Source: Asterias rubens (lineage: Eukaryota). From it: a stretch of 64,000 nucleotides of DNA. The translations under genes were made by a program, and so were the position numbers. This document shows, in pieces, positions 1 through 64,000 of the stretch. The notes below the pieces were generated by a model. It made no database searches. It saw nothing but the letters and a program-made list of their open reading frames with translations, and was not told where the DNA came from. The stretch spans positions 18,476,001-18,540,000 of the forward strand of contig NC_047064.1 of assembly GCF_902459465.1 (NCBI RefSeq). Direction: 5' to 3'. How positions within the stretch are numbered: the first letter of the stretch is position 1; every line of letters starts with the position of its first letter.

Positions 1-3000
1 CCAATTGTGCTCAAATTTTTACAGCTTTGTTATTTTATGCATATGTTGAGATACACCAAGTGAGAAGAGTAGTCTTTGACAAGAAATCATGAGCGGGAAA
101 AAAAAAGAGTCGGGAGAATTCGGTCTGTCTTGTAGAGCAAAAATTTACCCTTTAGACTTGGGTGCTTTTTTCGATTCTGCGAAAACGAAAGTCAGAAATG
201 TTTAAATGTGCTCAAAATCCATAACTGATATTTTTGGTGTTTTCTCCAAAAAATACGACCATCAAATTTGATGATATTTTTCACATGTTGGCAGATGGTT
301 TGTTTAATGAGAATAGCACGGTGGACCAGTGATGTATCATAAACAGTGTGTGTGTTTTTGTGTCTCGGGCCTCATACTTTGGTCTTGTGAGGTGTAGGCA
401 GCTCAACCTCTTGGTGAATGGTGTGAGTTCGAATCCCACCAAGTAATATGCCTGTCATTTTTTTTTCACAGAACTCGGGAAGTACTGGGTGAACAGTGCT
501 AACATACATCGTTAACCAAAATAAATATTCATCTTTAAGTGTTGTGATCAAGTACTGACAATACAATTAAGACAAAAACTCTCTGTACACATGTCTCCTA
601 ACTAAGCATGCCCCCCACCCACCACCATTCCCTTATTAAAAATATACAAGATAAACAAAGTTGTCCAGAAGCATATATAGTCGTACAAAATGCATGTGAA
701 AATATTATCGTTTGAAGGGATATGAAAACTGCACAAAGTTGAAGTTGAATTTTATAAACATAAGTCTGTGTGAAGAAGTAGTTCAATCTTTTTGGACAAA
801 AGAAAAATGATTTTGAGCACAAAATGATTTTGTAAAGGCAAATATTGCATGCTGGTTTTGTATACAAATTTGTGTCATCTTCAACAGTGTGTGCCGAATC
901 TGATGCACGACTTTTGTAAAACAATAAATATTGAAAAAATAACTCGTACAAAGTTTTTAAGTAAATCAGTAAATCAGCGGTAAATCTTTTGCTCTTTTAG
1001 TTGGAGACTGTGTGTACGAAAAACATAGAATTATATAAAAATGGGCAAGCCTAATTTTCTACATCTTGAATGTGGATTCCATACATGTCACTGGTTTCAT
1101 CTAAAGGCACGACACATTTGATATTGACTCAAAATATTAGCATAACAATTTATTTGGCATCGAGCAACGGAGAGCTGTTGATGTGAGAATAGACTCCCTC
1201 GGAAGTAACATAGTTTTGGTGTAAGAGGTTATTTCCCACTAAAGCTGAACTGAAGGCACACGAATATGTGCAAACTACCTTCACTACTGTCTTACAACTT
1301 CAATGACCAATTGAGCTTGAATTTTCACCAATTTGTTGGTTTATGCATTTGTTGGGATACATGAAGCGATAAAACTGGTCTTGGACATTTTACCAAATGT
1401 GTCCAGGGGACGATTTCACAAAGAACTTGGGACTAGTCCTAAGAGATATTACAAACTTACGGCTCGTCTTAACACTTTGTGAAATCCACCCCAGTGCCTT
1501 AAACATCAGCACTTTTTACTCCAAAAGAGCTTTTGGATTCAGCAAAATCAGGTTTTTTTCCCCGGGTTTTCAAGCTACATGTATGTAAGTTTATATGAAT
1601 ATTTATTAGTGGCGTAGTGGAAGTGTTTATAAGCTGAGTTTACACATGAACTGTTTATATAGCTGGCAACAAATATAATCTAAAACAGAAAAAGAACTTT
1701 TTGCACATTTTAAATATTTTTCACACATTTGCAGCGGAGGGTTGGACTTTTTCAAAACATTTTCGTACTTGAAAGAAAATATAATTTTTTGGAAGATCAT
1801 TCTCTGGCCGTTGTTTTTTGTACTAAGAGCTGTAAAAAGTTATTTTGTGATATATAAGCTGATATATTATTCAAATTACATAAATTGTCAGATATTCTGG
1901 AGGGGAGAACACAAATTATTTGGATTTTCACCTTTTCACTACAAATTTGATATCCGCAGAAATTTCTGTTTACAGAAGTTGTCAGAAAATATTTTTTGAT
2001 ATTATTATGATTGAAATGTACAAAATATGAAGTTCTGAACGCTAGACTCGTTTCATCTAACATGAAGAGAAAAGTTACATGTTGAAACTATACAAGAGCT
2101 GCTTCGAGGGCAGTTGCTGGGAAACAGGGTCAGCCAAGAAATTGTTTTCCCTAACAGTCAATTTGGTACTTTATGTTATTTGGTTTGGTGATTGTGAGAG
2201 AAGAGTTGTAGCAATGGATCAAGCTGTTATATAGCTGACTAAACATAGCTTACGTAATCATCATATGTCACACTGTCAAACATTGGACCTTCTACAACAA
2301 ACCACCAACTCCGTGAACCAAGTCAAGGATTTCAATTAATTTTCTCCTTCAAAAAAATTATGATGTACTCCCGTGAATGGTTTCTTTTTTGCAGGAGCGT
2401 CTTTAAGAGAATACGTTCAGATTTCATAGGATATAAAAACCAAGCCACTAAACTATGTGCGACTAAATTGATCTTGAAGACAAACTCTTACTCACAAGAT
2501 GGTCCTTTCCGTACACTTACTCTTTCATTATTCTCTGGTTACTTTAATGACCAATTGAGTTTAAATTTTTACAAATTTGTTATTTTATGAACATGTTAAG
2601 AAACACCACAGTGAGAATACTGGTCTTTGACAATAAGGTGTCCTGAGTGCTTTAAAGCCAACACACTGAAGCTTATAGGTGCATTCTTTGGTCTGTATCA
2701 ACTTGAGCGGCGAAATGCAGTGTTTAGAGGGGCTACTCTTAGTGCCGAGTAGACAAAATTTAAAATCAATGCAATTATTTTAGTATTTATTATCTTGTAT
2801 AAAATGAGTTTTTCGTGGCGGGATAGCAATTATGTAAAGCATTATCTAAGAAGTCTTTGAAGGAGAAAATTTAAAATATGTAAAGAAGATTCAAGTCTAA
2901 TTTACAGCCTCCAAAAAAATATAGATATTTAACTGCCCCCCCCCCCCACCCCCCTTTACCATTCGTTTTATTGTTCACAAGCGGGGGTAATTGTTTGTGA

Positions 3001-6000
3001 CTCTAAAATAATTACAGGGCGCTATGTTCTTGTTTTGAGGGGGTAAAGCTCTTCTTTTTTTCTTATCTGAGTTTTATGCCTGTGTAAAATCGGTAATGCT
3101 AATAATGTTTTTGTTTTAAACCCATGAAGGTATTGTTATGTTAATAACGATGTTCTTGATCACCAGGTACTATTTGCCAACAAGCAAGAGAAAGGAATTC
3201 CGAAAATAAACATCTAAAAAAATAGATGCACAAAAAATAATAACAATAATTCCTGCTTCTTGGCACTTTCTTTTGGGGCCAAATTTTTCCAGAAGCTCCT
3301 TTAATAAGTAAAGCTTCGCCAGAACAAGTCTTAGTTATCTTTCATGAAAGTTACTGATAGATATTTGCTTAGCAGATTAAACTGGGCCCAATTTGGTGAA
3401 GCCTCTCAGCACAAAGCTTGCTTTTAAACAGCACAGAAAAGTATTGCTTAGCAGAATAAGGTTACCAGCATTGTTGGGACTGGTGCCTCACTCAATAATA
3501 TTTGCTTAGCAAAGAAACTTGGCAGTAATTTGGGCACAGTGCGCACAACTTTCTTGCTTAGCATCTTAAGGAAGATGGGCTCGCGAATCTGCGGAAGGTT
3601 CGAGGACTGTGTCTCTTGACTCAAGCGAAAAGAAAAAGGAGAAGAAAAACAAATGGGGGAAATGTACATTAATCAAATTGATTGCAATTTACCTTCCTTG
3701 TATATTTTATACTATTAGTGTCAGTGCTTAAAAATCATGGCATTATTATAATATTATGTAAAATACTCACTTTAATTTATTAACCGATGTCGGAGAACAT
3801 TTTTTCGCATTTAATGTGAGAGTTCTGCATTGATGACAGTTATATATGTTTGTATATAGATACAAAATAACAAATAATATTAATTACCAATAAATGTCTG
3901 TTGATTAGAATTGCCTGTGGGGTTGTGAAAATAACTGAGCTGCTGAGCTTTTCTTAATTCAATGGGTTTGTGTTCCGCAATGCTCCATACTTGGTCCCTT
4001 TTGAAATCAATTATGAGGTTTACACAAACTGTTCCCTTTGTACGATGTGCTTACTCTGTGGACATTCACGCCGCAGATCAAGTTTAAGATTTAAGAACGA
4101 GTTTGAACTTGACTGTAAGCAAAATAATTGGTGCTTTTTGAAACGGAGAATCCCATGCTTAAGTCAAGCATTATTTGAAACATAATTTTAAACATTGTCA
4201 TGTGCTACAAACCAAAGGAAAACATACACAAATATTATATAATGTGAAAGTATTTATTTATTATGATAGTTGTAATCTTGACAACTTGTATACAAATTAC
4301 CTTACATTGATGTAGGCAACCCAAACAACAATACAGTGTGTGTTTAAAAGAAGTTGAAGAAAGCAACAACTGACCCTCAAAACTCGAGGGAATCACATAG
4401 TTAAACAAGCATACTTTCCTGTCTATCTGAAAAAAGGGAATCAAACAAATTGATCATTTCTAAGAGGATGCCTTTTTTTACTGAAAGCACGCATGTTTGT
4501 TTGTAGCTATCCATGGAATGTTAATGCTAAACATCTGAGTAAGTAGCAAAAAGTCATTCATTTCTTTTGTCAAGTATTCCGTGGACAGCTTGCAAAATAG
4601 ACATAACTCTTAGGAATGATCAAATTTCTTTCATTCTATTTTTCTAATAAGCAGGAGAGAGTGCTTGCTAAATATATGTTTTACTGAACGTTTGAGTTTC
4701 ATTTGTTTGTTCTTGAAAAAAAAAATCACCAATCCCGGTCAACTTAGTTTTGACTAGCCTTGTATAGGTGTGATATACCTGCTGCATGGGTTACAAACGG
4801 CTTTCCTTCTCCCCATCCCCATGAGCCAAACCGTTAGAGAATAACAGTTGCAGCAGCTCAGTGATATTATTAACAACCTCTTATACCGTTAATTTTAATC
4901 TATTAGGCTGTTATTAATTTTTAATGTGCTATTTTTGTATAAGAAAGGACATCATTTTTGTGTGAAAGCTTCCTGTCATTGTTTCTATACATGTATGACT
5001 CATAAAACATAGCATTCAAGTATGAACAACAAGAGTAGTGTTGCTTGTCTGAGTTTTATTTGGTGTGTGAAATTGTCTCCAATGATAGGCTTCTGTAAAG
5101 ATCAAACAAAGTAAATGCTCAACATAACAACCACAAAAGGTTTAAGAAATTGCAACAAACAAAATAAGAAGAAAAGTTCAAAACGTACTACTAATTGCTC
5201 AAATAAAACACAGAAGATCCTCTGGAAAAAAATGAAGAAGTTAGGTCTACTGTGATACCCCCCCCCCCCCCCCAAAAAAAAAAAAAAAAAAAAAAGAAGA
5301 GTCTTGTGGATTCTGTTTTCAACTTTTGGGGAGTCTTTAAAAGTTTTTTTTTGTAGTTTTTTTTTCTTGGCTTGAGAAGTGCTCTTCATGAAAATTTCGG
5401 GACAATTTCAGGGTTTTCTTCCGGGTGTTCAAGCAAACGGCTGACCTGCCAAATGAGAGAGAGAGAAAAGTCAGGGGTTCAAGTTGTTCAAAAAATATAT
5501 TTGGTTGGTTTTTAAGAGGCTTGTTTTTAGGGGTATTGTTTTTGTATTTGTTTAGTGTCGTGCATCAATGGGTGAACTGATAGATAATGCAAAAAGAAAT
5601 TATCGCCATCAAAATCAAAATAATTTGTAAAACTTTTTGGGGGCCGTTCATGTATACAGATAGATTTTGTTATTGTGAACACCGACGGGCAATCGAGCTG
5701 CGCTCAACTCTTTGGAGACGTGAATATGCTTTAACATAGGTCCTATTTGGCTACCGAAGTTGATAAATATCAAGTGATTCGGCGAAAACTTGCAGCAAAC
5801 CTGTTTGGAAGAAAAAGCACGTTTTCAAATTTCGGGGTTTTTTTTCTGTGGGATATTTAGTGTAAAAAAAAAAGAAGGCTGACAGACCCTGCCTAAAATT
5901 GAAAGAAATGCAAAGGTATCCGGAAATGTGTTAGTGTTTGGTTTTCAAGAAACCGAGAGTTACAGAATTTGAAACAAAAACTGTGAAGATCACAGATGGG

Positions 6001-6703
6001 TATAGTAGAAAACATCCCTTGAAACATTTCTGTCTGAAATGTCATATTTGATGAGAAATAAATAAAACTAATTTCGCGTTTGGAGTTTATCGCTCAGTGA
6101 GCGTTTTATTCGTTTTTATTTTGGCATCAATGCAATGCAAACAATTTAATCGGTTTTGCACTATTCTCTCGTGACCATGGCCGATCGATCTCAAACTTCT
6201 TCAGGAAGTTCAGGTTTGTCAGTTTATGCATAATATGGTGTATTATACACTACCATCATCAGTGTTTTGTTAGCAAAAACCAATTCTGTAATGTTCCTTT
6301 AAAAAAAGTTTTTTTTTTTAAGTATTAATTTAGATTTTTTTTCACAATAGCCGCGTTTACTGGTTTCTGCGGGAGCTTAGGAGTGTTGGATGAGATTTAT
6401 AGAAGCAATCATCCATCAAAACAAAAAATGTACCAAAGCGCCACCTGTTGTTGACTATTTTCTTCAGTCTGGCTTCAAGCTCATGTACTCAGCGTCTTTT
6501 GTTGGGGTAAAACCTAGACACGTTGTTATTGTGCAGCGAGCTCGGCCGCTGGCGCGCCATATTCACACGTGCTTCAACTACTTATCTACATCACTCTCAC
6601 ACACTGACTGTGTATTAAACTGTGTGACAGCGGATACCTGAACTTCTTCAGAAGTGACATTCTTAAATCAATATTTCTTCGTTATCTCACCGGATTTTAA
6701 ATC

Positions 6704-6725
6704 ATGGCAGCAAGTGGTGAAATTG
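6704..6725 (+). CDS. ATIC: ATIC/PurH exon 1 (MAASGEI-A)
   Basis: ATG GCA GCA AGT GGT GAA ATT G|GTAAGA. The phase-1 donor matches the phase-1 acceptor at 8306 and parallels human MAPGQL-A exon 1. Confidence 0.8.
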
Positions 6726-7097
6726 GTAAGAACTGATTTTGTTCCTATTATTCAAGTTGTGACTATGGTATTATTATTATTAATATTTGAATATTGTATG
6801 ACATTTACCATGATAATTATGTTCGGTCTGGCCGCCCACCCGATGGATGGTGGTACGGTAGCCCCATAAATCGGTCCAATCCACTCCGTATCCTTGGCCC
6901 CAGCACCACTGATATCAAAACCTTTCGCTTCCTTGAAATAGGTCCTATCTAATTTAATTTGTTTGTATAATGTCGTAAAAATCAGACATTTTGCATGTCC
7001 ATTTGTTGGGGGATTTGGCAGTTTGTGGGAGGTGTGATGGACCCCAATTAAAAATCAAACCACGTTGTTAATGTTATTGTAAAATATAGGACAAATC

Positions 7098-7297
7098 CAA
7101 CTTAATAAATGAATTTTCTATGAAACACAGCCAATACTCTTGTAATTTTCGTTTACGTTTTTACTACATGTAGCAATTCTAGTTTCACTAGTCATCCTCA
7201 GATCAGAACAAGGCACCACCAGTGAAACTAGTCGAAACATAAACGAAAATTACGTGAGTATTGGCTGTGTTTCGTAGAAAATTCATTTATTAAGTTG
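7098..7297. mobile_element. Palindromic element with degenerate hammerhead centre in ATIC intron 1
   Basis: Inverted arms CAACTTAATAAATGAATTTTC...; centre CTGAGGATGACTAG on - and CTAGTCGAAAC on +; direct repeat ATATAGGACAAATCCA near 7084 and 7330. Confidence 0.55.
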
Positions 7298-8305
7298 ATA
7301 TTTTACCAGCCTGATGAACTTCTTTCATGATATAGGACAAATCCACTTCATCGTGTTCATTTCCTAAAATTGTATCGTATCATTGTCATAATAGCCCTTA
7401 CAGACCTACCAAGTCTCATGCATTAGCCGTGAGACTCATGCATTTGGGCTCTGTCTCACGCTCACACGCACAGCAACCATTGTCTCACGCATTGGGGCCA
7501 GACCGGGAAAAAAATAAAAATTAACGACAATGCATTGCCAAATTGCGCTCATGTGTACAAAAAACGCAAGGAGGTGGAGGGGGGGGGGGGGGGGGGGTGG
7601 TGAGCTTTGAAAAATCTCACGCAAAGCTGGCCTCTGGACTTGGCATCTCTGCCCTAACTCCTACCTAGTAGAACTATGTGGTTTGGTTCCGCTATCTTTA
7701 CTGGAGAGACGATAGCGGAACAAAACCGCATAGTTCTAGGAGTAGATAGCCCTACGTATTTATATTTATTTATGGGGCTAGGGTGGGGCAGAAGGAAGCG
7801 GGTCAAAAATATTATAATTATTTTTATTGTTTATTTATTGTTTGTACTTATTATTTATTATTTTTATTATTATTTTGTTTGTATATCTAGGTATGCAGCA
7901 TTCAATGTAAGACTCTGAATTTAATTTTTACTATTTATTTGATAGTTTCGGATCAAGTTTTGGGACTCTCTGAAATTAACTTCCGGATATACCTCATCAG
8001 ACAAAATGCACATTATCACTCTCTTCCAGCAGAAACTTCAAATACACTTGTTCATTAGTGTTAGTATCAATATAAACCACAAGGGAAACTGACTGGGTAA
8101 ATTTTTGAAATGATTTGGTCCATTCTTTGTTCAACCCCTAAATCATTTTAATATTAATAAACGGCATTTTATTCAGTTCATTCATGCTTGCTTTCCAACA
8201 TCTTGACAATACTTTAACTCAATCTTTAATTTTTTCCAGACGGGCACCTTGGAATGTTTTCGGTAAAGTGCGCCTTATTATTATTATTTGTTACTTCGTC
8301 CACAG

Positions 8306-8432
8306 CACTTTTAAGTGTCTCCAATAAGACCGGACTGATTGATTTTGCAAAGCGTCTCCATGCTCTGGGGCTGCATCTTGTTGCGTCTGGAGGGACGGCC
8401 AAAGCAATCAAGGATGCTGGGATTCCGGTCAG
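8306..8432 (+). CDS. ATIC: ATIC exon 2 ([42 protein letters not shown])
   Basis: cacag| ... |gtgagg, 127 nt; PurH IMP cyclohydrolase N-terminus with SGGT motif. Confidence 0.97.
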
Positions 8433-8519
8433 GTGAGGTTTTATATACATGTATAGCGCTTTTTAACAGCCCTAAAGGGGCATATCAAAGTGCACAGGGT
8501 GTCATCATGGCCGTGTGGT

Positions 8520-8901
8520 TAAAGACAGTTGACACTATTGGTAGTTGTCAAAGACTAGTCTACACAGTTGGTGTATCTCAACATATGCATAAAATAACAA
8601 ACCTGTAAAAATTTGAGCTCAATCGGTTGTCGAAGTTGCGAGATAATGAAAGAAAAAACACCCTCCGTCACACGAATTTGTGTGCTTTCTGATGCTTGAT
8701 TTCGAGACCTCAAGTTCTAAACTTGAGGTCTCAAAATCAAATTCGTGGAAAATTACTGATTTCTAGAAAACTACATCATTTCAGAGGGAGCTGTTTTTCA
8801 CAATGTTTTATACTATCAACCTCTCCCCATTACTGGTAATCAAGAAAGGTTTTATGATGATAGTTATTTTGAGTCATTACCAATAGTGTCCACTGCCTTT
8901 A
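8520..8901. mobile_element. Kolobok-like repeat family (further full or partial copies ~13601-13920, 37755-37860, 41843-41965, 42750-42990, 62245-62610)
   Basis: TTAAAGACA(C/G)T(G/T)GACAC ... GTGTCCACTGCCTTTAA termini and a shared internal sequence. Confidence 0.65.
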
Positions 8902-9885
8902 AGAGCATCAAATTCAAGTATGGGTGGTTCAGTCACTTGAGTGTTGGTTTGAATCCCGGTCATGACGCTTGTTTCCTTGAGCAAGATACTTTACTATGAT
9001 TGCCTCTCTTCACCCAGGGGTATAAATGGGTACCTGGGAGGGTACAGGTTGATATTGAGAATGAAAAAGCCTTTGGAGCACTGGAAAACAGTAGCCCAGG
9101 TTGTATACTCCCCATAAGAATGAATAAAGGGATGCTATAATTATAAGAGTTTGTTGGTATTATTATTATTTTCCGGCAAGGTATGTGGAGCTACGATTTA
9201 AAGTATGACACCCATTCCTTTACAGCTAGCATCGTGCAATGGTTTACAAGGTGCTGTGATGCAATATGCAGCCAATCAAACCAGGAACACTGGGGCGAAC
9301 CCCTTTCTCTTTCGATAATTGCACTGAGTTCACAACACATGGGACCAATGGCTTTCTGTTACACCCGAAGGGCGAAGCAAATGGTTAAGTGTCTTGCTTT
9401 TTAAAGGACACAAGTGTCACGACTTGGACTCGAACACACACTCTGCCGAACAGAAACACCAGAATATAAGTTCGGTGCTCTTATCTGCTCGGCAATGACA
9501 CTTACTTCCTTCTACAATTTCCATGGCTACTATTGAAAGCTGCTGTAGACTTCATTCTAACCAAATATTTTTTTTATAAAGGGTTGGTTCTGATTAGACC
9601 TCTCGGGCCTGGAATTGGAGGCAGGCCACGGAGGCTATGGGTTTGGCCTTGGTGCCCCTTCAAAGGTTTCCCAGTGACTCTTAAGGTTATCCAATTGAAG
9701 TGCCCTTTGCAAAATGAAAAGTGCCTTGCCCTTTCAAAGATGAAAGTTCCAAGTCAGTCTGACCTGTACCAATCTTCTCTCAGATTGAAATTGGTAATTT
9801 TGAGTGGTCTGGTGAATGTGGAACATATTTTTGTTTGGTGAAAATGCTCATGAACGTTTACTTCTTGTCTTTTTTCCTGCTTTAG

Positions 9886-9962
9886 TGATGTGGCCTCTGT
9901 GACTGGAGCTCCAGAAATGCTTGGTGGGCGTGTGAAGACCCTACACCCTGCTGTACATGCTG
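9886..9962 (+). CDS. ATIC: ATIC exon 3 ([26 protein letters not shown])
   Basis: tttag| ... |gttagt, 77 nt; signature GRVKTLHP. Confidence 0.97.
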
Positions 9963-9986
9963 GTTAGTAGCGCTCAGGGTTGTAGC

Positions 9987-10260
9987 TTGACCAATTTTCA
10001 GCGATGTAATTTCTCTGTTTTTAATCGGAATTTCTTTTCTTTCTTTTTGCCCTAAAAAAATAGAACGCCGGTTTTGTTGACCAATTTTCAGCGATGTAAT
10101 TTCTCTGTTTTTAATCGGAATTTTTTTTCTTTCTTTTTGCCCTAAAAAAAATAGAACGCCGGTTTTGTTGACCAATTTTCAGCGTTGTGATTTCTCTGTT
10201 TTTAATCGGAATTTCTTTTCTTTTTTTGCCCTAAAAAAAAACAGAACTTCTGGTTTTGTT
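9987..10260. repeat. ~90-bp tandem repeat x3 in an ATIC intron
   Basis: TTGACCAATTTTCAGCG unit starts at 9987, 10077 and 10168. Confidence 0.85.
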
Positions 10261-10766
10261 TGACGCCACCCCACCCCACCCCCCCTAATTTAAAAGGGGT
10301 TAAAGATCAAATTCATAAAAGAATGAACATAAAATCGTATAACAACACCCCAAATAGCAAAGTAGGGCTTTTAAACCAAAGAAAAAATGTTCATGCTCGT
10401 AAGTTTTCAAGCTCGCAAGCTTTCGCGCTTTGCCCCTAGAGTTCTGGTTTTCTTCTCCATAGCCTATCACATCCCTGAATTTAGTGGCGAGCAATAAATC
10501 AAATTTGTTAGAAGTTAGGGGAGTATACAGCCTGGGCAACAAATAAGCTACTAAACTAAGCTAAAACAATCGCTAGAACCGTCTCTGTCCTCACAGGTAC
10601 CCATTAAACCCTGAGTGGAGTGAAGCAATTTTTGGAGTATTTCGCTCAGGGACACAATTGTCACGATCAGGATGCGAAACCACACTCTGCTGATGGACAA
10701 AAAATTGAGATATTTCCTGGAGTGGTCATTAGTTCTTATCGGTCCTTCTTTCTGTTTGGTTTTCAG

Positions 10767-10833
10767 GCATTTTGTCCAGGAAGATAGAGCAAGATGTCGC
10801 TGATATGAACCAACAAGGCTTTCAGTTTGTCCG
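10767..10833 (+). CDS. ATIC: ATIC exon 4 (GILSRKIEQDVADMNQQGFQFVR)
   Basis: tttcag| ... |gtacgt, 67 nt; phases consistent with neighbouring exons. Confidence 0.93.
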
Positions 10834-11514
10834 GTACGTAATAGGTCTTGGAATTATTAAGCCAAATGGACTGCTAGTCAGTTTGTCAGGTACATGGACA
10901 TGGTGGAATAGGTCTTAGAGTTAGTAGTTTGAATGCACTGCTCGGACCAATTTCATGGCTCTGCTTACAGTAAGCACAGAATCGGCGCTTGCAGAAGCAG
11001 GGAATTCTGTGCTTAGGCTAAGCGTATTTCCTGGGTAGGGAATTTTGGCCTGTGCGCATGCGTACTCCACGTTTCTAGGCATTCTATGTTTACACAGCTA
11101 GTGCAGAAATTCTGCGCTTGTACGTATTGACCCATTTCACCTGACGTCCTCATCTGAAAAAATCTTGAATGCGCAATACTGGTGGGCAATTTCACTGTGC
11201 GTTTTTATTTAAAACTCTATGCTGTGCGTTATGCAGTGAAGTGCGCTTTTTAGGCGACATGGCGTTAATACACGTAAACCTAACTTGCCCACCAACATGG
11301 TGAGCGTGGCATCAGTCGCCGCGTGTGACGCGCGTGCAAGGGGTCAACAGAAGAATGGTGATGGCAAGCGTGGTAATCACTCCTGACATTCATTCTTTGG
11401 TTTTCCGTTTTTTTTTCGTTACCACAGTGGCATCTATGCTTTGAATGAAAAGTGTTGTGCAGCAAATAAAGTAGTGCTTTGAAATGATTAATTTTTTTTT
11501 TTATTTTCACAAAG

Positions 11515-11603
11515 ATTGGTTGCTTGTAATCTCTACCCATTCGAGTCGACCATCGCCGAACCGGATGTTACCGTGGCAACCGCTGTGGAGCAGATTGACA
11601 TTG
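11515..11603 (+). CDS. ATIC: ATIC exon 5 ([30 protein letters not shown])
   Basis: caaag| ... |gtgagt, 89 nt; NLYPF and EQIDIG motifs. Confidence 0.97.
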
Positions 11604-12112
11604 GTGAGTCTGAATGCAAGAATGAAGTGTTCTTTGTAAGCAAAACATAGGATTGGTAACCCCAAAACAAACACAAAAAACCCACTTGTTTTAATATTGA
11701 AACTCCATTTATAGATACTAGATCAGTAACAATCCCTCCAAAATGCTGTCAAATCCTTCCAGCAGAAAAAAGGAGAAAAAAACAAGTGTCACTGTTTTCA
11801 CTTTCAATTTGGTGGCAGCATGGAAATTGAGGCAAAATGAATGTACCTGAAAAAATTCAGAAGAGAATCAGTAATTTTTTTAATATTTATTATTACACTA
11901 AAACCTGAATCCCAGTAAAACATTGTTAAAAGTGATTCATGCCAATCTCTATGTTAACTGGTCAAGTAATATGCCTGTGATTTTTTTTACAAAACTCGGG
12001 AAAGTATTTAGTAGGCTATGCAGTGCTAACACACATCAGTGTATATGGATAAAACCAAAATGAATATTCTTTATCCCCGATGCAAACTTATTGTCTGTTG
12101 AATTTTGTTCAG

Positions 12113-12191
12113 GTGGCGTTACTTTGCTTCGTGCAGCAGCCAAGAACCATTCCAGGGTCACGGTGGTGTGTGACCCCAAAGACTATAACAG
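12113..12191 (+). CDS. ATIC: ATIC exon 6 ([27 protein letters not shown])
   Basis: ttcag| ... |gttagt, 79 nt; RAAAKN motif. Confidence 0.97.
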
Positions 12192-12319
12192 GTTAGTCAG
12201 ACAAACACAGGTCATTGGCCTTATACTAATTATGTTATCGGGCTAGGGACGACCTCTCTCAAGAGGTCAAAGGAAAAATGCTTTCTAGGGTCATGGCGGT
12301 GTCAAATAATTAGATCATT

Positions 12320-12627
12320 AAATGGTGTTTGAAGCTTTGCATTGTGTGGAGAATAAGAGCAACTATATAAATATGAATAGTAAACTTGCGGGTACAACCA
12401 TGGGTAAAAACTCTTTTGAAGGAGTGGTGGCTCTGAAAAGAGCCGGTTTGGTCTCGACGTTTCGAACAGTATACTTTGCTCGTCTTCAGGAGAAAGCAGA
12501 GTATACTGTTCGAAACATCGAGACCAAACCGGCTCTTTTCAGAGCCACTACTCCTTCAAAAGAGTTTTTACCCATGGTTGTACCCGCAAGTTTACTATTC
12601 ATATTTATATTTATAGTTGCTCTGAAG
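12320..12627. mobile_element. Palindromic Penelope-derived mini-element in an ATIC intron
   Basis: ~130-bp inverted arms, flanking direct repeat TAGATCATT, hammerhead motif at the centre; second copy at 32884-33205. Confidence 0.65.
12452..12493 (-). ncRNA. Minimal hammerhead ribozyme motif (GUC site)
   Basis: UCUC-CUGAAGA-C-GAGCA-AAGUAUAC-UGUUC-GAAA-CGUC/GAGA. Confidence 0.7.
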
Positions 12628-12981
12628 TAGATCATTGTCCTTATTTTACAATTTTTTATTTTTTTGATAATGAAAGTCCCATAAACCAGGCCAGAAGGCC
12701 ACTTCAAGTTGTGTGGGCTACAATCATTTATTTTTCCAGGGGTCGTTGCCCCCTACTCCTGGGGCTGAAACAGGGTTACCCCCCTTTACAGTCCTTATGG
12801 ATGTAGGCATGGGTATCATCAATCAGAAGCATGGCTGGTAGAGCAGAAAGCACTACCTCCCCAACTTTTACGAAGCAATCATGATTATAGTGTCTTGCTT
12901 TAAAGGACGCAAGTGTTTACAACCGGGACTCAAACCCGGCTCTGCTGAACAGGAACACCAGTGCTTGAATCTGGTGCTCCT

Positions 12982-13252
12982 CAGCAGCCGTTTTCACGAA
13001 ACTTTACGCAACTGCATAAGTCCACTTGCGCAACGTTCAATTCTCTTGGGCAACGCTCAATTCACTTGCGCAACATTCAATTCACTTGGGCAACGTTCAA
13101 TTCACTTGGGCAATGTTCAATGCACTTGGGCAATATTTAATTCACTTGCGCAATGTTCAATTCACTTGTGCAACGTTTATGGAGCAACTTGCGCCATAAA
13201 CGTTGCGCAAGTGGACTTACGCATGCGTAAAGTTTCGTGAAATCGGCTGCTG
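12982..13252. mobile_element. MITE with internal 21-bp tandem repeats
   Basis: TIRs CAGCAGCCGTTTTCACGAAACTTT / AAAGTTTCGTGAAATCGGCTGCTG. Confidence 0.7.
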
Positions 13253-13474
13253 GTCAATAGAGAAATGCTAATCACTAGCAAAACCTTGTTCATTTGAGGG
13301 TCGTTCTTTTTTATTTCCTCTCATAATGGTTCTGCCCCTTAAGTGGACTAGTGGTGCATGAGATATGTATATTTTGGTCTATTGAAAGGATTGTTTAACT
13401 TTTATCATGATTTGCGTGTTGATTACTAACTATTTTTTTTCGCATTCGCACGAATGATCGTAATTTTCTGACAG

Positions 13475-13547
13475 GGTTCTTCAAGAACTAGAAAGCAACC
13501 AGGACAAAGATACCGCACTAGAAACCAGACAACAGCTCGCTGTCAAG
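13475..13547 (+). CDS. ATIC: ATIC exon 7 (VLQELESNQDKDTALETRQQLAVK)
   Basis: gacag| ... |gtatgt, 73 nt; aligns with human ...KDTSLETRRQLALK. Confidence 0.93.
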
Positions 13548-14288
13548 GTATGTCCATCTCCTGCCGATTTTAGATTTTTAGGCAGGTTTTGAAACAGGTT
13601 TTAAAGACACTGGACACCTTTGGTAATTGTCAAAGACCAATCTTCTCACTTGGTCTATCTCAACATATGCACAACATAACAAACCTGTGAAAATTTGAAC
13701 TCAATTGGTTGTCGAAGTTGCGAGATAATAATGGAAGAAAAAACACCCTTGTCACACAAAGTTGTGTGTTTTCAGATGCTTGATTTCGAGACCTCACGAA
13801 TGAGGTCTCAGATTTTTAAACAGGTTTTTCACCGTATTTTCTTTTTTTATGCGTATGTCAGGATACACCAAGTGAAGATATTGGTTGTTGAGGATTACCA
13901 AAAGTACACCCTGCCTTTGAAAGGGCAAAGGGAACAAATATGTATTTGCTGTTTGATAAAAACAACTCTTTGTATTGTTAAGAATGGGTTAATAGTTGCT
14001 TATGCAATATTACGTATTAAGTAAACTGGTGGTCGTGATTCTTGTCTTGATGACCCATTGTCCCCGACCGCATTTGCCAGCAGAACATTGGAATTCCACG
14101 AAACTGGTTGTTTAAAATGATGGACAATGCTTGCGACTCGGCAGATTCTAAGTTTTGGTTTACAGAAACTGACGTGAGTGTGATAACTTCGACTGTCAGT
14201 TTTGGTTTACAGAAACTGACGCGAGTGTGATAACTTCGACTGTCGGAATAACTTTGTTTTGTTTTCTTTGCCTTTTTGTGCGGACCAG

Positions 14289-14676
14289 GCATTCAGTCAC
14301 ACAGCCCTCTACGATGTAGCCATATCAGATTACTTCCGTCAGCAGTACTGCAGCAATGCCTCCCAACTTAGCCTCCGCTATGGGACCAACCCCCACCAGA
14401 AGCCCGCTCAACTCTTCACCTACCGCGAGGAGCTCCCTCTGAAGGTGCTCAACGGTTCCCCTGGGTTCATCAACCTCTGCGATGCCCTCAATGCCTGTCA
14501 GCTGGTCAAGGAGTTGCGCGCCGCACTCGGGATGCCGGCGGCGTCCTCTTTCAAGCACGTCAGCCCCGCCGGTGCTGCTGTTGGGTATGAGTTGAGTCCA
14601 GAGCAGGCGAAGCTGTGTATGGTAGCTGACATGATGCCGTTAACCCCGCTGGCCACAGCTTATGCCAGAGCAAGAG
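14289..14676 (+). CDS. ATIC: ATIC exon 8 (AFSHTALYD...RYGTNPHQ...FKHVSPAG...AYARARG)
   Basis: accag| ... |gtttgg, 388 nt; AICAR transformylase region with catalytic K-H in FKHVSP. Confidence 0.97.
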
Positions 14677-14863
14677 GTTTGGTTTATTCATTTTGGATTT
14701 TACCCATATACACCGATGTGTCTTAGCACTGTATACTCGGTACTTTCCTGAGTTCTATGAAAGAATTCACAGGCATATTACTCGGGTAGGGTTGGAACAT
14801 ACGACCTTTGCTAATGTAGAGCAGTGTTATACAAACTGGACCACTGAGAATGCCCTGTAGCTA

Positions 14864-15520
14864 CAATCCCGGCCAAAATGTGTTAAAATGCATTACAATA
14901 ACCATTCCCTGTCCGCTTCCCCCTGACAATATACAATTGTTGCACATTGTGACGGGGTCCATGGCGTTTTGTACACTCGAGGGTGGAAATGGAACCCGAG
15001 GCGAAGCCGAGGGTGCCATTTCCCCTTGAGGGTGTACAAACCCCATGGACCCCAGTCACAACGTGCAACAATTGTTTTGTTATACCTGTGTATAATTGTT
15101 ATTCCTCTTCTCAAAGTTCTGTTGTCATCTTCAAACATTATTACGACGGACTATTCATTGTTTAATGAGCAGACGAACAAGAAACAATTCCCTCGAGCCT
15201 GCAGTTGTTTCACACAGCGCTGGAAATCGACTAACGCTGGGAACGATCAATGTGATGTACACCGGTGTACATTAATTTTCATGTTACCCGGCCCGTCGAG
15301 CCATGTAACATGCGTTTTTGTTGCGCGTCACATGATTGGTTCTCGACCAATCAAACTTCACAGTTTGTTACCGAGGTATAACAATAAATATTGTCTCCCT
15401 TGTCCCCGTCCCCCCGCTCAATGTTGACTGGAATGCTGAAGACCGTGCAATGAGAACCAATATTGAAAGGGGGCAGGTGGGGGGGGGGGGGGGGGTGCCA
15501 ACAAGATATGGCCGGGATTG
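14864..15520. mobile_element. Non-autonomous TIR element (Tc1/mariner-like, TA TSD) nested in a SINE
   Basis: TA|CAATCCCGGCC ... GGCCGGGATTG|TA, interrupting SINE sequence ...GTAGC-TA-GAGGCAG. Confidence 0.7.
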
Positions 15521-15805
15521 TATAGAGGCAGTTTGAATTCTATGTTTTGGCAGCTGGTACTGCAAACGATTTAATTGTTAGTGTTGTAAGTATGTCACTG
15601 CTCTAGAATTGCGAAGGTCATTGGTTCAAATCCCACCCGAGTAATGTGCCTGTGAATTCTTTCACAGAACTCGGGAAAGTTCTGAGGATCTTGAGCGAGT
15701 GTCTTGCTCAATGACTCAAGTGTCACGACAGGGACTCGAGCCCACTCTCTGCTGATCAAAAATACCAGATCTTACCTAGCCATGACACCAAATCTGTAGC
15801 AAGTC

Positions 15806-15991
15806 TAAAGCCCGGTTCATACTTCCTGCGAATGCGAACGGGAAGCGAATGTTGACGTCACAAAAATCGCAATGAATATTCGCAGCAGTGCAGCTCCGTT
15901 CAACTCACTTGCGAATATCGCTGCGAAAGGATAGTTGTGACGTCAAATTCGCTTCGCATTTGCATTCGCAGGAAGTATGAACCGGGCTTTA
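15806..15991. mobile_element. MITE (PIF/Harbinger-like)
   Basis: TAAAGCCCGGTTCATACTTCCTGCGAATGC ... GCATTCGCAGGAAGTATGAACCGGGCTTTA. Confidence 0.7.
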
Positions 15992-16042
15992 TAGGTTGAT
16001 ATATCTTCAGTTATATAAGGGTTACATTCAATCTTCCTCTAG

Positions 16043-16635
<593 letters not shown>

Positions 16636-16925
16636 TGATGAATATACCTTTAGAGGGGTGGTAGAACATGGGTGTGTTCCTTATGAACAACACAACAAAT
16701 TTTCCCCTACCATAATTTTTGTTTGACATTTTGTGATGGATTAAAACAATTTTAGATAAAAAAATGTAGTTTTTGTGTGCTTTGCTGTTGCCACCCTTAT
16801 TTTTTTGCAACAACAAAGTTACATGTCTGCAATAAATCCAGGGCCCATTTTCATAGAGCTCTTAAATACTTTTTGCTTGAGCAGCTCTATGAAATTGGGC
16901 TTCAACCAATTTCATAGAGCTGCTT

Positions 16926-17295
16926 AAAGCCATTGGACCCTTTCGGTAAACAGTATTGTCCAAGGCCTACACTTCGTGTACCACAACTTCTATATCAAAT
17001 AACAAACCTGTGAAAATTTAGGCTCAATCTGTCATCGGAGTCGGGAGAAAATAACGGGAAAACCCACCCTTGGTTTCCGCGCGTTTCGCCGTGTCATGAC
17101 ATGTGTTTAAAATAAATCCGTAATTCTCGTTAACGAGAATTGATATCGTTTTGCTGTTTTCTCAAAAAGTAAAGCATTTCATGGAATAATATTTCAAGAG
17201 AAGTCTTTCACCACTACCTTCTGTAAACCCTGTAAGTTATTTGTAAATCTGTGAACTTTTTTTTTTTTTCTGAACCGAAAGGGTCCAATGGCTTT
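16926..17295. mobile_element. Kolobok-like non-autonomous element (TTAA flanks); second copy 57513-57880
   Basis: TTAAAGCCATTGGACCCTTTCG ... CGAAAGGGTCCAATGGCTTTAA; the two copies are highly similar. Confidence 0.65.
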
Positions 17296-17601
17296 AAGCA
17301 CAAAAAAATTACGTTCATCAGAGTTTGGTTACCAGCCAAAATAAAATATCATGACACATGAACCCTTTGTGACTGGTATCGACTGCTAATATTTGCCTAC
17401 CAGAAAAATAAATAAGCAATGTTTGTCTTGCTTAGGCAGCTTTATGAAATCGGGCACTATAAAGAGAAAGACAGATTTACAGCTGTAAGTCTGCTGCTAC
17501 TTTGTAACCCCCCCCCCCCCTCGATATGGCCCATTCCGAAACCTCTGTTTTGGATACCTCTGATTAATAATAAACAATGTTAATTGTTTGTGTTTTTCTA
17601 G

Positions 17602-17691
17602 GTATCGGATGGTATAATAGCCCCTGGGTACGAGCCTGAGGCATTTGAAATCCTGGCCAAGAAGAAGGGCGGCAAATACTGTATTCTCACG
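17602..17691 (+). CDS. ATIC: ATIC exon 10 ([30 protein letters not shown]), last ATIC exon found in the window
   Basis: ttctag| ... |gtaagt, 90 nt; ends at a perfect donor with no stop codon, so the gene is incomplete here. Confidence 0.95.
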
Positions 17692-17937
17692 GTAAGTGAC
17701 TGTTCTCAAGTTTATGTAAACCCAGGGATGTGATTTCTCCCTGTTTTTTCTTGTGTTTTTTTTTTCTTCAGAAATGAAGCTAACATCCTGCATGTCTCTC
17801 CTAATATTCATGCATCATGTCATAATTCTTACCCTACTGAGGTATAGGCGCAAGTCCACCGCCGCTTGCAGTGGCTGTGCCTGTGGCCTCATTGTGGGTT
17901 AGAACTGTGACGTACTCATGCATAAGTGAGGCGTATT

Positions 17938-18387
17938 CAGGGATGCCAGTTTTCCGGCTTTTGCTGGAATTCACGCTTTTTCAAATTTTCCCCCGTTTTT
18001 TTTCCGGCGCTCCGTGTTTCAGCTGGCCGGAAAAAAATTAATTTTTAGAAAAATGATTTACGGCGCTCCGTATTTATCTGGCCGGAGAAAATATATTTTA
18101 AATGAAAACAGAGTTCCGGCGTTTCGTATTTCATCTGGCCGGAGAAAATATGTGCCGTCAACTCGCCGTCATCTCAACCACTACGCAGATGGCAGGTATG
18201 AACTAGCCTTGACCCAAGGTGTTAGCAGTCAATTAAGATAAAGTGCAGTACATACTACACTTGCAGTACCAATCATTGACGCCTTTGGGAAAGACTATTC
18301 CAAATGCAGGAAAGCGCCCTCTGTTACCCCCTCTCATCGCTGCAATTTTTGTTCAGGCTCTGAAAGAAAGAGTCACTGGCATCCCTG
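17938..18387. mobile_element. hAT-like MITE
   Basis: TIRs CAGGGATGCCAGT/ACTGGCATCCCTG; 8-bp TSD GGCGTATT/GGCGTATA; internal CCGGAGAAA subrepeats. Confidence 0.75.
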
Positions 18388-19895
18388 GGCGTATAAAGCC
18401 CCAGGTTGCAGAGGAGGGCTTTTAAAACCAAAGATAAGTGTTAATAATTGGGCTCCGTGCTCGCAAGTTTTCGAGTTCAGTTTTGTTTTTTCAACAGCCT
18501 AACACATCCCTGTAAACCTGACCGTAAGGCCGACCATGTTTTTGCAGTCTTGGATTGCAAGGGATTTTCCTTAACTTTTTTTTTAAACTCGCCTGGCGAA
18601 TGACTCAATTCAATTTTTGGGTTGCACGCAAGATTTTACATGTTTGTAAACTTAAACAACGGTCGCGATTGAGGCCACATTCAATGAAGAACATGCCAAG
18701 ACTTAAGACTTGTCAAACCATTTTACGATCTCTTTGGGATTTTACAACTGTATCCCTCAGTTATTGTGACAAGCAAAACATGTTTTACTCAAGCTGTGAC
18801 TAGTAACACCCATATTATAGACATGGGAGGTGGTGCTTTGTGCATTACCGGCCAGGCTTCGGACTGATGATACCCAAGCCTACATCCGTACAGCCTCTGG
18901 AAAAAATAATTGTAGCCCACACCTTGAAGTGGCCTTCAAGTCTGGCAACTTGCAAAAAAATTTTTTAAAAATAGACGCCGCTTCCACTGTGATGGAAAAG
19001 TGGCCGAGAGCGTGGCCAATCGGGGGCAAAAAGTGGGAGGATCTCCATTAGAGTGGTTTGGTCGGGGTGGGATTTCCTAGGTCGGGAAGTTGCGTTCTCT
19101 CCCCATGCTTATTTTGAACATGCTCAAAATAAGCATAGCCAGTTTGTATCAAACAATAAGAGGGGCAAAGTCGAGTGGGAACGCCATTATCTAAAAAACA
19201 GCATGGTAGCATCCTTGTGAGATCTCTTTGGTCGCAATAAAACGCAGTACTGTCAAGTAGAAACAACCGTTTGGTCGGCATTGGTCTTGTGGTATTCGTA
19301 GTGGTCAGCATAAATTTTGATGTAAAAGCAGTACAGTTGAACAAATAAATGTCTTGAAATTCAAATGTTGTGTCGAGTCTCTAACTTTCCAAATTGCTTA
19401 ACGTTGACGATGATTGTATCCCGACTTGATAACTTTTTGAGATCGGGGTGATAGGCACGGTCTTCGTAAGGTTGCAGAGCTGTGTGAACAGGTCTGACTG
19501 TTTTTAGTCACATTTGGCGACGGGGCGACTGCTAATTTCGAACTTTGATTGCACCGTTGATCCTCACCTCTACAAAGTACAGGCATGATATCCTTCCTAC
19601 TTTGGTTCGTTTTCTGGTTTTTTTTGCCCTTGCATACATGTGTAAATCAGAAAAACATTGTTTTTTTTTGCAGAGATCATTTGTTTCCATTTATGTTCAA
19701 GTACATCTTTAAAGAAACACAGACTAATGAAAGAATAAAACTTTTTAAAGCAGTTTGGTACTTTGATGGAGAACCAGCTAATTTGACTAGACCTACATGT
19801 AAACAAAAGGGCCTTACCATCAACTAGCTACTAAAAGTACATTAAACCAAAAGATTGAAGAAAGATTATTATTATTATCATTATTATTATTATTA

Positions 19896-20705
19896 TAGGT
19901 TTTCTCGGTCAATATCGGAAAATGAGCAGCCAATTTAACCACCAGCCTATTCTATTTCGCACGAAATCCAATGCTACTGAAAAGGGTCATTCGATTTCTT
20001 TTTAAGACTAGTCAAATTTACTTTTACGTCATTCGATTTAACAAAATAATCATTCAATTTAACAATTCATCAAAGCTGCACTCAAATTGGCAGGAGTTTT
20101 TTTGAAGCGTGTGTTTAGTCATTCAATTTCACGCCAACAGATTAATGGTTGGTGAATATTAATAAAAAAAAGAAAAAAAAAAAACTGGAAAAACATAAAT
20201 ATAAAAAAAAACATTCAAGCACATTCAAATATTAGGTCTTGGTCAGTTAACCATTAAATGCCCCCCGAAAAAATAAAGAAGAAAAAACCCTTATGGGGCC
20301 CCAGGTAAAGTCTAATGGAAACATAAAATAAAGAAAGTAAGGTTCGCTTAAATTAAAAGGGAAGGTACAAAACAGTTACCTTTTACAGTTGATCTGTTTA
20401 TTTCTATTTCTTTAGTCGTATACTTATTTGAATCCTCGTTTAGCGAAATTGATTGCCTCTTTACGAAATTGAAAATGATTAAATCAGCGAAATCTCTAGT
20501 CGAACCAGCTTTGCTAAATTGAATGATGATTGTTAGTCATGAAAAAGAATGAGTGTGCTAGCAACTTGAATGCCTCAAAACAAAATTGAATGACCGAATT
20601 CTGAATTTGAATAGCAGTAAAAACCGGAGAGGGAAAATAGCTTTAATTCGAACGCATGAAAATTACATTTGCTGCTCATTTTCCGAAATTGACCAAGAAA
20701 ACCTA
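19896..20705. mobile_element. TIR element with TA flanks
   Basis: TAGGTTTTCTCGGTCAATATCGGAAAATGAGCAGC ... GCTGCTCATTTTCCGAAATTGACCAAGAAAACCTA. Confidence 0.7.
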
Positions 20706-21225
20706 TATTATTATTTATGGTTTATTAAAATCTAACTTGTAGCCAATGGCTAAATTGCATCAGTACAATACAAATTTTCAAAGCAATTAACATTAAGCAA
20801 TGAGCAATTAGAAAGAAATAAATAGTTATCAAAAAGTACTAACCGCATTAAAATACATTGGGAGAACTCAACATAAAGAGAGACTGTCACAAATGTAAAA
20901 CATGTAGATTGCATTAAATTTGTACAATAATAATTTAAAAAACAATTTACATTAAGTTTTGATCAATAAAAAGGAAATGATTAAACAAAACTTGACTTAC
21001 AGGGGGAGTACCCTACATAAAGACAAGGCAGTCACAAATTTAGCAATCAAAAGAACCCATCAAGCAAATGTTATGAGCTCCTTGCACCAAAAAGCTTGTG
21101 AAGCAATTTCCAAAAAAATTGCAACTACAGCACATACATGTTGTTTAAGTGTTTATCTGGCCACCTGGCATGTGGCCCCTCATTTGAGGGCAATATTTTT
21201 TATAAAATGCATATGGTTGGAAAGA

Positions 21226-21435
21226 TGTTTTAAAAGTAGAATACAGTGATCCACACAAATTTGCCTCGAAATTGCGTGGTTTTCCATTTACTGTGCGAAC
21301 TAACACGGTGGGTCATTTAAGGGAGTCAAAAATTTGACTCCCATAAATGGCCGACCGTGTTAGTTGACGAGGTAAAAGGAAAACCGTGCAATTCTGAGGC
21401 ATGTTTGTGTGGATCATTGTATTCTACTTTTACAA
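21226..21435. repeat. Imperfect palindromic (fold-back) element
   Basis: AAAAGTAGAATACAGTGATCCACACAAA ... TTTGTGTGGATCATTGTATTCTACTTTT. Confidence 0.7.
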
Positions 21436-22122
21436 CATCTTTCTACCCATATGCATTTTATAACAAACGGTTACAAACGCTTTTCAAAGACCAACTCGAC
21501 CGATCCAAGGCAACGTGTTCCTTTAGTGTGAATAATGATTGCTTATAAATGTGTTCTAATATTACTTGGAAGACAACTCTTAAATTCTTCCATTAGTACC
21601 AAATCATGCAAGTGATCAAAACTTGACAATGGCTTTTAGGTTGAAATATACATCAGTTGATGCTTTACCATCACAGCATACAAGTCTGCCAAAGGTCTGG
21701 TTTAAAAAAAATAATACCGATGACGTCACCAAAAAAACATCTAAAGATACACTTTTACTAGATGTTTGTGTCAAAGAGTTTATGACAATTGTTTCAAAAT
21801 TGGTAAACATAATCTCCTTCATAACAGCAACATATCTGTGGAGTCTTAGCTTCATGACGTCATCATGTGTCACGTGGTATTGCTTTAAAGGTGCACTTTT
21901 CAAAGCTGTGTGTATGCCAAACCAAAAGTTCGACTGAGGTGAAACTTGGTGTATTGTAAGTCGATGACATTAACTTCTTGAACTCAAAATGATGTCATGA
22001 TGACATCCTCATAATGTTTTGACAATTTTTGCAATTTTGATCATTTAGTACAAATCTTGAGAACAAAGCAAGGTGCATTATTTGTTTTTTATACCAGGCT
22101 TTTACTCCCAGGAACCGAACAC

Positions 22123-22917
22123 CTAGAGTTTGTTCACCGAATTCTTAATGTCTTGTTTTTCATACTCATCTGCTTTCTCTCTCTGTTCTTTCCAGTCATC
22201 AGGCTTGATGTCAATGCCCAAGTCTTCAACTGTTTTTTTGAGTACTTCATATCCTGATTCAATACTTTGAATCTTTTCTTTCAAGTTTTCCATTTTTTTT
22301 AGTTTTTGAATGTCACTGCCTTCAATGTCCAAGCTTTCATCTGCGTCTTCTCCTGGTTTAGACTTTTGCATTTTTCCAATATAATAGTCCAGCATTAAAA
22401 GTGTCACCTTCTTCCATGCAGAACTATCCATGGGTGACAAGGTAATCCTATCATTACCCTTTAACTTGTTGCGGCCGGTTTTATCTGTGAAGGTCTTGGC
22501 AAAGTGAATGTTAAACTCGACCTTGTCATGTTTTTCTATGAATTGTATGATCTTGTCAGCACAGTCACCACACGGGGAGTAGTTGATGTAGAGTGTACAT
22601 GTATACTCAGGTGACTTATTCGCTGACTCAGGTGACTTATTCGCTGAATCAAGGTCAGACTCAAGGTCAGCCTCAAGGTCAGCCTTAAGGTCAGCTTGGA
22701 AAAGAAGCTCAGCATGAAGCTCATTAGGTTTGTTGTAATACATCTTGGGGGTCCCTTCTGGACTTTGCACAATGAGAATGGTTTCCTTGGGCCATTCAAA
22801 CCGGTCCTTGGGCCATTTCCCTTGAGAGTATCCCGACCTGATCATGACAGCAATGTCATGATCAAAAACATGATCAATGTCACGTTCAAAACTGTCAGGC
22901 TCGTATTTGCTTGCCAT
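22123..22917 (-). CDS. DA1: AID/APOBEC-like cytidine deaminase, 264 aa (MASKYEPD...)
   Basis: ELHAE ... LYINYSPCGDC ... FNIHFAKTF. The ATG lies 13 nt after the acceptor tttacag|; the longer ORF-track start is intronic. Confidence 0.9.
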   Translation of the reverse strand: MASKYEPDSFERDIDHVFDHDIAVMIRSGYSQGKWPKDRFEWPKETILIVQSPEGTPKMYYNKPNELHAELLFQADLKADLEADLESDLDSANKSPESANKSPEYTCTLYINYSPCGDCADKIIQFIEKHDKVEFNIHFAKTFTDKTGRNKLKGNDRITLSPMDSSAWKKVTLLMLDYYIGKMQKSKPGEDADESLDIEGSDIQKLKKMENLKEKIQSIESGYEVLKKTVEDLGIDIKPDDWKEQREKADEYEKQDIKNSVNKL

Positions 22918-23220
22918 GCTGATAGAATTTCTGTAAAAATACATAGGAAGTTTCCATGTTAATTCTTTTTGCAATATTAAAGAAACATTCTGCTTTAAAT
23001 TGTATGCAGTTTGTGTGTGATATAATAACCACACTTCACAATGGACCATCTTGTTACCTGAACTCTTAAAATTTGTGCCTCCCTCGTTATAGTAGTTAAA
23101 CTCCCCTCCCCTCCCCCTATTTGGAAATCATTTACCGAAACACATTAATTTATTATTATTTATATTTTTCATTTGTTTACTTATGTATTTATTTATTTAT
23201 TATGATGAATAGGGTAGATG

Positions 23221-23259
23221 GCCTTAGCTTTCGATCCAATCCGGACCTTCTTCAGAGGC
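23221..23259 (-). ncRNA. Minimal type-I hammerhead ribozyme motif in the Penelope pseudo-LTR
   Basis: GCCU-CUGAAGA-A-GGUCC-GGAUU-GGAUC-GAAA-GCUA/AGGC: stems I and II pair, palindromic stem III (AGCU), CUA cleavage triplet. Confidence 0.75.
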
Positions 23260-23772
23260 ATAAAACAAGTACAAACAAATACATATCCATTTATAGAAAA
23301 AGATAGGGGGAAAGGGATTAAGGAAAGGATCCAGAAAGAAGCGGGAAAATACCAGCCAATCAAAGTTTCTATTTCAGAAACAATATTGGTGGCTATGAAC
23401 CAATAGGAGTGAAGTGGCGAGGACAAAGGATGTTTAGAATGAAAGGAAGGGTTACTGGACCATAAAAGTGGTAAATGTATTGTTCGACAACAATGCAGGG
23501 AGACATGAAAGGGTAGGATTAGAGAGCAAGTTGCATCATGATGCAACTAACAATGGTCAATTAATAAGAATAGCAAGACCAAAGGTATGATGATTTTAAA
23601 AATAGGTATGAGGGACCTGTGGAAAAAAGGGGGGGGGGGGTTACTTACATCAGATAGTTACAGTGATGAATTTATAAAAACAACTTTAAACTAGGTTAAT
23701 TTATACTTTATGTACAGAATATATACAACATATAAGTTCTTAGGCAGAAGTGAAGTGGAGGGTAATGAGAAG

Positions 23773-26118
23773 TTATTTATCACCAGTGTTTATGTTAAGT
23801 CCAAAGGGTTTGACTGTCTTGAGTTGGTGAATCCAGTGTGATTCTCTATGCTTGCGGTGTGTGTCATCACCATTGCAAGCTTCAATCACCAGAAGTTCAA
23901 CATCACTGACACTATGATTGGGGCTGTTGAAGTGGATAGAGACTGGGTACGGTTTCTTAGTCTTTATGGAAGAGACATGATTCGCAAAGCGAAGACTAAG
24001 TTTGGTCTTAGTCTCTCCCACATATTGTAGCCCACATCTCTTACATGATATGACATAGACTACATTACACGTGCTGCATTCAGAGTCGGTCTTGATGTTG
24101 TATGAAGAGCCAGTGGTATGACTCTTCACCTTACATGAGGGCTTAATGTGCAGACACGTTTTGCATTTGGAACGGGTACATTTGTGACAGCCCAGTATAT
24201 CTGTCGGGGGTTGTGTTTGGACTGTACCGGGGGGAATTTTGGCCCTGACTAGTATGTCACCAAGGTTCTTAGGGTGGCGGAATGCAACCATGGGAACCTC
24301 AGTGATTGCTGAGTGTAACCTGCTGGAGGAGTGAAGTATAGGCATGTTATTATTGAGAATTGAGGGAAGTTTGGGTAATTTGGGGTGGAAGGTGGTGACC
24401 AAAGCAACTCTATTGGTAGGAGTTTTTTTAGCTCCCGTGTTAGTCAACAGAGTATGACGAGGTACGTTGAGAGCCCTGTTGATAGCAAGTTGGACCCTAC
24501 GTTCGCTGTGTCCCCTAGATACTAGGTGTTTCCTTAGCTCTGATGAGCGCCTCTTGTACAGGGTATCTGTGGAACAGATACGCCTGATACGTAAGGCCTG
24601 ACTGTAAGCAATTGCCTTCTTACAGTGACTAGGGTGACAGCTATTGGAGAGAAGGTACTGGTGGGTGTCGGTGGGTTTACTGTAAACATCTGTGACAAGG
24701 CCATTAGGAGACTTGGTTATTGTTACATCTAGAAAGTTCACACTGGTGAGAGATTGTTCGGTGGTGAACTTTATGGTGGGGTGAAATGAGTTGATATGGT
24801 CAATAAACTCATCCAAGCTATCTTGGTCACCACACCAGATGGAGAAAATATCATCAATAAATCTCCACCAAACTAGTGGTCGGTTGGGGGCGGAGGACAG
24901 GAGTCTGTCCTCCAACTGAGACATGAATAGGTTAGCATATGAGGGTGCCATTTTGGTACCCATGGCAGTACCCTGTACCTGTAGAAAATGCCTGTCAGAA
25001 AATGTGAAATTATTCTTCATTAGAATGTGGCTCATGAGTTCCTTAATATGACTCACTGAGGGGCGGGACTGATTACTAGCATTGAGGGCAGAGACACATG
25101 CACTCATGCCTTCATGATGGGGTATGTTAGTATACAGTGATGAAACATCAAAAGTAACCAAAATAGCAGAGTCAGGTATTTGGTGCTTGACCTCATCTAG
25201 TTTGTGGAGAAAGTCTTTGGTATCCTTGATGAAGGAAGGAATACGGCAGACTAAGGGTTTGAGGAAGCTATCGACAAACTCAGAAATGCGCTCTGCGGGG
25301 CTACCATTCCCAGATACAATAGGTCTCCCCGGGTTATTGGGCTTGTGTATCTTAGGTAGAAGGTAGAACCTTGCTGTACGGGGGTCATGTGGGAGGAGAT
25401 AGTTAAATGTATCTTTCTCAATATCATTGGCATTATAAATCTTAACCAGGGTATCACTGATATCTTGGGAGAAAGATTCAGTGGGATCAGAAGCACATTC
25501 AATGTAATGGTCAGTGTTACTGAGCTGTCTAAGGCCCTCAGCAATGTAGTCATGTGTGTTCATGACTACAACTGCGGACCCCTTGTCAGCCCGTTTAATC
25601 ACTATGTCTGGTGATTGGCAGAGTTGTGTAAGGGCGTGACGCTCATCTTGGGGGAGGTTATTGGGAGTAGGGGTACTGGGGGCCTTAAGAACCTCGGAGT
25701 TAACCGAATTGATGTATGTCTCTAGAGCCACATCTCGGTTCTTAGGGGGTACCCAAGTACTCTTTTCCCCGAAGCGGTTGCGGGGAATAGGTTGGGTCTC
25801 CACAGATGACTCGTCATCCATGGAGGGCTCTACATGAAAGTATTCACGTAGGCGTAACCTACGATTGAACTGGGCCATGTCCTGTTGGAAAAGAAGTTGG
25901 TTAGGCTCTCTGGGTGTGGGGCAAAACTTAAGACCCCTTGAGAGGAGTTTAACCTGTGGGTCAGTAAGGACCATGTCAGACAGGTTAACTACAGTATTGG
26001 TCTCTGGCAACCTAACAGTAGGAGGAGCAATGGTGGCTCTCTTACTGTGGAAACGTCTATGGGTGTGTTTCTTATGGTTAGCCAGGACATTCATACGTTT
26101 CTTGTTCTGTTTGTCCAT
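23773..26118 (-). CDS. Penelope-like reverse transcriptase / GIY-YIG endonuclease, 781 aa
   Basis: RT motifs FDVSSLYTNIP, QGTAMGTKMAP, WRFIDDIF; GIY-YIG NVVYVISCKRCGLQYVGET...RF..H...E; no stops or frameshifts. Confidence 0.95.
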   Translation of the reverse strand: MDKQNKKRMNVLANHKKHTHRRFHSKRATIAPPTVRLPETNTVVNLSDMVLTDPQVKLLSRGLKFCPTPREPNQLLFQQDMAQFNRRLRLREYFHVEPSMDDESSVETQPIPRNRFGEKSTWVPPKNRDVALETYINSVNSEVLKAPSTPTPNNLPQDERHALTQLCQSPDIVIKRADKGSAVVVMNTHDYIAEGLRQLSNTDHYIECASDPTESFSQDISDTLVKIYNANDIEKDTFNYLLPHDPRTARFYLLPKIHKPNNPGRPIVSGNGSPAERISEFVDSFLKPLVCRIPSFIKDTKDFLHKLDEVKHQIPDSAILVTFDVSSLYTNIPHHEGMSACVSALNASNQSRPSVSHIKELMSHILMKNNFTFSDRHFLQVQGTAMGTKMAPSYANLFMSQLEDRLLSSAPNRPLVWWRFIDDIFSIWCGDQDSLDEFIDHINSFHPTIKFTTEQSLTSVNFLDVTITKSPNGLVTDVYSKPTDTHQYLLSNSCHPSHCKKAIAYSQALRIRRICSTDTLYKRRSSELRKHLVSRGHSERRVQLAINRALNVPRHTLLTNTGAKKTPTNRVALVTTFHPKLPKLPSILNNNMPILHSSSRLHSAITEVPMVAFRHPKNLGDILVRAKIPPGTVQTQPPTDILGCHKCTRSKCKTCLHIKPSCKVKSHTTGSSYNIKTDSECSTCNVVYVISCKRCGLQYVGETKTKLSLRFANHVSSIKTKKPYPVSIHFNSPNHSVSDVELLVIEACNGDDTHRKHRESHWIHQLKTVKPFGLNINTGDK

Positions 26119-26302
26119 TAGGGTGGACCTTAAGTGTTTGACGTTACATAGTATGGTATCTTGTAACTGTTCAAACTCTTCAATAGAGCATGACTCTTGG
26201 AGTTGAGACTCAGTGTTTGTTATCTCATTTATTTATTAATATTATTATTGGTTTTTGTGGCGGGTAGGAAAACAAACATCAAACCTTTGAGCTAACTAAT
26301 TG

Positions 26303-26868
26303 CACCACGCTTACACTTGATCCGACAAGGGCAATCAAAGGAGGATCAGATCAGGCAAGGGCGATCAAAGGGCGGTCAACGCCTAGTAAAAACTTGATAA
26401 TGACCAGGATAAAAATTGACAGTGAGAGGACACTCAGCAAAGGAGGTCAAAGACAAAATGAAACACTTAAAGCGTCCTCAATACTTGCCATTTTGCGTTG
26501 ATGTCGATGTTGTAGTTGGGTCAAAACTAATGGCAGAAAAACTAATATGAAATGGAAAATATCTTTCATCTTTAAAAGGGGAAAAAACCCCAGAGAAGAA
26601 TGATAAAAATGCTTGTTCATGTAATGGAAAACTGGCAAACCGTGTGTAACACAACGACACTACACACACACCCACACGCACAGCCAAATTGAAATGGCGC
26701 GTCGCAATGAGCAAAACAATATGAAGATGAAATCGCGCACAATCAACATAGAGATATCAATGCGAGATCACACTCAAGTGTAAACGCGACACCTTAAGGC
26801 TTGATCTCCCTTTTGGGATCAGATCCTCCAATGATCCTTGTATGAGGATCAAGTGTAAACGCGGTGTT
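26303..26868. mobile_element. MITE in DA1 intron 1
   Basis: Imperfect TIRs ...TTACACTTGATCC / GGATCAAGTGTAAAC... Confidence 0.55.
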
Positions 26869-27364
26869 ATTCGATTTTTACTTAGCTTTTGAGAAATGTC
26901 AAAGTAAAGGATAGTACTATCTTTTGTTTTATGAGGCTAGATTTATCAATGTTTGCTTGTTGTAAGAACTCCCAAAATTTAGGAAGGAATTTAAGAAAGG
27001 TCAATTTTGGAAAAAGAAGGGGGGACTAGTTTTTTGATCAACTTTTTACAAAATTACAAGTAGGGGAACTTCATACTCATGACCAAAATAATAACTAAAC
27101 ACAAAATTAGGGATAATTTAATAAATAAGTTGAAAAATAAGTTGAAAAATTTTGTTCAAGTTGGTCGTAAAAAAAAAATTCCCATTTTGTTTTTCTTCTG
27201 AATATACTGTTTCCAATCACTCACTTCAAATCTTTGACTGTAGACCTTTTTTTCCCAGCAATATTAACTCTCATTCCCATTTCCACTCACAGGAAAACAC
27301 AGTTTTGTCTTCATTATAACACATTATTTTACTTGTAAAAAATTTGATAAATAATGATACTTAC

Positions 27365-27480
27365 AGTTTTTGGCTGTTGCGAAGGTCCAGTTGTCTTTAG
27401 GCCTGTGTCTTTAGAGAACACCCTTAGTGTAATTTGCAGACACCACTTTCAATGCGTCTAAGGCGTAGTCTAAAAACAGT
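27365..27480 (-). other. Putative non-coding first exon of DA1 (5' end approximate)
   Basis: Donor CT|GTAAGTAT; sequence homologous to the modules upstream of the other deaminases. Confidence 0.6.
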
Positions 27481-28665
27481 GTAGTGCGATGCGTTTAATT
27501 AATTATTCAACCTATCTGGAACCTTCAATGATACATGATCAGTGCGGTACAATGCCAAAACAGGAATCCAAATTCCTGTTCTGGCATCACACTTCCTATA
27601 AATCAGGAAACATTCATCATCCAGCAAAGTTGTCTCCAAATCAGGAAACGTACTGTGAGTTACCTGATCACTAGGGAGATGTTTGGTGTTTATTTCCAGA
27701 GTTGAGTTTTAGTATTGGGGAAGGATATTTACTTCGCAATGGTGGTATACCTAGCATGATATGTAGGTTGGTATATGGACGGCCAAATGTTCCATTTTGT
27801 TGAACAGACGCTAATGAAAAAGGTCAACATAGGGCCCTTTTGTTATTATATCTCAGTAACCTGACGGTCAATTGCTTAGTACAAATCAGTGAGGAATGGA
27901 CATCGACGTCATTTTTCTACAAAACTTCGACCAATGCAAAGTTCTTTTGACAACTTTAAAACAGCCGTTGCTAAAACGTATGTTTCACCATGGAGGTTTG
28001 ACATACTTCCGGGGTGTCAACTCTGAAACTAATCTAAAACGATAAATTCATGTACTCATTGAAAGGTTTAACTGGCAATACTTATATTAAAAGAATCAGC
28101 GGTGTATACATTATTTTTATCCAATTGAGTCCAAATTTTCACAGTTTTTTTTTTTAATGCAGTTTAGATACACCAAGTGAAAATACTGGTCTTTGACAAT
28201 ACCAAAGGTGTCAAGTGCCTTTAACAGCAAAATGGAAAGCATTAAGAAAACAAATCTTAGAGTACACAGCAAAGTGAAAAGCATATATAAAGAAAATAAA
28301 ACTTAGAGTATAATTTACATTAAACCCACCAAGAAAATTATATAAAAATAGGCCAGACCAGCTGTTACCTAAATGAATCCATTGAAAATTCTACAAACAA
28401 CTAAAAGGAAATGTATTTACTGCAAATCTATTGTTAAAAATTACAAATTACTTGATTCATCAAGTTTAATTTTTGGGTTGCACGTAAATTTCAACTTTTC
28501 TAAATCCATAATAATTTGTAAATCACTGGTGGCAGAGTGTGAACAGTAGAAAATGTAGTAATTGCAAAACCACTATAACTGTGTTGGGCAACTTAGTCAG
28601 CATAGTTTGGAACTCGCTTGTGAAAAATCAACGGTGCGAGAGGCCGTGGACAAAAGGAATGGTGG

Positions 28666-28693
28666 TATTGCAAAACAGCTGAGGGAAAGCCCC
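28666..28693 (-). promoter_or_regulatory. DA1 kB + C/EBP-like module
   Basis: Plus strand TATTGCAA ... GGGAAAGCCCC (minus strand GGGGCTTTCCC). Confidence 0.6.
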
Positions 28694-29944
28694 GAATTGA
28701 TCCCTGAAAACACGAAACTCAGATCCTTGAATGCTGCAGGAAATTAGCTGAGGATTATAATTCCCATTATTTTTGATCGTGTTTTCGTGGATTTGGCAAA
28801 TCTCAACGATACACACATAACATTGAACCACCATTATTATTATTATTGACAACAAATAAAAGCAAACATTATTGAATTAAATAGTAACTACAAAATTACA
28901 GAAAAAAAAACTAAATTAAAATACAATTTATAAATACCCCAGACAGTAACAAATATGTATTTATAAGTTGTACATGTTTGTTTGGTTGGAGGATTGGGAA
29001 GTTTTGTGAAAATTTGACATAATTTGTATGGCCTATAAGCTGGCTTTCACAAAGCATTAAGATTCATCTTAAAGGGTCTGGGTACTTTTTGTAAAACAAA
29101 ACACAATGTCCACGGATTTACATTAAACTTAAACAATTTGAAGATAGTGATAGTAGAAAGCTTACCTGAAAATATTACTTGCTGAGGTGCTGTGATTTTT
29201 GAGAAATGAGTCAAAACAATGCCATGAAAATACGTTTCACAAGCAACTTGTTTTACTCGTTTGTCAAAAACTACACCACCTCAGCAAGTAATATTTCAAG
29301 GAAAGGGCTCTTTCTACCATAATTTTCTTCAAACCGAGTAAGTTTGATGTAAATCTGTGTACATTGTGTTTTGTGTCCTACAAAAAGTGTCCAGACTCTT
29401 TACCCAGAATTGCCAATACCATCATTTGTATTGTGACATCACTCTTTGCTTGACATTTGTAGACTGATTTGCAGTGCTTCCAATCCAACTTGAAAACAGA
29501 GTTATATCAGATCGGGTGTGCAGTGGAATTTGGGAATAGAATGTAGCCCATAAAATTAACAAAATATACTGTTGAACCTTGTTTGTAGGACGTATACATG
29601 TACATGTAGGTAAAGTTACAAAAATTGAAATATTAAATATTTCAGTTATTTGTAAACAGCAAAATGGTGTTATAACATAAATGAAATGTACAGAGTATTA
29701 TAATATCATAATAATAATATAATAATAATAATAAAAACAGCATTTATGCAGCACCATATATCCAAAAAATCGCTCAAAGGCGCTGTACATTAAAAGGGCA
29801 AAAAACACTAAACATTATTAAAAGCAAAACAAAGCTAATACATAAGAAATTTATAAAACAAGGCAAAAACTTTAAAAAGTATAAAAAGGTACAATCATGT
29901 ACACATCACATCAAGAAATCCAGGAATGGTAATTTGTTTTTTTT

Positions 29945-30200
29945 ACCCATACCTTGACGTGTGTTAGCACTGTACACTCAGTACTTTCCCGAGTCCTGTG
30001 AATAAATATCACAGGCATATTACTCGGGTGGGATTCAAACCCACGACCCTTGCAATTCTAGAGCAGTGTCTTACCAACTATAATAGACTACCGAGATTGC
30101 CCGGTAGCTAGAGGCAGTTAGGCAGTATACAGTGCTAACACACATCGGTGTATGGCAAAAACCAAAGTTAATATTCTTTATCCCCGATGCAAATTTAACA
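29945..30200 (-). mobile_element. Second tRNA-derived SINE family (copies ~400-520, 11960-12090, 14725-14860, 15585-15690)
   Basis: Recurrent GAATCCCACCCGAGTAATATGCCTGTGA...ACAGAACTCGGGAAAGTACTG motif. Confidence 0.6.
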
Positions 30201-31039
30201 TCTATACCCTTTGTAGTCTGCTGTAGGCCTACTTGACTGGTCGCACCACAAATAGTCGCGACTTATTTTTAATTCTCAAGATGCATTGTGGCAATGTTTG
30301 CCGTTGGCACAATATAGTAAAATACAAGCTGAAAGGATTGAAGGGGATTGTGTCACTGATGTCTGATTGTCTTTTGTAAGTAAATTATGTTGTTTTGAAT
30401 ATTCGTGAGCGACACAATTGGTTCACCAAATGGGTAGTCAGGACAAGTTTGTTTGTAGTCGCAACTTTTTTTTGTAGTATTCGTGGCAGCACAATTAATG
30501 CCCCTTATTTTTGACCGCGCGAGGGCGCTATAAATAGTATTTTGATCACTTCCGGGGGTACACGCGATTCGCCCTGCACAAATTAATAGGCGTTCTGTCA
30601 CTTTTGTTGCGCCGTAGTTTCAATTTGCTTTAGAGGTGGATTATAACGGCTCCTTTAAAAGTCTTATTGTCTGTGATGGATTAGGTGTCTGTGGTTATAA
30701 TGTGTTCCAATCTTTAAAAACTGTTTTGGGTATGAATGAATATACCCCCGGAAGTGATTGAGAGCGCCCTCACGCGGTCAAAAATATGGCCCATTGAGTA
30801 GTTGGAAAACGGTAGTCGCGACTCAACTAATCAATCAATAGTTGGGATAAGGACACTAGTCGCACGAGGTGCCCAGGCCTAGTCTGCTGTGCGAGGCACA
30901 AAATGTTCCTTGTATGTCACCATAAACAAGGGGTTATTTGTAAATAGGTATAATAGGGAAAATGGTGAAGAGTGGTTTTGTTTGCATTTTGTTTATGTAG
31001 TTAAGAGAGTAGCTGGACATTTGGCTCTCTCATGGAAGT

Positions 31040-31350
31040 TGTTTCTGAGTTTCTTACATCCACCAAGGCTTAGCTTTGTAGGTTGGTTCTCTTGCCAACG
31101 GTGTCTGAGTGTATGGTGCTGTAGACCCGTAGTTAGGAGAGTAGCTTGTCATTTGGCTCCCTCTTGGAAGTTGTTTCTGGTTTACCCAGGGCCTTGGTTC
31201 TCTTGCCAACGGTGTCTGAGTGTATGGTGCTGTAGACCCATAGTTAGAAGAGTAGCTTGTCATTTGGCTCACTCTTGGAAGTTGTGTCTGGTTTACCCAT
31301 GGTTCGCTTGCCAACAGTGTCTGAGTGTATGGTGCGGCAGACCAAGGCCT
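31040..31350. repeat. 105-111-bp tandem repeats downstream of DA2
   Basis: Three to four units GTAGTTA(A/G)GAGAGTAGCT...GGTGTCTGAGTGTATGGTGC. Confidence 0.8.
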
Positions 31351-31418
31351 AGAAGTCTTGCTAAATGTTTGGGTTGGGGTTGATGGATAGTCATGCCTGA
31401 CTCGTTGCAATGTACATA

Positions 31419-32390
31419 CTAAGAATATAGTAGATCGAAACTCGATCGTCCAGACCCATTAGCCAGCCAGTATTCCTCAAAAGGTGTTAGTTTTAGGGTA
31501 TCATCAAGTATTTCATCCTGAACCTCGTCTTCGTCCTCGCTCACTTCTTCAGGCCAGTATTCCTCAAAATATTCTTCAGGCCAGTATTCCTCAAAATATT
31601 CTTCAGGCCAGTATTCCTCAAAATATTCTTCAGGCCAGTATTCCTCAAAATATTCTTCAGGCCAGTATTCCTCAAAATATTCTTCAGGCCAGTATTCCTC
31701 AAAATATTCTTCTTCTTCAAAGATATCATGAAGTATTTGATCATGCACCTCGTCTGCTTCCTTTCTCATGGTTATCCATTTAGGAAATCTTTCAATGTCC
31801 AAGTATTTGAGTGCCGTATTCAATGACTCATATCCTGGCTTAGATCGAACCTCTTCCTGCAATTTTTGCATTTTTTGTATGTGAATGTCCAGTAATGATG
31901 TTGTCACAGACTTCCAATTGCTATCACTCATGGTTGACAAGGTAATCCCCTCTTGATACTTTAACTTTCGGAGGCCGTCTCCATCCTTGTAGGTCATGGC
32001 ATAGTGGATGTTAAATATAACCAAAGGATGGTTGTTTATGAATTCTATGATCCGGTCAGCACAATCAACACATGGCGAGTAGTTGATGTAGAGGTCGTAT
32101 TCGGTTTTCTGCTGGCGCATGCGCATCTTGGAAAAGTAGTCTTCAAGTGATAAAGATTGATCGGCTGACTCTATTTCATCTAGGAATGCACACTCGACAT
32201 GTTGTGCTCTTCCGTTTATGTGCTTTGGTTTGCTGTGGTTAATCTCGTTCAGTCTGTTACTTTGAACTACAAGAATGGCCTCCTGTGGCCATTTATATCG
32301 ATCTGATTCCACATGACGCCAATCCCGTACGCCCGTTCTGATCATGATTTCAATGTCATCTTCACAACTGTGCGGACTGCTTCTTGCCAT
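31419..32390 (-). CDS. DA2: AID/APOBEC-like deaminase, 323 aa, with (EEYWPEEYF)-repeat tail
   Basis: QHVECAF ... LYINYSPCVDC ... HYAMTY. The ATG lies 10 nt after the acceptor ttacag|. Confidence 0.9.
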   Translation of the reverse strand: MARSSPHSCEDDIEIMIRTGVRDWRHVESDRYKWPQEAILVVQSNRLNEINHSKPKHINGRAQHVECAFLDEIESADQSLSLEDYFSKMRMRQQKTEYDLYINYSPCVDCADRIIEFINNHPLVIFNIHYAMTYKDGDGLRKLKYQEGITLSTMSDSNWKSVTTSLLDIHIQKMQKLQEEVRSKPGYESLNTALKYLDIERFPKWITMRKEADEVHDQILHDIFEEEEYFEEYWPEEYFEEYWPEEYFEEYWPEEYFEEYWPEEYFEEYWPEEYFEEYWPEEVSEDEDEVQDEILDDTLKLTPFEEYWLANGSGRSSFDLLYS

Positions 32391-32883
32391 GGTATAATTC
32401 CTGTAATAAGAACAGAAAGAATGCCAAAGTTTCAATGTTGAGAGCAATATTTTAGAACTACCTGCTTGAGATTGTATGCTGTTAGTGTAATTCGTTAGTC
32501 ATACTTCACAATAAAACTATTTCATTCACTTATCTTTAACTTAAGTTTCCCTTCTTCACAGTCATAACACTCCCCTCTCGTAGTTGCAAATATTTCAGAA
32601 ATTTTGTTTTAGCTTAAAAAAACAAACAAATAAAACCCAGCTCTTTATAGAAAGGTTAATGGGTGTGTAATGACTTCATACAATTGACTAAACCCAATAA
32701 AAATGGTTGCATAATGTAAAAAAAAAAATCATTTTCATCAGTGTTATTTTGGGCAAAAATTTTGAGTCTCATGAAAAGTCCCAGAGTCGCAAAGGAATGA
32801 AAACATCACTTTGACGTCAACCTTTGGACTTGAACTAAACAAAGCAATGGAAAATATAGTAACAAAGATAAACAATCTTCATC

Positions 32884-33205
32884 CTTGATAGTAACTATAA
32901 ATATAAATATCTCTGAAAAGAGCTGGTTTGGTCTCAACGTTTCTAACAGTATACTTTGCTCGTCTTCAGGAGAAGAGCAGAGTATACTGTTCGAAACGTC
33001 GAGACCAAACCGGCTCTTTTCAGAGCCAACACTCCATCAAAAGAGTTTTTACCCATGGTTGTAATAACAAATAATAATAATAAGACTCGTAATGCGCACA
33101 TATCCACCCTGCTTGTACCCGCAAGTTTACTATTAATTATTTATATTTATAGTTACTATTATTCTCCACACCATGCAAAGCTTCAAACACCATTTAATCT
33201 TCATC
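32884..33205. mobile_element. Second copy of the palindromic hammerhead mini-element, in DA2 intron 1
   Basis: Same arms and centre as 12320-12627; flanking repeat AATCTTCATCC; hammerhead (32932-32973) mutated; nested (ATA)n-GACTCGTAATGCGCACATATCCACCCTGC fragment with TTGTA duplication. Confidence 0.65.
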
Positions 33206-33878
33206 CACCTCAGAAAACACGTCACAAGTCCTTTTGTGCTGGCTTTCTGAGGCACTAGTACTTCAGTGTTTATTTATACTTTTCATTTAAATGGGCCTTT
33301 GCTGGGAACCGTGTAGGGTGCCACCAATGACGGTAAAAAAACAGTAGCTAAAAAGAGGAACAAATGGCTAGATTTTTTAAACAGTTCCAACACATTTACA
33401 GGGGAGAACACATCGCACTTCACGACCAAATGGTAACTAAGCACAAAATATACAAAAACAAATAGTCGACTTAGCTCCAGTGATTTTGTTTAAGATGTTC
33501 TTTGAAAAAATAATTGAGCAAGTTTTTTTTTACTAACAACTAAGGCTACTGTTTCCAAAAGTTCACTACAAATCTGTGACTGTAGACCTTTTTCAACAAT
33601 GATTCTGCTCCCTTTTTTGATACTTTTTGTTGCCATGACATGAATCCTTACTCACTGTGAATAAAGATGCACAAGTATGTTATGTAGTATTTACCTGTAG
33701 CAGTTTCAGCTTCATTAGTCGTCAAGTTTTTGAGAAAATCAAGGAGCCATGTTTTCAGGAGAGTAAGTTTATTGTAAATCTGTGGATAATGTGATTTTGT
33801 ATCCTTCAAGGAAAACACAGTTTTGTCTTCATTTTAACCCATACACATTGAACCAATAATGTGATAATATATACTTAC

Positions 33879-34015
33879 AGTCACTGACAGTTGTTGGTTG
33901 TTTTGAAAGTCCAGTTGGTCTTAGACGGCATAGATTTTTGCCTTTTGAGATCTTTTTAAGGACAGTCCGTTAGTGTAATTGCGGACAGTACTTTCAATAA
34001 ACCTGAGGCGTACAC
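33879..34015 (-). other. Putative proximal non-coding first exon of DA2
   Basis: Donor CT|GTAAGTAT; TATA-like CATAAATA at 34041-34048. Confidence 0.6.
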
Positions 34016-34849
34016 TGAAAACAGTGTTGTGCAACTCGGGTATTTATGTATTCAGCATTTCTGGAACTTTCTTTCACAAATCACTGGTGCATAGATTGTG
34101 GACAATAGAAAGTGCGGTGTTACAGAACTACTGAGGGAACGGTTCACCAAGTGCTTGAGAGGGCAGGTGTCACATGACTTATAGTGGGTATTCAATGTCA
34201 ACATACTGCTTGCAGAACGTTGTGATTGACATCGCAGCGAGAGTTTATAGGTCAACCAACAACCAATGAGACCGGGATGTTAGTAAACATTAGCATAATG
34301 AGCTCCGCCCTAAATTTTGGCAGTTACAGAACCATCAAGGCGCTACTTAGAAATACTCATGTACCGTACGTGTACCATGCAGATGGTAATGTGTATGTAC
34401 AGAGTATGGGTGTGTACATACGCTGTACACGTATTATATGCACTGTGTTATGTATGGGGGTGCGCTGGCGGAATTCAGTGATGGGGACTGGGATTTTGCA
34501 GGTCGCGGCTGGCTGTAGCGCATTGAACAAGGCTACAACATGGGTTGTTTTATGCTGGCTTTCTGAGGCACTAGTACTTCAGTGTTTATTTATACTTTTC
34601 ATTTTAATGGGCCTTTGCTGGGAAGGTGTGCCACCAATAATGGTAAAAATAATGGTAAAAATGTAGTTGCTCAAAAGAGGAACGAATGGCTAGATTTTCT
34701 AAACAATTCTCTAAACACATTTACAGGGGAGAAAACATCTCACTTTATGACCAAATGGTAACTAAACACAAAATAAACGAAAACAAATAGTCGACTTAGG
34801 GGCCATTCATAATAGTCAATGTTTAAAAATTTCGATTTGTTTTCGAAAT

Positions 34850-35475
34850 TGTTTGTAGGTACAATCAAAATGAAATTGGCAAGCACTAAAACTTTGTACA
34901 AAAGGACTCCAACATCAGTAGTTTATAGTTGTTCTTGGCAACAACTTTGTAGGTACAATCAAAATGAAATTGGCAAGCACTAAAACTTTGTACAAAAGGA
35001 CTCCAACATCAGTAGTTTATAGTTGTTCCTGGCAACAACTTTGTAGGTAGGTACAATCAAAATGAAATTGGCAAGCACTAAAACTTTGTACAAAAGGACT
35101 CCAACATCAGTAGTTTATAGTTGTTCCTGGCAACAACTTTGTAGGTACAATCAAAATGAAATTGGCAAGCACTAAAACTTTGTACAAAAGGACTCCAACA
35201 TCAGTAGTTTATAGTTGTTCCTGGCAACAACTTTGTAGGTACAATCAAAATGAAATTGGCAAGCACTAAAACTTTGTACAAAAGGACTCCAACATCAGTA
35301 GTTTATAGTTGTTTCTGGCAACAACTTTGTAGGTAGGTACAATCAAAATGAAATTGGCAAGCACTAAAACTTTGTACAAAAGGACTCCAACATCAGTAGT
35401 TAATAGTTGTTCCTGGCAACAACTTTGTAGGTACAATCAAAATGAAATTGGCAAGCACATAAAACTTTGTACAAC
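34850..35475. repeat. ~95-bp minisatellite, about 6.5 copies
   Basis: Unit TTTGTAGGTACAATCAAAATGAAATTGGCAAGCACTAAAAC... Confidence 0.9.
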
Positions 35476-35476
35476 A

Positions 35477-35805
35477 GTTTTTAGTTTGATAGTTTTTAGT
35501 TTGATAGTTTTTAGTTTGATAGTTTTTAGTTTGATAGTTTTTAGTTTGATAGTTTTTAGTTTGATAGTTTTTAGTTTGATAGTTTTTAGTTTGATAGTTT
35601 TTAGTTTGATAGTTTTTAGTTTGATAGTTTTTAGTTTGATAGTTTTTAGTTTGATAGTTTTTAGTTTGATAGTTTTTAGTTTGATAGTTTTTAGTTTGAT
35701 AGTTTTTAGTTTGATAGTTTTTAGTTTGATAGTTTTTAGTTTGATAGTTTTTAGTTTGATAGTTTTTAGTTTGATAGTTTTTAGTTTGATAGTTTTTAGT
35801 TTGAT
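35477..35805. repeat. 15-bp perfect tandem repeat (AGTTTTTAGTTTGAT) x~22
   Basis: Directly visible; produces the spurious VFSLI ORF. Confidence 0.95.
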
Positions 35806-36450
35806 ATGTCCCTTAAGACCCTTACATGACCCATTTTTAATTGTTCAGTGACGGCGAACAGACCTGCTTTGAGCCAGACGATGATCTGGACCAGCATGGT
35901 ATTTTATTTCCTTTTTGTTTTTACCATGTTGTGAAAAAAAAAAAAAAGAATTTCGATTTTCAGTTATTTCTTTTGACCCACCCACCCACAATTTCGAAAA
36001 AATATCAATTTTTGTTTTCATTGACTATTATGAATGGCACCTGTTTAAAATGTTCTTTAAAAAAAATAATTGAGCAATTTTTTTTTTACTAAGGCTACTG
36101 TTTCCAAAAGTTCACTACAAATCTGTGACTGTAAACCTTTTTCCACAATGATTGTGCTCCCTTTTTTGGATACTTTTTTTTCCATGGCATGAATCCTTGC
36201 TCACTGTGAATGAAGATGCACAAGTACAGTGTATGTAGTATAATACCTGTAGCCGTTTCAGTTTCATTAGTCGTCAAGTTTTTGAGAAAATCACAGAGCC
36301 ATGTTTTCAGGAGAGTAAGTTTATTGTAAATCTGTGGATAATGTGATGTTGTATCCTACAAAAAGTACCCAAACCCTTTACAAGGAAAACACAGTTTTGT
36401 CTTCATTTTAACCCATACACATTGAACCAAATGTGATAATAAATACTAAC

Positions 36451-36580
36451 AGTCACTGACAGTTGTTGGTTGTTTTGAAAGTCTAGTTGGTCTTAGACGG
36501 CACAGGTTTTTGCCTTTTGAGATCCTGGCAAGGACAGTCCCTTAGTGTGACAGCACTTTCAATAAATCTAAGGTGTAAAC
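36451..36580 (-). other. Duplicated distal first exon of DA2
   Basis: Near-copy of 33879-34015 with donor CT|GTTAGTAT; no CDS between it and DA2. Confidence 0.55.
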
Positions 36581-36635
36581 TGAAAACAAAGTTGGGCAAC
36601 TTAGATATTTATTTAGCATTTCTGGAACTTTTTGG

Positions 36636-36663
36636 TATTGCAAAGCCACCATGGGAAATCCCC
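36636..36663 (-). promoter_or_regulatory. DA2 distal kB + C/EBP-like module
   Basis: TATTGCAA ... GGGAAATCCCC. Confidence 0.65.
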
Positions 36664-37028
36664 AAACTGACTTTTTCCCCCTAGCTGTCATAAAAACGTA
36701 TACTCACACACACACATGCAGAGTATAGCAAAAGTCATGCAACGCACTTACTGCATGCATCGTACACTGCATGCACAACACTGATTATTATTCATGAGCC
36801 ACCGCAACGCAGCCTCTGATTGGCTCCACCGGAAAGTCGGGGGAGATTTGCCGAAAAACAATAAAAAAGTTAAGACCCGTCGTTGCAAATAACCAAGACC
36901 ATGGTGAGATCTAAATCAGAGAAACAGAGCGCCCGCTAGCGTTCGTTCATTACAAGCGTGTACAGTTTTTGCCGTGCATAATCGGAACGTTGGTTGTGTG
37001 TGACCGCGCCATGTTACCGCTGTGTGAC

Positions 37029-37094
37029 TGCTGCCATGTTACACTGAAAGGACTCTGTATATATACAGAGTCCTTTCAGTGTAACATGGCAGCA
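37029..37094. repeat. Perfect 66-bp spacer-less palindrome
   Basis: TGCTGCCATGTTACACTGAAAGGACTCTGTATA|TATACAGAGTCCTTTCAGTGTAACATGGCAGCA. Confidence 0.9.
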
Positions 37095-37199
37095 AAATTT
37101 TATTTAAAAAATATATATATTTCTACGGATCAGTTAAGGATATAACAACAAATTAACAACAAATATAACGACAAATTGTGGTCAAGCCAGTCCCTTCCC

Positions 37200-37430
37200 T
37201 TCACCCCCCCTTTTTGTCCCCCTATTCATTGTTTACCCCCTGCTTTTTTCTGTATGCTTTCTAACCCCATTCATGTATTTCCACTTCACTGCTTATGTTT
37301 CACTTAGTTACCTGTTCATGTTTGTTGTGTTGTCATTTAGCCTTCGAGAAAGACTCTGCTAGGGTCGAAACGTCAGGCCATAACTATTTTTTGCATTTAT
37401 ACTCTCGGTCCAATTGGTTGGTAAGTTGTT
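37200..37430 (+). mobile_element. Penelope pseudo-LTR remnant with hammerhead-like variant
   Basis: GCCT-TCGAGAA-AGACTC-TGCTA-GGGTC-GAAA-CGTC-AGGC at 37340-37378, within a pyrimidine-rich tract like the Penelope 3' region. Confidence 0.45.
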
Positions 37431-38159
37431 TGCAACAGCTAGTTCTATTTTCTCAACAAATTAACATCACAACTAATTCAAATATTAGCAACAATAAACA
37501 ACTCTTTAATTATAGTTTTTAATTATCCTTTTGCTGAAACATTAAATACAGTGGAAATTTAAAAAAATAAACAATGCAGTGTACACATTAATTTAGGTAA
37601 AGTAATAAATAACTAGAAAAACATATTTTTAAACAATGCACTTTATACAGTTGAAACAAGGTTTGTTACCTGAAAAGATCACTGGTTTGTATGCATTATG
37701 TTTAGATGTATCACAAAGTGTGGTCTTTAACAATTACCAATAGTGTCCAGTGTATATTTAAAGGCACTGGACACCTTCAAAATTGTCAAAGACCAATATT
37801 CCCACTTGGTGTATCCCAACATATATGCATATAAAATAACAAACCTGTGAAAGTTCCGAGTGAGTAGGGATCCATGTCAGGGGCACAAACATGATCTACA
37901 AAAAGTGGCAAAATCTTTGAAAACTTGCATTTTCGTAGGTTTGTACCTTTTCGTCGCGGTTTCTGCTACATTAATTACTGCAAACAAATTGTACCAAGCA
38001 CTGACCTGTACTACGTTCATTCATTCATTCATTTTTAGTTAAAAAAACAAAAAACTGGCAGAACAAGATAAAGAATTGTTAGTTAAAAAATGTAGATTCA
38101 AGATATATAAGAGCAATTATTAAAAAATGGTTGGTACATGTAGGCCTACAGATATACAG

Positions 38160-38545
38160 TACATGTCCAGATAAAATTACAAAAATAGAAAAACTTTTCT
38201 GGTAAAATGGCAAAATGGCAATCACAAAATAAATTATTATAGGAATACTTCTATACATTGAAAATCCCCTTTTATAAAACCCCCTCTAACACAAAACCTG
38301 TTTGGATATTAACTGTTCATCCCCCCCCCCCCCCCCCCCCCCCCCCACCACCCGACGCAGTAGGTCCAGATAAAATTACAAAAATAGAAATACTCATCTG
38401 GTAAAATGGCAAAATGGCAATCACAAAATAAATTATTATAGGAATACATCTATACATTGAAAATCCCCTTTTATAAAACCCCCTTTAACACAAAACCTGT
38501 TTGGATATTAACTGTTCACCCCCCCCCCCCCACCCCCCACACCCG
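38160..38545. repeat. ~190-bp tandem duplication
   Basis: GTCCAGATAAAATTACAAAAATAGAAA...CCCACCCGACGCAGT appears twice. Confidence 0.8.
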
Positions 38546-38751
38546 ACGCAGTTGTCGCGAAGAAAAGCACCATTCTTAGACTTTGGTTTAAGAGTCTTGG
38601 ATTGAGCTACATCAAGTTTGGACAGTCCAATGCTCAAGGACACAAGTGCCATGGCTGGGATTGGAACCCACACTTGAATTCAATGATCTTTAACCACCCA
38701 GCTATGACACCTTACATGTACATACTTTGTGGATGCGACCTTCCCCTTTTG

Positions 38752-39480
38752 CTAAGTCCTTCCACAAATAGCCTTGAACATCTTTAGCATCATTATAAAC
38801 TTTTCATTGTCTTCATAGATTTGTTCAAGTACTTCTTCTTCAGTCTCGTCCGATTTCTCTCTCATTCGTATCCATCCAGGAGATGTTTCAATACCCAAGT
38901 AAGCGACTGCGATCGCTAATGACTCGTATCCCGACTTGCACCGAAGAAGTGTTTTCTTTGATTTTTTTCTGTGAAATTTTAGAATTGATGTTAACACAGC
39001 CTTCCATGTGTCACCAGTCATGGTTGCCAAGGCAATGCGGTCTCGGTTTATTAACATTCGGATGCCGTCTCCACCCTTGTAGGTCATGGCATAGTGGATG
39101 TGAAATGCAACAGAAGGGTGGTTGTTTATGAATCTTATGATCCGGTCAGCACAATCAACACATGGCGAATAGTTGATGAAGAGGTCGTATTCAGTCATCT
39201 TCTGGGGCATGCACATCCTGGAAAAGTTGTCTTCAAATGATAAAGACCAGTCTGCACACTCGAGGTCATCTAGGAAAGCACACTCGGCATGTTGTGACGG
39301 GGATTTTTTCGTTTTTCTTCTGCTGTGAAAAATCCTTTCCGTTCTGTCACTTTGAACGACGAGAATGGCTTCATGCGGCCATTTATACCGCTTGGATGTC
39401 TTGCGGCGTGGATCCTGTACGCCCGTTCTGATCATGATTTCAATGTCATCTTCACAACTGCGAGGCGCGTTGGTTGCCAT
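38752..39480 (-). CDS. DA3: AID/APOBEC-like deaminase, 242 aa
   Basis: QHAECAF ... LFINYSPCVDC. The ATG lies 12 nt after a poly-T tract and acceptor. Confidence 0.9.
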   Translation of the reverse strand: MATNAPRSCEDDIEIMIRTGVQDPRRKTSKRYKWPHEAILVVQSDRTERIFHSRRKTKKSPSQHAECAFLDDLECADWSLSFEDNFSRMCMPQKMTEYDLFINYSPCVDCADRIIRFINNHPSVAFHIHYAMTYKGGDGIRMLINRDRIALATMTGDTWKAVLTSILKFHRKKSKKTLLRCKSGYESLAIAVAYLGIETSPGWIRMREKSDETEEEVLEQIYEDNEKFIMMLKMFKAICGRT

Positions 39481-39744
39481 GCTTGTTGGATACTGTAAAA
39501 AAAAAAAAAAAAAAAAAAAAAGATTCTTGATGTCAGTTGTTGTTGGTGTTTTACGAATTGAACATTCACGCTTCACATCAAAATAAACTATAAGAGAGGT
39601 TTAGCAACACATATTTACCTAGAGCGTCAACATAATAAAAATAAATATCAAAGTCTTATAGCGCACGTACTAAACGCTGAGTATACAAACTTTCACAAAG
39701 ATAGGTTATTGCAGTGATGAATTCTGAGACCCAATTATGTAGCA

Positions 39745-40015
39745 CCTTATTATGGGTTTACAAGGTGCTACGGCGCATACATGTACAGCAGCCACAGCCA
39801 GGAACACTGGGGCGAACCCCTTCTCTTTTCGATAGCATGCGCTGCACAACACAGGGGACCAACGACTTTACGTCCCGTCCGAAGGACGAAGCAATGGTTA
39901 AGTGTCTTGCCCAAGGACACAAGTGTCACAGCTGGGGATTCGAACCCACACTCTGCTGATCAGAAACATGAGAGTTTGAATTCGGTGCTCTATAATCGCT
40001 CGTCCACGACACGAC
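39745..40015 (-). mobile_element. tRNA-derived SINE (related copies ~9232-9500, 45725-46058, 12700-12980, 10590-10700)
   Basis: tRNA-like head with B-box GGTTCGAATCC on the - strand and a shared body CAAGGACACAAGTGTCAC. Confidence 0.65.
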
Positions 40016-40588
40016 ACATGAGTGTGTGAAACAGTTTTCCTTACTGTTAAGTTAAAAAGAAGCCAGTATATCAAACATGGGATTCTTTTTGTGTGAATAT
40101 GTCTGTACAGTCAACCATAGGCCTGCTGAAACTGGCAAACAATTTATGACGCCATCTGGCAACTGGACAAACTTTTCGCTTTCATTTGTAGACCCCCCCC
40201 CCCCCCAGTCAGACCTTTAACAAATGTTTTACATGTATTTCTGACTCCACACATCCCTTCTTGTTCTCATCTACGAAATCGCCACTGTTGTACTTTCCAA
40301 TGGGTAATTATTATTGTCTGAATCGATTCAAATAAGGGAATCCTTAAAAATAATATCAGAATTTGTTTGGAGGATGGCAATATACAAAAAACAAAATTGG
40401 GGGGGGGGGGGCTATGGGTTAGAAGAATAGAAAACTTAACTACCTCAAAGTACTAGGAGTTTATTAACTCTGAAATGTAACATGCCCCAACTTTGGTTCA
40501 ACCGAAAGTCTGTTGAGTTGCCATGGTTATACAGGAAACAATACTAGCACAATGTATTAAATAGGATTTGAGGAAACGATGTACTTAC

Positions 40589-40720
40589 AAGTTATGGATG
40601 TTTAGGTGGTTCAGTTGATCTGTGTAGAAAAGCCTGTGAATGCTTTTTGTGGACTTGCATCTAAGGCGGTCTCTTTTTGTAAGTTGTAGACAGTGCATTC
40701 AAGGAATATGCGTACATTGG
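40589..40720 (-). other. Putative non-coding first exon of DA3
   Basis: Donor TT|GTAAGTAC; perfect TATAAATA at 40743-40750. Confidence 0.6.
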
Positions 40721-40907
40721 AAAAAGTACTGGACAACACGGGTATTTATACAACATTTCTAAAATTGGATTGTAGGCCTACATGTAATTAAAATGTGCAG
40801 AGACTAGACAGTAGATGAGCTCATTTCCAAGTTTATTTCTTACAACTGTGGTACGTATTGCACAGTTTTTGAGGCAAGCATCAAAGCGTTATTGCTGAGA
40901 ACTGTGG

Positions 40908-40990
40908 TATTGCGAAATCTTTGAGGCTAGCATCAAAGTTAGTTCATTTCTTACAACTGTTGTATTGCGAAATCTTTGAGGGAGTTCCCC
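40908..40990 (-). promoter_or_regulatory. DA3 kB + repeated C/EBP module
   Basis: TATTGCGAAAT twice, then GGGAGTTCCCC. Confidence 0.65.
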
Positions 40991-41407
40991 CAATCGAGTT
41001 GTGATGTACATTACATGTGCAGTGTTCAGGGAATCTGTCTATTATGAGAAAATACTCTCAGACTTTCTCAAAAACTAAGTAGCTATTTCTCAGAACTATA
41101 TTGTACTATGAAGAGCTCTCCGTTGCTCGTTCAAGTAAGTTTTAATGCTAACATATATTTTGAGAAGATAAACTTGAAGAAGAACCATACTAGAACGTCC
41201 CAGATTGCAGAGTTGGCTTTTATGAACCCGACATAAACGTAAGTAAACGGGTTTCCTGCTCGCAAGGTTTGGCGCTCCCGAGATGTTGCGCTCGCAAGCT
41301 TTCATGCTTATCCCTCACGTTTCAGTTTTTTTTTTTAACATCTGATCCTCACACATTCCTGGAAGTACAGACTCCCTTTAAAAGATCTCGTATTTGAATA
41401 ATACTGC

Positions 41408-41417
41408 GGGGAATTCC
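41408..41417. promoter_or_regulatory. Upstream kB site (DA3 enhancer-like module)
   Basis: GGGGAATTCC within a block homologous to 46590-46860. Confidence 0.5.
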
Positions 41418-43378
41418 ACCGATGTGACACACTCAACTGGGAAATGAAGAAAAAAAAATTGTTATCTGTTATACTTTTTATTGAATGATTCTTTGCTCAG
41501 TCAGTAAATAGTTTTTCTTCTAACTTGGTATTTGATAATATCCTCTAGGAATTAATTGCATGCCATAAAAATATACCGCATATTCCCGTAACAAACCACA
41601 ATGTACTGCACCACCTTATAAACTGTAAACACTTTTTTAAATAATCAATAACTACTCTCTTTTTGGAAAGCACTTCGGACCTACAATGTATGCGTGTGTG
41701 CGCTATAAGTGCTGTTTGTTATTATTGTCATTAATTAATATCAAGAGTTTTGTTGTATAAACCTCAGCTCATAAACATAGTCATTAACATAACTGAGGAG
41801 TACGTTTTAGTCATATTCCTCCTTGTCATATCTTCCTCGTTAAAGGCACTGGACACCTTTGGTAATTGTCAAAGACCAGTCTTCTCACTTGGTGTATCTC
41901 AAAATATGCATATAATAACAAACCTGTAAAAATTTAAGCTCAATTAGTTGTCAAAGTTGCGAGATATATTTATACAATATTGGATGGCTTTGAGGGGGAT
42001 ACAAGAATACATTGCATGAGCTATGACAATATTGCACGAGTCGAAGACGAGTGCAATATTGTCATAGCGAGTGCAGTATATTTTTGTATACCCCGAAAAA
42101 GCCATCTAATATTATTATTATTATTTATGTCAGGCTGAGGACTTGATCAAAGCAACACTACTTTGGTTCACCTGATTCCAGATTTTCAAATTCAATTTTA
42201 TTATTATGTTTTTCTCTAAACACTAGCTCGCAAGCGTAAGCCTTTTTTTTTTTGACCTACTCTTTCAAATTTCGTTGGAAGATTTTTCCCGTCAGGTAAG
42301 CTCTCAGAACATGTACTGCTTGTTTTGTAGCCTTCAAGGTGTTTTCTGCGTCTTTGTTCTTCAAAAGTTCTTCAAAATCCTCATCGGAAACCGAAGCGAA
42401 TCTCGTACCACTAGTAGAAGTAGCCATTGTTATTGATAATATTATTTCAGCTCCGTTCACTGGTTAACAACAGTGAGCGTGCACTCTTGACTATCATGAT
42501 CATGGGAACCAGCGAAACTTGTTAAAATGCCTGGATGGATAGTGGTTGAACAGTATGACAACCGATATAGTTGAATTGCACTAGATCATGTACAGTATAA
42601 ACATTTCTTTAGAAAGAGCTAAAGGTAAAACAGTTAAAACACACAATTAGCTAATGAGCAAGTATTACAAACAATCCAAACAACAAACAATTAACCAGCA
42701 CTTAAAAAAAATAATGAGACTTAACAAAAATAGACGTAAACAAAGGGGTGATAATGAAAGAAAAATCACCCTTGTCCCACAAAGTTGTATGCTATCAGAT
42801 GCTTGATTTCGAGACCGTAAAATCTAATTCTGATGTCTCTAAATCAAATTCATGGAAAATTAGTTCTTTCTCGAAAACTACGTTTACTTCAGAGGGAGCC
42901 GTTTCTCACAATGTTTTTAACTAACAACAGCTCCCCATTACTTGTTGCCAAGTAAGGTTTTGTGCTAATAATTATTTTGAATAATTACCAATAATGTCCA
43001 TCCTTACTCATCATCATAACTTTCCTCTAAATCATTTAAAATCTCCCTCATTTCGACCATGTAACCAACCCCACAGTGGCCTTTACTTTCACTAATGTCA
43101 CAAACTTTCTCCTAGATTTATTTATTTATTTTGTGTTTTTCAGTTTTGTCTGATTACCTTCTTTATTGGATATACTGCGTATAAATACAAGCGCCTTATA
43201 CCCAGGAAATTACGATACATGTAGGAGAGCTTTCATTTCCAAGTGACTTGTTACTAGAATTATCCTGAAACTTTTCTTTCAGTTATCACTCTTTATCATT
43301 TATATGTTTGATTGATATAACCTCTCCCATAGCGGCCAAAGACCACCCCATACGGTGGGTAACCTGTCTCATCATATC

Positions 43379-44632
43379 TTAATCATCAAAACCTACATCA
43401 TCATAACCTTCTTCGGCGCCGTAACCTTTCTCTAAGTAATCATAACCCCCCTCATAGTAGCCGTAACCACTCCCGTATTGTCGATAACCTCTCCCATAGT
43501 GTCTATAACCAACCTTATATGGGCGATAAGCTCTCCCATACTGGCCAACGGCAACCCCATATGGCCGATGACCTCTCCTGAAGCGAACATCACTTTCCCA
43601 ATCATCATAACCTCCCTCATCATCGTAATACCCTTCCTCATCGTCACAACTTTCCTCCCCATCACAATTTTCCTCCTTGTCACAGCTGTCCTCCCTGTCA
43701 CAACCTTCCCCATCAGAATCTTCCCAACAATTGTAATAGTCCCAATCATCATAACCTTCCTCATCATCGTAATACCCTTCCTCATCGTCACAACTTTCCT
43801 CATCGTCACAATTTTCTTCGTCGTCACATTTGCCCTTCCCGTCACAACCTTCCTCCCCGTCACAACCTTCCTCATCATAACCTTCCCATTCATCATAACA
43901 CTCCTTATATTTTTTCTCATCGTTACAGCCTTCCTTGAGGTCACAAACTTCCTCATTGATTGTTTGAAGGTTTTTTTTTTCATTCTTGTCTGATTTCTCT
44001 CTCCATATAATCCATCCAGGGGAGCTTTCAATGCCCAAGTCTTCAACTGTTATCTGTAATGACTTGTACCCAGAATTATCCTGAAACTTTTGTTTCAACT
44101 TTAGCAGTTTGTGTATGTGAATGTCCAGAAATGATAATACCACAGCATGCCAATTGTAATCATTCATGGTTGCCAAGGTAATCCTGTCTTGATTCTTTAA
44201 TTTTCTGAGACCGCCACCATCCTGGTAGGTCATGGCATAGTGGATGTGAAATTCAACAGAAGGATGGTTATTGATGAACTGTATGATCCGGTCAGCACAA
44301 TCAACACATGGCGAGTAGTTGATGTACAGTTCGTATTTAGTCATCTGCTGGGACAAGCTCAGGATCTGGGAAATCAGGTCGTCCAATGATAAAGACTGAT
44401 CTGCTGACTCAAGGTCTTCCAGGAATGCACACTCTGCGTGTTGTGCTCCTCCAATGGGCATTGATTTCGGAGTGCTGTGGTAAATCTTGTTCAGTCTGTC
44501 ACTTTGAACTAAAAGAATGGCCTCCCGTGGCCATCTATATCGCTTTGATGTCCTATGACGCCAATCCCATACGCCCGTTCTGATCATGATTTCAATGTCA
44601 TATCCACAACTGTACGGACTGCTTCTTGCCAT
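43379..44632 (-). CDS. DA4: AID/APOBEC-like deaminase, 417 aa, with acidic D/E-C-G-Y and R/G/Y-rich tail
   Basis: QHAECAF ... LYINYSPCVDC; acceptor 13 nt upstream of the ATG. Confidence 0.9.
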   Translation of the reverse strand: MARSSPYSCGYDIEIMIRTGVWDWRHRTSKRYRWPREAILLVQSDRLNKIYHSTPKSMPIGGAQHAECAFLEDLESADQSLSLDDLISQILSLSQQMTKYELYINYSPCVDCADRIIQFINNHPSVEFHIHYAMTYQDGGGLRKLKNQDRITLATMNDYNWHAVVLSFLDIHIHKLLKLKQKFQDNSGYKSLQITVEDLGIESSPGWIIWREKSDKNEKKNLQTINEEVCDLKEGCNDEKKYKECYDEWEGYDEEGCDGEEGCDGKGKCDDEENCDDEESCDDEEGYYDDEEGYDDWDYYNCWEDSDGEGCDREDSCDKEENCDGEESCDDEEGYYDDEGGYDDWESDVRFRRGHRPYGVAVGQYGRAYRPYKVGYRHYGRGYRQYGSGYGYYEGGYDYLEKGYGAEEGYDDVGFDD

Positions 44633-45095
44633 GCTGGTGTAATTCCTGTAACAAGTACAGAAAGCATAAATAATTGTCAGATTAGCTCCAGTGGTTTTGT
44701 TTAAGATGTTCTCTAAAAAATAATTTGAGCTCTAGTTTGTTGACTGAGGGAACTGTTTCCAAAAGTTCACTACAAATCTGTGACTGTTGATCTTTTTTCA
44801 GCAATGATTCTGGCCCCTTTTTTATACTTTTGGTTTTTGGCCATGACCTGAATCCTTACTCACTGTGAATGAAGATGTATGTAATATAATTTACCTGAAG
44901 ACGTTTCAGCTTCATTGGTCAAGTTTTTGAGAAAATCACAGGGCCATGTTTTCAGGAGGGTAAGTTTATTGTAAATCTGTGCATAATGTGATGTGTCCTA
45001 CAAAAAGTACCAAAACCCTTTATATAAGCCCAGTTTTGTCTTCATTTTAACCCATGGGCCTACACATCGAACAAAATGTGAAAAAATATACTCAC

Positions 45096-45200
45096 AGTAG
45101 TTTGTTGTCTTGAATGTCCAGTTGGTCTGTGAGATCTTTAATGAGATCTGTAATTGTGCTTTCAATAAATCTGCACTTTCAATAAATCTGAGGCGTACAC
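45096..45200 (-). other. Putative non-coding first exon of DA4
   Basis: Donor CT|GTGAGTAT; homologous to the DA2 first exons. Confidence 0.6.
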
Positions 45201-45297
45201 TGGAAACAATGTTGGGCAACTCGGTCATTTGTTAAGCATTTTCTGGACTTTGATCTTAATATGTCACTGTTACCAGAGTAACGGTGACAAAAAGTGG

Positions 45298-45325
45298 TAT
45301 TGCAAAGCCATTGAGGGAAATCCCC
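45298..45325 (-). promoter_or_regulatory. DA4 kB + C/EBP-like module
   Basis: TATTGCAA ... GGGAAATCCCC. Confidence 0.65.
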
Positions 45326-46601
45326 AAACTAACTTGTTCACATTTTAAATTATTCTCCGCAGACACAAACAATCACAACAGACAGTACACATTGAGTTGG
45401 TTTATTTGTATCAGCTTCAAGTGCTGTGTTTTTATCGACCATGTCACACCAAAAAAACAGTAACTATTAAATAATTTTGTTTATTTATGAATTAACGTAA
45501 TACAATTAATTTTATACAATTAACAAAAAGTATATACAATAAGCCACTGAAAGAAAGACAATAGAGAGAATAATGTACAAAAGGTGTATACAAAAGATTA
45601 CGAGACAACCCCCAAAATACTCACGGATCAAGAACATTTAAAAAAAAAAAAATCTGAAAACAGTTTGAAACTCATCGCAAATAAATGCCAAGACTATTAT
45701 TGTTTTTTTAATTATTCATAGTTTATAATAATATTTGAGTTTATATAGCGCTTTTTCACTCCCGAATGGGTGTCTCAAAGCGCTTCAAATTATTACCCCT
45801 GGTCACTGGGCCTTAGTTCACTCCTTAAACCATCTCAGCTCCCTGGGGAGTATACAGCCTCGTGCAACAAATGTGCTACTCGGCTAAATCAATCACAAGA
45901 ACCATCTCTGCCCTCACAGGTCCCCATTTACCCCTGGGTCGAGAGAAGCAATAATGGTTAAGTGTTTTGCTCAGTGTCACGACCGGGATTCGAACCCACA
46001 CACTGCTGAACAGAATCAGCAGAGCTTGAATTCGGTGCTCTTAACCGCTCGGCCAAGTTTATTAAAAACATCATTCAATTTGGTTGCCATGGGCAAAATT
46101 ACAATTGAATTTACCCAAAAATTACAGTAGAAACATTTTACAATAAAAACAATATATGTTTGCAATAAAAATAGAATGCTGTGTTTTCATAGTAGTGTTT
46201 GTAGGATATTTTTATGTCCATTGATTAATTTTTATATATTTTTTTTTGGAAATCCATTGTTGGTACCTACATGTTACTGTCAATCATTCTATCTTTTTGT
46301 AACTGCCATCATGGAATAAGTATTTATTTTAATTTATTGGAAACAAATTAAGCGAGAAAAAAACAATTTGTAAGACAGTGCCAAAAATCTTCACATTTGG
46401 CATGACTTCTCCAGGGCTCATGTTTCTATAGCGCGGACGTAAAATAAACAGGGAACGATTTTTTGTATTCCTTTTTCTTTACATTTGTAAAAATGCGGTT
46501 GACATTGTTGCCTACAAAGCTGTATGGCCATACAAAATAAATGTTATGTTTCTGTTATGCGTCAAGTCCCCATTTCAGATTGTACATGATTGCATGGCAG
46601 C

Positions 46602-46611
46602 GGGGAATTCC
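46602..46611. promoter_or_regulatory. Upstream kB site (DA4 enhancer-like module)
   Basis: GGGGAATTCC, followed ~25 bp away by GGAAATGAAA. Confidence 0.5.
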
Positions 46612-48133
46612 ACCGATGTGGATGACATACTCAACAGGGAAATGAAAAAAAAAATTGTTATCTGTAATAAAGAAAGTACCTTTTATGGAATGATTCTTTG
46701 CTCAGTGAATAGTTTTTCTTCTAACTTGGTATTTTATTATCCTCTTGGAGTCAATTGCACATAATCATAATAATGTACTACTGAAAATATTTGATAAATA
46801 AAATAATATACCGCGTAATAATCCATAATACTGCACCACCTTATAAACCGGTGGTCTCATAATTCAAAAACCTGTCTTAACAAACAAGGGAGCACTTTAG
46901 GCGGGCTCCTTGTTGAAGCGCTATATATACAAACTAGTTATTATTATTCCTATTTTTAGCTGTTCCGACCCACTGTCGAAACAGGTATTGTTTTTGTCAA
47001 GATTTTTATCATTTTCTGTCTTACTCTTTGTTTCTGCCTAACCCCCCGTAGCGTTTGTACACTTTTTTTGCATCCTAAAGTGTAAAAATGAAAGAGTTAG
47101 ATCTTATATCAAATTGAAGCTTAGAACATAAACTTAACTCTAAAGTAAAACAAAAATTTCAATTACTTAACGATGTGATCTGCATTTGAATATTAAAATA
47201 CTAAATCTTTGCAGCACCATATCTCATGAAGTTCATAGCCGATTTTGAAACCTTTTTCCCAGTTATATACTCCTTGGGCATTTGAGATTAGCATTGGGTA
47301 ACCATGACCTAATGTTGACCTACCTCCGGGTCAACCGGAAGTAGGTCCATAATCTCAAGACTTTTGTTCAGATATAAAACCTTGAGCATTAAAGGTTAGA
47401 CAAGGGTTATCATAACCCATGTTGACCTTTATTTCTGGTTTCAAATTTCCTTTAGATTCAGGGTCAGAATGAAGCTCAGGTTTAGTTTTTTAGAGACACT
47501 AAAAGGAACATTTAAAAATACAGAATTGGTTTTGCTAGCAAAAAAAGTTGCTTGCAGTGTATGCACTTTATGTAATCCACCATATACATAAACTGCCAAA
47601 CCTGTAGAAGTTCGGCCATCTGGGTCACGAGAGAATAGTGAAAAACTGATTACAAATTTTGCATTGCATCGATGCCAACAAAAAATGAATAAAATGCTCA
47701 CCGAGCGATAAACTCCAAACGCGAAATCAGATTGCTTATTTCTCATCAAATATGAAATTTCAGACAGGAATATTTCAAAGGATGATTTCAACTATCATCA
47801 TCATTAGACCGTGTAAGTTTCATGTAAATCTGTGATTTTCACGATTCTTTTTCTTACCAATTCTGTAACACCCCTTTAATTGGAAAGGGGCTTCTCAAAG
47901 GTCAAGAATCTTCTATCTTTAAATCAGACATTGGTATACATAGATTTGAGGCACTTAATCGAAGCAAAACCACACAAAATAGCTTTGTGTTTGTTGATAA
48001 ACACTAAATGTCTTTTATCTTGTTTTTTGTTTCTTTAGTACAAACCTGATTGAGTTCCATTTTCTTTTCCCTAAAAACAATCTTGATATCCAGATTCGCC
48101 TTGGGCGCTCTCCATGCCCTCCCTCTCCTCATA

Positions 48134-48793
48134 CTATTCCCTTAGAATTTTTGCAAGTATTTCATTTTCAGTCTTGTCTGCATTCTCGCGCCACCATTTC
48201 CATTTATCAGAGTCTTTAATTAGGTCTAAGTGTTTAACTACTTTTGTTATTGACTCATACCCTGAATTATCCCGGCGAATAATCTCCAAAACTGGGATTT
48301 CTTTTTTGTGAAAGTCTAGAATTGCTGTTATCACAGACTGCCATTTACCACTATTCATGGTTGCCAAGGTTATGCGCTCTTGATGCATTAGCATTCTGAG
48401 GCCATCTCCGCCATCCTTGTATAACATGGCATAGTGGATGTGAAATTCAACAAAAGGTTGGTCGTTTATGAATCTTACTATTCGATCTGCACAATCAACA
48501 CATGGCGAGTTATTGATGTAGAGTTCATATTTGGTCATCTGCTGGAACATCAGAGGAACAGAGTCTTTGAATTCTGAGTTCCAACCACCAGACTCGACAA
48601 GCTTGAGATCATCTAGGAAGGCATCCTCGGCATGTTTTGGTGTATTTCCTCTTCTCAGTCTGCTGTGATAAATCTCCCTCAGTTTGGTACTTTGAACTAT
48701 AAGAATTGTTTTCTTTTCTTGTGAAGTTTGTTGTCCTTGGCTAAGCATGTTTTCAATGTTCTCTGTCCAATTGCTCTGCACGTTTCCTGCCAT
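48134..48793 (-). CDS. DA5: AID/APOBEC-like deaminase, 219 aa, short loop 1, no tail
   Basis: KHAEDAF ... LYINNSPCVDC; acceptor 13 nt upstream of the ATG. Confidence 0.88.
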   Translation of the reverse strand: MAGNVQSNWTENIENMLSQGQQTSQEKKTILIVQSTKLREIYHSRLRRGNTPKHAEDAFLDDLKLVESGGWNSEFKDSVPLMFQQMTKYELYINNSPCVDCADRIVRFINDQPFVEFHIHYAMLYKDGGDGLRMLMHQERITLATMNSGKWQSVITAILDFHKKEIPVLEIIRRDNSGYESITKVVKHLDLIKDSDKWKWWRENADKTENEILAKILRE

Positions 48794-49504
48794 ACTGGTA
48801 TGACACCTGTAAAAGAACAGACAAAATGCACATCTCAGCTTTTGGTAATATCTTAAAAGCATGTGTGTAATTCAGACTTTGAACTTAGCGATTGCCCATT
48901 TGACAAATATGAGCGGAAACAGGGGCGGGCAAGTAAATCTTTTAAAAGTGCAGGGAGGGGGGAAAGAACAGAGCAATGCATGTATGGGCCAGGGGAAAGC
49001 AACGCTGGGCCAGGAGGGAAGGGGGGGGGGGGCCAAGCCAGGCAGGGGGAAGAAAAGGGAAGTGCAGGGGATAAAGCAGGAGGCAGAGCAAGACATCAGA
49101 GGGGGTAGGGACAGAATGGTAGGGGGCAGGGTGGGGTAGGTAAAGTCAGGCAATAGTGTGGGGGGGGGGGGCGGAGGTGGGTTATGAAGGTTTAAAAACC
49201 TGCTAAGCAAATTTGTAAAACCCGCTAACAAACAAAGCATGGAAACCTTGGCATTATTACGGTTTGATTTGTGTAAGCTTTAGAGAAAGTTAAAGACCTC
49301 ACTTTTTAAAATGCATTTTGTCAGGGCTGAGATTAACGTTATTGTGTGCAAAACCCCCAAATTAAATAATTTTATAGATCTCAACCATTGTCAATTGAGT
49401 AAAAGGCTGGAGCATTAAACAAATTATTTGTATGTGATATATACATACTTTGTTTAACCCATACATTCACTTAACTCTGTAAAATATGATAAACATGTAC
49501 TTAC

Positions 49505-49615
49505 AGTTTGTGGATTGTTGGTTAGTCCAGTGGGTCTTTTAGTTTGCCTCTTAGTAAAAGTTGAAAAGGTTGGTGTCCTGTTGAAAATTTTCAGGCAAGA
49601 CTAACACGTAATTTG
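49505..49615 (-). other. Putative non-coding first exon of DA5
   Basis: Donor CT|GTAAGTAC at the homologous position. Confidence 0.55.
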
Positions 49616-49710
49616 TGGCTTGCACTTGAAGATAGCATGGCCAATTTATGGTACAGTGCATAAACAGAAAATTTGTCATATATGTGGACTCTGGGCAATA
49701 GAAAAGGAGG

Positions 49711-49738
49711 TATTGCAAATTTGCCGAGGGAAAGCCCC
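49711..49738 (-). promoter_or_regulatory. DA5 kB + C/EBP-like module
   Basis: TATTGCAA ... GGGAAAGCCCC. Confidence 0.65.
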
Positions 49739-49749
49739 TCTTTCCTATG

Positions 49750-50502
49750 GGACATCTGTGTCAAATCAACCAGTTTTTCATCAGAATGATTGGATGTGGC
49801 TCAAATGAACACATACAAAAAAGCTAAGTCATACTCCATGTCGTTTTCGAGATATGACCCATTGAAATTTGGTCAAGGCGGCCATTTTGTACTCGCGCGA
49901 GACGCGAAAAGTGATTTTTGTGATAATTTCCGACTTTGAAAGCTCATAATTTAGTTATTGTACCAGGTAGAGAGCTCAAATTTGGTATTCCATCTTACTT
50001 CTTGCCAAATTTCATGAATCTGCACTCAATTTAAGAGTACATGTATCTCATTTAATTTTCTAGTTATGGTCACCTAAAGTAGGCACTTTAATCAGCCGAA
50101 AGTGTTTTTTGTGATAATTGGGGTCACCCTGTGCCCACATGAGGGGTCAAATGAAACCTATATTCCCTAGTTATTATCTATGGGTGCATGTCTTTACCCA
50201 TAAGCAATTATAAGCTCACCAATGCATTCATTCAGAAATAGCATGGACCCAAAGTTGGTTCCTGCCAGAAAAAGGTAAAAAAGACCCCGCCCGTCTTGAC
50301 CCCGGTTGACCCCGCGATCAATTGAAACATTTTTTGAAATTGATACCAGTTAAACATATATATTATATCTACTTATACACCAATTTTCAGCTTTGGCACT
50401 CAACTCCTTCATTGTGTGGTGGCACATCCAATCATTCTGATGAAGTTTCATCAAAATCTGAGGGGGTCACCTGGGGACCACTGGTTGATTTGACACGGAA
50501 TG
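49750..50502. mobile_element. TIR element inserted immediately upstream of the DA5 kB site
   Basis: TGTGTCAAATCAACCAG ... CTGGTTGATTTGACACGG; absent from the homologous DA6 upstream region. Confidence 0.6.
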
Positions 50503-52544
50503 ACCCCTATACCTTTTTTTTTTTTTTGGGTGCCCTTCAGAAGTCATTCAATGGGGAACGTTGTCATCCAGCACTTTTGCATAGCAAAATATTTTGACAC
50601 CAAATTTTGTGCACAAAGAACATTGGTAATATTGAGTAGCAAATGACAACTTTTGAGTAGCAACTGACACATTCTGCTATATACAACAAATGTTCACTGC
50701 TTAATAACAAAAACCTATGCATCCACCCAGTGGTGCAGTAGGTTAAGAAACAGGGTTGCCTAGTGGGCCATCCACCCCCCCCCCCAAGTGTCTTAGCCAG
50801 GAATTTGAAAGTGGGAGTGCAAACTGAAAAAGTGGGAGTGCAACCTAAAATCACTACAAAAAAATAGATACGTGTGCGTAGCACACAACACGAGCTCGCA
50901 GCGCCAAGTCTGTCTCACCCCCCCCCCCCCCCCACCCCCCTCTTAAGGGCCCTGGAAGCATTTCTGGTACCTATTTCTGTTACAAGTAAACTATTTTGAT
51001 TTAATTTTTTATTTTTTTTTCAACTCGAAAATGAGAGGCTTTAAAGCACAGATATTATACAGGTGATCGACGTCCACTATACATTATTAAACTCTATAAA
51101 ATGTGTCTGGGTCAATAGGCCAGTTCAAAGCAGTTACTTGGACCATGGAGCTGTGCTTGGACCCATTTAGCCTGAAATGGTTCAAAAGTGATCAAATAAT
51201 GCAGTACAAGTTTGCTGTCAACAAAATATTTTTTGGCATGTGTTACTCTTGATACAAAATTTTGCTTAAAGACTAAAAAAAAAATGAAGAGGTATTGAAG
51301 AAATTAAGAGTTATCATTTACTAATGTTAATTCTATCCATTCTTGTCCATTCGATTTCAGAACAATAGGCCTAAGGTCGTGAAGCTGATAATAGTTTTTG
51401 TATTTAATTTAGACAAATCAATTAATATGTAAAATAATTATTCACACAAGTATTTGCAACCAATCAAAATGCCAAGAGTGATTTACATGTACCATAATTG
51501 TTTGCTTAATGTAAACTGACTGATCATGGTAATTAATATTTTCCTTTGTATGTGTTTAGGTTTCATAACGTTTAAGTCTTATAGGTTGTTTAATTGTTGA
51601 AACTGGGTCAAAGGCAATTTGTAAACAGTCTGCGGTGAATAAAGAACAAACAGTTACAAAAGACAGTGCCATTTAAGTAGTTCCACTGGGCACAAAAACG
51701 TACCATGCATTGAAAAATAAATTTGGGAGGTCTATCCCCCCCCCCTACAGCAAAACCGACTTGAGATTTGAAAAGAAACATGAACCAGTTTTTGAACCTT
51801 TCGAGCGGAAAATAAACATCGTTTTGTCAACTGCATTAACACCCAAGAGATGCAAACATTGAAATCCAAAAAAGTCTCACCGGCTCACCGTTTACGCAAT
51901 TTAGGGCTGTAGAATCATCAATAATGTTTTTATAGATGGTTGCTGTAAAATAAAATCATCAAAATGTCACATAATTAGCGAAAAAATGATTAAAAAACCC
52001 AAAAGCGGCAAAAGGCCAGCGTGTACGTGTTTCCAGCCGTTGCAACTATCAAATCTTCGTGATATTGTCGCACAATGTTGTAAGTAGACTGGTGCTTTGT
52101 TTATAGCAACATTTTACTACGACGAAGCATAAGGATCCAGTCTATCCATAAATTATAAACAACCAACATATACGGATCAGGCAAATCTTTCGACGGTGGA
52201 GGTAGTCGTGCTTCGACGTACATCCAAAGATCGTCACGAAGAACACAAAAAACTAACCCAGAAAATGATGGGACAGTGACAAGTAAATAGAGCATTCCTG
52301 GCACAAACTAGGCATACTACTGCAGTGCATAGGCATGATGCAGTTTGGAATGCGATCGTGGCGTACAATCATGCTCCCGACGTGCTACTCCTAGAACTAT
52401 TTCAGTTTCGTCCGGCTGAAACCGAAATAGTTCTAGGAGTACCGACGTGCCAGGACCCATTCAATGCCTGTAGGCGCCTACAGAGGGGAGGGGATGGGGG
52501 AGGGAATCGTTAGGGATTCAAAAACGTTCTTGTGAGAATGTATT

Positions 52545-53372
52545 TTGAAACGTAAGCGTAGTTGCAAATCTTGAAACGTAAGCCTAGCTTGACTCGGGAT
52601 TGAAAGCGTTATTTTTTATTATAGCGTAACAAATCTAAAAAATGTATATGGATTGTATAGTAGCTGCATAGCTTGGAACGTAACCATATCTTTTGGAACG
52701 TAAGCATATCTTGAAACGTAAGCGTAGCTAGGTATCTTGGAACGTAAACGCAGCTGCGTATGGAGCGTAAGCGTAACTTGACTCAGGATTGAAGCGTACC
52801 TTTTGTAAATATAGCGTAACTTGAGAAGGAACGTAAGCAAAAACTTGGAATGTAGGCGTATCTTGGAACGTCATATCTTGGAAGGTAAGCGTAGCTGGAT
52901 ATCTTGGAACGTAAACATAGCTGCGTATGGAACGTAAGCGTAACTTGACTCAGGATTGAAAGCGTACCTTTTGTTATTATAGCGTAACTTGACGAAACGT
53001 AAGAGTATCTTGTAATGTAAGCATAGCTGAGAAGCTGTGTAGCTTCGTAACCTTATGTTTTGGAACGTAAGCATATCTTGGAACGTAAGCGTAGCTAGGT
53101 ATCTTGGAACGTAAACGTAGCTGCGTATGGAAGGTATACGTAACTTGACTCAGGATTGAAAGCATACCTTTTGTAATTACAGCATTACTTGAGAAGGAAG
53201 GTAAGCAAAAACTTGGAATGTAAGTGTAGCTTGATATCTTGCAACGTAAACATAGCTGCATATGGAACGTAAGCGTAGCTTGACTCGGCTTGAAAACGTA
53301 CCTTTTGACATTATAGCGTAACTTGAAGGAACGCAAGCGTAGCTGAGTAGCTGCGTAGCTTGGAACGTAACC
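52545..53372. repeat. Degenerate GGAACGTAAGCGTAGCT-type tandem array with higher-order units
   Basis: Directly visible; no coherent ORF. Confidence 0.8.
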
Positions 53373-56300
53373 AAATAATACCTCAACAATCTCAAAAATA
53401 ACACTTCATTCACAGAATTAAAAAATATTTTTAGACAAAATTATGCTTTGAGAGAGTTTTGTTGAACTTTTTTTTTCAACCTTTTGTACAAAATTATTAT
53501 TCAACTGTTCTTTTTTCAATCGGGGGCTCCGGTTTTTTTAATCCCTTTTTTCTTCTTCATAAAACATTTTTAAATCTACTCACACAATAACACTGTCAAT
53601 ATAACAAAATGCAGTATTTCTACATTTGGACATCATCAATCTTTTTTTATTGTTACCTGAAAACTCCTAGCAAAATAAAATTAGGAGCCATGAAACAAAA
53701 CAGAGCATAATATTGGAACGTTGTGATCATAAGAAATAACGGATTTGACACGAGGTGTACCGACTGACAAACCCACGATGACAAACATGTACTCCCAACC
53801 CCTCCCAAGCTCACGGCGAGACCCGCAAGCTTGGAGTTCATAGCGCCTGGGATTACACCTCCAGCCCCCCACGAGACATGGCATGCGCTGTATGGTATAA
53901 TGCCCCGAGGCTTACGTTGTGATTGCGCCACGCCTTGGGCTATACACGGACTCTTTGAATGCGAATCTTACGTAAGATTTTTCACCATTATTTACATTTT
54001 GTAGCGATAACTTGAATACATGATCTTTTTCGTCAATTACTCGTTAATAATTTTGTAAAAAAAAAAGATTTAAATTTGGTTTGGTAAGTTACTGACGGCT
54101 GGAAGTAAAACTAGCCCGGAAGGTCACGCGATTGTTTGTACCACTTTTTGGTTAGAACAATCACGCGACCTAAGTTTTTGTTTTAAAATGCTCAAAAACG
54201 GCAAAATTTGATGATTTTTTTTATGGACCGTTCTTCTTCATACCTGGAAGACTGCTGAATTCAGTTCTTAGTCTATTTTGTAGCCCAAATAGCCCTATTC
54301 GGCCGGTGTGTCCCTTTAAAACAAAGTCTGTGTGTCTCGCTTGCGTTGTGTAATTTGCACGTGCATTGTGTAATGTGTGGTTTGTGCGTTGTGTCTTGTG
54401 TGGTCGCAATGTGGTCAGCGTTTTCGAGGCAACTTCGAATGATTGTTTTATGGTTGTGTAGTTGAAATTTTGATTCAAAAGGAAGAAGGAAATCTGGTAA
54501 AACCAAATCTAATTTTACTCACTGCTGTTTAAACTGTTCAACAACAACAAAATAATAAAAGAAGTTCAGTAATTTTCACTGAAATTATTATACAGCACGG
54601 CTTCACCCAAGCCATGCATAAAAAATTTGCCCGTGTTTTCAGCCCAACTGGCCGTGCTAACACCCCCCCCCGGAAGTCGTACATGTAACTTATATTTGAT
54701 TTGTTTAAAATTGAAATTGAAGTTAAACAGGAAACAAGAAAAGGAAAGACAACAGCCATGATGTTCTTTCTACCTAAGTCAGATTTATTTTGCTCTTGAA
54801 AAAATCTGAAAAAATTGTGTTTTAATACAGCTTGAAATCTATACTATTAAAAGCTTAACCCGCGCCGTCTTGGAATTGAAAATTAGAAGGTCCAGTGGCA
54901 TGGCATCCTTGTGGAATCCAACACGGTTATGTCGTTACAGACGTCGGGTTGAAGTCTACAAAACCCTGAACCGAACTCCCTCTTACGAGTTGTCTGATTG
55001 GCTGGAGTCACGAGCGATATCTCCTTACATGTGTGGTTGTCTGGTTTTGATATGGGCCACCTGTTGGTCTAAGGGGGGGGGGGGGAGCTGTACGCTGCAC
55101 ACAGAGCCACCTCTTTAGGTTTGAAGTGGGTGGCAACCTTGGACTCCCATTAACATTCCAGAGTGACTCATTGATGTTTCGTAGAGGGGTAAATAGCATT
55201 GTGTATATACCATTTTGTACAGGGGGGTTTAATTTCGCATGTTAAATAAAAAACATTAGGCTTTAATACATGCATCTGTTACATATGTGTTTATTACAAT
55301 TAAGTCACTCATGTAGGCCTACCCAACTTTCCAGCATTTTTTAAACGTATCAAACATCAGCAACCCATTGTTGTGAAACTTTATTTGTTCCATTTAACTC
55401 TGCACCGTTAGTGGTACAGTCCATATGTCATCCCCCACACATAGAACGTACACACGCAAAAGTTGAAACATTTTCAAAAAGAAAGTAAATACATTACTGA
55501 TTCTTTTCATATACATTGTATAGGTTTTGCCAGTTAAACCTACAAAAGAGTACATGAAATCACCGTTTAAGAATAGTAAGCTTTCATAGTTACGAACTTT
55601 GTGAAACATCAACGGCTGTTTTGAAGCTGTAAACGAACATTCCATTCAAAGTTCTGAAGCAACAAAATTGTTAGAACGCAGTTTGGTCCGGACTCAGGAT
55701 GTAGATTTTGCCAAATCCGTTTTGTATTAAGCAATCGGCCGTCGGGTTTTGTTATCGAAAGAGCCTTCATGTGCAGCTGAATCGGGTACTTTTTACGAAT
55801 TTCTCCTTACAAAATTAACCAAACTGGCCTACAAACCCTTAAAACAACAAGGCAAATGTTTTCTGAAAGTGAATTAAGTGAGAGGATGTAGGGGTAGCTG
55901 GCATACAAACCCTCAAAATAACTAGGCAAATGTTTTCTGAAAGTGAATTAAGTGAGAGAATGTAGGAGTAGTTATTTAAGACCAATAAAATTACCGTTTC
56001 TATTATTTTAGTTCGTAGGGTTCCACAGATAATTATGATAACATATATAATTGGATGTTTTATCAGGGGACTTCGTCACGCGGGGCGCGCGCCCCGGCGG
56101 ATGTTGACCAGAAAGTTTACATGAGAATTAATTGATATGAGAATAAACTAAAAATTAATGAGGCCGACGCTCTGTTACTCCAAAAAGCGGTGGCAAAAAC
56201 AGTAGATTAGATGTTGCACAGCATGTTCCGAAAAATCGCTTTATTTGGTGCTCAGACAACTTTGTTTGCGTCGTTGGACGTACGCTCAATAAATTACGAT

Positions 56301-58118
56301 GAATGGGGCCTTAGATTCTAAAATCGTGTACACCTCATTGGAAACAAAGCAAACAATATTCAACAGTTATAGCAACCAATCATTAAATATTTTTATTTTC
56401 AATACAATTTTGCAGAAATTGACTTTGTCGTTCAAGTCCATACCAACTGGCGCGTTTTTTTATATTTTTATCTGCTGTATACCAGAACTTCTTCGAAGCT
56501 TCCTTTTCAGTCAGATAAACTCCGCGGCTATTAGTGGCTGTGATTATGAGTTTGTTTTAAAAGAGGATACCACTTTCATACAAGCCTTTTTAGTCGGATT
56601 TCTTCTCTGCTATTACTATTAGCAGCGGTGATAATTGTTGAGGGGGGAGACCAGACTTAGACCACTCAAATCCGTGGCTATCGGTGACTATGGATTTGTT
56701 GCTAAGGGTACCAAATACCACTGCTGATTCCACATTCAGCGTGATATACATTGTCCGATTGGCCCATCTCCATATAAATTAACCAAAACTGGATGTACAG
56801 ACCCTCAAAATAACAAGGCAAATGTTTTACAAAGTTCGTAACTATAATGAAAGCAGTTTGGGCGGGACTCAGGATGTACATTATGCCAAGTGTAACTGAA
56901 TTATACCAAATGTGCTCAACACAATAAAATAAGTGTGTCATTGGAGCAGTGTATGTGCTATATTTTTAGTCGTCTAAGCATTATTACCCTTACAGTCATC
57001 TTAGCTGGGAAATACTCAGTGCAGTGGATAAAATTGACACAATGACAAAAGCCCATTGAATTTAAACTATGCGTAAAAGAGGCGAAACATAATCCACATT
57101 ACGGATAATGCGTTGGCCCACTCGATCAACACTAAAATATTACGAAATACCCTACATATCATGCCAAGTACCATCATTGCCAAGTATACCCATCCCCAAT
57201 ATTAAAGCTCAACTCCAGAAACAAACACCAATTCCTTTAGTTGGAGACTGCAAGAGAGAAGGTGAGGAGAGGAGGCGATGCGTCGCGACATTTTACAACT
57301 AAGTTGTGCACGCTCAACAATTAATTTTTATCAAAATACAACATTAATGACAAATTTCCATACCGATCATAAATACAATTTCTTATCCAATACTACGAAA
57401 TGATTATTACCTGTAAGAATACCTCCCTTGCCCCCACATTATCTTTTACAACATGTGTATACTAGAATCCTCCTCATCTAGCGGGGTGCCGCGCGCCCGC
57501 TAGTTTCTATTAAAGCCATTGGACCCTTTCGTTAAACAGTGTTGTCCTAAGGCCCACACTTCGTGTATCACAACTTATATATAAAATAACAAACCTGTGA
57601 AAATTTAGGCTCAATCGGTCATCGGAGTCGGGAGAAAATAATGGGAAACCCACCCTTTTATCCGCATTTTCGCCGCGTCATGACATGTGTTAAAATAAAT
57701 CCGTAATTCTCGACATCGAGAGTTTATATTGTTTTACTGTTTTCTCAAAAAGTAAAGCATTTCATGGAATAATATTTAAAGAGAAGTCTTTCACCACTAC
57801 CTTCTGTAAACCCTGAAAGTTATTTGTAAATACGGAACTTTTTTCTTTTCTTCCTGTACCGAAAGGGTCCAATGGCTTTAAAGCCTACACCATGTGTACA
57901 TGTGCAGTAGGTCAGCACTTGTGTAATGCAATAAAATATTCCTACTTATTTCCAGCGGACCAAATATCTTGCCAGAAACAATTAAGTTGCCCCTTCTTAA
58001 AATTGTCACACCTTATAAAATGTGTGTTTGAGATTGTGCAGGCCATGCAAAAAAAAGTTGTGTTTGAGATACATGTCATAGTCCATGATTTCAGATTATA
58101 CACAATTGCATGGCAGTA

Positions 58119-58127
58119 GGGAATTCC
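58119..58127. promoter_or_regulatory. Upstream kB-like site (DA5 enhancer-like module)
   Basis: GGGAATTCC in the context TGCATGGCAG...CACC, shared with 46602. Confidence 0.4.
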
Positions 58128-58312
58128 ACCTGTGTGAAGTTGAACAGGAAGGAAGGCAAATGAAGTATAATGTAAGTTGTATAGAGTCCATCCATGAATA
58201 TACCCCGATCGATGCCATGTTTATGGACATGTGTTTTTGATGTCTAATGATCGATGTCATGTTTATGGGCATATGTTTTTGATGTCTAATGATCGATGTC
58301 ATGTTTATTGGG

Positions 58313-59492
58313 TGTCACGGTGTTGATGAAACAATGAAAGATGTGGACAAAATTGTGTTTGTTCGACCCGGTAGTTTTATTCGCACTCAGCGAGGAGCAG
58401 GTTAACTATAGAACAACAAATAATGAAATAGATAATTAATATATAAATACATAAATTAGATTACTCAATAATCAAATCAAAGATATAAGCAGGGTGTTTA
58501 AATAAACACGCAATCAGAGGTTTCCGGAAAGATTGAATAAAACGCAATCGATGGCTTACGGAAAGATTATACGAAAATGAACAGACAATCGTTTCCAAAA
58601 GAAGATTAAAGAAACTATAGCAAATTATTAAAGCTTGAACAAATCCACTTCTGCAATTCTATATCAAAAGATGAACAGTACAATTATCGACTTTACTAAA
58701 TTAACACTTACAAATTGTTACCGGGAAATTCACATCAACACTGTGGGAAACTTAACGGCGATGTACGGGGTTTACGGGAGTTTTCGGCGGCATACTGATA
58801 TATAACAAAACTGTTGGGAAATACACACATATAAACTCATTTAGAGATAGTAATTAAGAGGCGTTACCGCAAACCTTTCTAAATCGTATTACCACCATGT
58901 AACGTTACAAATCCTACTAATACACACACGATAATAAAAGCAATTACTAGAGACAAGTACGTTGGGTACACAAAATAGGATTTAGAAGAATAAACTAGCT
59001 TTGCCTAGTGGCACCATAAATCTTATTATCAAAATCTAGCGACGGCTCTATTTTGTGCCCCACTTAAACAGCATTAAGAGGAACCAAAAATAACTACAAA
59101 AAGCCTAGATCATTGAAATGGAAAGGAAGCAATTTTACAGTAACCAATACGTTAATACAATCGGAATAAGTGACATTAAATATTATACAATGAAGAAAAT
59201 ACTACTTACGAAAACGGCGATGAAAGCTAGCTGGGGTTGACTAAGAAAAATACGGCGAAGTTAACCAAACGAAACCAGGAAAAGAAATGAACCTAGAAAT
59301 ACCGGCACCCAGGTACCTGCGTATAGTAAATAGGGCTTGCCACACCTTAAACCAAATTCCTAAGATGCCCGCAGGCGATTGGCTGCGTGCACTGACCTTT
59401 GACTTTAAACAAATAAGGATAAGCTAGTAAACGTAAGAGAAACGTATAAATTATAAACAATAATATAAATACATGACCGGTGGGAGATGACA
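58313..59492. mobile_element. Solo LTR (~1.18 kb) inserted in a ~40-bp minisatellite
   Basis: TGTCA...TGACA termini, 5-bp duplication (TTGGG/ATGGG); it splits the TTTTGATGTCTAATGATCGATGTCATGTTTATGGGCATATG array. Confidence 0.7.
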
Positions 59493-60107
59493 ATGGGCAT
59501 ATGTTTTTGATGTCTAATGATCGATGTCATGTTTATGGGCATATGTTTTTGATGTCTAATGATCAATGTCATGTTTATGGGCATATGTTTTGGCTATCTG
59601 ATAACATAAAACATTCAAACAAAAAATTGTGCAGCCAAGTGGTTAACTGACGTATCATGCAAGGATATTGACAAAGTTCATGTACTGCATGCAGGAATGC
59701 ATAAAATGTAAAAAAAAAAAAAAAAAAAAAAAAAGGCTAAACTACCCCAAAAGACGGTCGACTTCAAACTTTGTGACGTCAAATGGAAACTATCTATTTA
59801 GATGTGACTGATGTCATTTACTTAATTCAGATTACGCCTTCACCTATTGTTGTTGGTAAGCAGTTAACACTTAGGCCTATTCTTACATAATTTTCAATAA
59901 ATAAAACAACCCAATGCAATATTTACAGGCAAATTGAGAAAATCTGTAAAACTTAAATTCCTGTCACGCCCTTTACGCTAAGTTTTCCATAGGGTCAAAA
60001 CTGCATTCACATTCAACAGTGTTTAAATGCGCGTGCTTTTGTGTTTATTGCAATTGAATGTTTCCCTGATTTTTGATGCTGCCTGATTTTTTAATCACAT
60101 ACATTGA

Positions 60108-61505
60108 CTACTTTTTTGAAGGTCTCAAAGTCTCGGTCTCGGACCCTCCGGTCTTGGTCTCGAGTTGCCGGGTCTTGGTTTTGGTCTCAACTTGAGGAGT
60201 CTTAGTCTTGGTTTTGGTCTTGGGCTTGGTCTTGGGCTTGGTCGCGACTTCCTGTGCCTTGGTCTTAGTTTTGGTTTTAACTTGTCGAGTCTTGGTCTTG
60301 GTCTCGACTTGCTGTGTCTTGTTCTTGTTTGTGGTCTTGGTCTTGGTCTTGGTCTTGGTCTTGGAAACAACAACGGCAGGGGGCAGAGCAGGAAAGGGGG
60401 AAGGGCAGGGTAGTGGGATGGTCAGGGTAGGGGTAAGAGCAGGGTAGGGGGAAGAACAGGGCAATGGGAGGAGCAGGGCAGGGGGGAGAGCAAGGCAGGT
60501 GGAAGAGGAGGGGAGGGGAAAAAGCAGGGTAGGGGGTAGAGCAGAGGAGGGAGAAGAGCAGGGGAGTGGGAACAGCAGGGCAGGTGGCAGAGCAAGGCGG
60601 GTGGAAGAGGAGGGTAAGGGGAAGAGCAGGGAAGGGGGAAGAGCAGGGTAGGGGGCTGATGTTGTAATAAGGGGGAAGAGCAGAGCAAGGGGAAGGGCAG
60701 GGTAGGGAGCAGAGAAGGGCAAGGGGCAGAGCGGGGCAGTGGGACAGGGCTGTCTTTTTCCCCGTCCAGATCTTGATGTCCTCAATCCAGACTTGCCTTG
60801 GGCCCCCTCACTCTCATTGTACAATTCCCTTTGTATTTTTGCAAGTGTTTCTTTTGCAGTCTTGTCTGCTTCCTCTCTCCATACTATCCATTCCTTAGAG
60901 TCCTCAATGTCGTAGTGTTTGACTATTTTCGCTAATGACTTGTTCCCCGACTTATCACAACGATTTTGTTTCAAAATTTTGATAGTTGGTCTGCAAATGT
61001 CTAGAGTTGCTGTTATCACAGACTGCCATGTATCGCTATTCATGGTTGCCAAGGTTATGCCCCTTTGATGCGTTAACTTTCTGAGGCCATCTCCGCCATC
61101 CTTGTATAACATGGCATAGTGGATGTGAAATTCAACGGAAGGTTGGTTGCTTATGAATCTTACGATTCGGTCCGCGCAATCAACACATGGTGAGTAGTTG
61201 ATGTACAGTTCGTATTCCGTCATCTGCCGGGACATCGGAAGAACAGAGTCTTTGAACTCTGAGTTCCAACCACCAGACTCATCCGACTCGAGTTCATCTA
61301 GGAAGGCGCACTCGGCATGTTGTGCTGGCTTTCTTTGCCTCAGTCTGCTGTGATAAATCTTCTTCTGTTTGGTACTTTGAACTATGAGAATGGTTTTCTT
61401 TTGCCATAAATATTTTTTTTCCTTTAAATGTCTTGGGTCCTGTACGCCTGTTCTAAGTATGATTGCAGCGTCCTCTTTCCATCGGTTGTCCACACAGCTT
61501 ACCAT
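60108..61505 (-). CDS. DA6: AID/APOBEC-like deaminase, 465 aa, with Pro-rich and Lys/Thr-rich repeat-derived tail
   Basis: QHAECAF ... LYINYSPCVDC; acceptor 13 nt upstream of the ATG; the ORF stays open through two repeat elements. Confidence 0.85.
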   Translation of the reverse strand: MVSCVDNRWKEDAAIILRTGVQDPRHLKEKKYLWQKKTILIVQSTKQKKIYHSRLRQRKPAQHAECAFLDELESDESGGWNSEFKDSVLPMSRQMTEYELYINYSPCVDCADRIVRFISNQPSVEFHIHYAMLYKDGGDGLRKLTHQRGITLATMNSDTWQSVITATLDICRPTIKILKQNRCDKSGNKSLAKIVKHYDIEDSKEWIVWREEADKTAKETLAKIQRELYNESEGAQGKSGLRTSRSGRGKRQPCPTAPLCPLPFSAPYPALPLALLFPLITTSAPYPALPPSLLFPLPSSSTRLALPPALLFPLPCSSPSSALPPTLLFPLPSSSTCLALPPALLLPLPCSSPYPALTPTLTIPLPCPSPFPALPPAVVVSKTKTKTKTKTTNKNKTQQVETKTKTRQVKTKTKTKAQEVATKPKTKPKTKTKTKTPQVETKTKTRQLETKTGGSETETLRPSKK

Positions 61506-61911
61506 AGTGGTACGATGCCTGTAAAAGTGCAGACATGCACATTATGTTTATTTGGTCATTTGAAAAGCACATCTTTTTCTTTTAGGTCAGCACGCATGTG
61601 CGCGGCACCAAGGTATAATTTTTTTAAATTTTTTTTTCACTTTTGAGGTTTGTGCATGCCGTGAGTTTCAATGGTAAATTGAACCTTTGTGTCGGTTTGT
61701 TGAAACAAAAATTGTGAGTTTTGTTGCAAAGTTACCTAGCCTTATCATCATAATTTAAAAAGTAAGGCTCCTGAAGCATTGCAACTTCATGAGAATGTAC
61801 GCCTCGGTTAGCATTGTCTAAACATGCACAAGAATTAAAACTTAAAAAATACTGGTTTTCTCCGCAGTGTGTCAGTTTGTGTCGGTGACGATATGATCAG
61901 TATGTACTTAC

Positions 61912-61985
61912 AATTTGTAGATGGTTGGTTCTGCCAGTTGGTCTTTAAGCTTGCCTTTTGTTTAAGTTTAAATTAAAAAAATTGT
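61912..61985 (-). other. Putative non-coding first exon of DA6
   Basis: Donor TT|GTAAGTAC at the homologous position. Confidence 0.55.
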
Positions 61986-62077
61986 GGCTTACACTGAAGA
62001 AAGCATGAGCAATTTATGCAACAATTTATGTCATATATGTAGACTATGGACCATGCACTTGGCAATAGAAATGGAGG

Positions 62078-62105
62078 TATTGCAAGCCAGCTGAGGGAAA
62101 GCCCC
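62078..62105 (-). promoter_or_regulatory. DA6 kB + C/EBP-like module
   Basis: TATTGCAA ... GGGAAAGCCCC. Confidence 0.65.
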
Positions 62106-63302
62106 TTTCTATCATGTCTATCTTGGTAAAAGAGGAAATGACACATTTTGCAAAGCATTTTGCTCTGCTATACATGTGTACAAGGGAAACATGGTCACTG
62201 CTTAATCAAAAAGAAGCTGAGCACCCACCCAGTGGCGCAGTAGGTTAAAGACATTGGACACTATTGGTAATTGTCAAAGACCAGTCTTCTCACTTGGTGT
62301 ATCTCGACATATGCATAAAATAACAAACTTGTGAAAATTTGAGCTCAATCGGTCATCAAAGTTGCAAGATAGTAATGAAAGAAAAAACACGCTTGTCACA
62401 CAAATTGTTGTGCTTCCAGATGCTTGATTTTGAGACCTCAACTCTAAATTTGAGGTCCCGAAATCAAATTCATGGAAAAGTACTTCTTTCTCGAAAACTA
62501 CTCCACTTCAGAGGGAGCCATTTCTCACAATGTTGTACGCTATTAATGTCTCCCCATTACTCATTACCAAGTAAGGTTTTGTGCTGATAATATTGTTGAG
62601 TAATTACATTACATAGTGGGCCATCCAACCCCCCCCCCCCCCCCCCCCCCCCGGAAGTTGTTACTTACTTTTGATTTGTTGAAATTGAACAGGAAACAAC
62701 TAAAGGAAACAACTAAAGGAAAGACAAGAGGCTTTAAGTCTGATTTACAATTTATTTTGCTCTTAAAAAAAATCTGACAAATTGAGATTAAACTAAGCTC
62801 GAAATTTCTATTATCTTGTACTCAATAAAATATTCCTACTTTTTTTTCCCCAACAGACAACAGACCAAATTTAATGCCTGGAACATATTCAGATTTGTAA
62901 AACATGTCTTGAGGTTTTGCTGGCCATGAAAATAAAATGTTGTGTTTGCGATGTGTGTGTCAAATAAAGTTTCTTTATTAAAATCCTTATTAAAATCCTC
63001 CACTCTTTGTTCATGACATACACACAAACAAATTGAGGAATAGTAATTGAAATGATGAAAATATCAATAAATAATAAGTATCTATCGCACAATTAAACAT
63101 AACTATATTATCGCTAACAGAAGAGGGATTGCCCCGGTGTTTCTGGCAGTGGTTACTTATGGATGTACTGTGCCATTTATTAACTGTTCAGTGGGTCTCA
63201 TAATCAGAATCGAGAAAATGTCCCAAGTATTTATGAATCACTACATTCTACGACTCCTAAAGCAACAACAAAACAAACTCCAGACTGATTTGTGATTCAG
63301 AC

Positions 63303-64000
63303 CTACACGTATGTAAGAAATAACCTAATAATAATAATAATAATAATAATAATAAGACTTGTAATGCGCACATATCCACCCTGCTGGGTGTTCAAGGCGT
63401 TCTCCTCGTCATGAGAACTCTCCCCTTCCTCTTCCTCAGAACTTTCCTCCCCCTCCTCCTCCTCCCCCTCCCCCTCCTCCTCCTCTTCCTCACTTGAGTT
63501 CCTCAATCCAGATTCAACTTGGGCTCCCAATATCTCCTCATACCCTTCCCTTTGTATGTTAGCAAGTTTTTCTTGTTCAGTCTTGTCGTCATTCTCTCTC
63601 CACCATGTCCATTTATCAGAGTTTTTAATTATGTTTAAGTATTTAACTACTTTTGCTAATGACTCATACCCTGAATTATTCCGACGAATTTTCTCCAAAA
63701 CTGGGATTTTTTTTTGGTGAAAGTCTAGAATTGCTGTTATCACAGACTGCCATTTACCACTATTCATGGTTGCCAAGGTTATGCGCTGTTGATGCGTTAG
63801 CATTCTGAGGCCATCTCCGCCATCCTTGTATAACATGGCATAGTGGATGTGAAATTGAACAGAAGGGTGGATAATTATGAACTGTATGATTCGTTGTGCA
63901 CAATCAACACATGGCGAGTTATTGATGTAGAGTTCGTATTTTTTCATCAGAGGAACAGAGTCTTCAAATTCTAAGTTCCAACCACCAGACTCGTCCGACT
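63303..64000 (-). CDS. DA7: AID/APOBEC-like deaminase, 5'-partial at the window edge, poly-Glu tail
   Basis: Frame open from the window edge (SDESGGWNLEFEDSVPLMKKYELYINNSPCVDC...); very similar to DA5. The HxE motif lies outside the window. Confidence 0.85.
   Translation of the reverse strand, partial: SDESGGWNLEFEDSVPLMKKYELYINNSPCVDCAQRIIQFIIIHPSVQFHIHYAMLYKDGGDGLRMLTHQQRITLATMNSGKWQSVITAILDFHQKKIPVLEKIRRNNSGYESLAKVVKYLNIIKNSDKWTWWRENDDKTEQEKLANIQREGYEEILGAQVESGLRNSSEEEEEEGEGEEEEGEESSEEEEGESSHDEENALNTQQGGYVRITSLIIIIIIIIIRLFLTYV

What the first reader, a model, noticed from the sequence alone, without database searches (positions are those of the whole stretch)
17692..64000. ATIC stops at a splice donor after 366 codons: the deaminase array appears nested antisense in a >46-kb intron
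Seen: ATIC introns 1-9 are each under 1.6 kb, but after the perfect donor at 17692 I could find no exon for the remaining ~225 aa (RTLFGL, KYTQSNS, SRIHC and SSDAFFP motifs) in 46 kb. Established: ATIC is an essential housekeeping enzyme and the missing part completes the AICAR transformylase domain. Inference: either a mutator-gene cluster expanded inside a housekeeping gene's intron on the opposite strand, producing convergent transcription, or this is a truncated ATIC duplicate or a mis-assembly. From memory, human APOBEC4 is similarly nested antisense in RGL1; that recollection needs verifying.
Basis: partly seen in the sequence, partly recalled or inferred. Interest (0 to 1): 0.78.

Follow-up and report, generated by a model that had tools for sequence, protein, structure and literature searches.

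The report
Deaminase gene array inside ATIC intron
In the starfish Asterias rubens, seven DNA/RNA-editing deaminase genes most likely sit backwards inside one very long intron of the purine-synthesis gene ATIC; genes nested like this are known elsewhere, so it is a tidy example that corrects a split public gene model, not a new kind of system.

Summary
The window is Asterias rubens LR699094.1:18476001-18540000. It carries ATIC exons 1-10: 366 codons, introns of 509-1580 nt, and a GTAAGT donor at 17692. None of exons 11-16 is present on either strand. The control search found all ten 5' exons.

The nested-intron reading is supported. In the sister species A. amurensis I rebuilt the RefSeq ATIC (592 aa, 16 exons) exactly. 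Its intron 10 is 33,630 nt and the other introns are 365-2938 nt. That intron holds all six deaminase ORFs on the opposite strand. The two loci are colinear up to the window's end, which places A. rubens exon 11 about 3 kb beyond it and makes the intron about 49 kb. An A. rubens gene call with the missing transformylase part lies downstream on the same strand. Exons 1-10 are under strong purifying selection (pN/pS 0.057). A decaying duplicate or a mis-assembly is therefore unlikely.

One point stays open. Public A. rubens gene calls split ATIC into 414-aa and 260-aa models. RNA contig lengths suggest a truncated transcript that ends at an A-rich poly(A) site near 20.2 kb. I could not show the exon 10-11 junction in A. 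rubens RNA.

Gene clusters nested in introns are already known, so this is a new member of a known kind.

The parts
6704..6725 (+). ATIC exon 1 (ATG, MAASGEI, phase-1 end)
   Evidence: 100% to A. amurensis exon 1
8306..8432 (+). ATIC exon 2
9886..9962 (+). ATIC exon 3
10767..10833 (+). ATIC exon 4
11515..11603 (+). ATIC exon 5
12113..12191 (+). ATIC exon 6
13475..13547 (+). ATIC exon 7
14289..14676 (+). ATIC exon 8 (388 nt), present in spliced RNA contigs
16104..16189 (+). ATIC exon 9
17602..17691 (+). ATIC exon 10, last ATIC exon in the window, ends at codon 366 in phase 0
17692..64000 (+). First 46,309 nt of ATIC intron 10 (donor GTAAGT at 17692-17697). The acceptor and exons 11-16 lie beyond the window, predicted about 3 kb past its end
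19346..19348 (+). Stop codon (TAA) that ends the public 414-aa 5' ATIC gene call. The 48 extra residues need at least two weak-site exons in 17.8-19.35 kb
20161..20211 (+). AATAAA plus the only A-rich cluster (A8/A12/A9) in this part of the intron; candidate intronic poly(A) site of a truncated ATIC transcript
   Evidence: inference from contig length
22123..22917 (-). Deaminase DA1 (264 aa called product)
23773..26118 (-). Penelope-like retroelement ORF (RT + GIY-YIG), also antisense to ATIC
31419..32390 (-). Deaminase DA2 (323 aa called product, P0272); no ortholog in A. amurensis
38752..39480 (-). Deaminase DA3 (242 aa)
40640..40677 (+). ATG and first exon of the public 260-aa 3' ATIC gene call (AICARFT domain), which runs on past 54632; probably a filler exon
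43379..44632 (-). Deaminase DA4 (417 aa)
48134..48793 (-). Deaminase DA5 (219 aa from MAGNVQS)
60108..61505 (-). Deaminase DA6 (465-aa ORF)
63303..64000 (-). Deaminase DA7, C-terminal two thirds; the open frame runs off the window end

Best explanation
The window holds the 5' ten exons of the single, functional ATIC gene of Asterias rubens and most of its intron 10. A lineage-specific tandem array of AID/APOBEC-like deaminase genes has grown inside that intron, together with a Penelope-like retroelement and satellites. All of these are in the orientation opposite to ATIC. The intron has swollen from the 0.4-3 kb typical of this gene to about 34 kb in A. amurensis and about 49 kb in A. rubens (at least 46.3 kb shown). 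Exons 11-16, which complete the AICAR transformylase domain, lie just beyond the window on the same strand. RNA polymerase must transcribe ATIC through the whole array, and the spliceosome joins exon 10 to exon 11 across it. Because the nested genes are antisense, their splice and poly(A) signals are not read in the ATIC transcript. At least five of the seven deaminase genes were already in the intron before the two Asterias species split. Shown: the exon map, the absence of 3' exons in the window, the complete nested structure in A. amurensis, colinearity, and purifying selection. Inferred: the position of A. rubens exon 11, and that the exon 10-11 splice is used in A. rubens.
For: Window placed at LR699094.1:18476001-18540000 by a 100% match of L001. 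Exon map and 364/366 identity to A. amurensis ATIC. No 3' exon in the window, with a positive control. The A. amurensis gene was rebuilt exactly as 16 exons and 1779 nt, with intron 10 of 33,630 nt against 365-2938 nt for the others; deaminase ORFs lie at L003 18128-44412, all on the minus strand inside intron 10. Colinear synteny runs from upstream of ATIC to DA7 at the window's last base, and exon 11 follows 3,027 nt later in A. amurensis. The A. rubens gene call of 260 aa with PF01808 lies on the + strand from 40640 to beyond 54632. pN/pS of exons 1-10 is 0.057, with pS of 0.042 equal to the intron divergence of 0.042-0.050. Spliced RNA contigs in four runs hold exon 8 with exact exon borders and continue 1003 nt (A. 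rubens) or 1190 nt (A. amurensis) past exon 10; depth is zero at 17900-18267 in the two A. rubens runs, so there is no simple read-through. DA3-DA7 pair 1:1 with A. amurensis ORFs at 85-97% identity and with bootstrap support of 94-100 for DA3-DA6 (DA7 is paired by position and identity), against 45-65% identity between most paralogs and 79% for DA5/DA7.
Against: A. rubens exons 11-16 were never seen directly, because no tool could read beyond base 64000. No full-length A. rubens ATIC protein is in the 90% cluster of the A. amurensis protein, and the public A. rubens calls split the gene into 414-aa and 260-aa models. The 2224-nt A. rubens RNA contig fits a full-length mRNA (681 nt of CDS plus a 322-nt UTR). 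It fits equally well, or better, a truncated transcript that ends at the A-rich site near 20.2 kb. RNA runs hold 28-42% of the words of 17700-22000. The A. amurensis model is a RefSeq prediction, and I did not see its junction reads.
Confidence: 0.85

Rival explanations
1. As well as, or in some tissues instead of, the long-range splice, A. rubens ATIC transcripts end inside intron 10. Exon 10 would be spliced to weak cryptic exons in 17.8-19.35 kb and polyadenylated at AATAAA 20161 and the A-rich cluster. This mRNA would encode a 414-aa protein with an intact IMP cyclohydrolase domain and a broken transformylase domain. This adds to the nested layout and does not replace it.
For: The public 5' gene call is 414 aa and stops at 19348. 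The A. rubens contig has 1003 nt beyond exon 10. If it follows the 414-aa model it ends at 20204, inside the only A8/A12/A9 cluster of the 2.8-kb region; the chance expectation is about 2%. Run X2 holds 28% of the words of 17700-22000, close to the 22% such a terminal exon would give plus scattered intronic cover.
Against: All candidate splice sites for the extra 48 residues are weak. The stretch 19200-19400 is poorly conserved, with 30 gap positions against A. amurensis. The extra peptide has no homolog, and paired 414-aa and 260-aa models are what a predictor makes when it splits one gene at a long intron. The RNA words could instead come from the DA1 3' UTR on the other strand. The A. amurensis contigs show no matching feature.
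Confidence: 0.5
2. The window holds a truncated ATIC duplicate or pseudogene, and the working ATIC gene lies elsewhere.
For: The window alone shows only 366 of 592 codons. NCBI names the A. amurensis protein 'ATIC-like'.
Against: Only 2 nonsynonymous differences against 11 synonymous ones to A. amurensis, pN/pS 0.057. All splice sites are intact. The exons occur in spliced RNA contigs. The ortholog is a complete 16-exon gene. Only one Asterias ATIC appeared among the top profile hits. A 3' half with PF01808 lies downstream on the same strand.
Confidence: 0.03
3. An assembly error placed the deaminase array between the two halves of ATIC.
For: Tandem arrays and repeats are prone to mis-joins, and the public models split the gene here.
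Against: Two chromosome-scale assemblies from different species have the same order and orientation, with 86-98% identical colinear blocks across both junctions. DNA-type runs hold 52-65% of the words of 17700-22000, the stretch that starts at the exon 10 donor.
Confidence: 0.03

Closest known systems
[quoted passage not shown]
   Same: A family of paralogous genes sits within one intron of an unrelated, conserved host gene. The host intron is greatly enlarged, and the arrangement is kept across species.
   Different: Here the nested family is a fast-evolving immune-type mutator family and the host is a core metabolic enzyme. All members are antisense to the host. Conservation is shown only between two congeneric sea stars.
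Human APOBEC4 within RGL1
   Same: An AID/APOBEC-family gene lies inside an intron of an unrelated host gene.
   Different: That case is a single conserved gene, not a tandem array. Only the co-location is supported here, by RGL1-intronic SNPs paired with APOBEC4 (PMC9137810). The antisense orientation is from memory.
Lineage-specific tandem expansions of classical invertebrate AID/APOBEC-like deaminases (Krishnan et al. 2018, PMC5889660)
   Same: Echinoderm deaminases of this family occur as same-region paralog clusters with copy gain and loss. This matches DA1-DA7, the missing DA2 ortholog and the replaced DA1.
   Different: That paper, and Liu et al. 2018 (PMC5956068), say nothing about residence in a host-gene intron or about ATIC.
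[quoted passage not shown]
   Same: Opposite strand, coding sequence in one exon, and located in a long intron.
   Different: Seven paralogs rather than one gene.

Membership tests
ATIC / PurH bifunctional AICAR transformylase-IMP cyclohydrolase | N-terminal MGS-like IMP cyclohydrolase domain and the start of the AICARFT domain, with high identity to known ATIC | tested here: met
   Exon 8 matches PDB ATIC chains at E=5e-56. The 366 residues are 364/366 identical to XP_071788214.1, which carries PF02142 and PF01808.
ATIC / PurH bifunctional AICAR transformylase-IMP cyclohydrolase | A complete AICARFT domain (residues 367-592) encoded by the same gene | tested here: inconclusive
   Absent from the window. 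Present in the A. amurensis ortholog. Implied for A. rubens by a downstream 260-aa call with PF01808 on the same strand. The sequence itself was not seen.
Nested (intronic) antisense gene arrangement | Nested genes lie wholly between two consecutive host exons | tested here: met
   Met in A. amurensis: deaminase ORFs at L003 18128-44412 lie between exon 10 (ends 13264) and exon 11 (starts 46895). In A. rubens the 5' boundary is shown and the 3' boundary is inferred from colinearity.
Nested (intronic) antisense gene arrangement | Nested genes are on the strand opposite to the host | tested here: met
   All seven deaminase ORFs and the Penelope-like ORF are on the minus strand; ATIC is on the plus strand.
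Nested (intronic) antisense gene arrangement | The host mRNA is spliced across the nested genes | tested here: inconclusive
   The RefSeq A. amurensis model was reproduced exactly. The A. amurensis RNA contigs are long enough, with 1190 nt past exon 10. No exon 10-11 junction read was seen, and the A. rubens contig is ambiguous.
AID/APOBEC-like deaminases (classical invertebrate clade) | H[AV]E ... PCxxC zinc-binding motif and a Pfam AID/APOBEC family match above the cut-off | tested here: met
   The motif is present in DA1-DA6; the DA7 part inside the window holds PCVDC. Pfam SNAD4, NAD1 and APOBEC_N score 47-64 bits against cut-offs of 25-27. Precomputed hits give PF18785 Inv-AAD.
AID/APOBEC-like deaminases (classical invertebrate clade) | Cytidine deaminase activity on DNA or RNA | not testable with these tools
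   Needs an enzyme assay.

The most novel reading that the evidence does not exclude
The nested array affects its host gene. In A. rubens the enlarged intron 10 would cause frequent premature polyadenylation of ATIC, giving the 414-aa form. A second transcription unit starting near the DA3 promoter at about 40.6 kb would feed exons 11-16. Head-on transcription during immune induction of the deaminases would then lower full-length ATIC and so de novo purine supply, coupling antiviral mutator expression to nucleotide metabolism. A related idea is that constant ATIC transcription exposes the array to extra mutation. My test did not support that: divergence in intron 10 is 4.2% against 5.0% in introns 1-9, and C/T versus A/G differences are 165 against 144.
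Probability: 0.1. Interest if true: 0.65.

Novelty: new member of a known kind. Interest (0 to 1): 0.4.

Why it matters
It settles what looked like a broken essential gene. ATIC is most likely whole, with one intron enlarged more than tenfold by a mutator-gene array. It shows that the public A. rubens gene calls probably split ATIC in two, which matters for anyone who uses that annotation for metabolic or orthology work. It gives a dated anchor, before the A. rubens/A. amurensis split, and a fixed genomic address for studying how an echinoderm AID/APOBEC-like family expands. It also offers a natural system for asking whether seven inducible antisense genes interfere with a housekeeping host gene.

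Tried and rejected
1. Exact look-ups of DA6 (465 aa), DA7 (214 aa), DA5 (219 aa) and P0273 to walk beyond base 64000 were all 'not on record'. I therefore never read A. rubens DNA past the window.
2. The first homolog search, with an insect ATIC representative, returned only insects. A first mixed alignment misplaced three exon peptides. The trimmed alignment A2 then recovered the A. amurensis ATIC.
3. The loose-end and joint tables from read laying were swamped by high-copy intronic repeats at 13.5-13.85 and 16.8-17.35 kb. The junction at 17691 was not listed.
4. Earlier-findings searches gave nothing on ATIC or the neighbouring window.
5. Cluster look-ups of fragmentary ATIC representatives found no echinoderm, so the array's arrival could not be dated beyond Asterias.
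6. A missed exon in 17.7-22 kb is rejected.
7. Self-mutation of the array is rejected: there is no excess divergence or strand asymmetry.
8. I looked for a splice donor after 'REGYE' in DA7 to explain the shorter ENA protein P0274 and found none.
9. A literature search for ATIC + APOBEC + nested gene returned no paper.
Full report
**Where the window is.** A deaminase protein encoded in the window (P0272) is on record on Asterias rubens chromosome record LR699094.1 (GCA_902459465.3). The fetched locus L001 matches window 42390-21419 at 100% identity. The window is therefore LR699094.1:18476001-18540000 on the record's + strand. The nearest named relatives of the deaminases and of ATIC come from Asterias amurensis.

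**The observation.** A full-length ATIC representative (P0001) and then the A. amurensis ATIC (P0276 = XP_071788214.1, 592 aa) were mapped on the window.
- Ten exons on the + strand give 1098 nt, or 366 codons. Their coordinates are in the parts list.
- Every intron is GT..AG. Introns 1-9 measure 509-1580 nt.
- Exon 10 ends in phase 0 at 17691 and is followed by GTAAGT.
- Exon 8 matches solved ATIC structures at E=5e-56.
- The 366 residues differ from A. amurensis ATIC at two positions.

For residues 367-592 nothing better than E=1.3 exists on either strand. A. amurensis exons 11-16 give only 12-18-nt chance or low-complexity matches. The same nucleotide search recovers all ten 5' exons at 98-100%, including the 22-nt exon 1.

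Seven AID/APOBEC-like ORFs lie on the minus strand from 22.1 kb to the window's end. A Penelope-like ORF (reverse transcriptase plus GIY-YIG) lies on the same strand. The last deaminase, DA7, runs off the window.

**What the sister species shows.** Looking up P0276 returned the whole A. amurensis gene (L003, CP134956.1:5296125-5352641).
- I rebuilt 16 coding exons that translate exactly to the RefSeq protein (1779 nt).
- Intron 10 is 33,630 nt. All other introns are 365-2938 nt.
- Three annotated deaminase genes and two further intact deaminase ORFs occupy L003 18128-44412. All are on the strand opposite to ATIC and all lie inside intron 10.
- The two species are colinear from upstream of ATIC, through exons 1-10, DA3, DA4, DA5 and DA6, to DA7. 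DA7 aligns to the last 860 bases of the window (L003 43002-43868 = window 63139-64000).
- Exon 11 follows 3,027 nt later in A. amurensis.

By colinearity, A. rubens exon 11 should lie about 3 kb past the window, which makes intron 10 about 49 kb. The extra length in A. rubens comes from three segments of roughly 6.4, 2.8 and 7.3 kb. They hold DA2, the Penelope-like element, satellites and a 7.8-kb insertion without ORFs at 49.7-57.5 kb.

**A. rubens itself.** The gene calls on record for this chromosome contain a 260-aa product with the AICARFT Pfam domain. It starts at ATG 40640 on the + strand and runs beyond 54632. The window has no ATIC-coding sequence after 17691, so that model's ATIC exons must lie beyond base 64000, on the same strand and chromosome as exons 1-10. 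A second call of 414 aa covers the 5' exons and stops at 19348. No full-length A. rubens ATIC sits in the 90% cluster of the A. amurensis protein. The public calls therefore split the gene. I read the two models as two halves of one gene, each padded with filler exons. The 48 extra residues need at least two exons with weak splice sites. They have no homolog. They fall in a stretch with 30 gap positions against A. amurensis.

**Is the 5' half functional?** Between the two species exons 1-10 show 11 synonymous and 2 nonsynonymous differences. pS is 0.042, equal to the intron divergence of 0.042-0.050. pN is 0.0024, so pN/pS is 0.057. A decaying truncated copy would not look like this.

**RNA.** Four RNA runs hold the exons. 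Organism B carries the A. amurensis exon-8 differences and so is that species or a very close one.

Contigs of 2224 nt (A. rubens, no mismatch in exon 8), 2400 nt and 1661 nt (A. amurensis) contain exon 8 with borders at the splice sites. They extend 1003 or 1190 nt beyond exon 10. The equal downstream length in X3 and X4 fixes how the coordinates are read. Depth over exon 10 equals the contig depth. Depth is zero at 17900-18267 in the two A. rubens runs, so transcripts leave the genome at the donor and do not read through.

For A. amurensis, 1190 nt equals 681 nt of exons 11-16 plus a 509-nt UTR that ends at a repeat boundary. No alternative end feature fits.

For A. rubens the 1003 nt is ambiguous:
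- It fits 681 nt of coding sequence plus a 322-nt UTR.
- If the contig follows the 414-aa model instead, it ends at 20204. That point lies inside the only A8/A12/A9 cluster of the region, just after AATAAA at 20161. Chance would give this about 2% of the time.
- RNA runs also hold 28-42% of the words of 17700-22000. A roughly 1-kb terminal exon would explain this, and so would a DA1 3' UTR on the other strand.

No more reads could be laid, so I could not resolve this. I rate a truncated, intronically polyadenylated ATIC isoform in A. rubens at about even odds. It would add to the nested structure and would not replace it.

**History of the array.** In a tree of the deaminase domains, DA3, DA4, DA5 and DA6 each pair with an A. 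amurensis ORF at 89-97% identity, with support of 94-100. DA7 pairs with its positional counterpart at 85% identity, though that fork is unresolved in the tree. Most paralogs are 45-65% identical (DA5/DA7 79%). At least five copies were therefore in the intron before the species split. DA2 has no A. amurensis counterpart. The first array position holds unrelated members in the two species, at 20% identity.

**Mechanism.**
- Shown: the layout.
- Inferred: ATIC polymerase crosses seven antisense genes, and splicing removes about 49 kb.
- Also inferred: antisense orientation keeps the nested genes' signals out of the host transcript. This fits the general bias of nested genes to the opposite strand (PMC3192792).
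- Speculative: transcriptional interference with the host gene.
- Not supported: extra mutation in the array. Divergence is 4.2% in intron 10 against 5.0% in introns 1-9, and there is no C/T versus A/G asymmetry.

**Comparison with what is known.** Paralog clusters nested in one host intron are known, for example the TipE cluster in CG18675 and the GMC oxidoreductases in flotillin-2 (PMC3240667). Tandem, lineage-specific expansion of echinoderm AID/APOBEC-like genes is also known (PMC5889660). Neither that paper nor Liu et al. 2018 mentions ATIC or intronic residence, and no paper joined the three terms. The finding is a new member of a known kind and has a practical consequence for annotation.

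**Verdict.** Observation confirmed. The nested-intron reading is supported at about 0.85. The duplicate and mis-assembly readings are each about 0.03. The use of the long-range splice in A. rubens RNA remains to be shown directly.

Noticed in passing
window 6704-19348 and 40640 to beyond 54632 (+): The public gene calls on the A. rubens chromosome split ATIC into a 414-aa 5' model (stop at 19348) and a 260-aa 3' model (ATG at 40640). A. amurensis has one 592-aa model. This is probably an annotation error caused by the roughly 49-kb intron.
   Followed up: partly
window 20161-20211 (+): AATAAA followed by A8, A12 and A9 runs, specific to A. rubens. The end of a 2224-nt RNA contig falls here if the contig follows the 414-aa model. 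This is a possible intronic poly(A) site.
   Followed up: partly
window 18296-18499: A 205-nt RNA contig with no mismatch, and depth in all four runs of 0.15-1.3 times the ATIC exon depth, in a stretch 95-100% identical to A. amurensis. It contains a TATAAAG. It could be an unassigned small transcript or intron-derived RNA.
   Followed up: no
window 17716-17899: RNA contig depth of about 3100 in run X1 but about 18 in run X2. This could be an abundant repeat-derived or small RNA just inside intron 10. The X1 ATIC contig breaks 29 nt after exon 10, as a k=31 assembly graph would at a shared sequence.
   Followed up: no
window 12405-12449 (-): Rfam histone 3' stem-loop match (35.4 bits, cut-off 34) in ATIC intron 6. 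It lies inside an inverted repeat, with no histone ORF nearby, so it is probably a repeat-borne remnant.
   Followed up: partly
window 23773-26118 (-): An intact 781-aa Penelope-like ORF (RT + GIY-YIG) between DA1 and DA2. It has no counterpart at the orthologous place in A. amurensis, so it may be a recent insertion.
   Followed up: partly
window 22123-22917 (-) versus L003 18128-19252: The first array member differs between species. DA1 and the 374-aa A. amurensis gene at the same position share only 20% identity, and the DNA of 19.7-22.9 kb barely aligns.
   Followed up: partly
window 43379-44632 and 48134-48793 (-): Between the two species the deaminase domains of DA4 and DA5 have pN/pS of about 1.0 and 0.6 (DA3 0.17, DA6 0.33), against 0.057 for ATIC. 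The counts are small (15-34 differences).
   Followed up: partly
window 49748-57504: A 7.8-kb segment between DA5 and DA6 corresponds to only 0.4 kb in A. amurensis. It has no ORF over 119 aa and only short tandem repeats.
   Followed up: no
L003 39378-40742 and 43108-44412 (-): The A. amurensis orthologs of DA6 and DA7 are intact ORFs of 455 and 435 aa but are not among the called genes. The orthologs of DA5 and DA4 are fused into one 578-aa model.
   Followed up: no

Follow-up and report, generated by a model that had tools for sequence, protein, structure and literature searches.

A tandem array of AID/APOBEC-like deaminase genes nested in an ATIC intron of the starfish Asterias rubens

Here we describe a tandem array of at least seven AID/APOBEC-like zinc deaminase genes, lying antisense within a long intron of the housekeeping gene ATIC in the starfish Asterias rubens. 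We put the probability at roughly 0.7 that in this array classical, non-secreted AID/APOBEC-like zinc deaminases (Inv-AAD type) have undergone a lineage-specific tandem expansion, serving as putative inducible immune mutators. The family assignment draws on profile and fold searches, the history of the array on a comparison with the sister species A. amurensis, and the proposed inducibility on a promoter-type module found upstream of each of the first six genes.

Results

Seven deaminase genes on one strand

The window, i.e., the whole stretch of DNA that was analysed, comprises 64,000 nt of Asterias rubens (NC_047064.1 / LR699094.1, forward strand 18,476,001-18,540,000). It holds exactly seven deaminase ORFs, co-oriented on the minus strand in an array reaching the window edge, and all seven lie where the original prediction had placed them. 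A tblastn search of the whole window with six domains returned precisely the same seven loci, with no extra deaminase fragments and no frameshifts or internal stops in the A. rubens copies. The coding exons, given from the likely Met and with the stop included, are:

22123-22917, minus strand: DA1 coding exon, 264 aa
31419-32390, minus strand: DA2 coding exon, 323 aa
38752-39480, minus strand: DA3 coding exon, 242 aa
43379-44632, minus strand: DA4 coding exon, 417 aa
48134-48793, minus strand: DA5 coding exon, 219 aa
60108-61505, minus strand: DA6 coding exon, 465 aa
63303-64000, minus strand: DA7, C-terminal two thirds only, ORF open to the window edge

Each gene consists of a single coding exon behind a conserved 3' splice site, the acceptor (...ttacag) lying 10-13 nt ahead of every ATG. 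DA7 is cut by the window edge, its frame staying open up to base 63998 (where it reads ...SDESGGWNLEFEDSVPLMKKYELYINNSPCVDC), and the total copy number is given as at least seven. DA1, the most divergent copy, has a predicted product that exactly matches a called gene in the A. rubens record; for the 465-aa product of DA6, no match was found on record.

Two further contigs resemble array copies. Metagenome contig L001 (product P0001) is 98% DA7-like in its middle alone, with an upstream part ~92.7% like DA6 and a downstream part ~92.4% like DA5, and does not represent full-length DA7; it is either another paralogue or haplotype or an assembly chimera, and was not taken as proof of mosaic recombination. 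A divergent DA5-like contig (runs X2 and X4) matches A. amurensis at just 6/29 variants and was rejected as an allele of that species; it resembles L001 at 21/29.

The array lies in an ATIC intron

At lower window coordinates than the array, on the opposite strand, are exons of ATIC (purH):

14259-14726, plus strand: ORF with an upstream ATIC exon (...LRYGTNPHQ...)
17603-17692, plus strand: ATIC exon (...KYCILT), flanked by a canonical acceptor and a GTAAGT donor
17693-64000, plus strand: ATIC intron of more than 46 kb with the array antisense inside, supported by the span of the A. amurensis ATIC gene

The intron that follows the second of these exons contains the whole array, and the later ATIC motifs GAGQxSR, SDAFxPF and C-terminal HTNxRxFxH were not found within the 64-kb window. 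An environmental contig from a related starfish (L007) carries a single deaminase copy in the same ATIC intron, and in Acanthaster an AAD gene adjoins the ATIC 3' end.

A shared promoter-type module

A 29-nt module pairing a kB-like with a C/EBP-like element (GGGGCTTTCC-N10-TTGCAATAC; consensus GGGRNWYYCC-N10-TYGCAATAC), in which the kB and C/EBP labels denote consensus matches only, occurs six times in the window against an expectation of 0 by chance. All six occurrences point the same way as the genes, and each of DA1-DA6 has one upstream. These modules and the neighbouring elements are:

28665-28693, minus strand: nearest module upstream of DA1, 5.7 kb from the ATG
36635-36663, minus strand: nearest module upstream of DA2, 4.2 kb from the ATG
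40962-40990, minus strand: module upstream of DA3, 1.5 kb, 29/29 in A. amurensis
45297-45325, minus strand: module upstream of DA4, 0.7 kb, 29/29 in A. amurensis
49710-49738, minus strand: module upstream of DA5, 0.9 kb, 29/29 in A. amurensis
62077-62105, minus strand: module upstream of DA6, 0.6 kb, 29/29 in A. amurensis
23773-26118, minus strand: Penelope-like retroelement ORF (reverse transcriptase and GIY-YIG), between DA1 and its presumed promoter
33446-34045, minus strand: relic of a DA4-type promoter-proximal segment, without a coding exon behind it
36042-36631: second relic of a DA4-type promoter-proximal segment

A. amurensis has five modules, upstream of five deaminase copies; those of the DA3-DA6 orthologues are identical at 29/29 positions within flanks that diverge by ~6-9%. 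The exact module was not found at the L007, Patiria or Acanthaster loci. Rfam, at its gathering threshold, places a histone stem-loop at 12405-12449 and finds no ribozymes in the array.

Predicted splicing between genes, and hints of transcription

DA5 contains an internal donor-like site (GG/GTATGAG) at ~48265. In A. amurensis, RefSeq isoform X1 (P0152, 578 aa) joins the DA5-orthologue domain in frame to the whole DA4 orthologue, from a GG/GTATGAG inside the upstream gene to the acceptor that the downstream gene normally uses. A. rubens has both kinds of site as well, for a DA5-to-DA4 and a DA7-to-DA6 junction. The two-domain P0152 form is a gene model predicted by computation only.

Hints only of transcription come from contig ends: in three runs, contigs end precisely at 48806, the predicted DA5 exon boundary, with zero depth over 48900-49099, and one DA2-like contig ends at the DA2 exon boundary. 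In two runs guessed to be RNA, word depth between DA4 and DA5 is about equal to gene depth, so these runs may be or contain DNA.

Family assignment and fold

All seven proteins score above the gathering threshold for nine AID/APOBEC families of Pfam (SNAD4, NAD1, APOBEC_N, APOBEC2, APOBEC4, APOBEC4_like, NAD2, APOBEC3 and APOBEC1; E 1e-7 to 1e-17), and all 55 aligned relatives match AAD families by hmmscan. PF18785 (Inv-AAD) appears at E<=1e-5 in precomputed Pfam hits for the DA1, DA2 and DA3 products, P0001 and A. amurensis proteins; it is absent from our own hmmscan output for the 55 members, the library for which probably does not include that model. A PDB profile search returned APOBEC3G/H/F/C/B, APOBEC1, AID and APOBEC2 only.

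An AF2 model of the DA4 domain (pLDDT 88.7, pTM 0.87) has the element order of the APOBEC fold: an N-terminal helix, a five-stranded sheet, a helix between strands 4 and 5, and two C-terminal helices. With this model, the best 50 PDB and best 30 Swiss-Prot matches in Foldseek were all APOBEC3, AID or APOBEC1, and VIA gave Z 16.6-18.1 at rmsd 2.5-3.1 A over 161-174 residues against A3G-CTD, A3A, A3B, A3H, AID and APOBEC1, aligning ~170 of ~185 target residues. (A first AF2 model, built on 8 sequences with pLDDT 64.7, was left out of the fold searches.) By profile and predicted fold, then, the array genes are of the AID/APOBEC type, as originally proposed, and not CDA, dCMP or tRNA deaminases.

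Relatedness beyond Asterias-like starfish appears low at the sequence level, since an exhaustive HMM search of 1.84 billion proteins found only seven at E<=1e-30; this search was used in place of a word-indexed one, which gave 3 and 8 matches and was too insensitive.

Catalytic motifs, loops and tails

The prediction that DA1-DA6 carry HxE and [YF]IN[YN]SPCxDC, with the catalytic Glu and the Zn ligands intact, holds: the catalytic motif is HAE in DA1, DA3, DA4, DA5 and DA6 and HVE in DA2, and [YF]IN[YN]SPC[VG]DC is present in all seven copies, including DA7, where the SPCVDC reported inside the window reads in full YINNSPCVDC. P0001, a close relative of DA7, carries HAEC. Among the individual copies, DA1 has YINYSPCGDC; DA2 has YINYSPCVDC and a repeat-encoded acidic/aromatic tail; DA4 joins its deaminase domain to a low-complexity tail, acidic/Cys and R/G/Y in composition; DA5 (HAED, YINNSPCVDC) has a shortened region ahead of strand 1; DA6 ends in a repeat tail that is Pro-rich and Lys/Thr-rich; and the tail of DA7 is acidic.

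From the Glu of HxE to the Pro of PCxxC the array copies have 39-44 residues, longer than the spacing quoted for the family, H[AVS]E-x(24-36)-PCxxC (Liu et al., 2018, PMC5956068). In the AF2 model of the DA4 domain the additional residues fold into one more helix ahead of strand 3, and we read the long gap as a probable clade-specific insert, not as ground for exclusion from AID/APOBEC.

Ahead of the HxE helix, most relatives have Y-x-N, as does DA1 (MYYN), and DA2-DA7 have I-[YFN]-H-S followed by a longer loop, the positions being equated by sequence alignment alone. The Asn presumably corresponds to A3A N57 and AID N51, which contact the target nucleotide. Since DA2-DA7 have Ser for this Asn and a shortened loop after strand 4, their activity or substrate could differ from that of APOBEC3.

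N-termini, as read from the sequence, are polar or charged (e.g., MARSSPYSCGYDIE and MASKYEPDSFERD) with no hydrophobic stretch, and judged by composition none shows a signal peptide of the kind found in secreted AADs (SNAD1-4); SNAD4 is among the top Pfam matches by score only.

Turnover between sister species

A. amurensis holds orthologues of DA3 (97% identical, dN/dS 0.16), DA4 (94% identical, dN/dS ~1.2, i.e., 1.16, on few changes), DA5 and DA6 (94% identical, dN/dS 0.35), with their order kept. The syntenic A. amurensis region contains no DA2, its DA5 orthologue is interrupted by a stop at codon 6, and where DA1 would lie there is P0007, a 35%-identical copy with HAD for HAE, a ~140-aa repeat insert at the HxE-PCxxC gap and no module. 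Given this loss, divergence and early stop, the array evolves by birth and death, in line with the original prediction. Patiria has three copies and Acanthaster two, co-oriented; the starfish copies group with Patiria and Acanthaster AADs, not with A3 proteins. In the tandem, co-oriented layout of its paralogues and in their turnover among close species, the array resembles an APOBEC3-like locus by analogy.

Purifying selection acts on the catalytic core, made up of the HxE helix and the strand 3-helix 3-strand 4 unit: three of the four pN/pS measurements between paralogues give 0.11-0.26, and only the HxE helix in DA6 vs DA5 is higher (0.72). Surface regions and C-terminal tails change fast: pN/pS, from small counts, reaches 4.7 and 2.2 in the helix after strand 5 and 1.2 and 1.5 at the N-terminus in the two paralogue comparisons, and the insert before strand 3 gives 2.0 (DA4 vs DA2/DA3) and 0.57 (DA6 vs DA5). 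Between orthologues dN/dS ranges from 0.16 to 1.16 (pooled 0.47, small counts); with values below 1 in most pairs and so few changes, there is no formal evidence of positive selection.

Discussion

We infer that the array encodes immune mutators. It would have grown from a single gene antisense in the ATIC intron, each gene now being an independently inducible transcription unit that Rel/NF-kB and C/EBP-type factors could drive in immune activation. The products would deaminate cytosine in single-stranded foreign nucleic acid, with ssDNA viruses (e.g., starfish densoviruses), retroelement cDNA and RNA as candidate targets; through their differing loops and tails the paralogues may act on distinct targets or escape inhibitors, as happens in the mammalian APOBEC3 cluster. 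A much more specific version, which we hold to be unlikely, would make this a convergent, starfish-specific APOBEC3-like restriction locus, switched on in infection by NF-kB/C-EBP-type factors, producing, in addition to seven single-domain enzymes, two-domain deaminases spliced from the internal donor (conserved SG/YES) into the acceptor of the next gene, restricting ssDNA densoviruses together with the Penelope-like and other retroelements that abound in starfish, and forcing ATIC to transcribe through the array antisense.

Active deaminases might instead act on the starfish's own RNA or DNA, whether through editing of the APOBEC1 or AID kind or through regulated self-mutation. Self-directed editors do exist in the family, the possibility has been raised for SpAIDL and LaAIDL (Liu et al., 2018, PMC5956068), the low dN/dS of DA3 indicates strong conservation between species, and the unusual loop residues could suit another substrate; however, conserved self-editors are typically single-copy and slow-evolving (PMC5889660), whereas here at least seven fast-diverging copies, subject to loss and decay between sister species, stand behind an immune-type promoter module, and we consider this alternative improbable.

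A shade more doubtful still is that most copies are catalytically dead or redundant, persisting as nucleic-acid binders or decoys or drifting to pseudogenes. The pooled orthologue dN/dS and that of DA4, the decayed DA5 orthologue and P0007, the Asn-to-Ser change, the unproven expression and the recurrence of inactive AADs in the family (PMC5889660) would all fit such a fate, but the seven A. rubens ORFs are intact at every catalytic and zinc residue, the core is constrained as described above, and the promoter modules are perfectly conserved across species.

Mislabelled free-nucleotide (CDA/dCMP) or tRNA (TadA/ADAT) deaminases, the outcome against which the original prediction had warned, are very improbable: HxE...PCxxC is common to both groups and dCMP_cyt_deam_1 does match weakly (14.6-20 bits under a cut-off of 25; E 6.5e-4 to 0.03), but every best profile and structural match is AID/APOBEC, with no CDA, dCMP or TadA entry among the best 50 PDB and best 30 Swiss-Prot matches, which refutes this reading. 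Assembly or haplotype duplication, the other outcome it had named, can be dismissed with near certainty, for although the locus is rich in repeats and short-read contigs contain an additional DA5/DA7-like variant, domain identity among copies of just 38-79% and pairwise dS of 0.15-1.8 mark them as old paralogues, and the independent A. amurensis assembly contains 1:1 orthologues of DA3, DA4, DA5 and DA6 with their order preserved.

Returning to the expansion of putative immune mutators, the suggestion that its architecture is possibly undescribed was overstated, as lineage-specific tandem clusters of classical AID/APOBEC-like genes are already on record in sea urchins, Lingula and Nematostella (Krishnan et al., 2018, PMC5889660, section 12). 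Our literature search found no paper on the starfish array itself, and what appears to be new in detail is its nesting in the ATIC intron and its conserved promoter module; the picture of 2018 is unchanged, and the finding extends it to Asteroidea with architectural detail. Functional tests of invertebrate AID/APOBEC-like enzymes are limited to a few from sea urchin and brachiopod. For the question of what such enzymes target in nature, the locus offers a compact, well-assembled system: seven intact paralogues that share one precisely delimited candidate regulatory module, a sister species whose comparison exposes gain, loss and decay of copies, and a related starfish in which the same ATIC intron holds just one copy, an ancestral-like state. 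Starfish carry abundant ssDNA densoviruses, which makes it directly testable whether APOBEC-like mutators of ssDNA act against viruses in an invertebrate deuterostome.

Comparison with known systems

The nearest known system is SpAIDL1-9 of sea urchins and the classical echinoderm AADs, from the same phylum and, by Pfam, the same superfamily branch. SpAIDL1 and SpAIDL2 are mutators in E. coli, and SpAIDL2 goes up after Vibrio challenge (Liu et al., 2018, PMC5956068). Both systems are lineage-specific multi-copy families in one genomic region with mostly single-exon coding frames, mix intact and broken copies, differ between individuals, and have a proposed immune role. Unlike SpAIDL1-9, the array belongs to Asteroidea, for which neither PMC5956068 nor PMC5889660 describes a locus, and is set apart from SpAIDL1-9 as described by its ATIC-intron nesting, its composite promoter module, its 39-44 residue HxE-PCxxC spacing with an extra helix, and its long low-complexity tails.

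The lamprey CDA1-like genes likewise form an AID/APOBEC expansion that evolves fast, varies in copy number and is diverse at the C-terminus (PMC5889660, section 12). Lamprey genes differ in being tied to variable lymphocyte receptor assembly. We know of no target system of that type in starfish. With Lingula LaAIDL1 and the double-domain APOBEC3B/D/F/G the array may share a two-domain form, as predicted for A. amurensis P0152, which in starfish would arise by intergenic splicing and not from a fused gene.

With the mammalian APOBEC3 cluster the array shares co-oriented tandem paralogous zinc deaminases, the same fold (Z ~18 to A3G-CTD, A3A and A3B), a conserved core with quickly diverging surfaces, and a copy number that varies between related species. 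The starfish expansion is nonetheless independent, identity to A3 proteins is ~16-19%, its genes are single-domain outside the predicted read-through isoform, and it has NYSPC for SWSPC and, in DA2-DA7, Ser for the conserved Asn; the likeness is an arms-race analogy, not homology, and the starfish antiviral role is putative. So understood, the array is the starfish's genuine equivalent of the mammalian APOBEC3 cluster, and belongs to a type already known from sea urchins and other invertebrates.

Tandem array and coding regions

The ORF listing of the window contains seven co-oriented minus-strand ORFs, from position 22123 to the window edge:

Deaminase genes DA1-DA7, with coding regions taken from the likely start codon
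22123-22917, minus strand, DA1
31419-32390, minus strand, DA2
38752-39480, minus strand, DA3
43379-44632, minus strand, DA4
48134-48793, minus strand, DA5
60108-61505, minus strand, DA6
63303 to beyond 64000, minus strand, DA7, frame open up to the window edge

A tblastn search of the whole window with the deaminase domains returned exactly these seven loci, with no extra fragments, frameshifts or internal stops, confirming the tandem array of at least seven co-oriented deaminase genes put forward in the original prediction. Alignment and a motif scan place HAE in DA1 and DA3-DA6, HVE in DA2, and [YF]IN[YN]SPC[VG]DC in all seven copies. Haplotype or assembly duplication as the source of the copies is excluded by their divergence, since domain identities span 38-79% and pairwise dS 0.15-1.8; the window is free of N bases. 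A called gene on LR699094.1 (A. rubens chromosome assembly GCA_902459465.3) encodes exactly the DA2 product, and neighbouring called genes encode those of DA3 and DA1 (242 and 264 aa, respectively); the DA3 orthologue is annotated as 'uncharacterized protein' in Asterias amurensis. Tandem or low-complexity repeats encode the C-terminal tails of DA2 (31545-31712), DA4 (43482-43904), DA6 (60378-60744) and DA7 (63340-63520); in A. amurensis the DA4 and DA6 tails likewise remain open and resemble those of A. rubens (411 vs 417 aa and 443 vs 465 aa, respectively).

Family assignment

Assignment to the AID/APOBEC type was borne out by both profile and fold. Nine AID/APOBEC Pfam families score above gathering for every copy (best E 1e-13 to 1e-17), with dCMP_cyt_deam_1 below its cut-off; PF18785 (Inv-AAD) is listed for these proteins in precomputed annotations and had no match in our own scan, and is thus second-hand. 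Run against PDB sequences, the domain profile retrieved only APOBEC3G/H/F/C/B, APOBEC1, AID and APOBEC2. The DA4 domain, modelled by AlphaFold from a 55-sequence alignment, gave a confident structure (pLDDT 88.7, pTM 0.87) for which the top 50 PDB and top 30 Swiss-Prot Foldseek hits are all APOBEC3, AID or APOBEC1, and VIA-align superposed 161-174 residues at 2.5-3.1 A (Z 16.6-18.1). Because the best matches are not to CDA, dCMP or tRNA deaminases, the family assignment stands.

Among 1.84 billion representatives searched exhaustively with an HMM, 181 matched at E<=1e-3 and only 7 at E<=1e-30. The close named matches are from Asterias (A. rubens, A. amurensis) and further strong ones from metagenome (ENA) contigs and GCA_014845345.1, followed by Patiria miniata and Acanthaster planci proteins at ~1e-17, and then by mammalian APOBEC3s and one mussel protein. 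The starfish copies depart from the textbook AID/APOBEC pattern in having NYSPC rather than SWSPC, a shorter loop after strand 4, and an HxE-PCxxC spacing of 39-44 residues, in which the model predicts an extra helix. At the position before the catalytic helix, DA2-DA7 carry Ser in place of the conserved Asn of DA1 and most relatives. As a signal-peptide-like N-terminus is absent from the copies, they are not secreted SNADs.

Gene structure and a conserved upstream module

A pyrimidine-rich acceptor ending in ...ttacag lies 10-13 nt before the ATG in all six complete genes, from which we infer a non-coding first exon followed by one exon with the whole coding region. The window has more kB-like decamers than expected (15 matches vs 3.8, a count reached in 0 of 100 shuffles), and alignment of the regions around these sites revealed a conserved composite module, GGGG[CA][TA][TC]TCCC-N9-TT[TC]GCAATACC. 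The pattern GGGRNWYYCC-N10-TYGCAATAC has six matches in the window against 0 expected, all in gene sense and one upstream of each of DA1-DA6. In A. amurensis the module occurs five times, upstream of five copies, and those at the DA3, DA4, DA5 and DA6 orthologues are identical to A. rubens at 29/29 positions within flanks that differ by ~6-9%; between paralogues, the upstream regions apart from the module show only patchy similarity. We read the module as a putative regulatory element under selection, and its consensus match suggests Rel/NF-kB and C/EBP factors as candidate binders.

The array also contains other elements. A Penelope-like retroelement (23773-26118, minus strand), whose 781-aa ORF encodes reverse-transcriptase and GIY-YIG domains, is an insertion that separates DA1 from its nearest module (28665) and therefore sits inside the presumed first intron of DA1. 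Between DA2 and DA3, the segment just upstream of the DA4 ATG recurs twice (33446-34045 and 36042-36631, minus strand) at 74-82% identity. Neither copy is followed by a deaminase exon, and both probably remain from array members since lost or from unequal crossing-over. The same interval holds a large tandem-repeat block (34852-35806), comprising a 94-nt unit x6.5 and then a 15-nt unit x22.

Turnover and selection

In a maximum-likelihood tree, all Asterias copies and P0008, the protein of an environmental starfish contig (L007), form one clade (support 98/97), with the Patiria/Acanthaster proteins as its sister group (93/92). One-to-one A. amurensis partners exist for DA3, DA4, DA5 and DA6, and synteny is collinear. 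The two species also differ: A. amurensis lacks DA2 together with the sequence around it (window ~27.3-33.9 kb), codon 6 of its DA5 orthologue is a stop (the RefSeq model begins at a downstream Met), and its DA7-like copy groups with DA5, not DA7. The A. amurensis copy at DA1's position (P0007; CP134956.1 ~5333390-5334514, L005 10001-11125) is 35% identical to DA1, has HAD for HAE, lacks the promoter module and carries, between the catalytic helix and strand 3, a ~140-aa tandem-repeat insert of about ten repeats (…QPSSSEKDQEDLVKPVD…), within a still intact 374-aa ORF.

Orthologue dN/dS is 0.16 for DA3, 0.35 for DA6, 0.58 for DA5, 0.62 for the DA7 part and 1.16 for DA4, and 0.47 for DA3-DA6 pooled. 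Between paralogues, three of the four pN/pS measurements on the catalytic core fall at 0.11-0.26, and the fourth, on the HxE helix in DA6 vs DA5, is 0.72. On small counts, both paralogue comparisons give values above 1 for the N-terminus and for the helix that follows strand 5, and one of the two does so for the insert preceding strand 3, suggesting positive selection. Together with the missing DA2, the HAD of P0007 and the early stop in the DA5 orthologue, these comparisons support the birth-and-death evolution originally proposed, with a constrained active site.

L001, a metagenome contig of 1930 nt, resembles DA7 at 98% over the core, DA6 at ~92.7% in its upstream part and DA5 at ~92.4% in its downstream part. 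A contig from read runs X2/X4, placed at window 47807-48461, matches L001 at 21 of 29 variants, and the reference DA5 3' end was not seen in run X2. These sequences represent one more DA5/DA7-like version of the gene in other samples, which might reflect an eighth paralogue, a structural haplotype or a chimeric assembly.

Nesting within an ATIC intron

ATIC (purH) exons lie on the plus strand of the window; the last (17603-17692) is bounded by a canonical acceptor and the donor GTAAGT, and no later conserved ATIC motifs occur within the window. In A. amurensis, an annotated 592-aa ATIC gene on the opposite strand spans all 38 kb fetched around the deaminase genes. On the 11-kb environmental contig L007, the interval from the same ATIC exon (…APGY…KYCVL) to its successor (…GAGQQSR) holds a single related deaminase gene (P0008) in antisense orientation. 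Acanthaster has one related gene placed tail-to-tail, 8.7 kb past the stop codon of ATIC; a further copy is located upstream. These settings show that deaminase-ATIC linkage is old in starfish; intron nesting is common to Asterias and the L007 organism, and in the Asterias lineage the intronic gene multiplied to seven or more copies and the intron came to exceed 46 kb. Patiria has three copies within 21 kb, without ATIC nearby:

Patiria miniata copies, locus L008 (JADOBP010000013.1), co-oriented
520-1375, split over two frames, probably a pseudogene
10001-10978, second copy
17309-18076, third copy

Tandem arrays are thus general in starfish. Within the ATIC region, an Rfam Histone3 3'-UTR stem-loop match (12405-12449, minus strand; 35.4 vs gathering 34 bits) is overlapped by a plus-strand ORF (12322-12630) that may belong to a repeated element, as it has a peptide in common with ORF 32956-33258.

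Hints of splicing and a predicted two-domain product

The A. amurensis RefSeq isoform X1 (P0152, 578 aa), a computational model, places the DA5-orthologue domain in frame with the entire DA4 orthologue: the DA5 part is cut after ...RRDNSG and, via DA4's normal acceptor, reads ...SG-NYTS-MARSS. In A. rubens, DA5 and DA7 have the same donor-like GG|GTATGAG, and the DA4 and DA6 acceptors lie 13 nt from their ATG, keeping the frame. Predicted splicing would join ~48265 in DA5 to ~44645 before DA4, and ~63674 in DA7 to ~61518 before DA6. An intergenic two-domain isoform is possible as a gene-model prediction. Read-level data on expression came from Logan contigs of four runs. In two runs guessed to be RNA, DA4-DA5 intergenic DNA is covered at a depth similar to the genes. 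Short-read contigs of three runs break off precisely at 48806, where the DA5 coding exon is predicted to have its 5' edge, and in these runs depth is zero at 48900-49099; a DA2-like contig ends at DA2's exon edge. The positions concerned are window 48806 and 44633. Such ends are what a splice-junction branch in an RNA assembly graph would give, and are hints rather than proof of splicing.

Relation to known deaminase arrays

Classical invertebrate AID/APOBEC-like deaminases (AADs) have been described in echinoderms (Krishnan et al., 2018; PMC5889660), with lineage-specific expansions of 2-22 paralogues, which in sea urchins, Lingula, Nematostella and others cluster in a single region of the genome; such arrays contain pseudogenes, differ in copy number between individuals and have mostly single-exon frames (PMC5889660). 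The purple sea urchin has nine SpAIDL loci, five of them broken; SpAIDL1/2 are mutators in E. coli, and SpAIDL2 is induced by Vibrio (Liu et al., 2018; PMC5956068). An immune-mutator function, as suggested in the original prediction by analogy with APOBEC3, would be a reasonable inference for the starfish array. Full-text literature searches found no paper on a starfish deaminase array; given the published clusters, this one therefore extends an already known kind. Features that seem new are the position of the array, antisense within an ATIC intron and matched by a single copy in a related starfish, a composite promoter module that is conserved, loop changes specific to the clade, and the predicted intergenic two-domain isoform. 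While no surprise to specialists, the array offers a good experimental system and extends the 2018 picture to starfish.

Follow-up and report, generated by a model that had tools for sequence, protein, structure and literature searches.

AID/APOBEC-like deaminases (AADs) act as mutators in vertebrate antibody diversification and antiviral restriction. The AAD expansions of invertebrates are thought to be immune, and little is known about how their paralogues differ. Echinoderm AADs form lineage-specific tandem expansions (Krishnan et al. 2018, PMC5889660), and a sea urchin AID-like deaminase, SpAIDL, has been described (Liu et al. 2018, PMC5956068). Neither paper, when searched by term, mentions low-complexity tails or starfish members, and a full-text literature search found no description of the tails presented below or of Asterias AADs. 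Lamprey CDA1-like/CDA2 are likewise paralogous AADs differing chiefly at the C-terminus, and the lamprey portion of PMC5889660 ascribes their C-terminal diversity to alternative exon splicing.

We analyzed a 64,000-nucleotide stretch of the Asterias rubens genome, assembly GCA_902459465.3 (the window), in which seven homologous neighboring ORFs, DA1-DA7, lie on the minus strand in one 42-kb cluster. The cluster is like classical invertebrate AADs in its H[AV]E...PCxxC core, mostly single-exon frames, tandem arrangement and variable loops, and also in copy-number turnover between individuals or species and in mosaic paralogues. It is unlike the described invertebrate AADs in that the Asterias paralogues differ mainly by tandem-repeat extensions behind a C-terminal helical module. 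Where lamprey uses exon splicing, Asterias appears to use repeat arrays and stop drift within one exon.

A cluster of AID/APOBEC-like deaminase genes

The coding exons are as follows.

22917-22123, minus strand: DA1, 264 aa from Met to stop; NCBI/UniRef list an identical protein from this genome
32390-31419, minus strand: DA2, 323 aa; this genome's annotation includes an identical 323-aa protein
39480-38752, minus strand: DA3, 242 aa
44632-43379, minus strand: DA4, 417 aa; the genome's gene calls include one of 417 aa at this position
48793-48134, minus strand: DA5, 219 aa, ending ...ILRE-TAG, with no tail
61505-60108, minus strand: DA6, 465 aa
63303..64000, minus strand: DA7, stop at 63303-63305, 5' end beyond the window

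In the alignment, a core common to all seven runs up to W...R[EK]..D plus about 13 helical residues, after which the sequences diverge; the C-terminal helical module SGYE...W..WRE..D... is present in every copy. A catalytic HAE or HVE and the zinc-binding SPC[VG]DC are found in DA1-DA6, and PCVDC in the in-window part of DA7. The H, E, P and both C of H[AV]E...PCxxC are invariant alignment columns, with the spacing typical of AID/APOBEC-like deaminases. All seven proteins match NAD1 (PF18778), SNAD4 (PF18750), APOBEC_N (PF08210) and APOBEC2 at 39-64 bits (47-64 bits for NAD1, SNAD4 and APOBEC_N; 54-56 bits for SNAD4/NAD1 in DA1), where the Pfam cut-offs for AID/APOBEC families are 25-27 bits, and precomputed PF18785 matches are also on record. 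An AlphaFold2 model of the DA5 core was of moderate quality (mean pLDDT 69, pTM 0.67). Its best 50 Foldseek matches in the PDB were APOBEC3H/3G/3F/3C/3A/3B, AID, APOBEC1 or APOBEC2 and no others (probability 1.00, TM 0.33-0.53), and the modeled core has an APOBEC-type alpha/beta fold like that of APOBEC3H, APOBEC3G and AID. Judged by sequence, DA1-DA7 are AAD zinc deaminase genes of the helix-4 division, with deamination itself predicted.

Inspection of the DA2-DA6 N-termini, without a predictor, revealed no signal peptide of the kind found in the secreted AADs of the SNAD clades. These N-termini are polar or charged (e.g. MARSSPYSCGYDIEIMIRTG) and have no hydrophobic h-region, and for this reason we read the SNAD4 Pfam score as general AAD similarity. 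The cores of DA1-DA6 are all uninterrupted ORFs, and the in-window part of DA7, with its PCxxC, is open too. The single coding exon proposed by an earlier, sequence-only reading of this DNA fits the annotated gene models and the splice acceptor of A. amurensis model XP_071789176, which lies 13 nt upstream of the ATG.

Identity to relatives outside Asterias is low: beyond P0012 at 1e-39, HMMER hits continue at about 1e-17 to 1e-16. Patiria miniata XP_038058122.1 and Acanthaster planci XP_022083831.1 and XP_022111726.1 have the same deaminase core as Asterias and share the terminal module GY..L...L.I....R...AD....L..I that closes the Asterias cores. In these homologues the deaminase domain and the terminal module are separated by a variable segment, helical or repetitive, whereas the variable part of Asterias DA2, DA4, DA6 and DA7 follows that module.

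Tails and their repeat arrays

The residues following the helical module number 1 in DA1 (where a 27-aa insert precedes the SGYE module), 97 in DA2, 18 in DA3, 189 in DA4, 0 in DA5, 238 in DA6 and 80 in DA7. We mapped the tails and arrays by TRF, alignment and self-BLAST.

22605..22695, minus strand: DA1 in-core arrays, in the loop between HAE and PCxxC (TRF and alignment)
31419-31712, minus strand: DA2 tail, 97 aa, net charge -36
31545..31712, minus strand: DA2 27-bp array (TRF), 6.2 copies at 100% identity, encoding EEYWPEEYF
31466..31543, minus strand: DA2 distal tail, a diverged copy (75% nt, self-BLAST) of its own C-terminal helix at 31688-31768
38752-38808, minus strand: DA3 tail, 18 aa, a hydrophobic stretch (FIMMLKMFKAICGRT)
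43379-43948, minus strand: DA4 tail, 189 aa, net charge -48
43588..43904, minus strand: DA4 acidic/Cys array (TRF), 18-bp units in a 144-bp higher-order repeat, x2.2
43310..43578, minus strand: DA4 R/G/Y array (TRF), 21/42-bp units
48071..48133, minus strand: lost DA5 tail of 20 codons, with its earlier TAG, at present part of the 3' UTR
60108-60824, minus strand: DA6 tail, 238 aa, net charge +27
60378..60744, minus strand: DA6 pyrimidine-rich 17-nt satellite (TRF), about 21 copies
60151..60364, minus strand: DA6 hexanucleotide microsatellite (TRF), GTCTTG on the plus strand, encoding (KT)n, with 27-bp variants
63303-63545, minus strand: DA7 tail, 80 aa, net charge -21
63402..63491, minus strand: DA7 purine-rich array (TRF), GAG/GAA/GGG with 3-, 15- and 21-bp periods, encoding E/G/S
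63326..63385, minus strand: DA7 distal-tail insertion, missing from A. amurensis

The repeat content of the tails exceeds chance: TRF arrays cover 71% of tail bases, compared with 2% of core bases and 8% of what remains of 20000-64000, and in four of the seven genes an array starts within about 100 nt of the core end. Those inside the DA2, DA4, DA6 and DA7 tails are in frame, downstream of the folded domain. The DA2, DA4 and DA7 tails are strongly acidic, those of DA2 and DA7 having almost no Lys or Arg, and that of DA6 is Pro-rich, then basic.

These results bear out the central claim of the sequence-only reading, that seven paralogues carry one catalytic core and differing low-complexity tails. 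Its (EEYWPEEYF)x6 in DA2, its D/E-C-G-Y repeats plus R/G/Y block in DA4, its tailless DA5 and its Pro-rich, then K/T-rich DA6 tail all reappear in our translations. Other claims stand in part. DA7, said to end in poly-Glu, does have a Glu-rich tail, but its last residues are poly-Ile encoded by an (ATT)10 microsatellite. DA1 and DA3 were given short charged ends, and that of DA3 is not simply charged but hydrophobic. Divergence after the core, described as complete, is general, except that DA5, DA6 and DA7 share a tail stem of about 60-70 nt (GYEE..GAQ.ESG). Repeat expansion was placed at the 3' end; it occurs there and also away from it, with in-frame arrays in the HAE-PCxxC loop of DA1 (21 bp x2.2 and 12 bp x3.9, encoding ANKSPE.. 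and ADLxADLx) and of one A. amurensis paralogue.

The arrays differ in how they meet the coding frame. The DA2 array begins within the last residues of the conserved helix. In DA4, the acidic/Cys array has autocorrelation peaks at 144 and 18, and three-frame translation showed that the R/G/Y array runs on in a different frame (YDETGYPPYGVVFGRYGRGYI) for about 70 nt beyond the TAA stop (43379-43381); in A. amurensis the array likewise continues past the stop in another frame. Residues 248-417 of DA4 have AlphaFold2 pLDDT below 50 and no secondary structure, and the tail is predicted to be disordered. The Pro/Leu/Ser-rich block of DA6 is the 17-nt satellite read through all three frames. Matches to the 17-mer in the window fall within this satellite in 15 of 16 cases (0.07 expected), and autocorrelation is higher at lag 17 (0.71) than at lag 51 (0.67). 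Since 17 is not a multiple of three, the unit points to a non-coding origin. We considered a C/T-rich tract upstream of DA5 (49170-48930) as kin of this satellite and rejected it (62-67% identity, low-complexity). The DA7 insertion consists of 52 nt that are 94% identical to window positions 33062-33113, followed by the (ATT)10, with the stop shortly downstream.

Changes between sister species

For comparison we used the syntenic A. amurensis cluster, which diverges from A. rubens by 3-7%. The DA4 orthologue is XP_071789177 (411 aa, 93% identity), with one 18-nt indel in the acidic/Cys array; the orthologous DA6 ORF has 443 aa, and its tail indels are only those of 6 and 60 nt by which the hexanucleotide copy number differs. 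Both tails are open in both species, with indels solely of 18, 6 and 60 nt, each a whole number of 18-nt or 6-nt repeat units; in their flanks, indels of lengths not divisible by 3 are numerous. The DA3 tail is identical in A. amurensis XP_071788216, and a 4-nt indel frameshifts the tail of a DA3-like gene of a third species (L005, 83% nt identical).

In the codon alignment, the position of the DA5 stop TAG (48134-48136) is GGG in both DA7 and A. amurensis DA5, GGA in contig L002, and CGG in DA6, where GGA AAA follows as in DA5; L002 has its own separate TAG two codons further on. In A. amurensis the DA5 frame stays open beyond this position, giving a tail (GYEEREGMERAQGESGYQDCF). From this codon alignment, A. 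rubens DA5 appears to have gained its TAG, losing 20 codons of tail. The DA7 orthologue (L004:1980-3176) has its 18-nt unit (EGEESS) expanded to 4-5 copies; the distal tail of A. rubens DA7 has been replaced via the insertion, and its frame differs from that of A. amurensis.

The syntenic A. amurensis block holds no DA1 or DA2 orthologue; a 374-aa gene there was rejected as the DA1 orthologue, being merely 37% identical to DA1. Two sequences from other samples, P0013 and P0004, look like frameshifted DA1 and were left out of the comparison. Metagenome contigs were rejected as population evidence because L002 (DA6-like 5' part, DA7-like core, DA5-like 3' part) and L006 (DA4 5' part, DA2 3' part) are mosaics, which may be assembly chimeras or real recombinants; from L002 we used the stop position alone, cautiously.

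Selection on cores and tails

Between the two species, dN/dS is 0.40 for the DA4 tail and 0.47 for the DA6 tail, and several cores range from 0.18 to 1.16; we ignored values for the DA7 tail because non-homologous alignment inflates them. In a substitution-placement test, which like dN/dS has low power because the species differ by just 3-7%, 5 of 15 changes in the DA4 tail are synonymous (P=0.22), as are 12 of 26 in the DA6 tail, the latter excess occurring in the coding frame only (P=0.03, uncorrected). The DA3 core, with 7 of 12 changes synonymous (P=0.007), is under purifying selection; it and the DA6 tail alone stand out, and the two-species test found no synonymous excess in the DA4, DA5 and DA7 cores. 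Most cores look no more constrained than the tails, and the signal of selection on tails is weak.

Openness of the tail ORFs was rejected as a sign of coding, since few stops interrupt the other frames or the antisense strand either, which makes openness a product of composition. Its preservation in both species is a chance expectation at this divergence: substitutions placed at random would leave a tail free of stops with probability 0.38-0.59. Tail constraint appears weak or undetectable from these alignments, and several tails have been truncated, frameshifted or replaced within the genus.

Origin of the tails

We favor, at a probability of roughly 55%, a near-neutral origin of the tails by repeat instability and stop drift, the sequence being read until the first stop. 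DNA just 3' of the helical module would be under little constraint and prone to tandem-repeat formation, and slippage or unequal exchange would build the mini- and microsatellites (27-bp, 18/144-bp, 21/42-bp, 6-bp and GAR-triplet); one array would be a 17-nt pyrimidine satellite of non-coding type (DA6), and one tail (DA7) would have taken in an insertion bearing a dispersed element. Because the arrays are purine- or pyrimidine-rich on the sense strand they would hold few or no stop codons, and the ORF would run on through each array to the first stop, which point mutations and small indels could then shift both ways. Translation would yield intrinsically disordered C-termini, of which three are strongly acidic and one is Pro-rich and then basic. 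Rather than designed modules, they would for the most part be by-products, neutral or under weak selection, of repeat instability at the 3' ends of a fast-evolving family. We infer that the tails are translated and have little selected function.

This reading draws on direct observations: arrays are present and concentrated at 3' ends, stop codons in one gene are homologous to sense codons in another, and tails have changed between species. These support, by comparison of sequences, a mechanism of repeat expansion and stop drift in which stops are gained as well as lost. The sequence-only reading had proposed a 3'-end hotspot of repeat expansion and stop loss; the arrays, the copy-number differences and the aligned stop and sense codons agree with it, whereas stop loss alone does not suffice, given the gained TAG of DA5 and the separate TAG of L002. 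Its de novo origin of the tails holds only in part, as DA2 duplicates its own helix, DA7 has an insertion and DA6 a satellite of non-coding type. Against near-neutrality, the DA4 and DA6 tails have been kept open with in-frame indels and their dN/dS is no higher than that of several cores; the three independent acidic tails could reflect selection rather than purine-repeat bias.

In C-terminal extension generally, by stop loss or gain and coding minisatellite expansion, the stop moves into former 3' UTR, and slippage makes in-frame low-complexity sequence. The DA tails do not differ from this in principle; what is notable is that several independent cases lie in one 42-kb cluster, where the birth and loss of protein ends (satellite readthrough, stop gain, frame change) can be followed at base-pair resolution in two sister species. 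A functional tail, should there be one, would add a new axis to deaminase regulation. Should there be none, the cluster offers a clean case of C-termini turning over almost neutrally, and a caution to those who would assign function to low-complexity extensions of ORFs.

A possible objection to the near-neutral interpretation is that the tails are selected, paralogue-specific disordered modules that diversify defense deaminases, repeat instability merely supplying the variation. Candidates would be acidic nucleic-acid-mimic autoinhibitors, localization or condensate tags, and decoys for pathogen antagonists; such roles (the sequence-only reading had named localization, condensates, acidic autoinhibition and antagonist binding) are putative, and we see no sign of them yet. 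We consider this possible, though doubtful. The frame of the DA4 and DA6 tails across two species and the synonymous excess in DA6 argue for it, as do the convergent acidity of DA2, DA4 and DA7, the tolerance of in-frame arrays even in a core loop, and the C-terminal repeat or low-complexity parts of distant AADs (Acanthaster XP_022111726, with (GHDEA)x8, and P0090, P0108 and P0154). Yet chance alone would keep frames open here, and acidity follows from GAR-rich repeats seeded by the Glu/Asp-rich core end. Moreover, a nonsense mutation removed the tail of DA5, the distal DA7 tail was replaced and a DA3-like tail frameshifted; the DA4 array is cut by its own stop and the DA6 unit points to a non-coding origin.

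Second, the long tails might never be present in protein, transcripts being spliced or cleaved before the arrays and the long ORFs being annotation artifacts of stop-poor repeats. Candidate splice sites would be a donor-like motif (GGTATGAG) at the DA5/DA7 core-tail junction, or the SGYES codons. The near-openness of the other frames and the antisense strand fits this idea, DA6 and DA7 orthologues have no gene calls in A. amurensis, and DA5 is absent from the gene calls in this genome's locus listing. In addition, XP_071789176 joins the DA5 core, left at G|GTATGAG, to the DA4 exon by splicing, but this fusion model still ends with the complete DA4 tail. No donor motif occurs at the DA6 core-tail junction, and the annotations give DA2, DA3 and DA4 as contiguous ORFs that include the tails, the pipelines calling DA2 and DA4 with tails across the A. 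rubens and A. amurensis annotations. A poly(A) hexamer scan found no AATAAA or ATTAAA inside any DA tail, the first one lying 13-254 nt after the stop in DA4-DA7; the scan is uninformative for DA1-DA3 because none occurs within 800 nt after them. We find this explanation unlikely.

Also unlikely is that satellite capture at the 3' end gives each paralogue a disordered regulatory tail and that DA5-DA4 splicing gives double-domain enzymes, an invertebrate diversification like that of APOBEC3. The examples would be acidic DNA-mimic autoinhibitor tails on DA2, DA4 and DA7 and the Pro-rich, then basic tail on DA6; if true, diversification would proceed through tails rather than loops alone.

Finally, that the cluster is decaying, with tails as an early sign of pseudogenes losing their proper stop, is improbable: the DA4, DA5 and DA7 cores show no synonymous excess, DA1 and DA2 are missing from the syntenic A. 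amurensis block, and frameshifted or mosaic DA1-like and DA2-like copies occur in contigs from other samples (P0013, L006), but those broken copies come from short, perhaps chimeric, metagenome contigs, lineage-specific AAD expansions normally show high dN/dS and copy turnover (PMC5889660), the DA3 core is constrained, and the six complete cores are intact with H[AV]E and PCxxC, as is the open, PCxxC-bearing part of DA7 in the window.

A cluster of deaminase genes

The minus strand from 22123 to 64000 carries seven homologous ORFs, DA1-DA7, each a single coding exon, in a window of 36-46% G+C with zero N. All seven matched Pfam AID/APOBEC families (NAD1, SNAD4, APOBEC_N, APOBEC2 and others) at 39-64 bits, where the cut-offs are 25-27 bits, and the H[AV]E and SPCxxC motifs are kept across the paralogue alignment. 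For the DA5 core as modeled by AlphaFold2 (mean pLDDT 69), the best 50 Foldseek matches in the PDB were solely APOBEC3, AID, APOBEC1 and APOBEC2. The closest named proteins are from Asterias amurensis, and a profile search across 1.84 billion representatives turned up just a handful of close relatives. The entire cluster is enclosed by the ATIC gene (AICARFT/IMPCHase) and lies antisense to it; the A. amurensis ATIC gene (592 aa) extends across the syntenic loci L001, L003 and L004. A histone 3' UTR stem-loop was the sole match in an Rfam gathering scan of the window.

Features of the window (coding exons from Met to stop; tail, residues behind the helical module, with net charge; tail arrays called with Tandem Repeats Finder, TRF)
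12405-12449, minus: histone 3' UTR stem-loop, RF00032, 35.4 bits (gathering score 34)
14259-14726 and 16043-16567, plus: ATIC exons, PF01808
22917-22123, minus: DA1, 264 aa; tail 1 residue
22605-22695: in-frame arrays of DA1, in the core loop that separates HAE from PCxxC
23773-26118, minus: Penelope-like retroelement between DA1 and DA2
32390-31419, minus: DA2, 323 aa; tail 97 residues, −36; 27-bp unit, 6.2 copies, 100% identity
34852-35806: 94-bp array (x6.5, 96% matches), then an adjoining perfect 15-bp array (x22, 100%), between DA2 and DA3
39480-38752, minus: DA3, 242 aa; tail 18 residues, +3
44632-43379, minus: DA4, 417 aa; tail 189 residues, −48; 18-bp units within a 144-bp higher-order repeat, also a 21/42-bp R/G/Y array
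48793-48134, minus: DA5, 219 aa; tail 0 residues
48930-49170, minus: C/T-rich tract including poly-C runs, ~150-400 nt upstream of the exon that codes for DA5
49748-57504: ~8 kb between DA6 and DA5, without counterpart in A. amurensis
61505-60108, minus: DA6, 465 aa; tail 238 residues, +27; 17-nt unit, ~21 copies, also a hexanucleotide array
stop at 63303, minus: DA7, partial, passing the window end; tail 80 residues, −21; GAR-type arrays, also (TAA)10 on the plus strand

Repeat-made tails behind a common core

Every core ends in a helical module common to all copies (SGYE...W...R[EK]..D plus ~13 residues), behind which stand 0-238 residues, so that the picture of a shared core with widely differing tails given by the sequence-only reading holds. 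Its statement that the paralogues then diverge completely is too strong for DA5, DA6 and DA7, which first have ~60-70 nt of tail stem in common. The DA3 tail, taken for a short charged end, is instead hydrophobic, and the DA7 tail, described as poly-Glu, is indeed acidic but finishes in poly-Ile. Residues 248-417 of DA4 were modeled by AlphaFold2 at pLDDT <50 without secondary structure, as against ~90 for the DA4 core.

Of the tail bases, 71% are covered by TRF arrays; the figure is 2% for the cores and 8% for the remainder of 20000-64000. The arrays stand in the tails of DA2, DA4, DA6 and DA7, bearing out the proposed origin by repeat expansion. The DA2 tail begins within the final residues of the conserved helix, and behind the 27-bp array the helix recurs as a duplicate of 75% identity. 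Autocorrelation of the DA6 proline-rich block was strongest at lag 17 (0.71), with 0.67 at lag 51. Because the 17-nt unit is not a multiple of three, the DA6 ORF traverses all three frames, and the array stays open in them only because its sense strand is almost pure pyrimidine; 15 of the 16 17-mer matches in the window fall inside the array (0.07 expected). Such a pattern marks a non-coding satellite being read, rather than a coding-shaped repeat. An open reading frame is cheap in other tails as well: a second sense frame and one antisense frame of the DA4 tail are also nearly open.

Drift of stops and tails between two species

The entire cluster is syntenic in A. amurensis (loci L004, L001 and L003, merged) at 91-95% nucleotide identity, intergenic DNA counted, and orthologues are present for DA3-DA7; the syntenic locus has no counterpart to the block formed by DA2, the Penelope-like element and DA1. 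That element has an intact 781-aa ORF with reverse transcriptase and GIY-YIG endonuclease; no hammerhead ribozyme was found by Rfam at E<=1 on 23050-23800 or in the whole-window gathering scan. DA6 and DA5 are 11.3 kb apart in the window versus 3.1 kb in A. amurensis.

The DA4 tails align over 552 nt with 2.7% substitutions and a single 18-nt indel; in both species the R/G/Y array extends ~70 nt beyond the TAA in a different frame, and the stop is therefore located within the array. The DA6 tails (651 nt, 4.3% substitutions) differ by 6-nt and 60-nt indels, both in the K/T microsatellite. The 18-aa DA3 tail is identical in A. amurensis, and in a more distant assembly (83% nucleotide identity) a 4-nt indel alters the frame and stop of a DA3-like tail. 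In DA7, the acidic array has unequal copy numbers in the two species, and the window carries an insertion absent from A. amurensis: 52 nt, 94% identical to 33062-33113, then (ATT)10. The DNA directly downstream, with the window stop, is read in a different frame in A. amurensis.

DA5 in the window has TAG immediately behind ...ILRE, where A. amurensis has GGG and 20 further codons before its TAG. The matching codon is GGG in DA7 and GGA in the metagenome contig L002, so the window stop is a recent gain; L002 has a separate TAG two codons further on. The older DA5 TAG aligns with a CGG codon of DA6, with GGA AAA next in both, and the DA6 satellite sets in ~15 nt later.

The tail-origin mechanism first proposed is thus largely right but needs widening. 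Stops do shift, but loss is not the sole direction, DA5 having gained one; tails do grow by repeat expansion, but are not wholly generated de novo, some of their material being duplicated (the DA2 helix), inserted (DA7) or satellite DNA (DA6).

Constraint and possible presence in the message

Between the window and A. amurensis, the DA4 and DA6 tails gave Nei-Gojobori dN/dS values of 0.40 and 0.47, and the cores 0.18-1.16. When the observed substitutions were placed randomly on matching bases, synonymous excess in the coding frame reached P=0.007 for the DA3 core and was nominal for the DA6 tail (P=0.03, uncorrected), and the DA4 tail had none (P=0.22); the chance of zero stops under random substitutions was 0.38-0.59 for the DA4 and DA6 tails. 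Constraint on the tails is not visibly weaker than on most cores, in a species pair too close to decide the matter, and neither test shows the tails to be maintained. On present evidence, functions for the tails, as first suggested, are less likely than near-neutral churn.

A hexamer scan of all tails found no canonical poly(A) signal inside them; for DA4-DA7 the first lies 13-254 nt past the stop. Annotated gene models include the tails of DA2, DA3 and DA4 in A. rubens and of DA3 and DA4 in A. amurensis. DA5 has no gene call in the A. rubens locus listing, which covers DA5 and ends before DA6 and DA7, and the DA6 and DA7 orthologues have none in A. amurensis. We infer that the tails are translated. 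The A. amurensis model XP_071789176.1 (578 aa; L004:10001-15520) splices the DA5 core to the entire DA4 exon, giving a predicted double-domain deaminase. Its donor, G|GTATGAG, lies within the conserved SGYES codons (~48255-48265 in the window), and its acceptor is the normal DA4 acceptor, 13 nt upstream of the ATG (~44645); the GGTATGAG motif of the donor is found again at the DA5/DA7 core-tail junction.

The wider family and repeats elsewhere

Expansions, tandem clusters, copy-number turnover and mosaic paralogues have already been described for echinoderm AID/APOBEC-like deaminases (AADs) (PMC5889660 section 12, PMC5956068), and lamprey AAD C-terminal diversity arises by splicing (PMC5889660 section 12). 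The literature searched had nothing on repeat-made AAD tails or on Asterias members. Patiria and Acanthaster homologues share the terminal module of the Asterias cores, but their variable helical/repeat segment, including (GHDEA)x8, precedes the module, whereas in Asterias it follows. The more distant AADs P0090, P0108 and P0154 have Q/P/N-rich or charged repeat tails.

The exon 3' end is the main hotspot, as proposed, but not the sole one, in-frame arrays occurring also in the core loop of DA1 and of a 374-aa A. amurensis paralogue (L001:16426-17550). The latter, with no orthologue found in the window, occupies the place of the missing DA2-DA1 block and has ~9 copies of a 17-aa unit, VDQPSSSEKDQEDLVKP, between HAD (at the HAE position) and PCxxC; it may be inactive because HAD replaces HAE. 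Since arrays are borne in core loops too, repeat tolerance is a family trait.

The C/T-rich tract upstream of DA5 resembles the DA6 satellite in composition, with homology not demonstrable. A. amurensis keeps such a tract upstream of DA5 and DA7, with ORF-like P-rich translations (L004:1718-2149, 9392-9877).

Two metagenome contigs from ENA are mosaic: L002 is DA6-like in its 5' part and DA5-like in its 3' part, around a DA7-like core (98% identity), and L006 joins a DA4 5' part (96%) to a DA2 3' part (99.5%). Either the assemblies are chimeric or the contigs come from recombinant paralogues, such paralogues being known from other AAD clusters (PMC5889660).

Follow-up and report, generated by a model that had tools for sequence, protein, structure and literature searches.

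Invertebrate AID/APOBEC-like enzymes have been proposed as ancient innate mutators, and such mutator enzymes are dangerous to the host genome if their expression is uncontrolled; to our knowledge, it is not known how they are switched on. The question is raised here by an array of seven AID/APOBEC-like deaminase genes in a 64,000-nt stretch of the Asterias rubens genome (hereafter the window; Table 1). Our literature search turned up nothing published on the AID/APOBEC-like genes of sea stars. The Asterias deaminases matched the AID/APOBEC clade of Pfam above cut-off (NAD1, SNAD4, and APOBEC_N; E 1e-13 to 1e-17) and contained the zinc motifs H-x-E and P-C-x-x-C, with HAE and SPCxDC invariant. 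They are only distantly related to AID, with a profile E of about 1e-12 to mammalian APOBEC3, and the paralogues have diverged from one another to dS values of 0.31–1.87. The acceptor TTACAG was conserved ahead of each coding exon, 11–15 nt 5' of the ATG.

All seven genes share a 31-nt module, which in gene orientation reads GGGGnnnTCCC-N9-T[T/C]GCAATAC. A preliminary description of this locus had reported six kB-type 11-mers, and all six were found, with the sequences it gave, exactly at 28683, 36653, 40980, 45315, 49728, and 62095. Matches to GGGANNNCCCC numbered seven in the window, all on the plus strand, as compared to 0.71 expected from shuffled sequence (0/100 shuffles reached seven). 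The seventh match, at 63125, was without a partner block and was treated as chance. The deaminase genes run on the minus strand, which places the module ahead of each of them; the promoter of gene 7 lies beyond the window end, and the same module is present there (L003:146-176). TATTGCRAA was observed 8 nt before the site in five of the six cases, the sixth, at 62077, being TATTGCAAG. The pairing of a kB site with TATTGC(A/G)AA, as first described, was thus borne out, but the variable gap of about 9–10 bp was not: the distance from the 11-mer to T[T/C]GCAATAC was a constant 9 nt (6/6). With gene 7 included, the spacing between blocks was identical in 7/7 copies, while the sequence of the spacer varied. 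The kB site was 184 nt from the homologous exon-1 donor in gene 6, 193 in gene 2, 220 in gene 4, 224 in gene 5, and 392 in gene 3, so that a position 180–390 bp upstream of the donor describes genes 2–6 (184–392 nt) but not gene 1, which has no conserved donor nearby.

Table 1. Positions of the deaminase array, its 31-nt modules, and transcript features in the window
Feature	Position	Strand	Detail
Seven-gene AID/APOBEC-like deaminase array, Asterias rubens	22123..63947	minus	
Coding exons of the array	22123-22917, 31419-32390, 38752-39480, 43379-44632	minus	
Coding exons of the array, continued	48134-48793, 60108-61505, 63303 to beyond 64000	minus	
Gene 1 proximal promoter/exon-1 copy, decayed module	27546..27576	minus	
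Gene 1 module, distal copy	28663..28693	minus	GGGGCTTTCCC, 9-nt spacer, TTGCAATACCA
Gene 2 proximal promoter/exon-1 copy, decayed module	34115..34145	minus	GGGG half lost, GCAAT changed to GTAAC
Gene 2 module, distal copy	36633..36663	minus	GGGGATTTCCC-N9-TTGCAATACCA; homologous donor G 36460
Gene 3 module	40960..40990	minus	GGGGAACTCCC-N9-TCGCAATACAA; predicted donor G 40588
Gene 4 intron 1	44646..45095	minus	GT..AG; spliced contigs, runs X1, X5, X6
Gene 4 transcribed 5' exon, module inside	45096..45442	minus	RNA contigs
Gene 4 module	45295..45325	minus	GGGGATTTCCC-N9-TTGCAATACCA
Gene 5 intron 1	48807..49504	minus	spliced contigs, runs X2, X6
Gene 5 module	49708..49738	minus	GGGGCTTTCCC-N9-TTGCAATACCT
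Gene 6 module	62075..62105	minus	GGGGCTTTCCC-N9-TTGCAATACCT; predicted donor G 61911

Across the six paralogues, 16 of the 22 positions in the two blocks were invariant (8/11 in each), as compared to 0/9 in the spacer (Fisher p = 2.5e-4) and 0/22 in the adjacent flanks (p = 5e-9). Mean pairwise identity was 0.88 and 0.89 for the blocks and 0.41–0.45 for the spacer and adjacent flanks. The preliminary description had noted that GGG...CCCC was kept while its centre varied and the flanks diverged, and had proposed aligning the promoters; these counts agree with it quantitatively, the blocks being far more conserved than either spacer or flanks. Just upstream of the kB site, BLAST detected no similarity in 15/15 gene pairs. 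The module is the 5' limit of all that the paralogous promoters still share, and sequence conservation continues downstream of it through exon 1. The spacer was used for contrast because synonymous sites were unsuitable as a baseline: four-fold sites (2/12 invariant) were too few for a neutral baseline, and third positions of conserved codons (15/36 invariant) were too constrained for a neutral yardstick. This pattern of conservation marks the 31-bp block as a genuine cis-element under selection. That it is instead functionless, its shared letters left from tandem duplication or gene conversion, we consider highly improbable. The copies are indeed paralogous, and their six occurrences therefore cannot be counted as independent, and invariant third positions of conserved codons imply a fairly high synonymous baseline. 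However, the spacer aligns unambiguously and has no invariant position, although a conversion tract would have copied it together with the blocks; the flanks are unalignable in every pair, four-fold sites are rarely invariant, and redundant copies of the module have decayed.

These redundant copies are found in genes 1 and 2, and in both the module's invariant bases have been lost. The proximal copy of gene 2 (approximately 33471-34150, donor G 33888) matches the distal copy at 85.6% identity across 611 nt. The conserved end of exon 1 in gene 1, with the homologous donor G, is at 27364, 1.3 kb past the intact module and behind the decayed one; the exon-1-like sequence after the intact module (28683) extends for only some 60 nt, with no conserved donor.

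What the block might bind is suggested by its letters. We lean, by a little, toward a selectively maintained kB + C/EBP-type composite cis-regulatory element of the tandem deaminases, which would be bound by a Rel dimer and a bZIP protein. The distal half would be an 11-bp p50/NF-kB-type kB site, in which two 5-bp half-sites flank a single central base pair, and would most likely bind a Rel-homology dimer. All six 11-mers fit GGGRNWYYCC on the sense strand of the gene (GGGGCTTTCC, GGGGATTTCC, GGGGAACTCC), and the earlier assignment to the kB consensus was correct for each of the three centre variants (CTT, ATT, AAC). GGGG and TCCC were invariant; positions 5–7 varied, with changes staying within N-W-Y. 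Since both halves are invariant and the centre is free, binding of a dimer is favoured. Matches to GGGRNWYYCC numbered 15 in the window as compared to 3.81 expected, 11 of the 15 coming from the six modules, and the chance of a random conserved block matching the kB consensus is about 1e-3. The site preference of NF-kB is conserved from sponge to human (PMC5700166). The cis-element is probably Rel-bound.

The proximal half, 9 bp on, contains an invariant GCAAT and would most likely bind a partner of the C/EBP kind. The proposed C/EBP-like partner is supported by this single invariant half-site, but the other half varies freely: of the dyad consensus forms compared by eye (ATTGCGCAAT, TKNNGNAAK, TTGCnnAA), TKNNGNAAK was present in genes 1 and 3 only, and the full consensus in only 2/6 copies. 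C/EBP also leaves unexplained the invariant AC after GCAAT. In gene 3, a 55-bp tandem array of 2.7 copies (40833-40981) repeats the GCAAT block. EBF, Su(H)/RBP-J, STAT, octamer, Fox, Sox, NF-Y, and the ATF4-C/EBP composite were compared by eye with the six sequences and rejected.

The invariance of GCAATAC beyond the C/EBP half-site, with the other half free, is one point in favour of a real DNA element with other readers, NFAT or an Ikaros-type GGGAA reader being candidates for the first half and a reader of GCAATACC for the second. Such an element would make expression constitutive or tissue-specific instead of inducing it on infection; several unselected RNA data sets include deaminase transcripts, and among the several AID-like genes of sea urchin only one gave a clean response to Vibrio (PMC5956068). 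We nevertheless consider other readers rather unlikely. NFAT needs a GGAAA core, which is absent from the gene 3 variant (GGGAGTT, plus strand); both GGG/CCC halves, which a Rel dimer requires, are nevertheless retained in it. The invariance of both halves argues for a dimer in general, and two other genera again have kB-consensus sites upstream of their deaminases.

Those genera are Patiria and Acanthaster, in which kB-consensus sites were enriched upstream of 3/4 deaminase genes. Three 10-kb upstream stretches contained seven such sites as compared to 0.73 expected (0/500 simulations), and the downstream control contained one in 30 kb; several of the sites had a TTGC/GCAAT-type site 4–25 nt away. 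A prospective test on the fourth gene failed: no kB consensus was found in 4.3 kb upstream of the second Acanthaster deaminase. A strict kB + GCAAT search of 3 kb upstream in Acanthaster and Patiria did not find the exact module architecture outside Asterias, a homology search with the promoter unit against the loci of both genera returned nothing above noise, and an exact-pattern scan of metagenome contigs gave no match. Protein searches for sea stars at intermediate distance yielded only Asterias, Acanthaster, Patiria, and one fragmentary assembly, with contigs (1.3–1.4 kb) that stop short of the promoter. Within the genus, the non-coding DNA of A. amurensis is about 94% identical to that of A. 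rubens, too close for decisive footprinting. The modules of genes 3 and 4 were 31/31 identical between the two species, while nearby bases differed (by about 10% in the gene 4 flanks) and a distal GGGGAATTCC site outside the module was not kept. The gene 1-like gene of A. amurensis has a degenerate module copy only.

The composite reading has precedents. The vertebrate kB/C/EBP (NF-IL6) composites of IL-8, IL-6, and COX2, all inducible immune genes, likewise combine a Rel site and a TTGC/GCAA site, promoter-proximal and at a fixed short distance. The gene 5 copy, TTGCAAAT, is presumably the same as the IL-8 site. The fixed spacing of the sea star blocks, about 19 bp centre to centre, suggests cooperative binding, as in the vertebrate composites. 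The sea star blocks differ from these in being 9 bp apart, not directly abutting, in having only one C/EBP half-site invariant, and in lying possibly downstream of the start site. C/EBP-beta physically associates with NF-kB and cooperates with it (PMC3628980 and its references). Mouse Aicda requires the region 4 enhancer, with NF-kB, STAT6, Smad, and two indispensable C/EBP sites, a case in which NF-kB plus C/EBP sites control a member of this enzyme superfamily (PMC3628980). Region 4, however, is 8 kb upstream, with about 100 bp between its NF-kB and C/EBP sites, and it has no sequence homology to the sea star module; the similarity may be convergent.

The bound proteins would activate transcription, with infection as the putative signal; the preliminary description had proposed that it would act through a TLR/Rel pathway. 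One module common to all genes of the cluster suggests joint switch-on: the genes are probably switched on together, and the trigger is perhaps infection. Tandem, lineage-specific deaminases are likewise known from other invertebrates, as SpAIDL in sea urchin and LaAIDL in a brachiopod (Liu et al. 2018) and as AAD arrays (Krishnan et al. 2018). Genes of the SpAIDL/LaAIDL type are expressed in tissues that meet microbes (Liu et al. 2018; Krishnan et al. 2018), and sea urchin SpAIDL2 rises 24 h after Vibrio injection (Liu et al. 2018, PMC5956068). Neither study includes promoter analysis or sea star genes, and the text of Liu et al. contains neither "promoter" nor "NF-kB". A far-reaching interpretation, in which the wiring of mutator genes to Rel/NF-kB and C/EBP would be ancestral in deuterostomes, shared by common descent with the logic of the Aicda enhancer, and the array would form a single infection-triggered regulon, seems to us a long shot. 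The module bears on whether NF-kB/C-EBP control of vertebrate AID and APOBEC3 is old or convergent, and a sharply defined 31-bp element in every gene of the array is a direct experimental handle (8 + 8 bases).

Transcripts bear on whether the element is read as DNA at all. A non-coding exon 1 is backed by splice joints in two genes, at the donors of genes 4 and 5. In gene 4 this exon ends at 45096, and exon 2 begins at 44645, 13 nt ahead of the ATG at 44632; in gene 5 the corresponding positions are 49505 and 48806. The 5' ends of gene 4 contigs were at 45414 (X1) and 45442 (X5), with one contig running to 45751 (X6), and the 5' boundary is about 90–120 nt upstream of the module; word shares of 0.45–0.52 in four runs fit this boundary. 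Since the spliced gene 4 contigs contain the module, the element may be transcribed 5' UTR, not upstream promoter. The module had originally been placed upstream of six first exons; its position at the 5' end of each gene stands, but in gene 4 it is included in spliced contigs, and in gene 1 it is not beside the conserved first exon. An unspliced gene 5 contig also crosses the gene 5 module.

The location within spliced contigs, with 5' ends clustered upstream, would also suit a block that acts in RNA, as a protein-binding or hairpin element of the 5' untranslated exon 1 that controls translation or stability. In the hairpin, GGGG would pair with UCCC around a variable 3-nt loop, so that the variable positions of the 11-mer form the loop of a possible 4-bp hairpin, and conservation does extend through exon 1. 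We find this improbable. The predicted structure has only 3–4 pairs (-4.3 kcal/mol) with no covariation, and there is no complementary partner on the same strand. The gene 3 changes preserve the kB consensus, which a random block would seldom match, and the gene 3 repeats are direct, not inverted, as expected of clustered DNA sites. Coverage upstream of the module is possibly read-through from the neighbouring gene: the RNA libraries also contain unspliced and intergenic sequence at similar depth, and one A. amurensis gene model joins two adjacent deaminases into one. As a separate observation, a TATA-like CATATTAAG is present in gene 4 ahead of approximately 45235.

Seven ORFs lie on the minus strand from 22 kb to the end of the window, the seventh extending past it. 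They match the Pfam AID/APOBEC clades NAD1, SNAD4 and APOBEC_N (E values of 1e-13 to 1e-17) and retain the H-A-E and S-P-C-x-D-C zinc motifs. In public databases the nearest protein, 95% identical, comes from Asterias amurensis and is uncharacterized; a profile built from the six complete domains retrieved mammalian APOBEC3 proteins at about E 1e-12, and single genes in Acanthaster and Patiria. Because ATIC adjoins both the array in Asterias and the homologue in Acanthaster, the locus is syntenic. The paralogues are old, with dS values of 0.31-1.87. The first intron of gene 1 harbors a Penelope-like retroelement, a 781-aa ORF (23773-26118, minus strand) that encodes reverse transcriptase and GIY-YIG domains. 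One metagenome contig changes from 95.7% similarity to gene 4, over 1.2 kb, to 99.5% similarity to gene 2, and is a recombinant allele or a chimeric assembly product.

Seven matches to GGGANNNCCCC were observed in the window, where 0.71 were expected, and six of these are the kB-type 11-mers of the preliminary description, at exactly the positions it claimed. The genes run on the minus strand, and the module is therefore given here in their orientation: GGGGnnnTCCC, a stretch of nine variable bases, and T[T/C]GCAATAC, with constant spacing between the blocks in all six copies. The partner described as TATTGC(A/G)AA matches strictly in five copies; the sixth carries a terminal G. The same module was found in the promoter of gene 7, just beyond the window, by way of a metagenome scaffold 98% identical to that gene.

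The modules were aligned ungapped and anchored; the alignment of the 9-nt spacer cannot be wrong. Each block holds 8 invariant positions out of 11 (mean pairwise identity 0.88-0.89), as compared to none in the spacer (identity 0.45) and none in the flanks (12 nt before and 10 nt after the module). The difference is significant against the spacer (Fisher p = 2.5e-4) and against spacer plus flanks (5e-9); the module is thus conserved beyond its surroundings, as had been proposed. For none of the 15 gene pairs did BLAST detect similarity directly upstream of the kB site, and downstream similarity was confined to subfamilies. The best 31-column coding stretch, at the zinc-binding cysteines, has 22 invariant columns, and therefore the module approaches the level of conservation of the catalytic core.

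Genes 1 and 2 each carry two promoter/exon-1 units, and the proximal copies provide a control: both lack the otherwise invariant module bases. The proximal copy of gene 2 has lost the GGGG half, and its GCAAT has become GTAAC, despite 85.6% overall identity to the distal copy. As a second control, the gene 3 and gene 4 modules match those of A. amurensis at 31 of 31 positions, while surrounding bases differ. A third is a perfect GGGGAATTCC in a 160-nt element common to genes 3 and 4 further upstream (41406-41560 and 46600-46760); in A. amurensis mutation or deletion has removed it, and kB-like words outside the module are therefore unprotected. This outlying site is probably not functional. 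Judged from sequence, the module is a well-supported phylogenetic footprint, and its reading as an NF-kB and C/EBP-like element is plausible and testable.

All three variants of the 11-mer fit GGGRNWYYCC on the sense strand, and both changes in gene 3 remain within the permitted W and Y classes. The site is of the 11-bp form with two 5-bp half-sites, which is preferred by p50-like NF-kB dimers. Protein-binding arrays indicate that NF-kB site preference is nearly unchanged from sponges to humans (PMC5700166), and the vertebrate consensus is for that reason reasonably applied to a sea star. The second block, a candidate C/EBP site, is less clear than the kB half: GCAAT is a C/EBP half-site, the other half is variable, genes 1 and 3 alone match the full consensus, and C/EBP does not explain the invariant AC that follows GCAAT. 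In gene 3 a 55-bp tandem repeat (2.7 copies, 40833-40981) multiplies the GCAAT block, as happens with clustered factor sites, and moves the kB site away from the donor, to a distance of 392 nt. A comparison by eye with other factor motifs turned up none that fits every one of the six copies.

That inducible immune genes of vertebrates use composites of kB and C/EBP sites is textbook knowledge. The enhancer upstream of mouse Aicda, on which the gene depends, has NF-kB sites and indispensable C/EBP sites (PMC3628980). Work on invertebrate AID/APOBEC-like genes has described arrays, enzymatic activity and one sea urchin gene induced by Vibrio; the searchable literature yielded no promoter analysis of such genes (PMC5956068, PMC5889660) and nothing on those of sea stars. 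On the kB/C-EBP reading, the sea star element would be a further instance of this device, with no new mechanism.

Every coding exon has a conserved acceptor, TTACAG, 11-15 nt 5' of the ATG. Further upstream is a homologous exon-1 end, which includes AGACCAACTGGAC and lies immediately before GTAAGT or GTGAGT. Public RNA contigs span the splice joints of genes 4 and 5, and therefore a non-coding first exon exists, as the preliminary description assumed. All first exons keep the AGACCAACTGGAC block in register, in the 35-45 nt before the exon-1 donors (27364-61970), and in four of six genes it contains a Myb-type CAACTG.

Promoter/exon-1 copies, introns and neighboring genes of the deaminase array (window positions unless stated)
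Feature	Position	Strand	Remarks
Gene 1, proximal promoter/exon-1 copy	27150-27620	-	good GTAAGT donor 27364, module decayed
Gene 1, distal module	28663-28693	-	
Gene 2, proximal promoter/exon-1 copy	33471-34150	-	good GTAAGT donor 33878/33888, module decayed
Gene 2, distal module	36633-36663	-	
Gene 4, intron	44646-45095	-	
Gene 5, intron	48807-49504	-	
ATIC (AICAR transformylase/IMP cyclohydrolase, purine synthesis) exons	14259-16567	+	tail to tail with array
ATIC exons, Acanthaster	L004 (Acanthaster locus) 19679-20966		neighbor of Acanthaster deaminase homologue

In genes 2 to 6 the kB site does lie before the exon-1 donor, by 184-392 nt; in gene 1, a distance of 1.3 kb separates the intact module from the conserved first exon. 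However, the claim that the module is upstream of the first exon is unproven, because three spliced gene 4 contigs extend from exon 2 across exon 1 and the module, with ends at 45414, 45442 and 45751. In a second RNA search, four runs contained 45-52% of the words of 45096-45760, shares consistent with one 5' boundary for all of them at around 45400-45440, or 90-120 nt 5' of the kB site. The module of gene 5 is also crossed by an unspliced contig. The module may thus be inside the 5'UTR, and a role at the RNA level becomes a rival explanation for its conservation, one favored by these same contigs; yet structure prediction gave no more than a 3-4-bp stem lacking covariation, and if the role were at the RNA level, the agreement with an information-rich DNA motif would be coincidence. 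The upstream coverage has other possible causes: unspliced and intergenic contigs occur at similar depth in the same libraries, an A. amurensis gene model (578 aa) that merges two neighboring deaminases points to read-through, and upstream haplotype differences could account for the contig ends. In genes 4-6, but not in gene 2, a TATA-like CATATTAAG / ACATATATG follows the module at a distance of 25-35 nt and would agree with transcription starting beyond the module. The stretch separating genes 5 and 4 (46028-47548) was covered by long contigs in all four RNA runs at a depth like that of coding exons; such coverage may reflect DNA contamination, read-through or a 3'UTR of 2 kb belonging to gene 5.

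The A. amurensis locus (L001, 10900-16400, against window 23000-38600) has no counterpart of the gene 2 coding exon or of the distal module of gene 1. The next A. amurensis gene is only about 75-80% like gene 1, with only a degenerate module copy before it, and the array thus differs between the two Asterias species. The exact module was not found in the deaminase loci of Acanthaster or Patiria. For the reading as a kB site, support across genera is suggestive but not decisive. Upstream of those deaminases the kB consensus occurs seven times in three 10-kb stretches (0.73 expected; 0 of 500 simulations), as compared to once in 30 kb downstream; a prospective test on a second Acanthaster gene found none in 4.3 kb upstream. 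In Patiria a duplicated unit, some 140 nt 5' of a candidate donor, has TTGCAnAnGCTT immediately before GGGATTTCCC, with GCAAT 18-19 nt after; in a second Patiria gene, GGGAATTCCC is followed 23 nt on by TTGCGAAAC. Finally, a G-rich stretch of the Acanthaster locus (L004, 3500-3800), 6.5 kb upstream of the syntenic deaminase, contains GGGGAGTTCCC-N9-AATTGC, two further AGTTCCC words and then TTTATAAG; it could be a distant promoter or a repeat.
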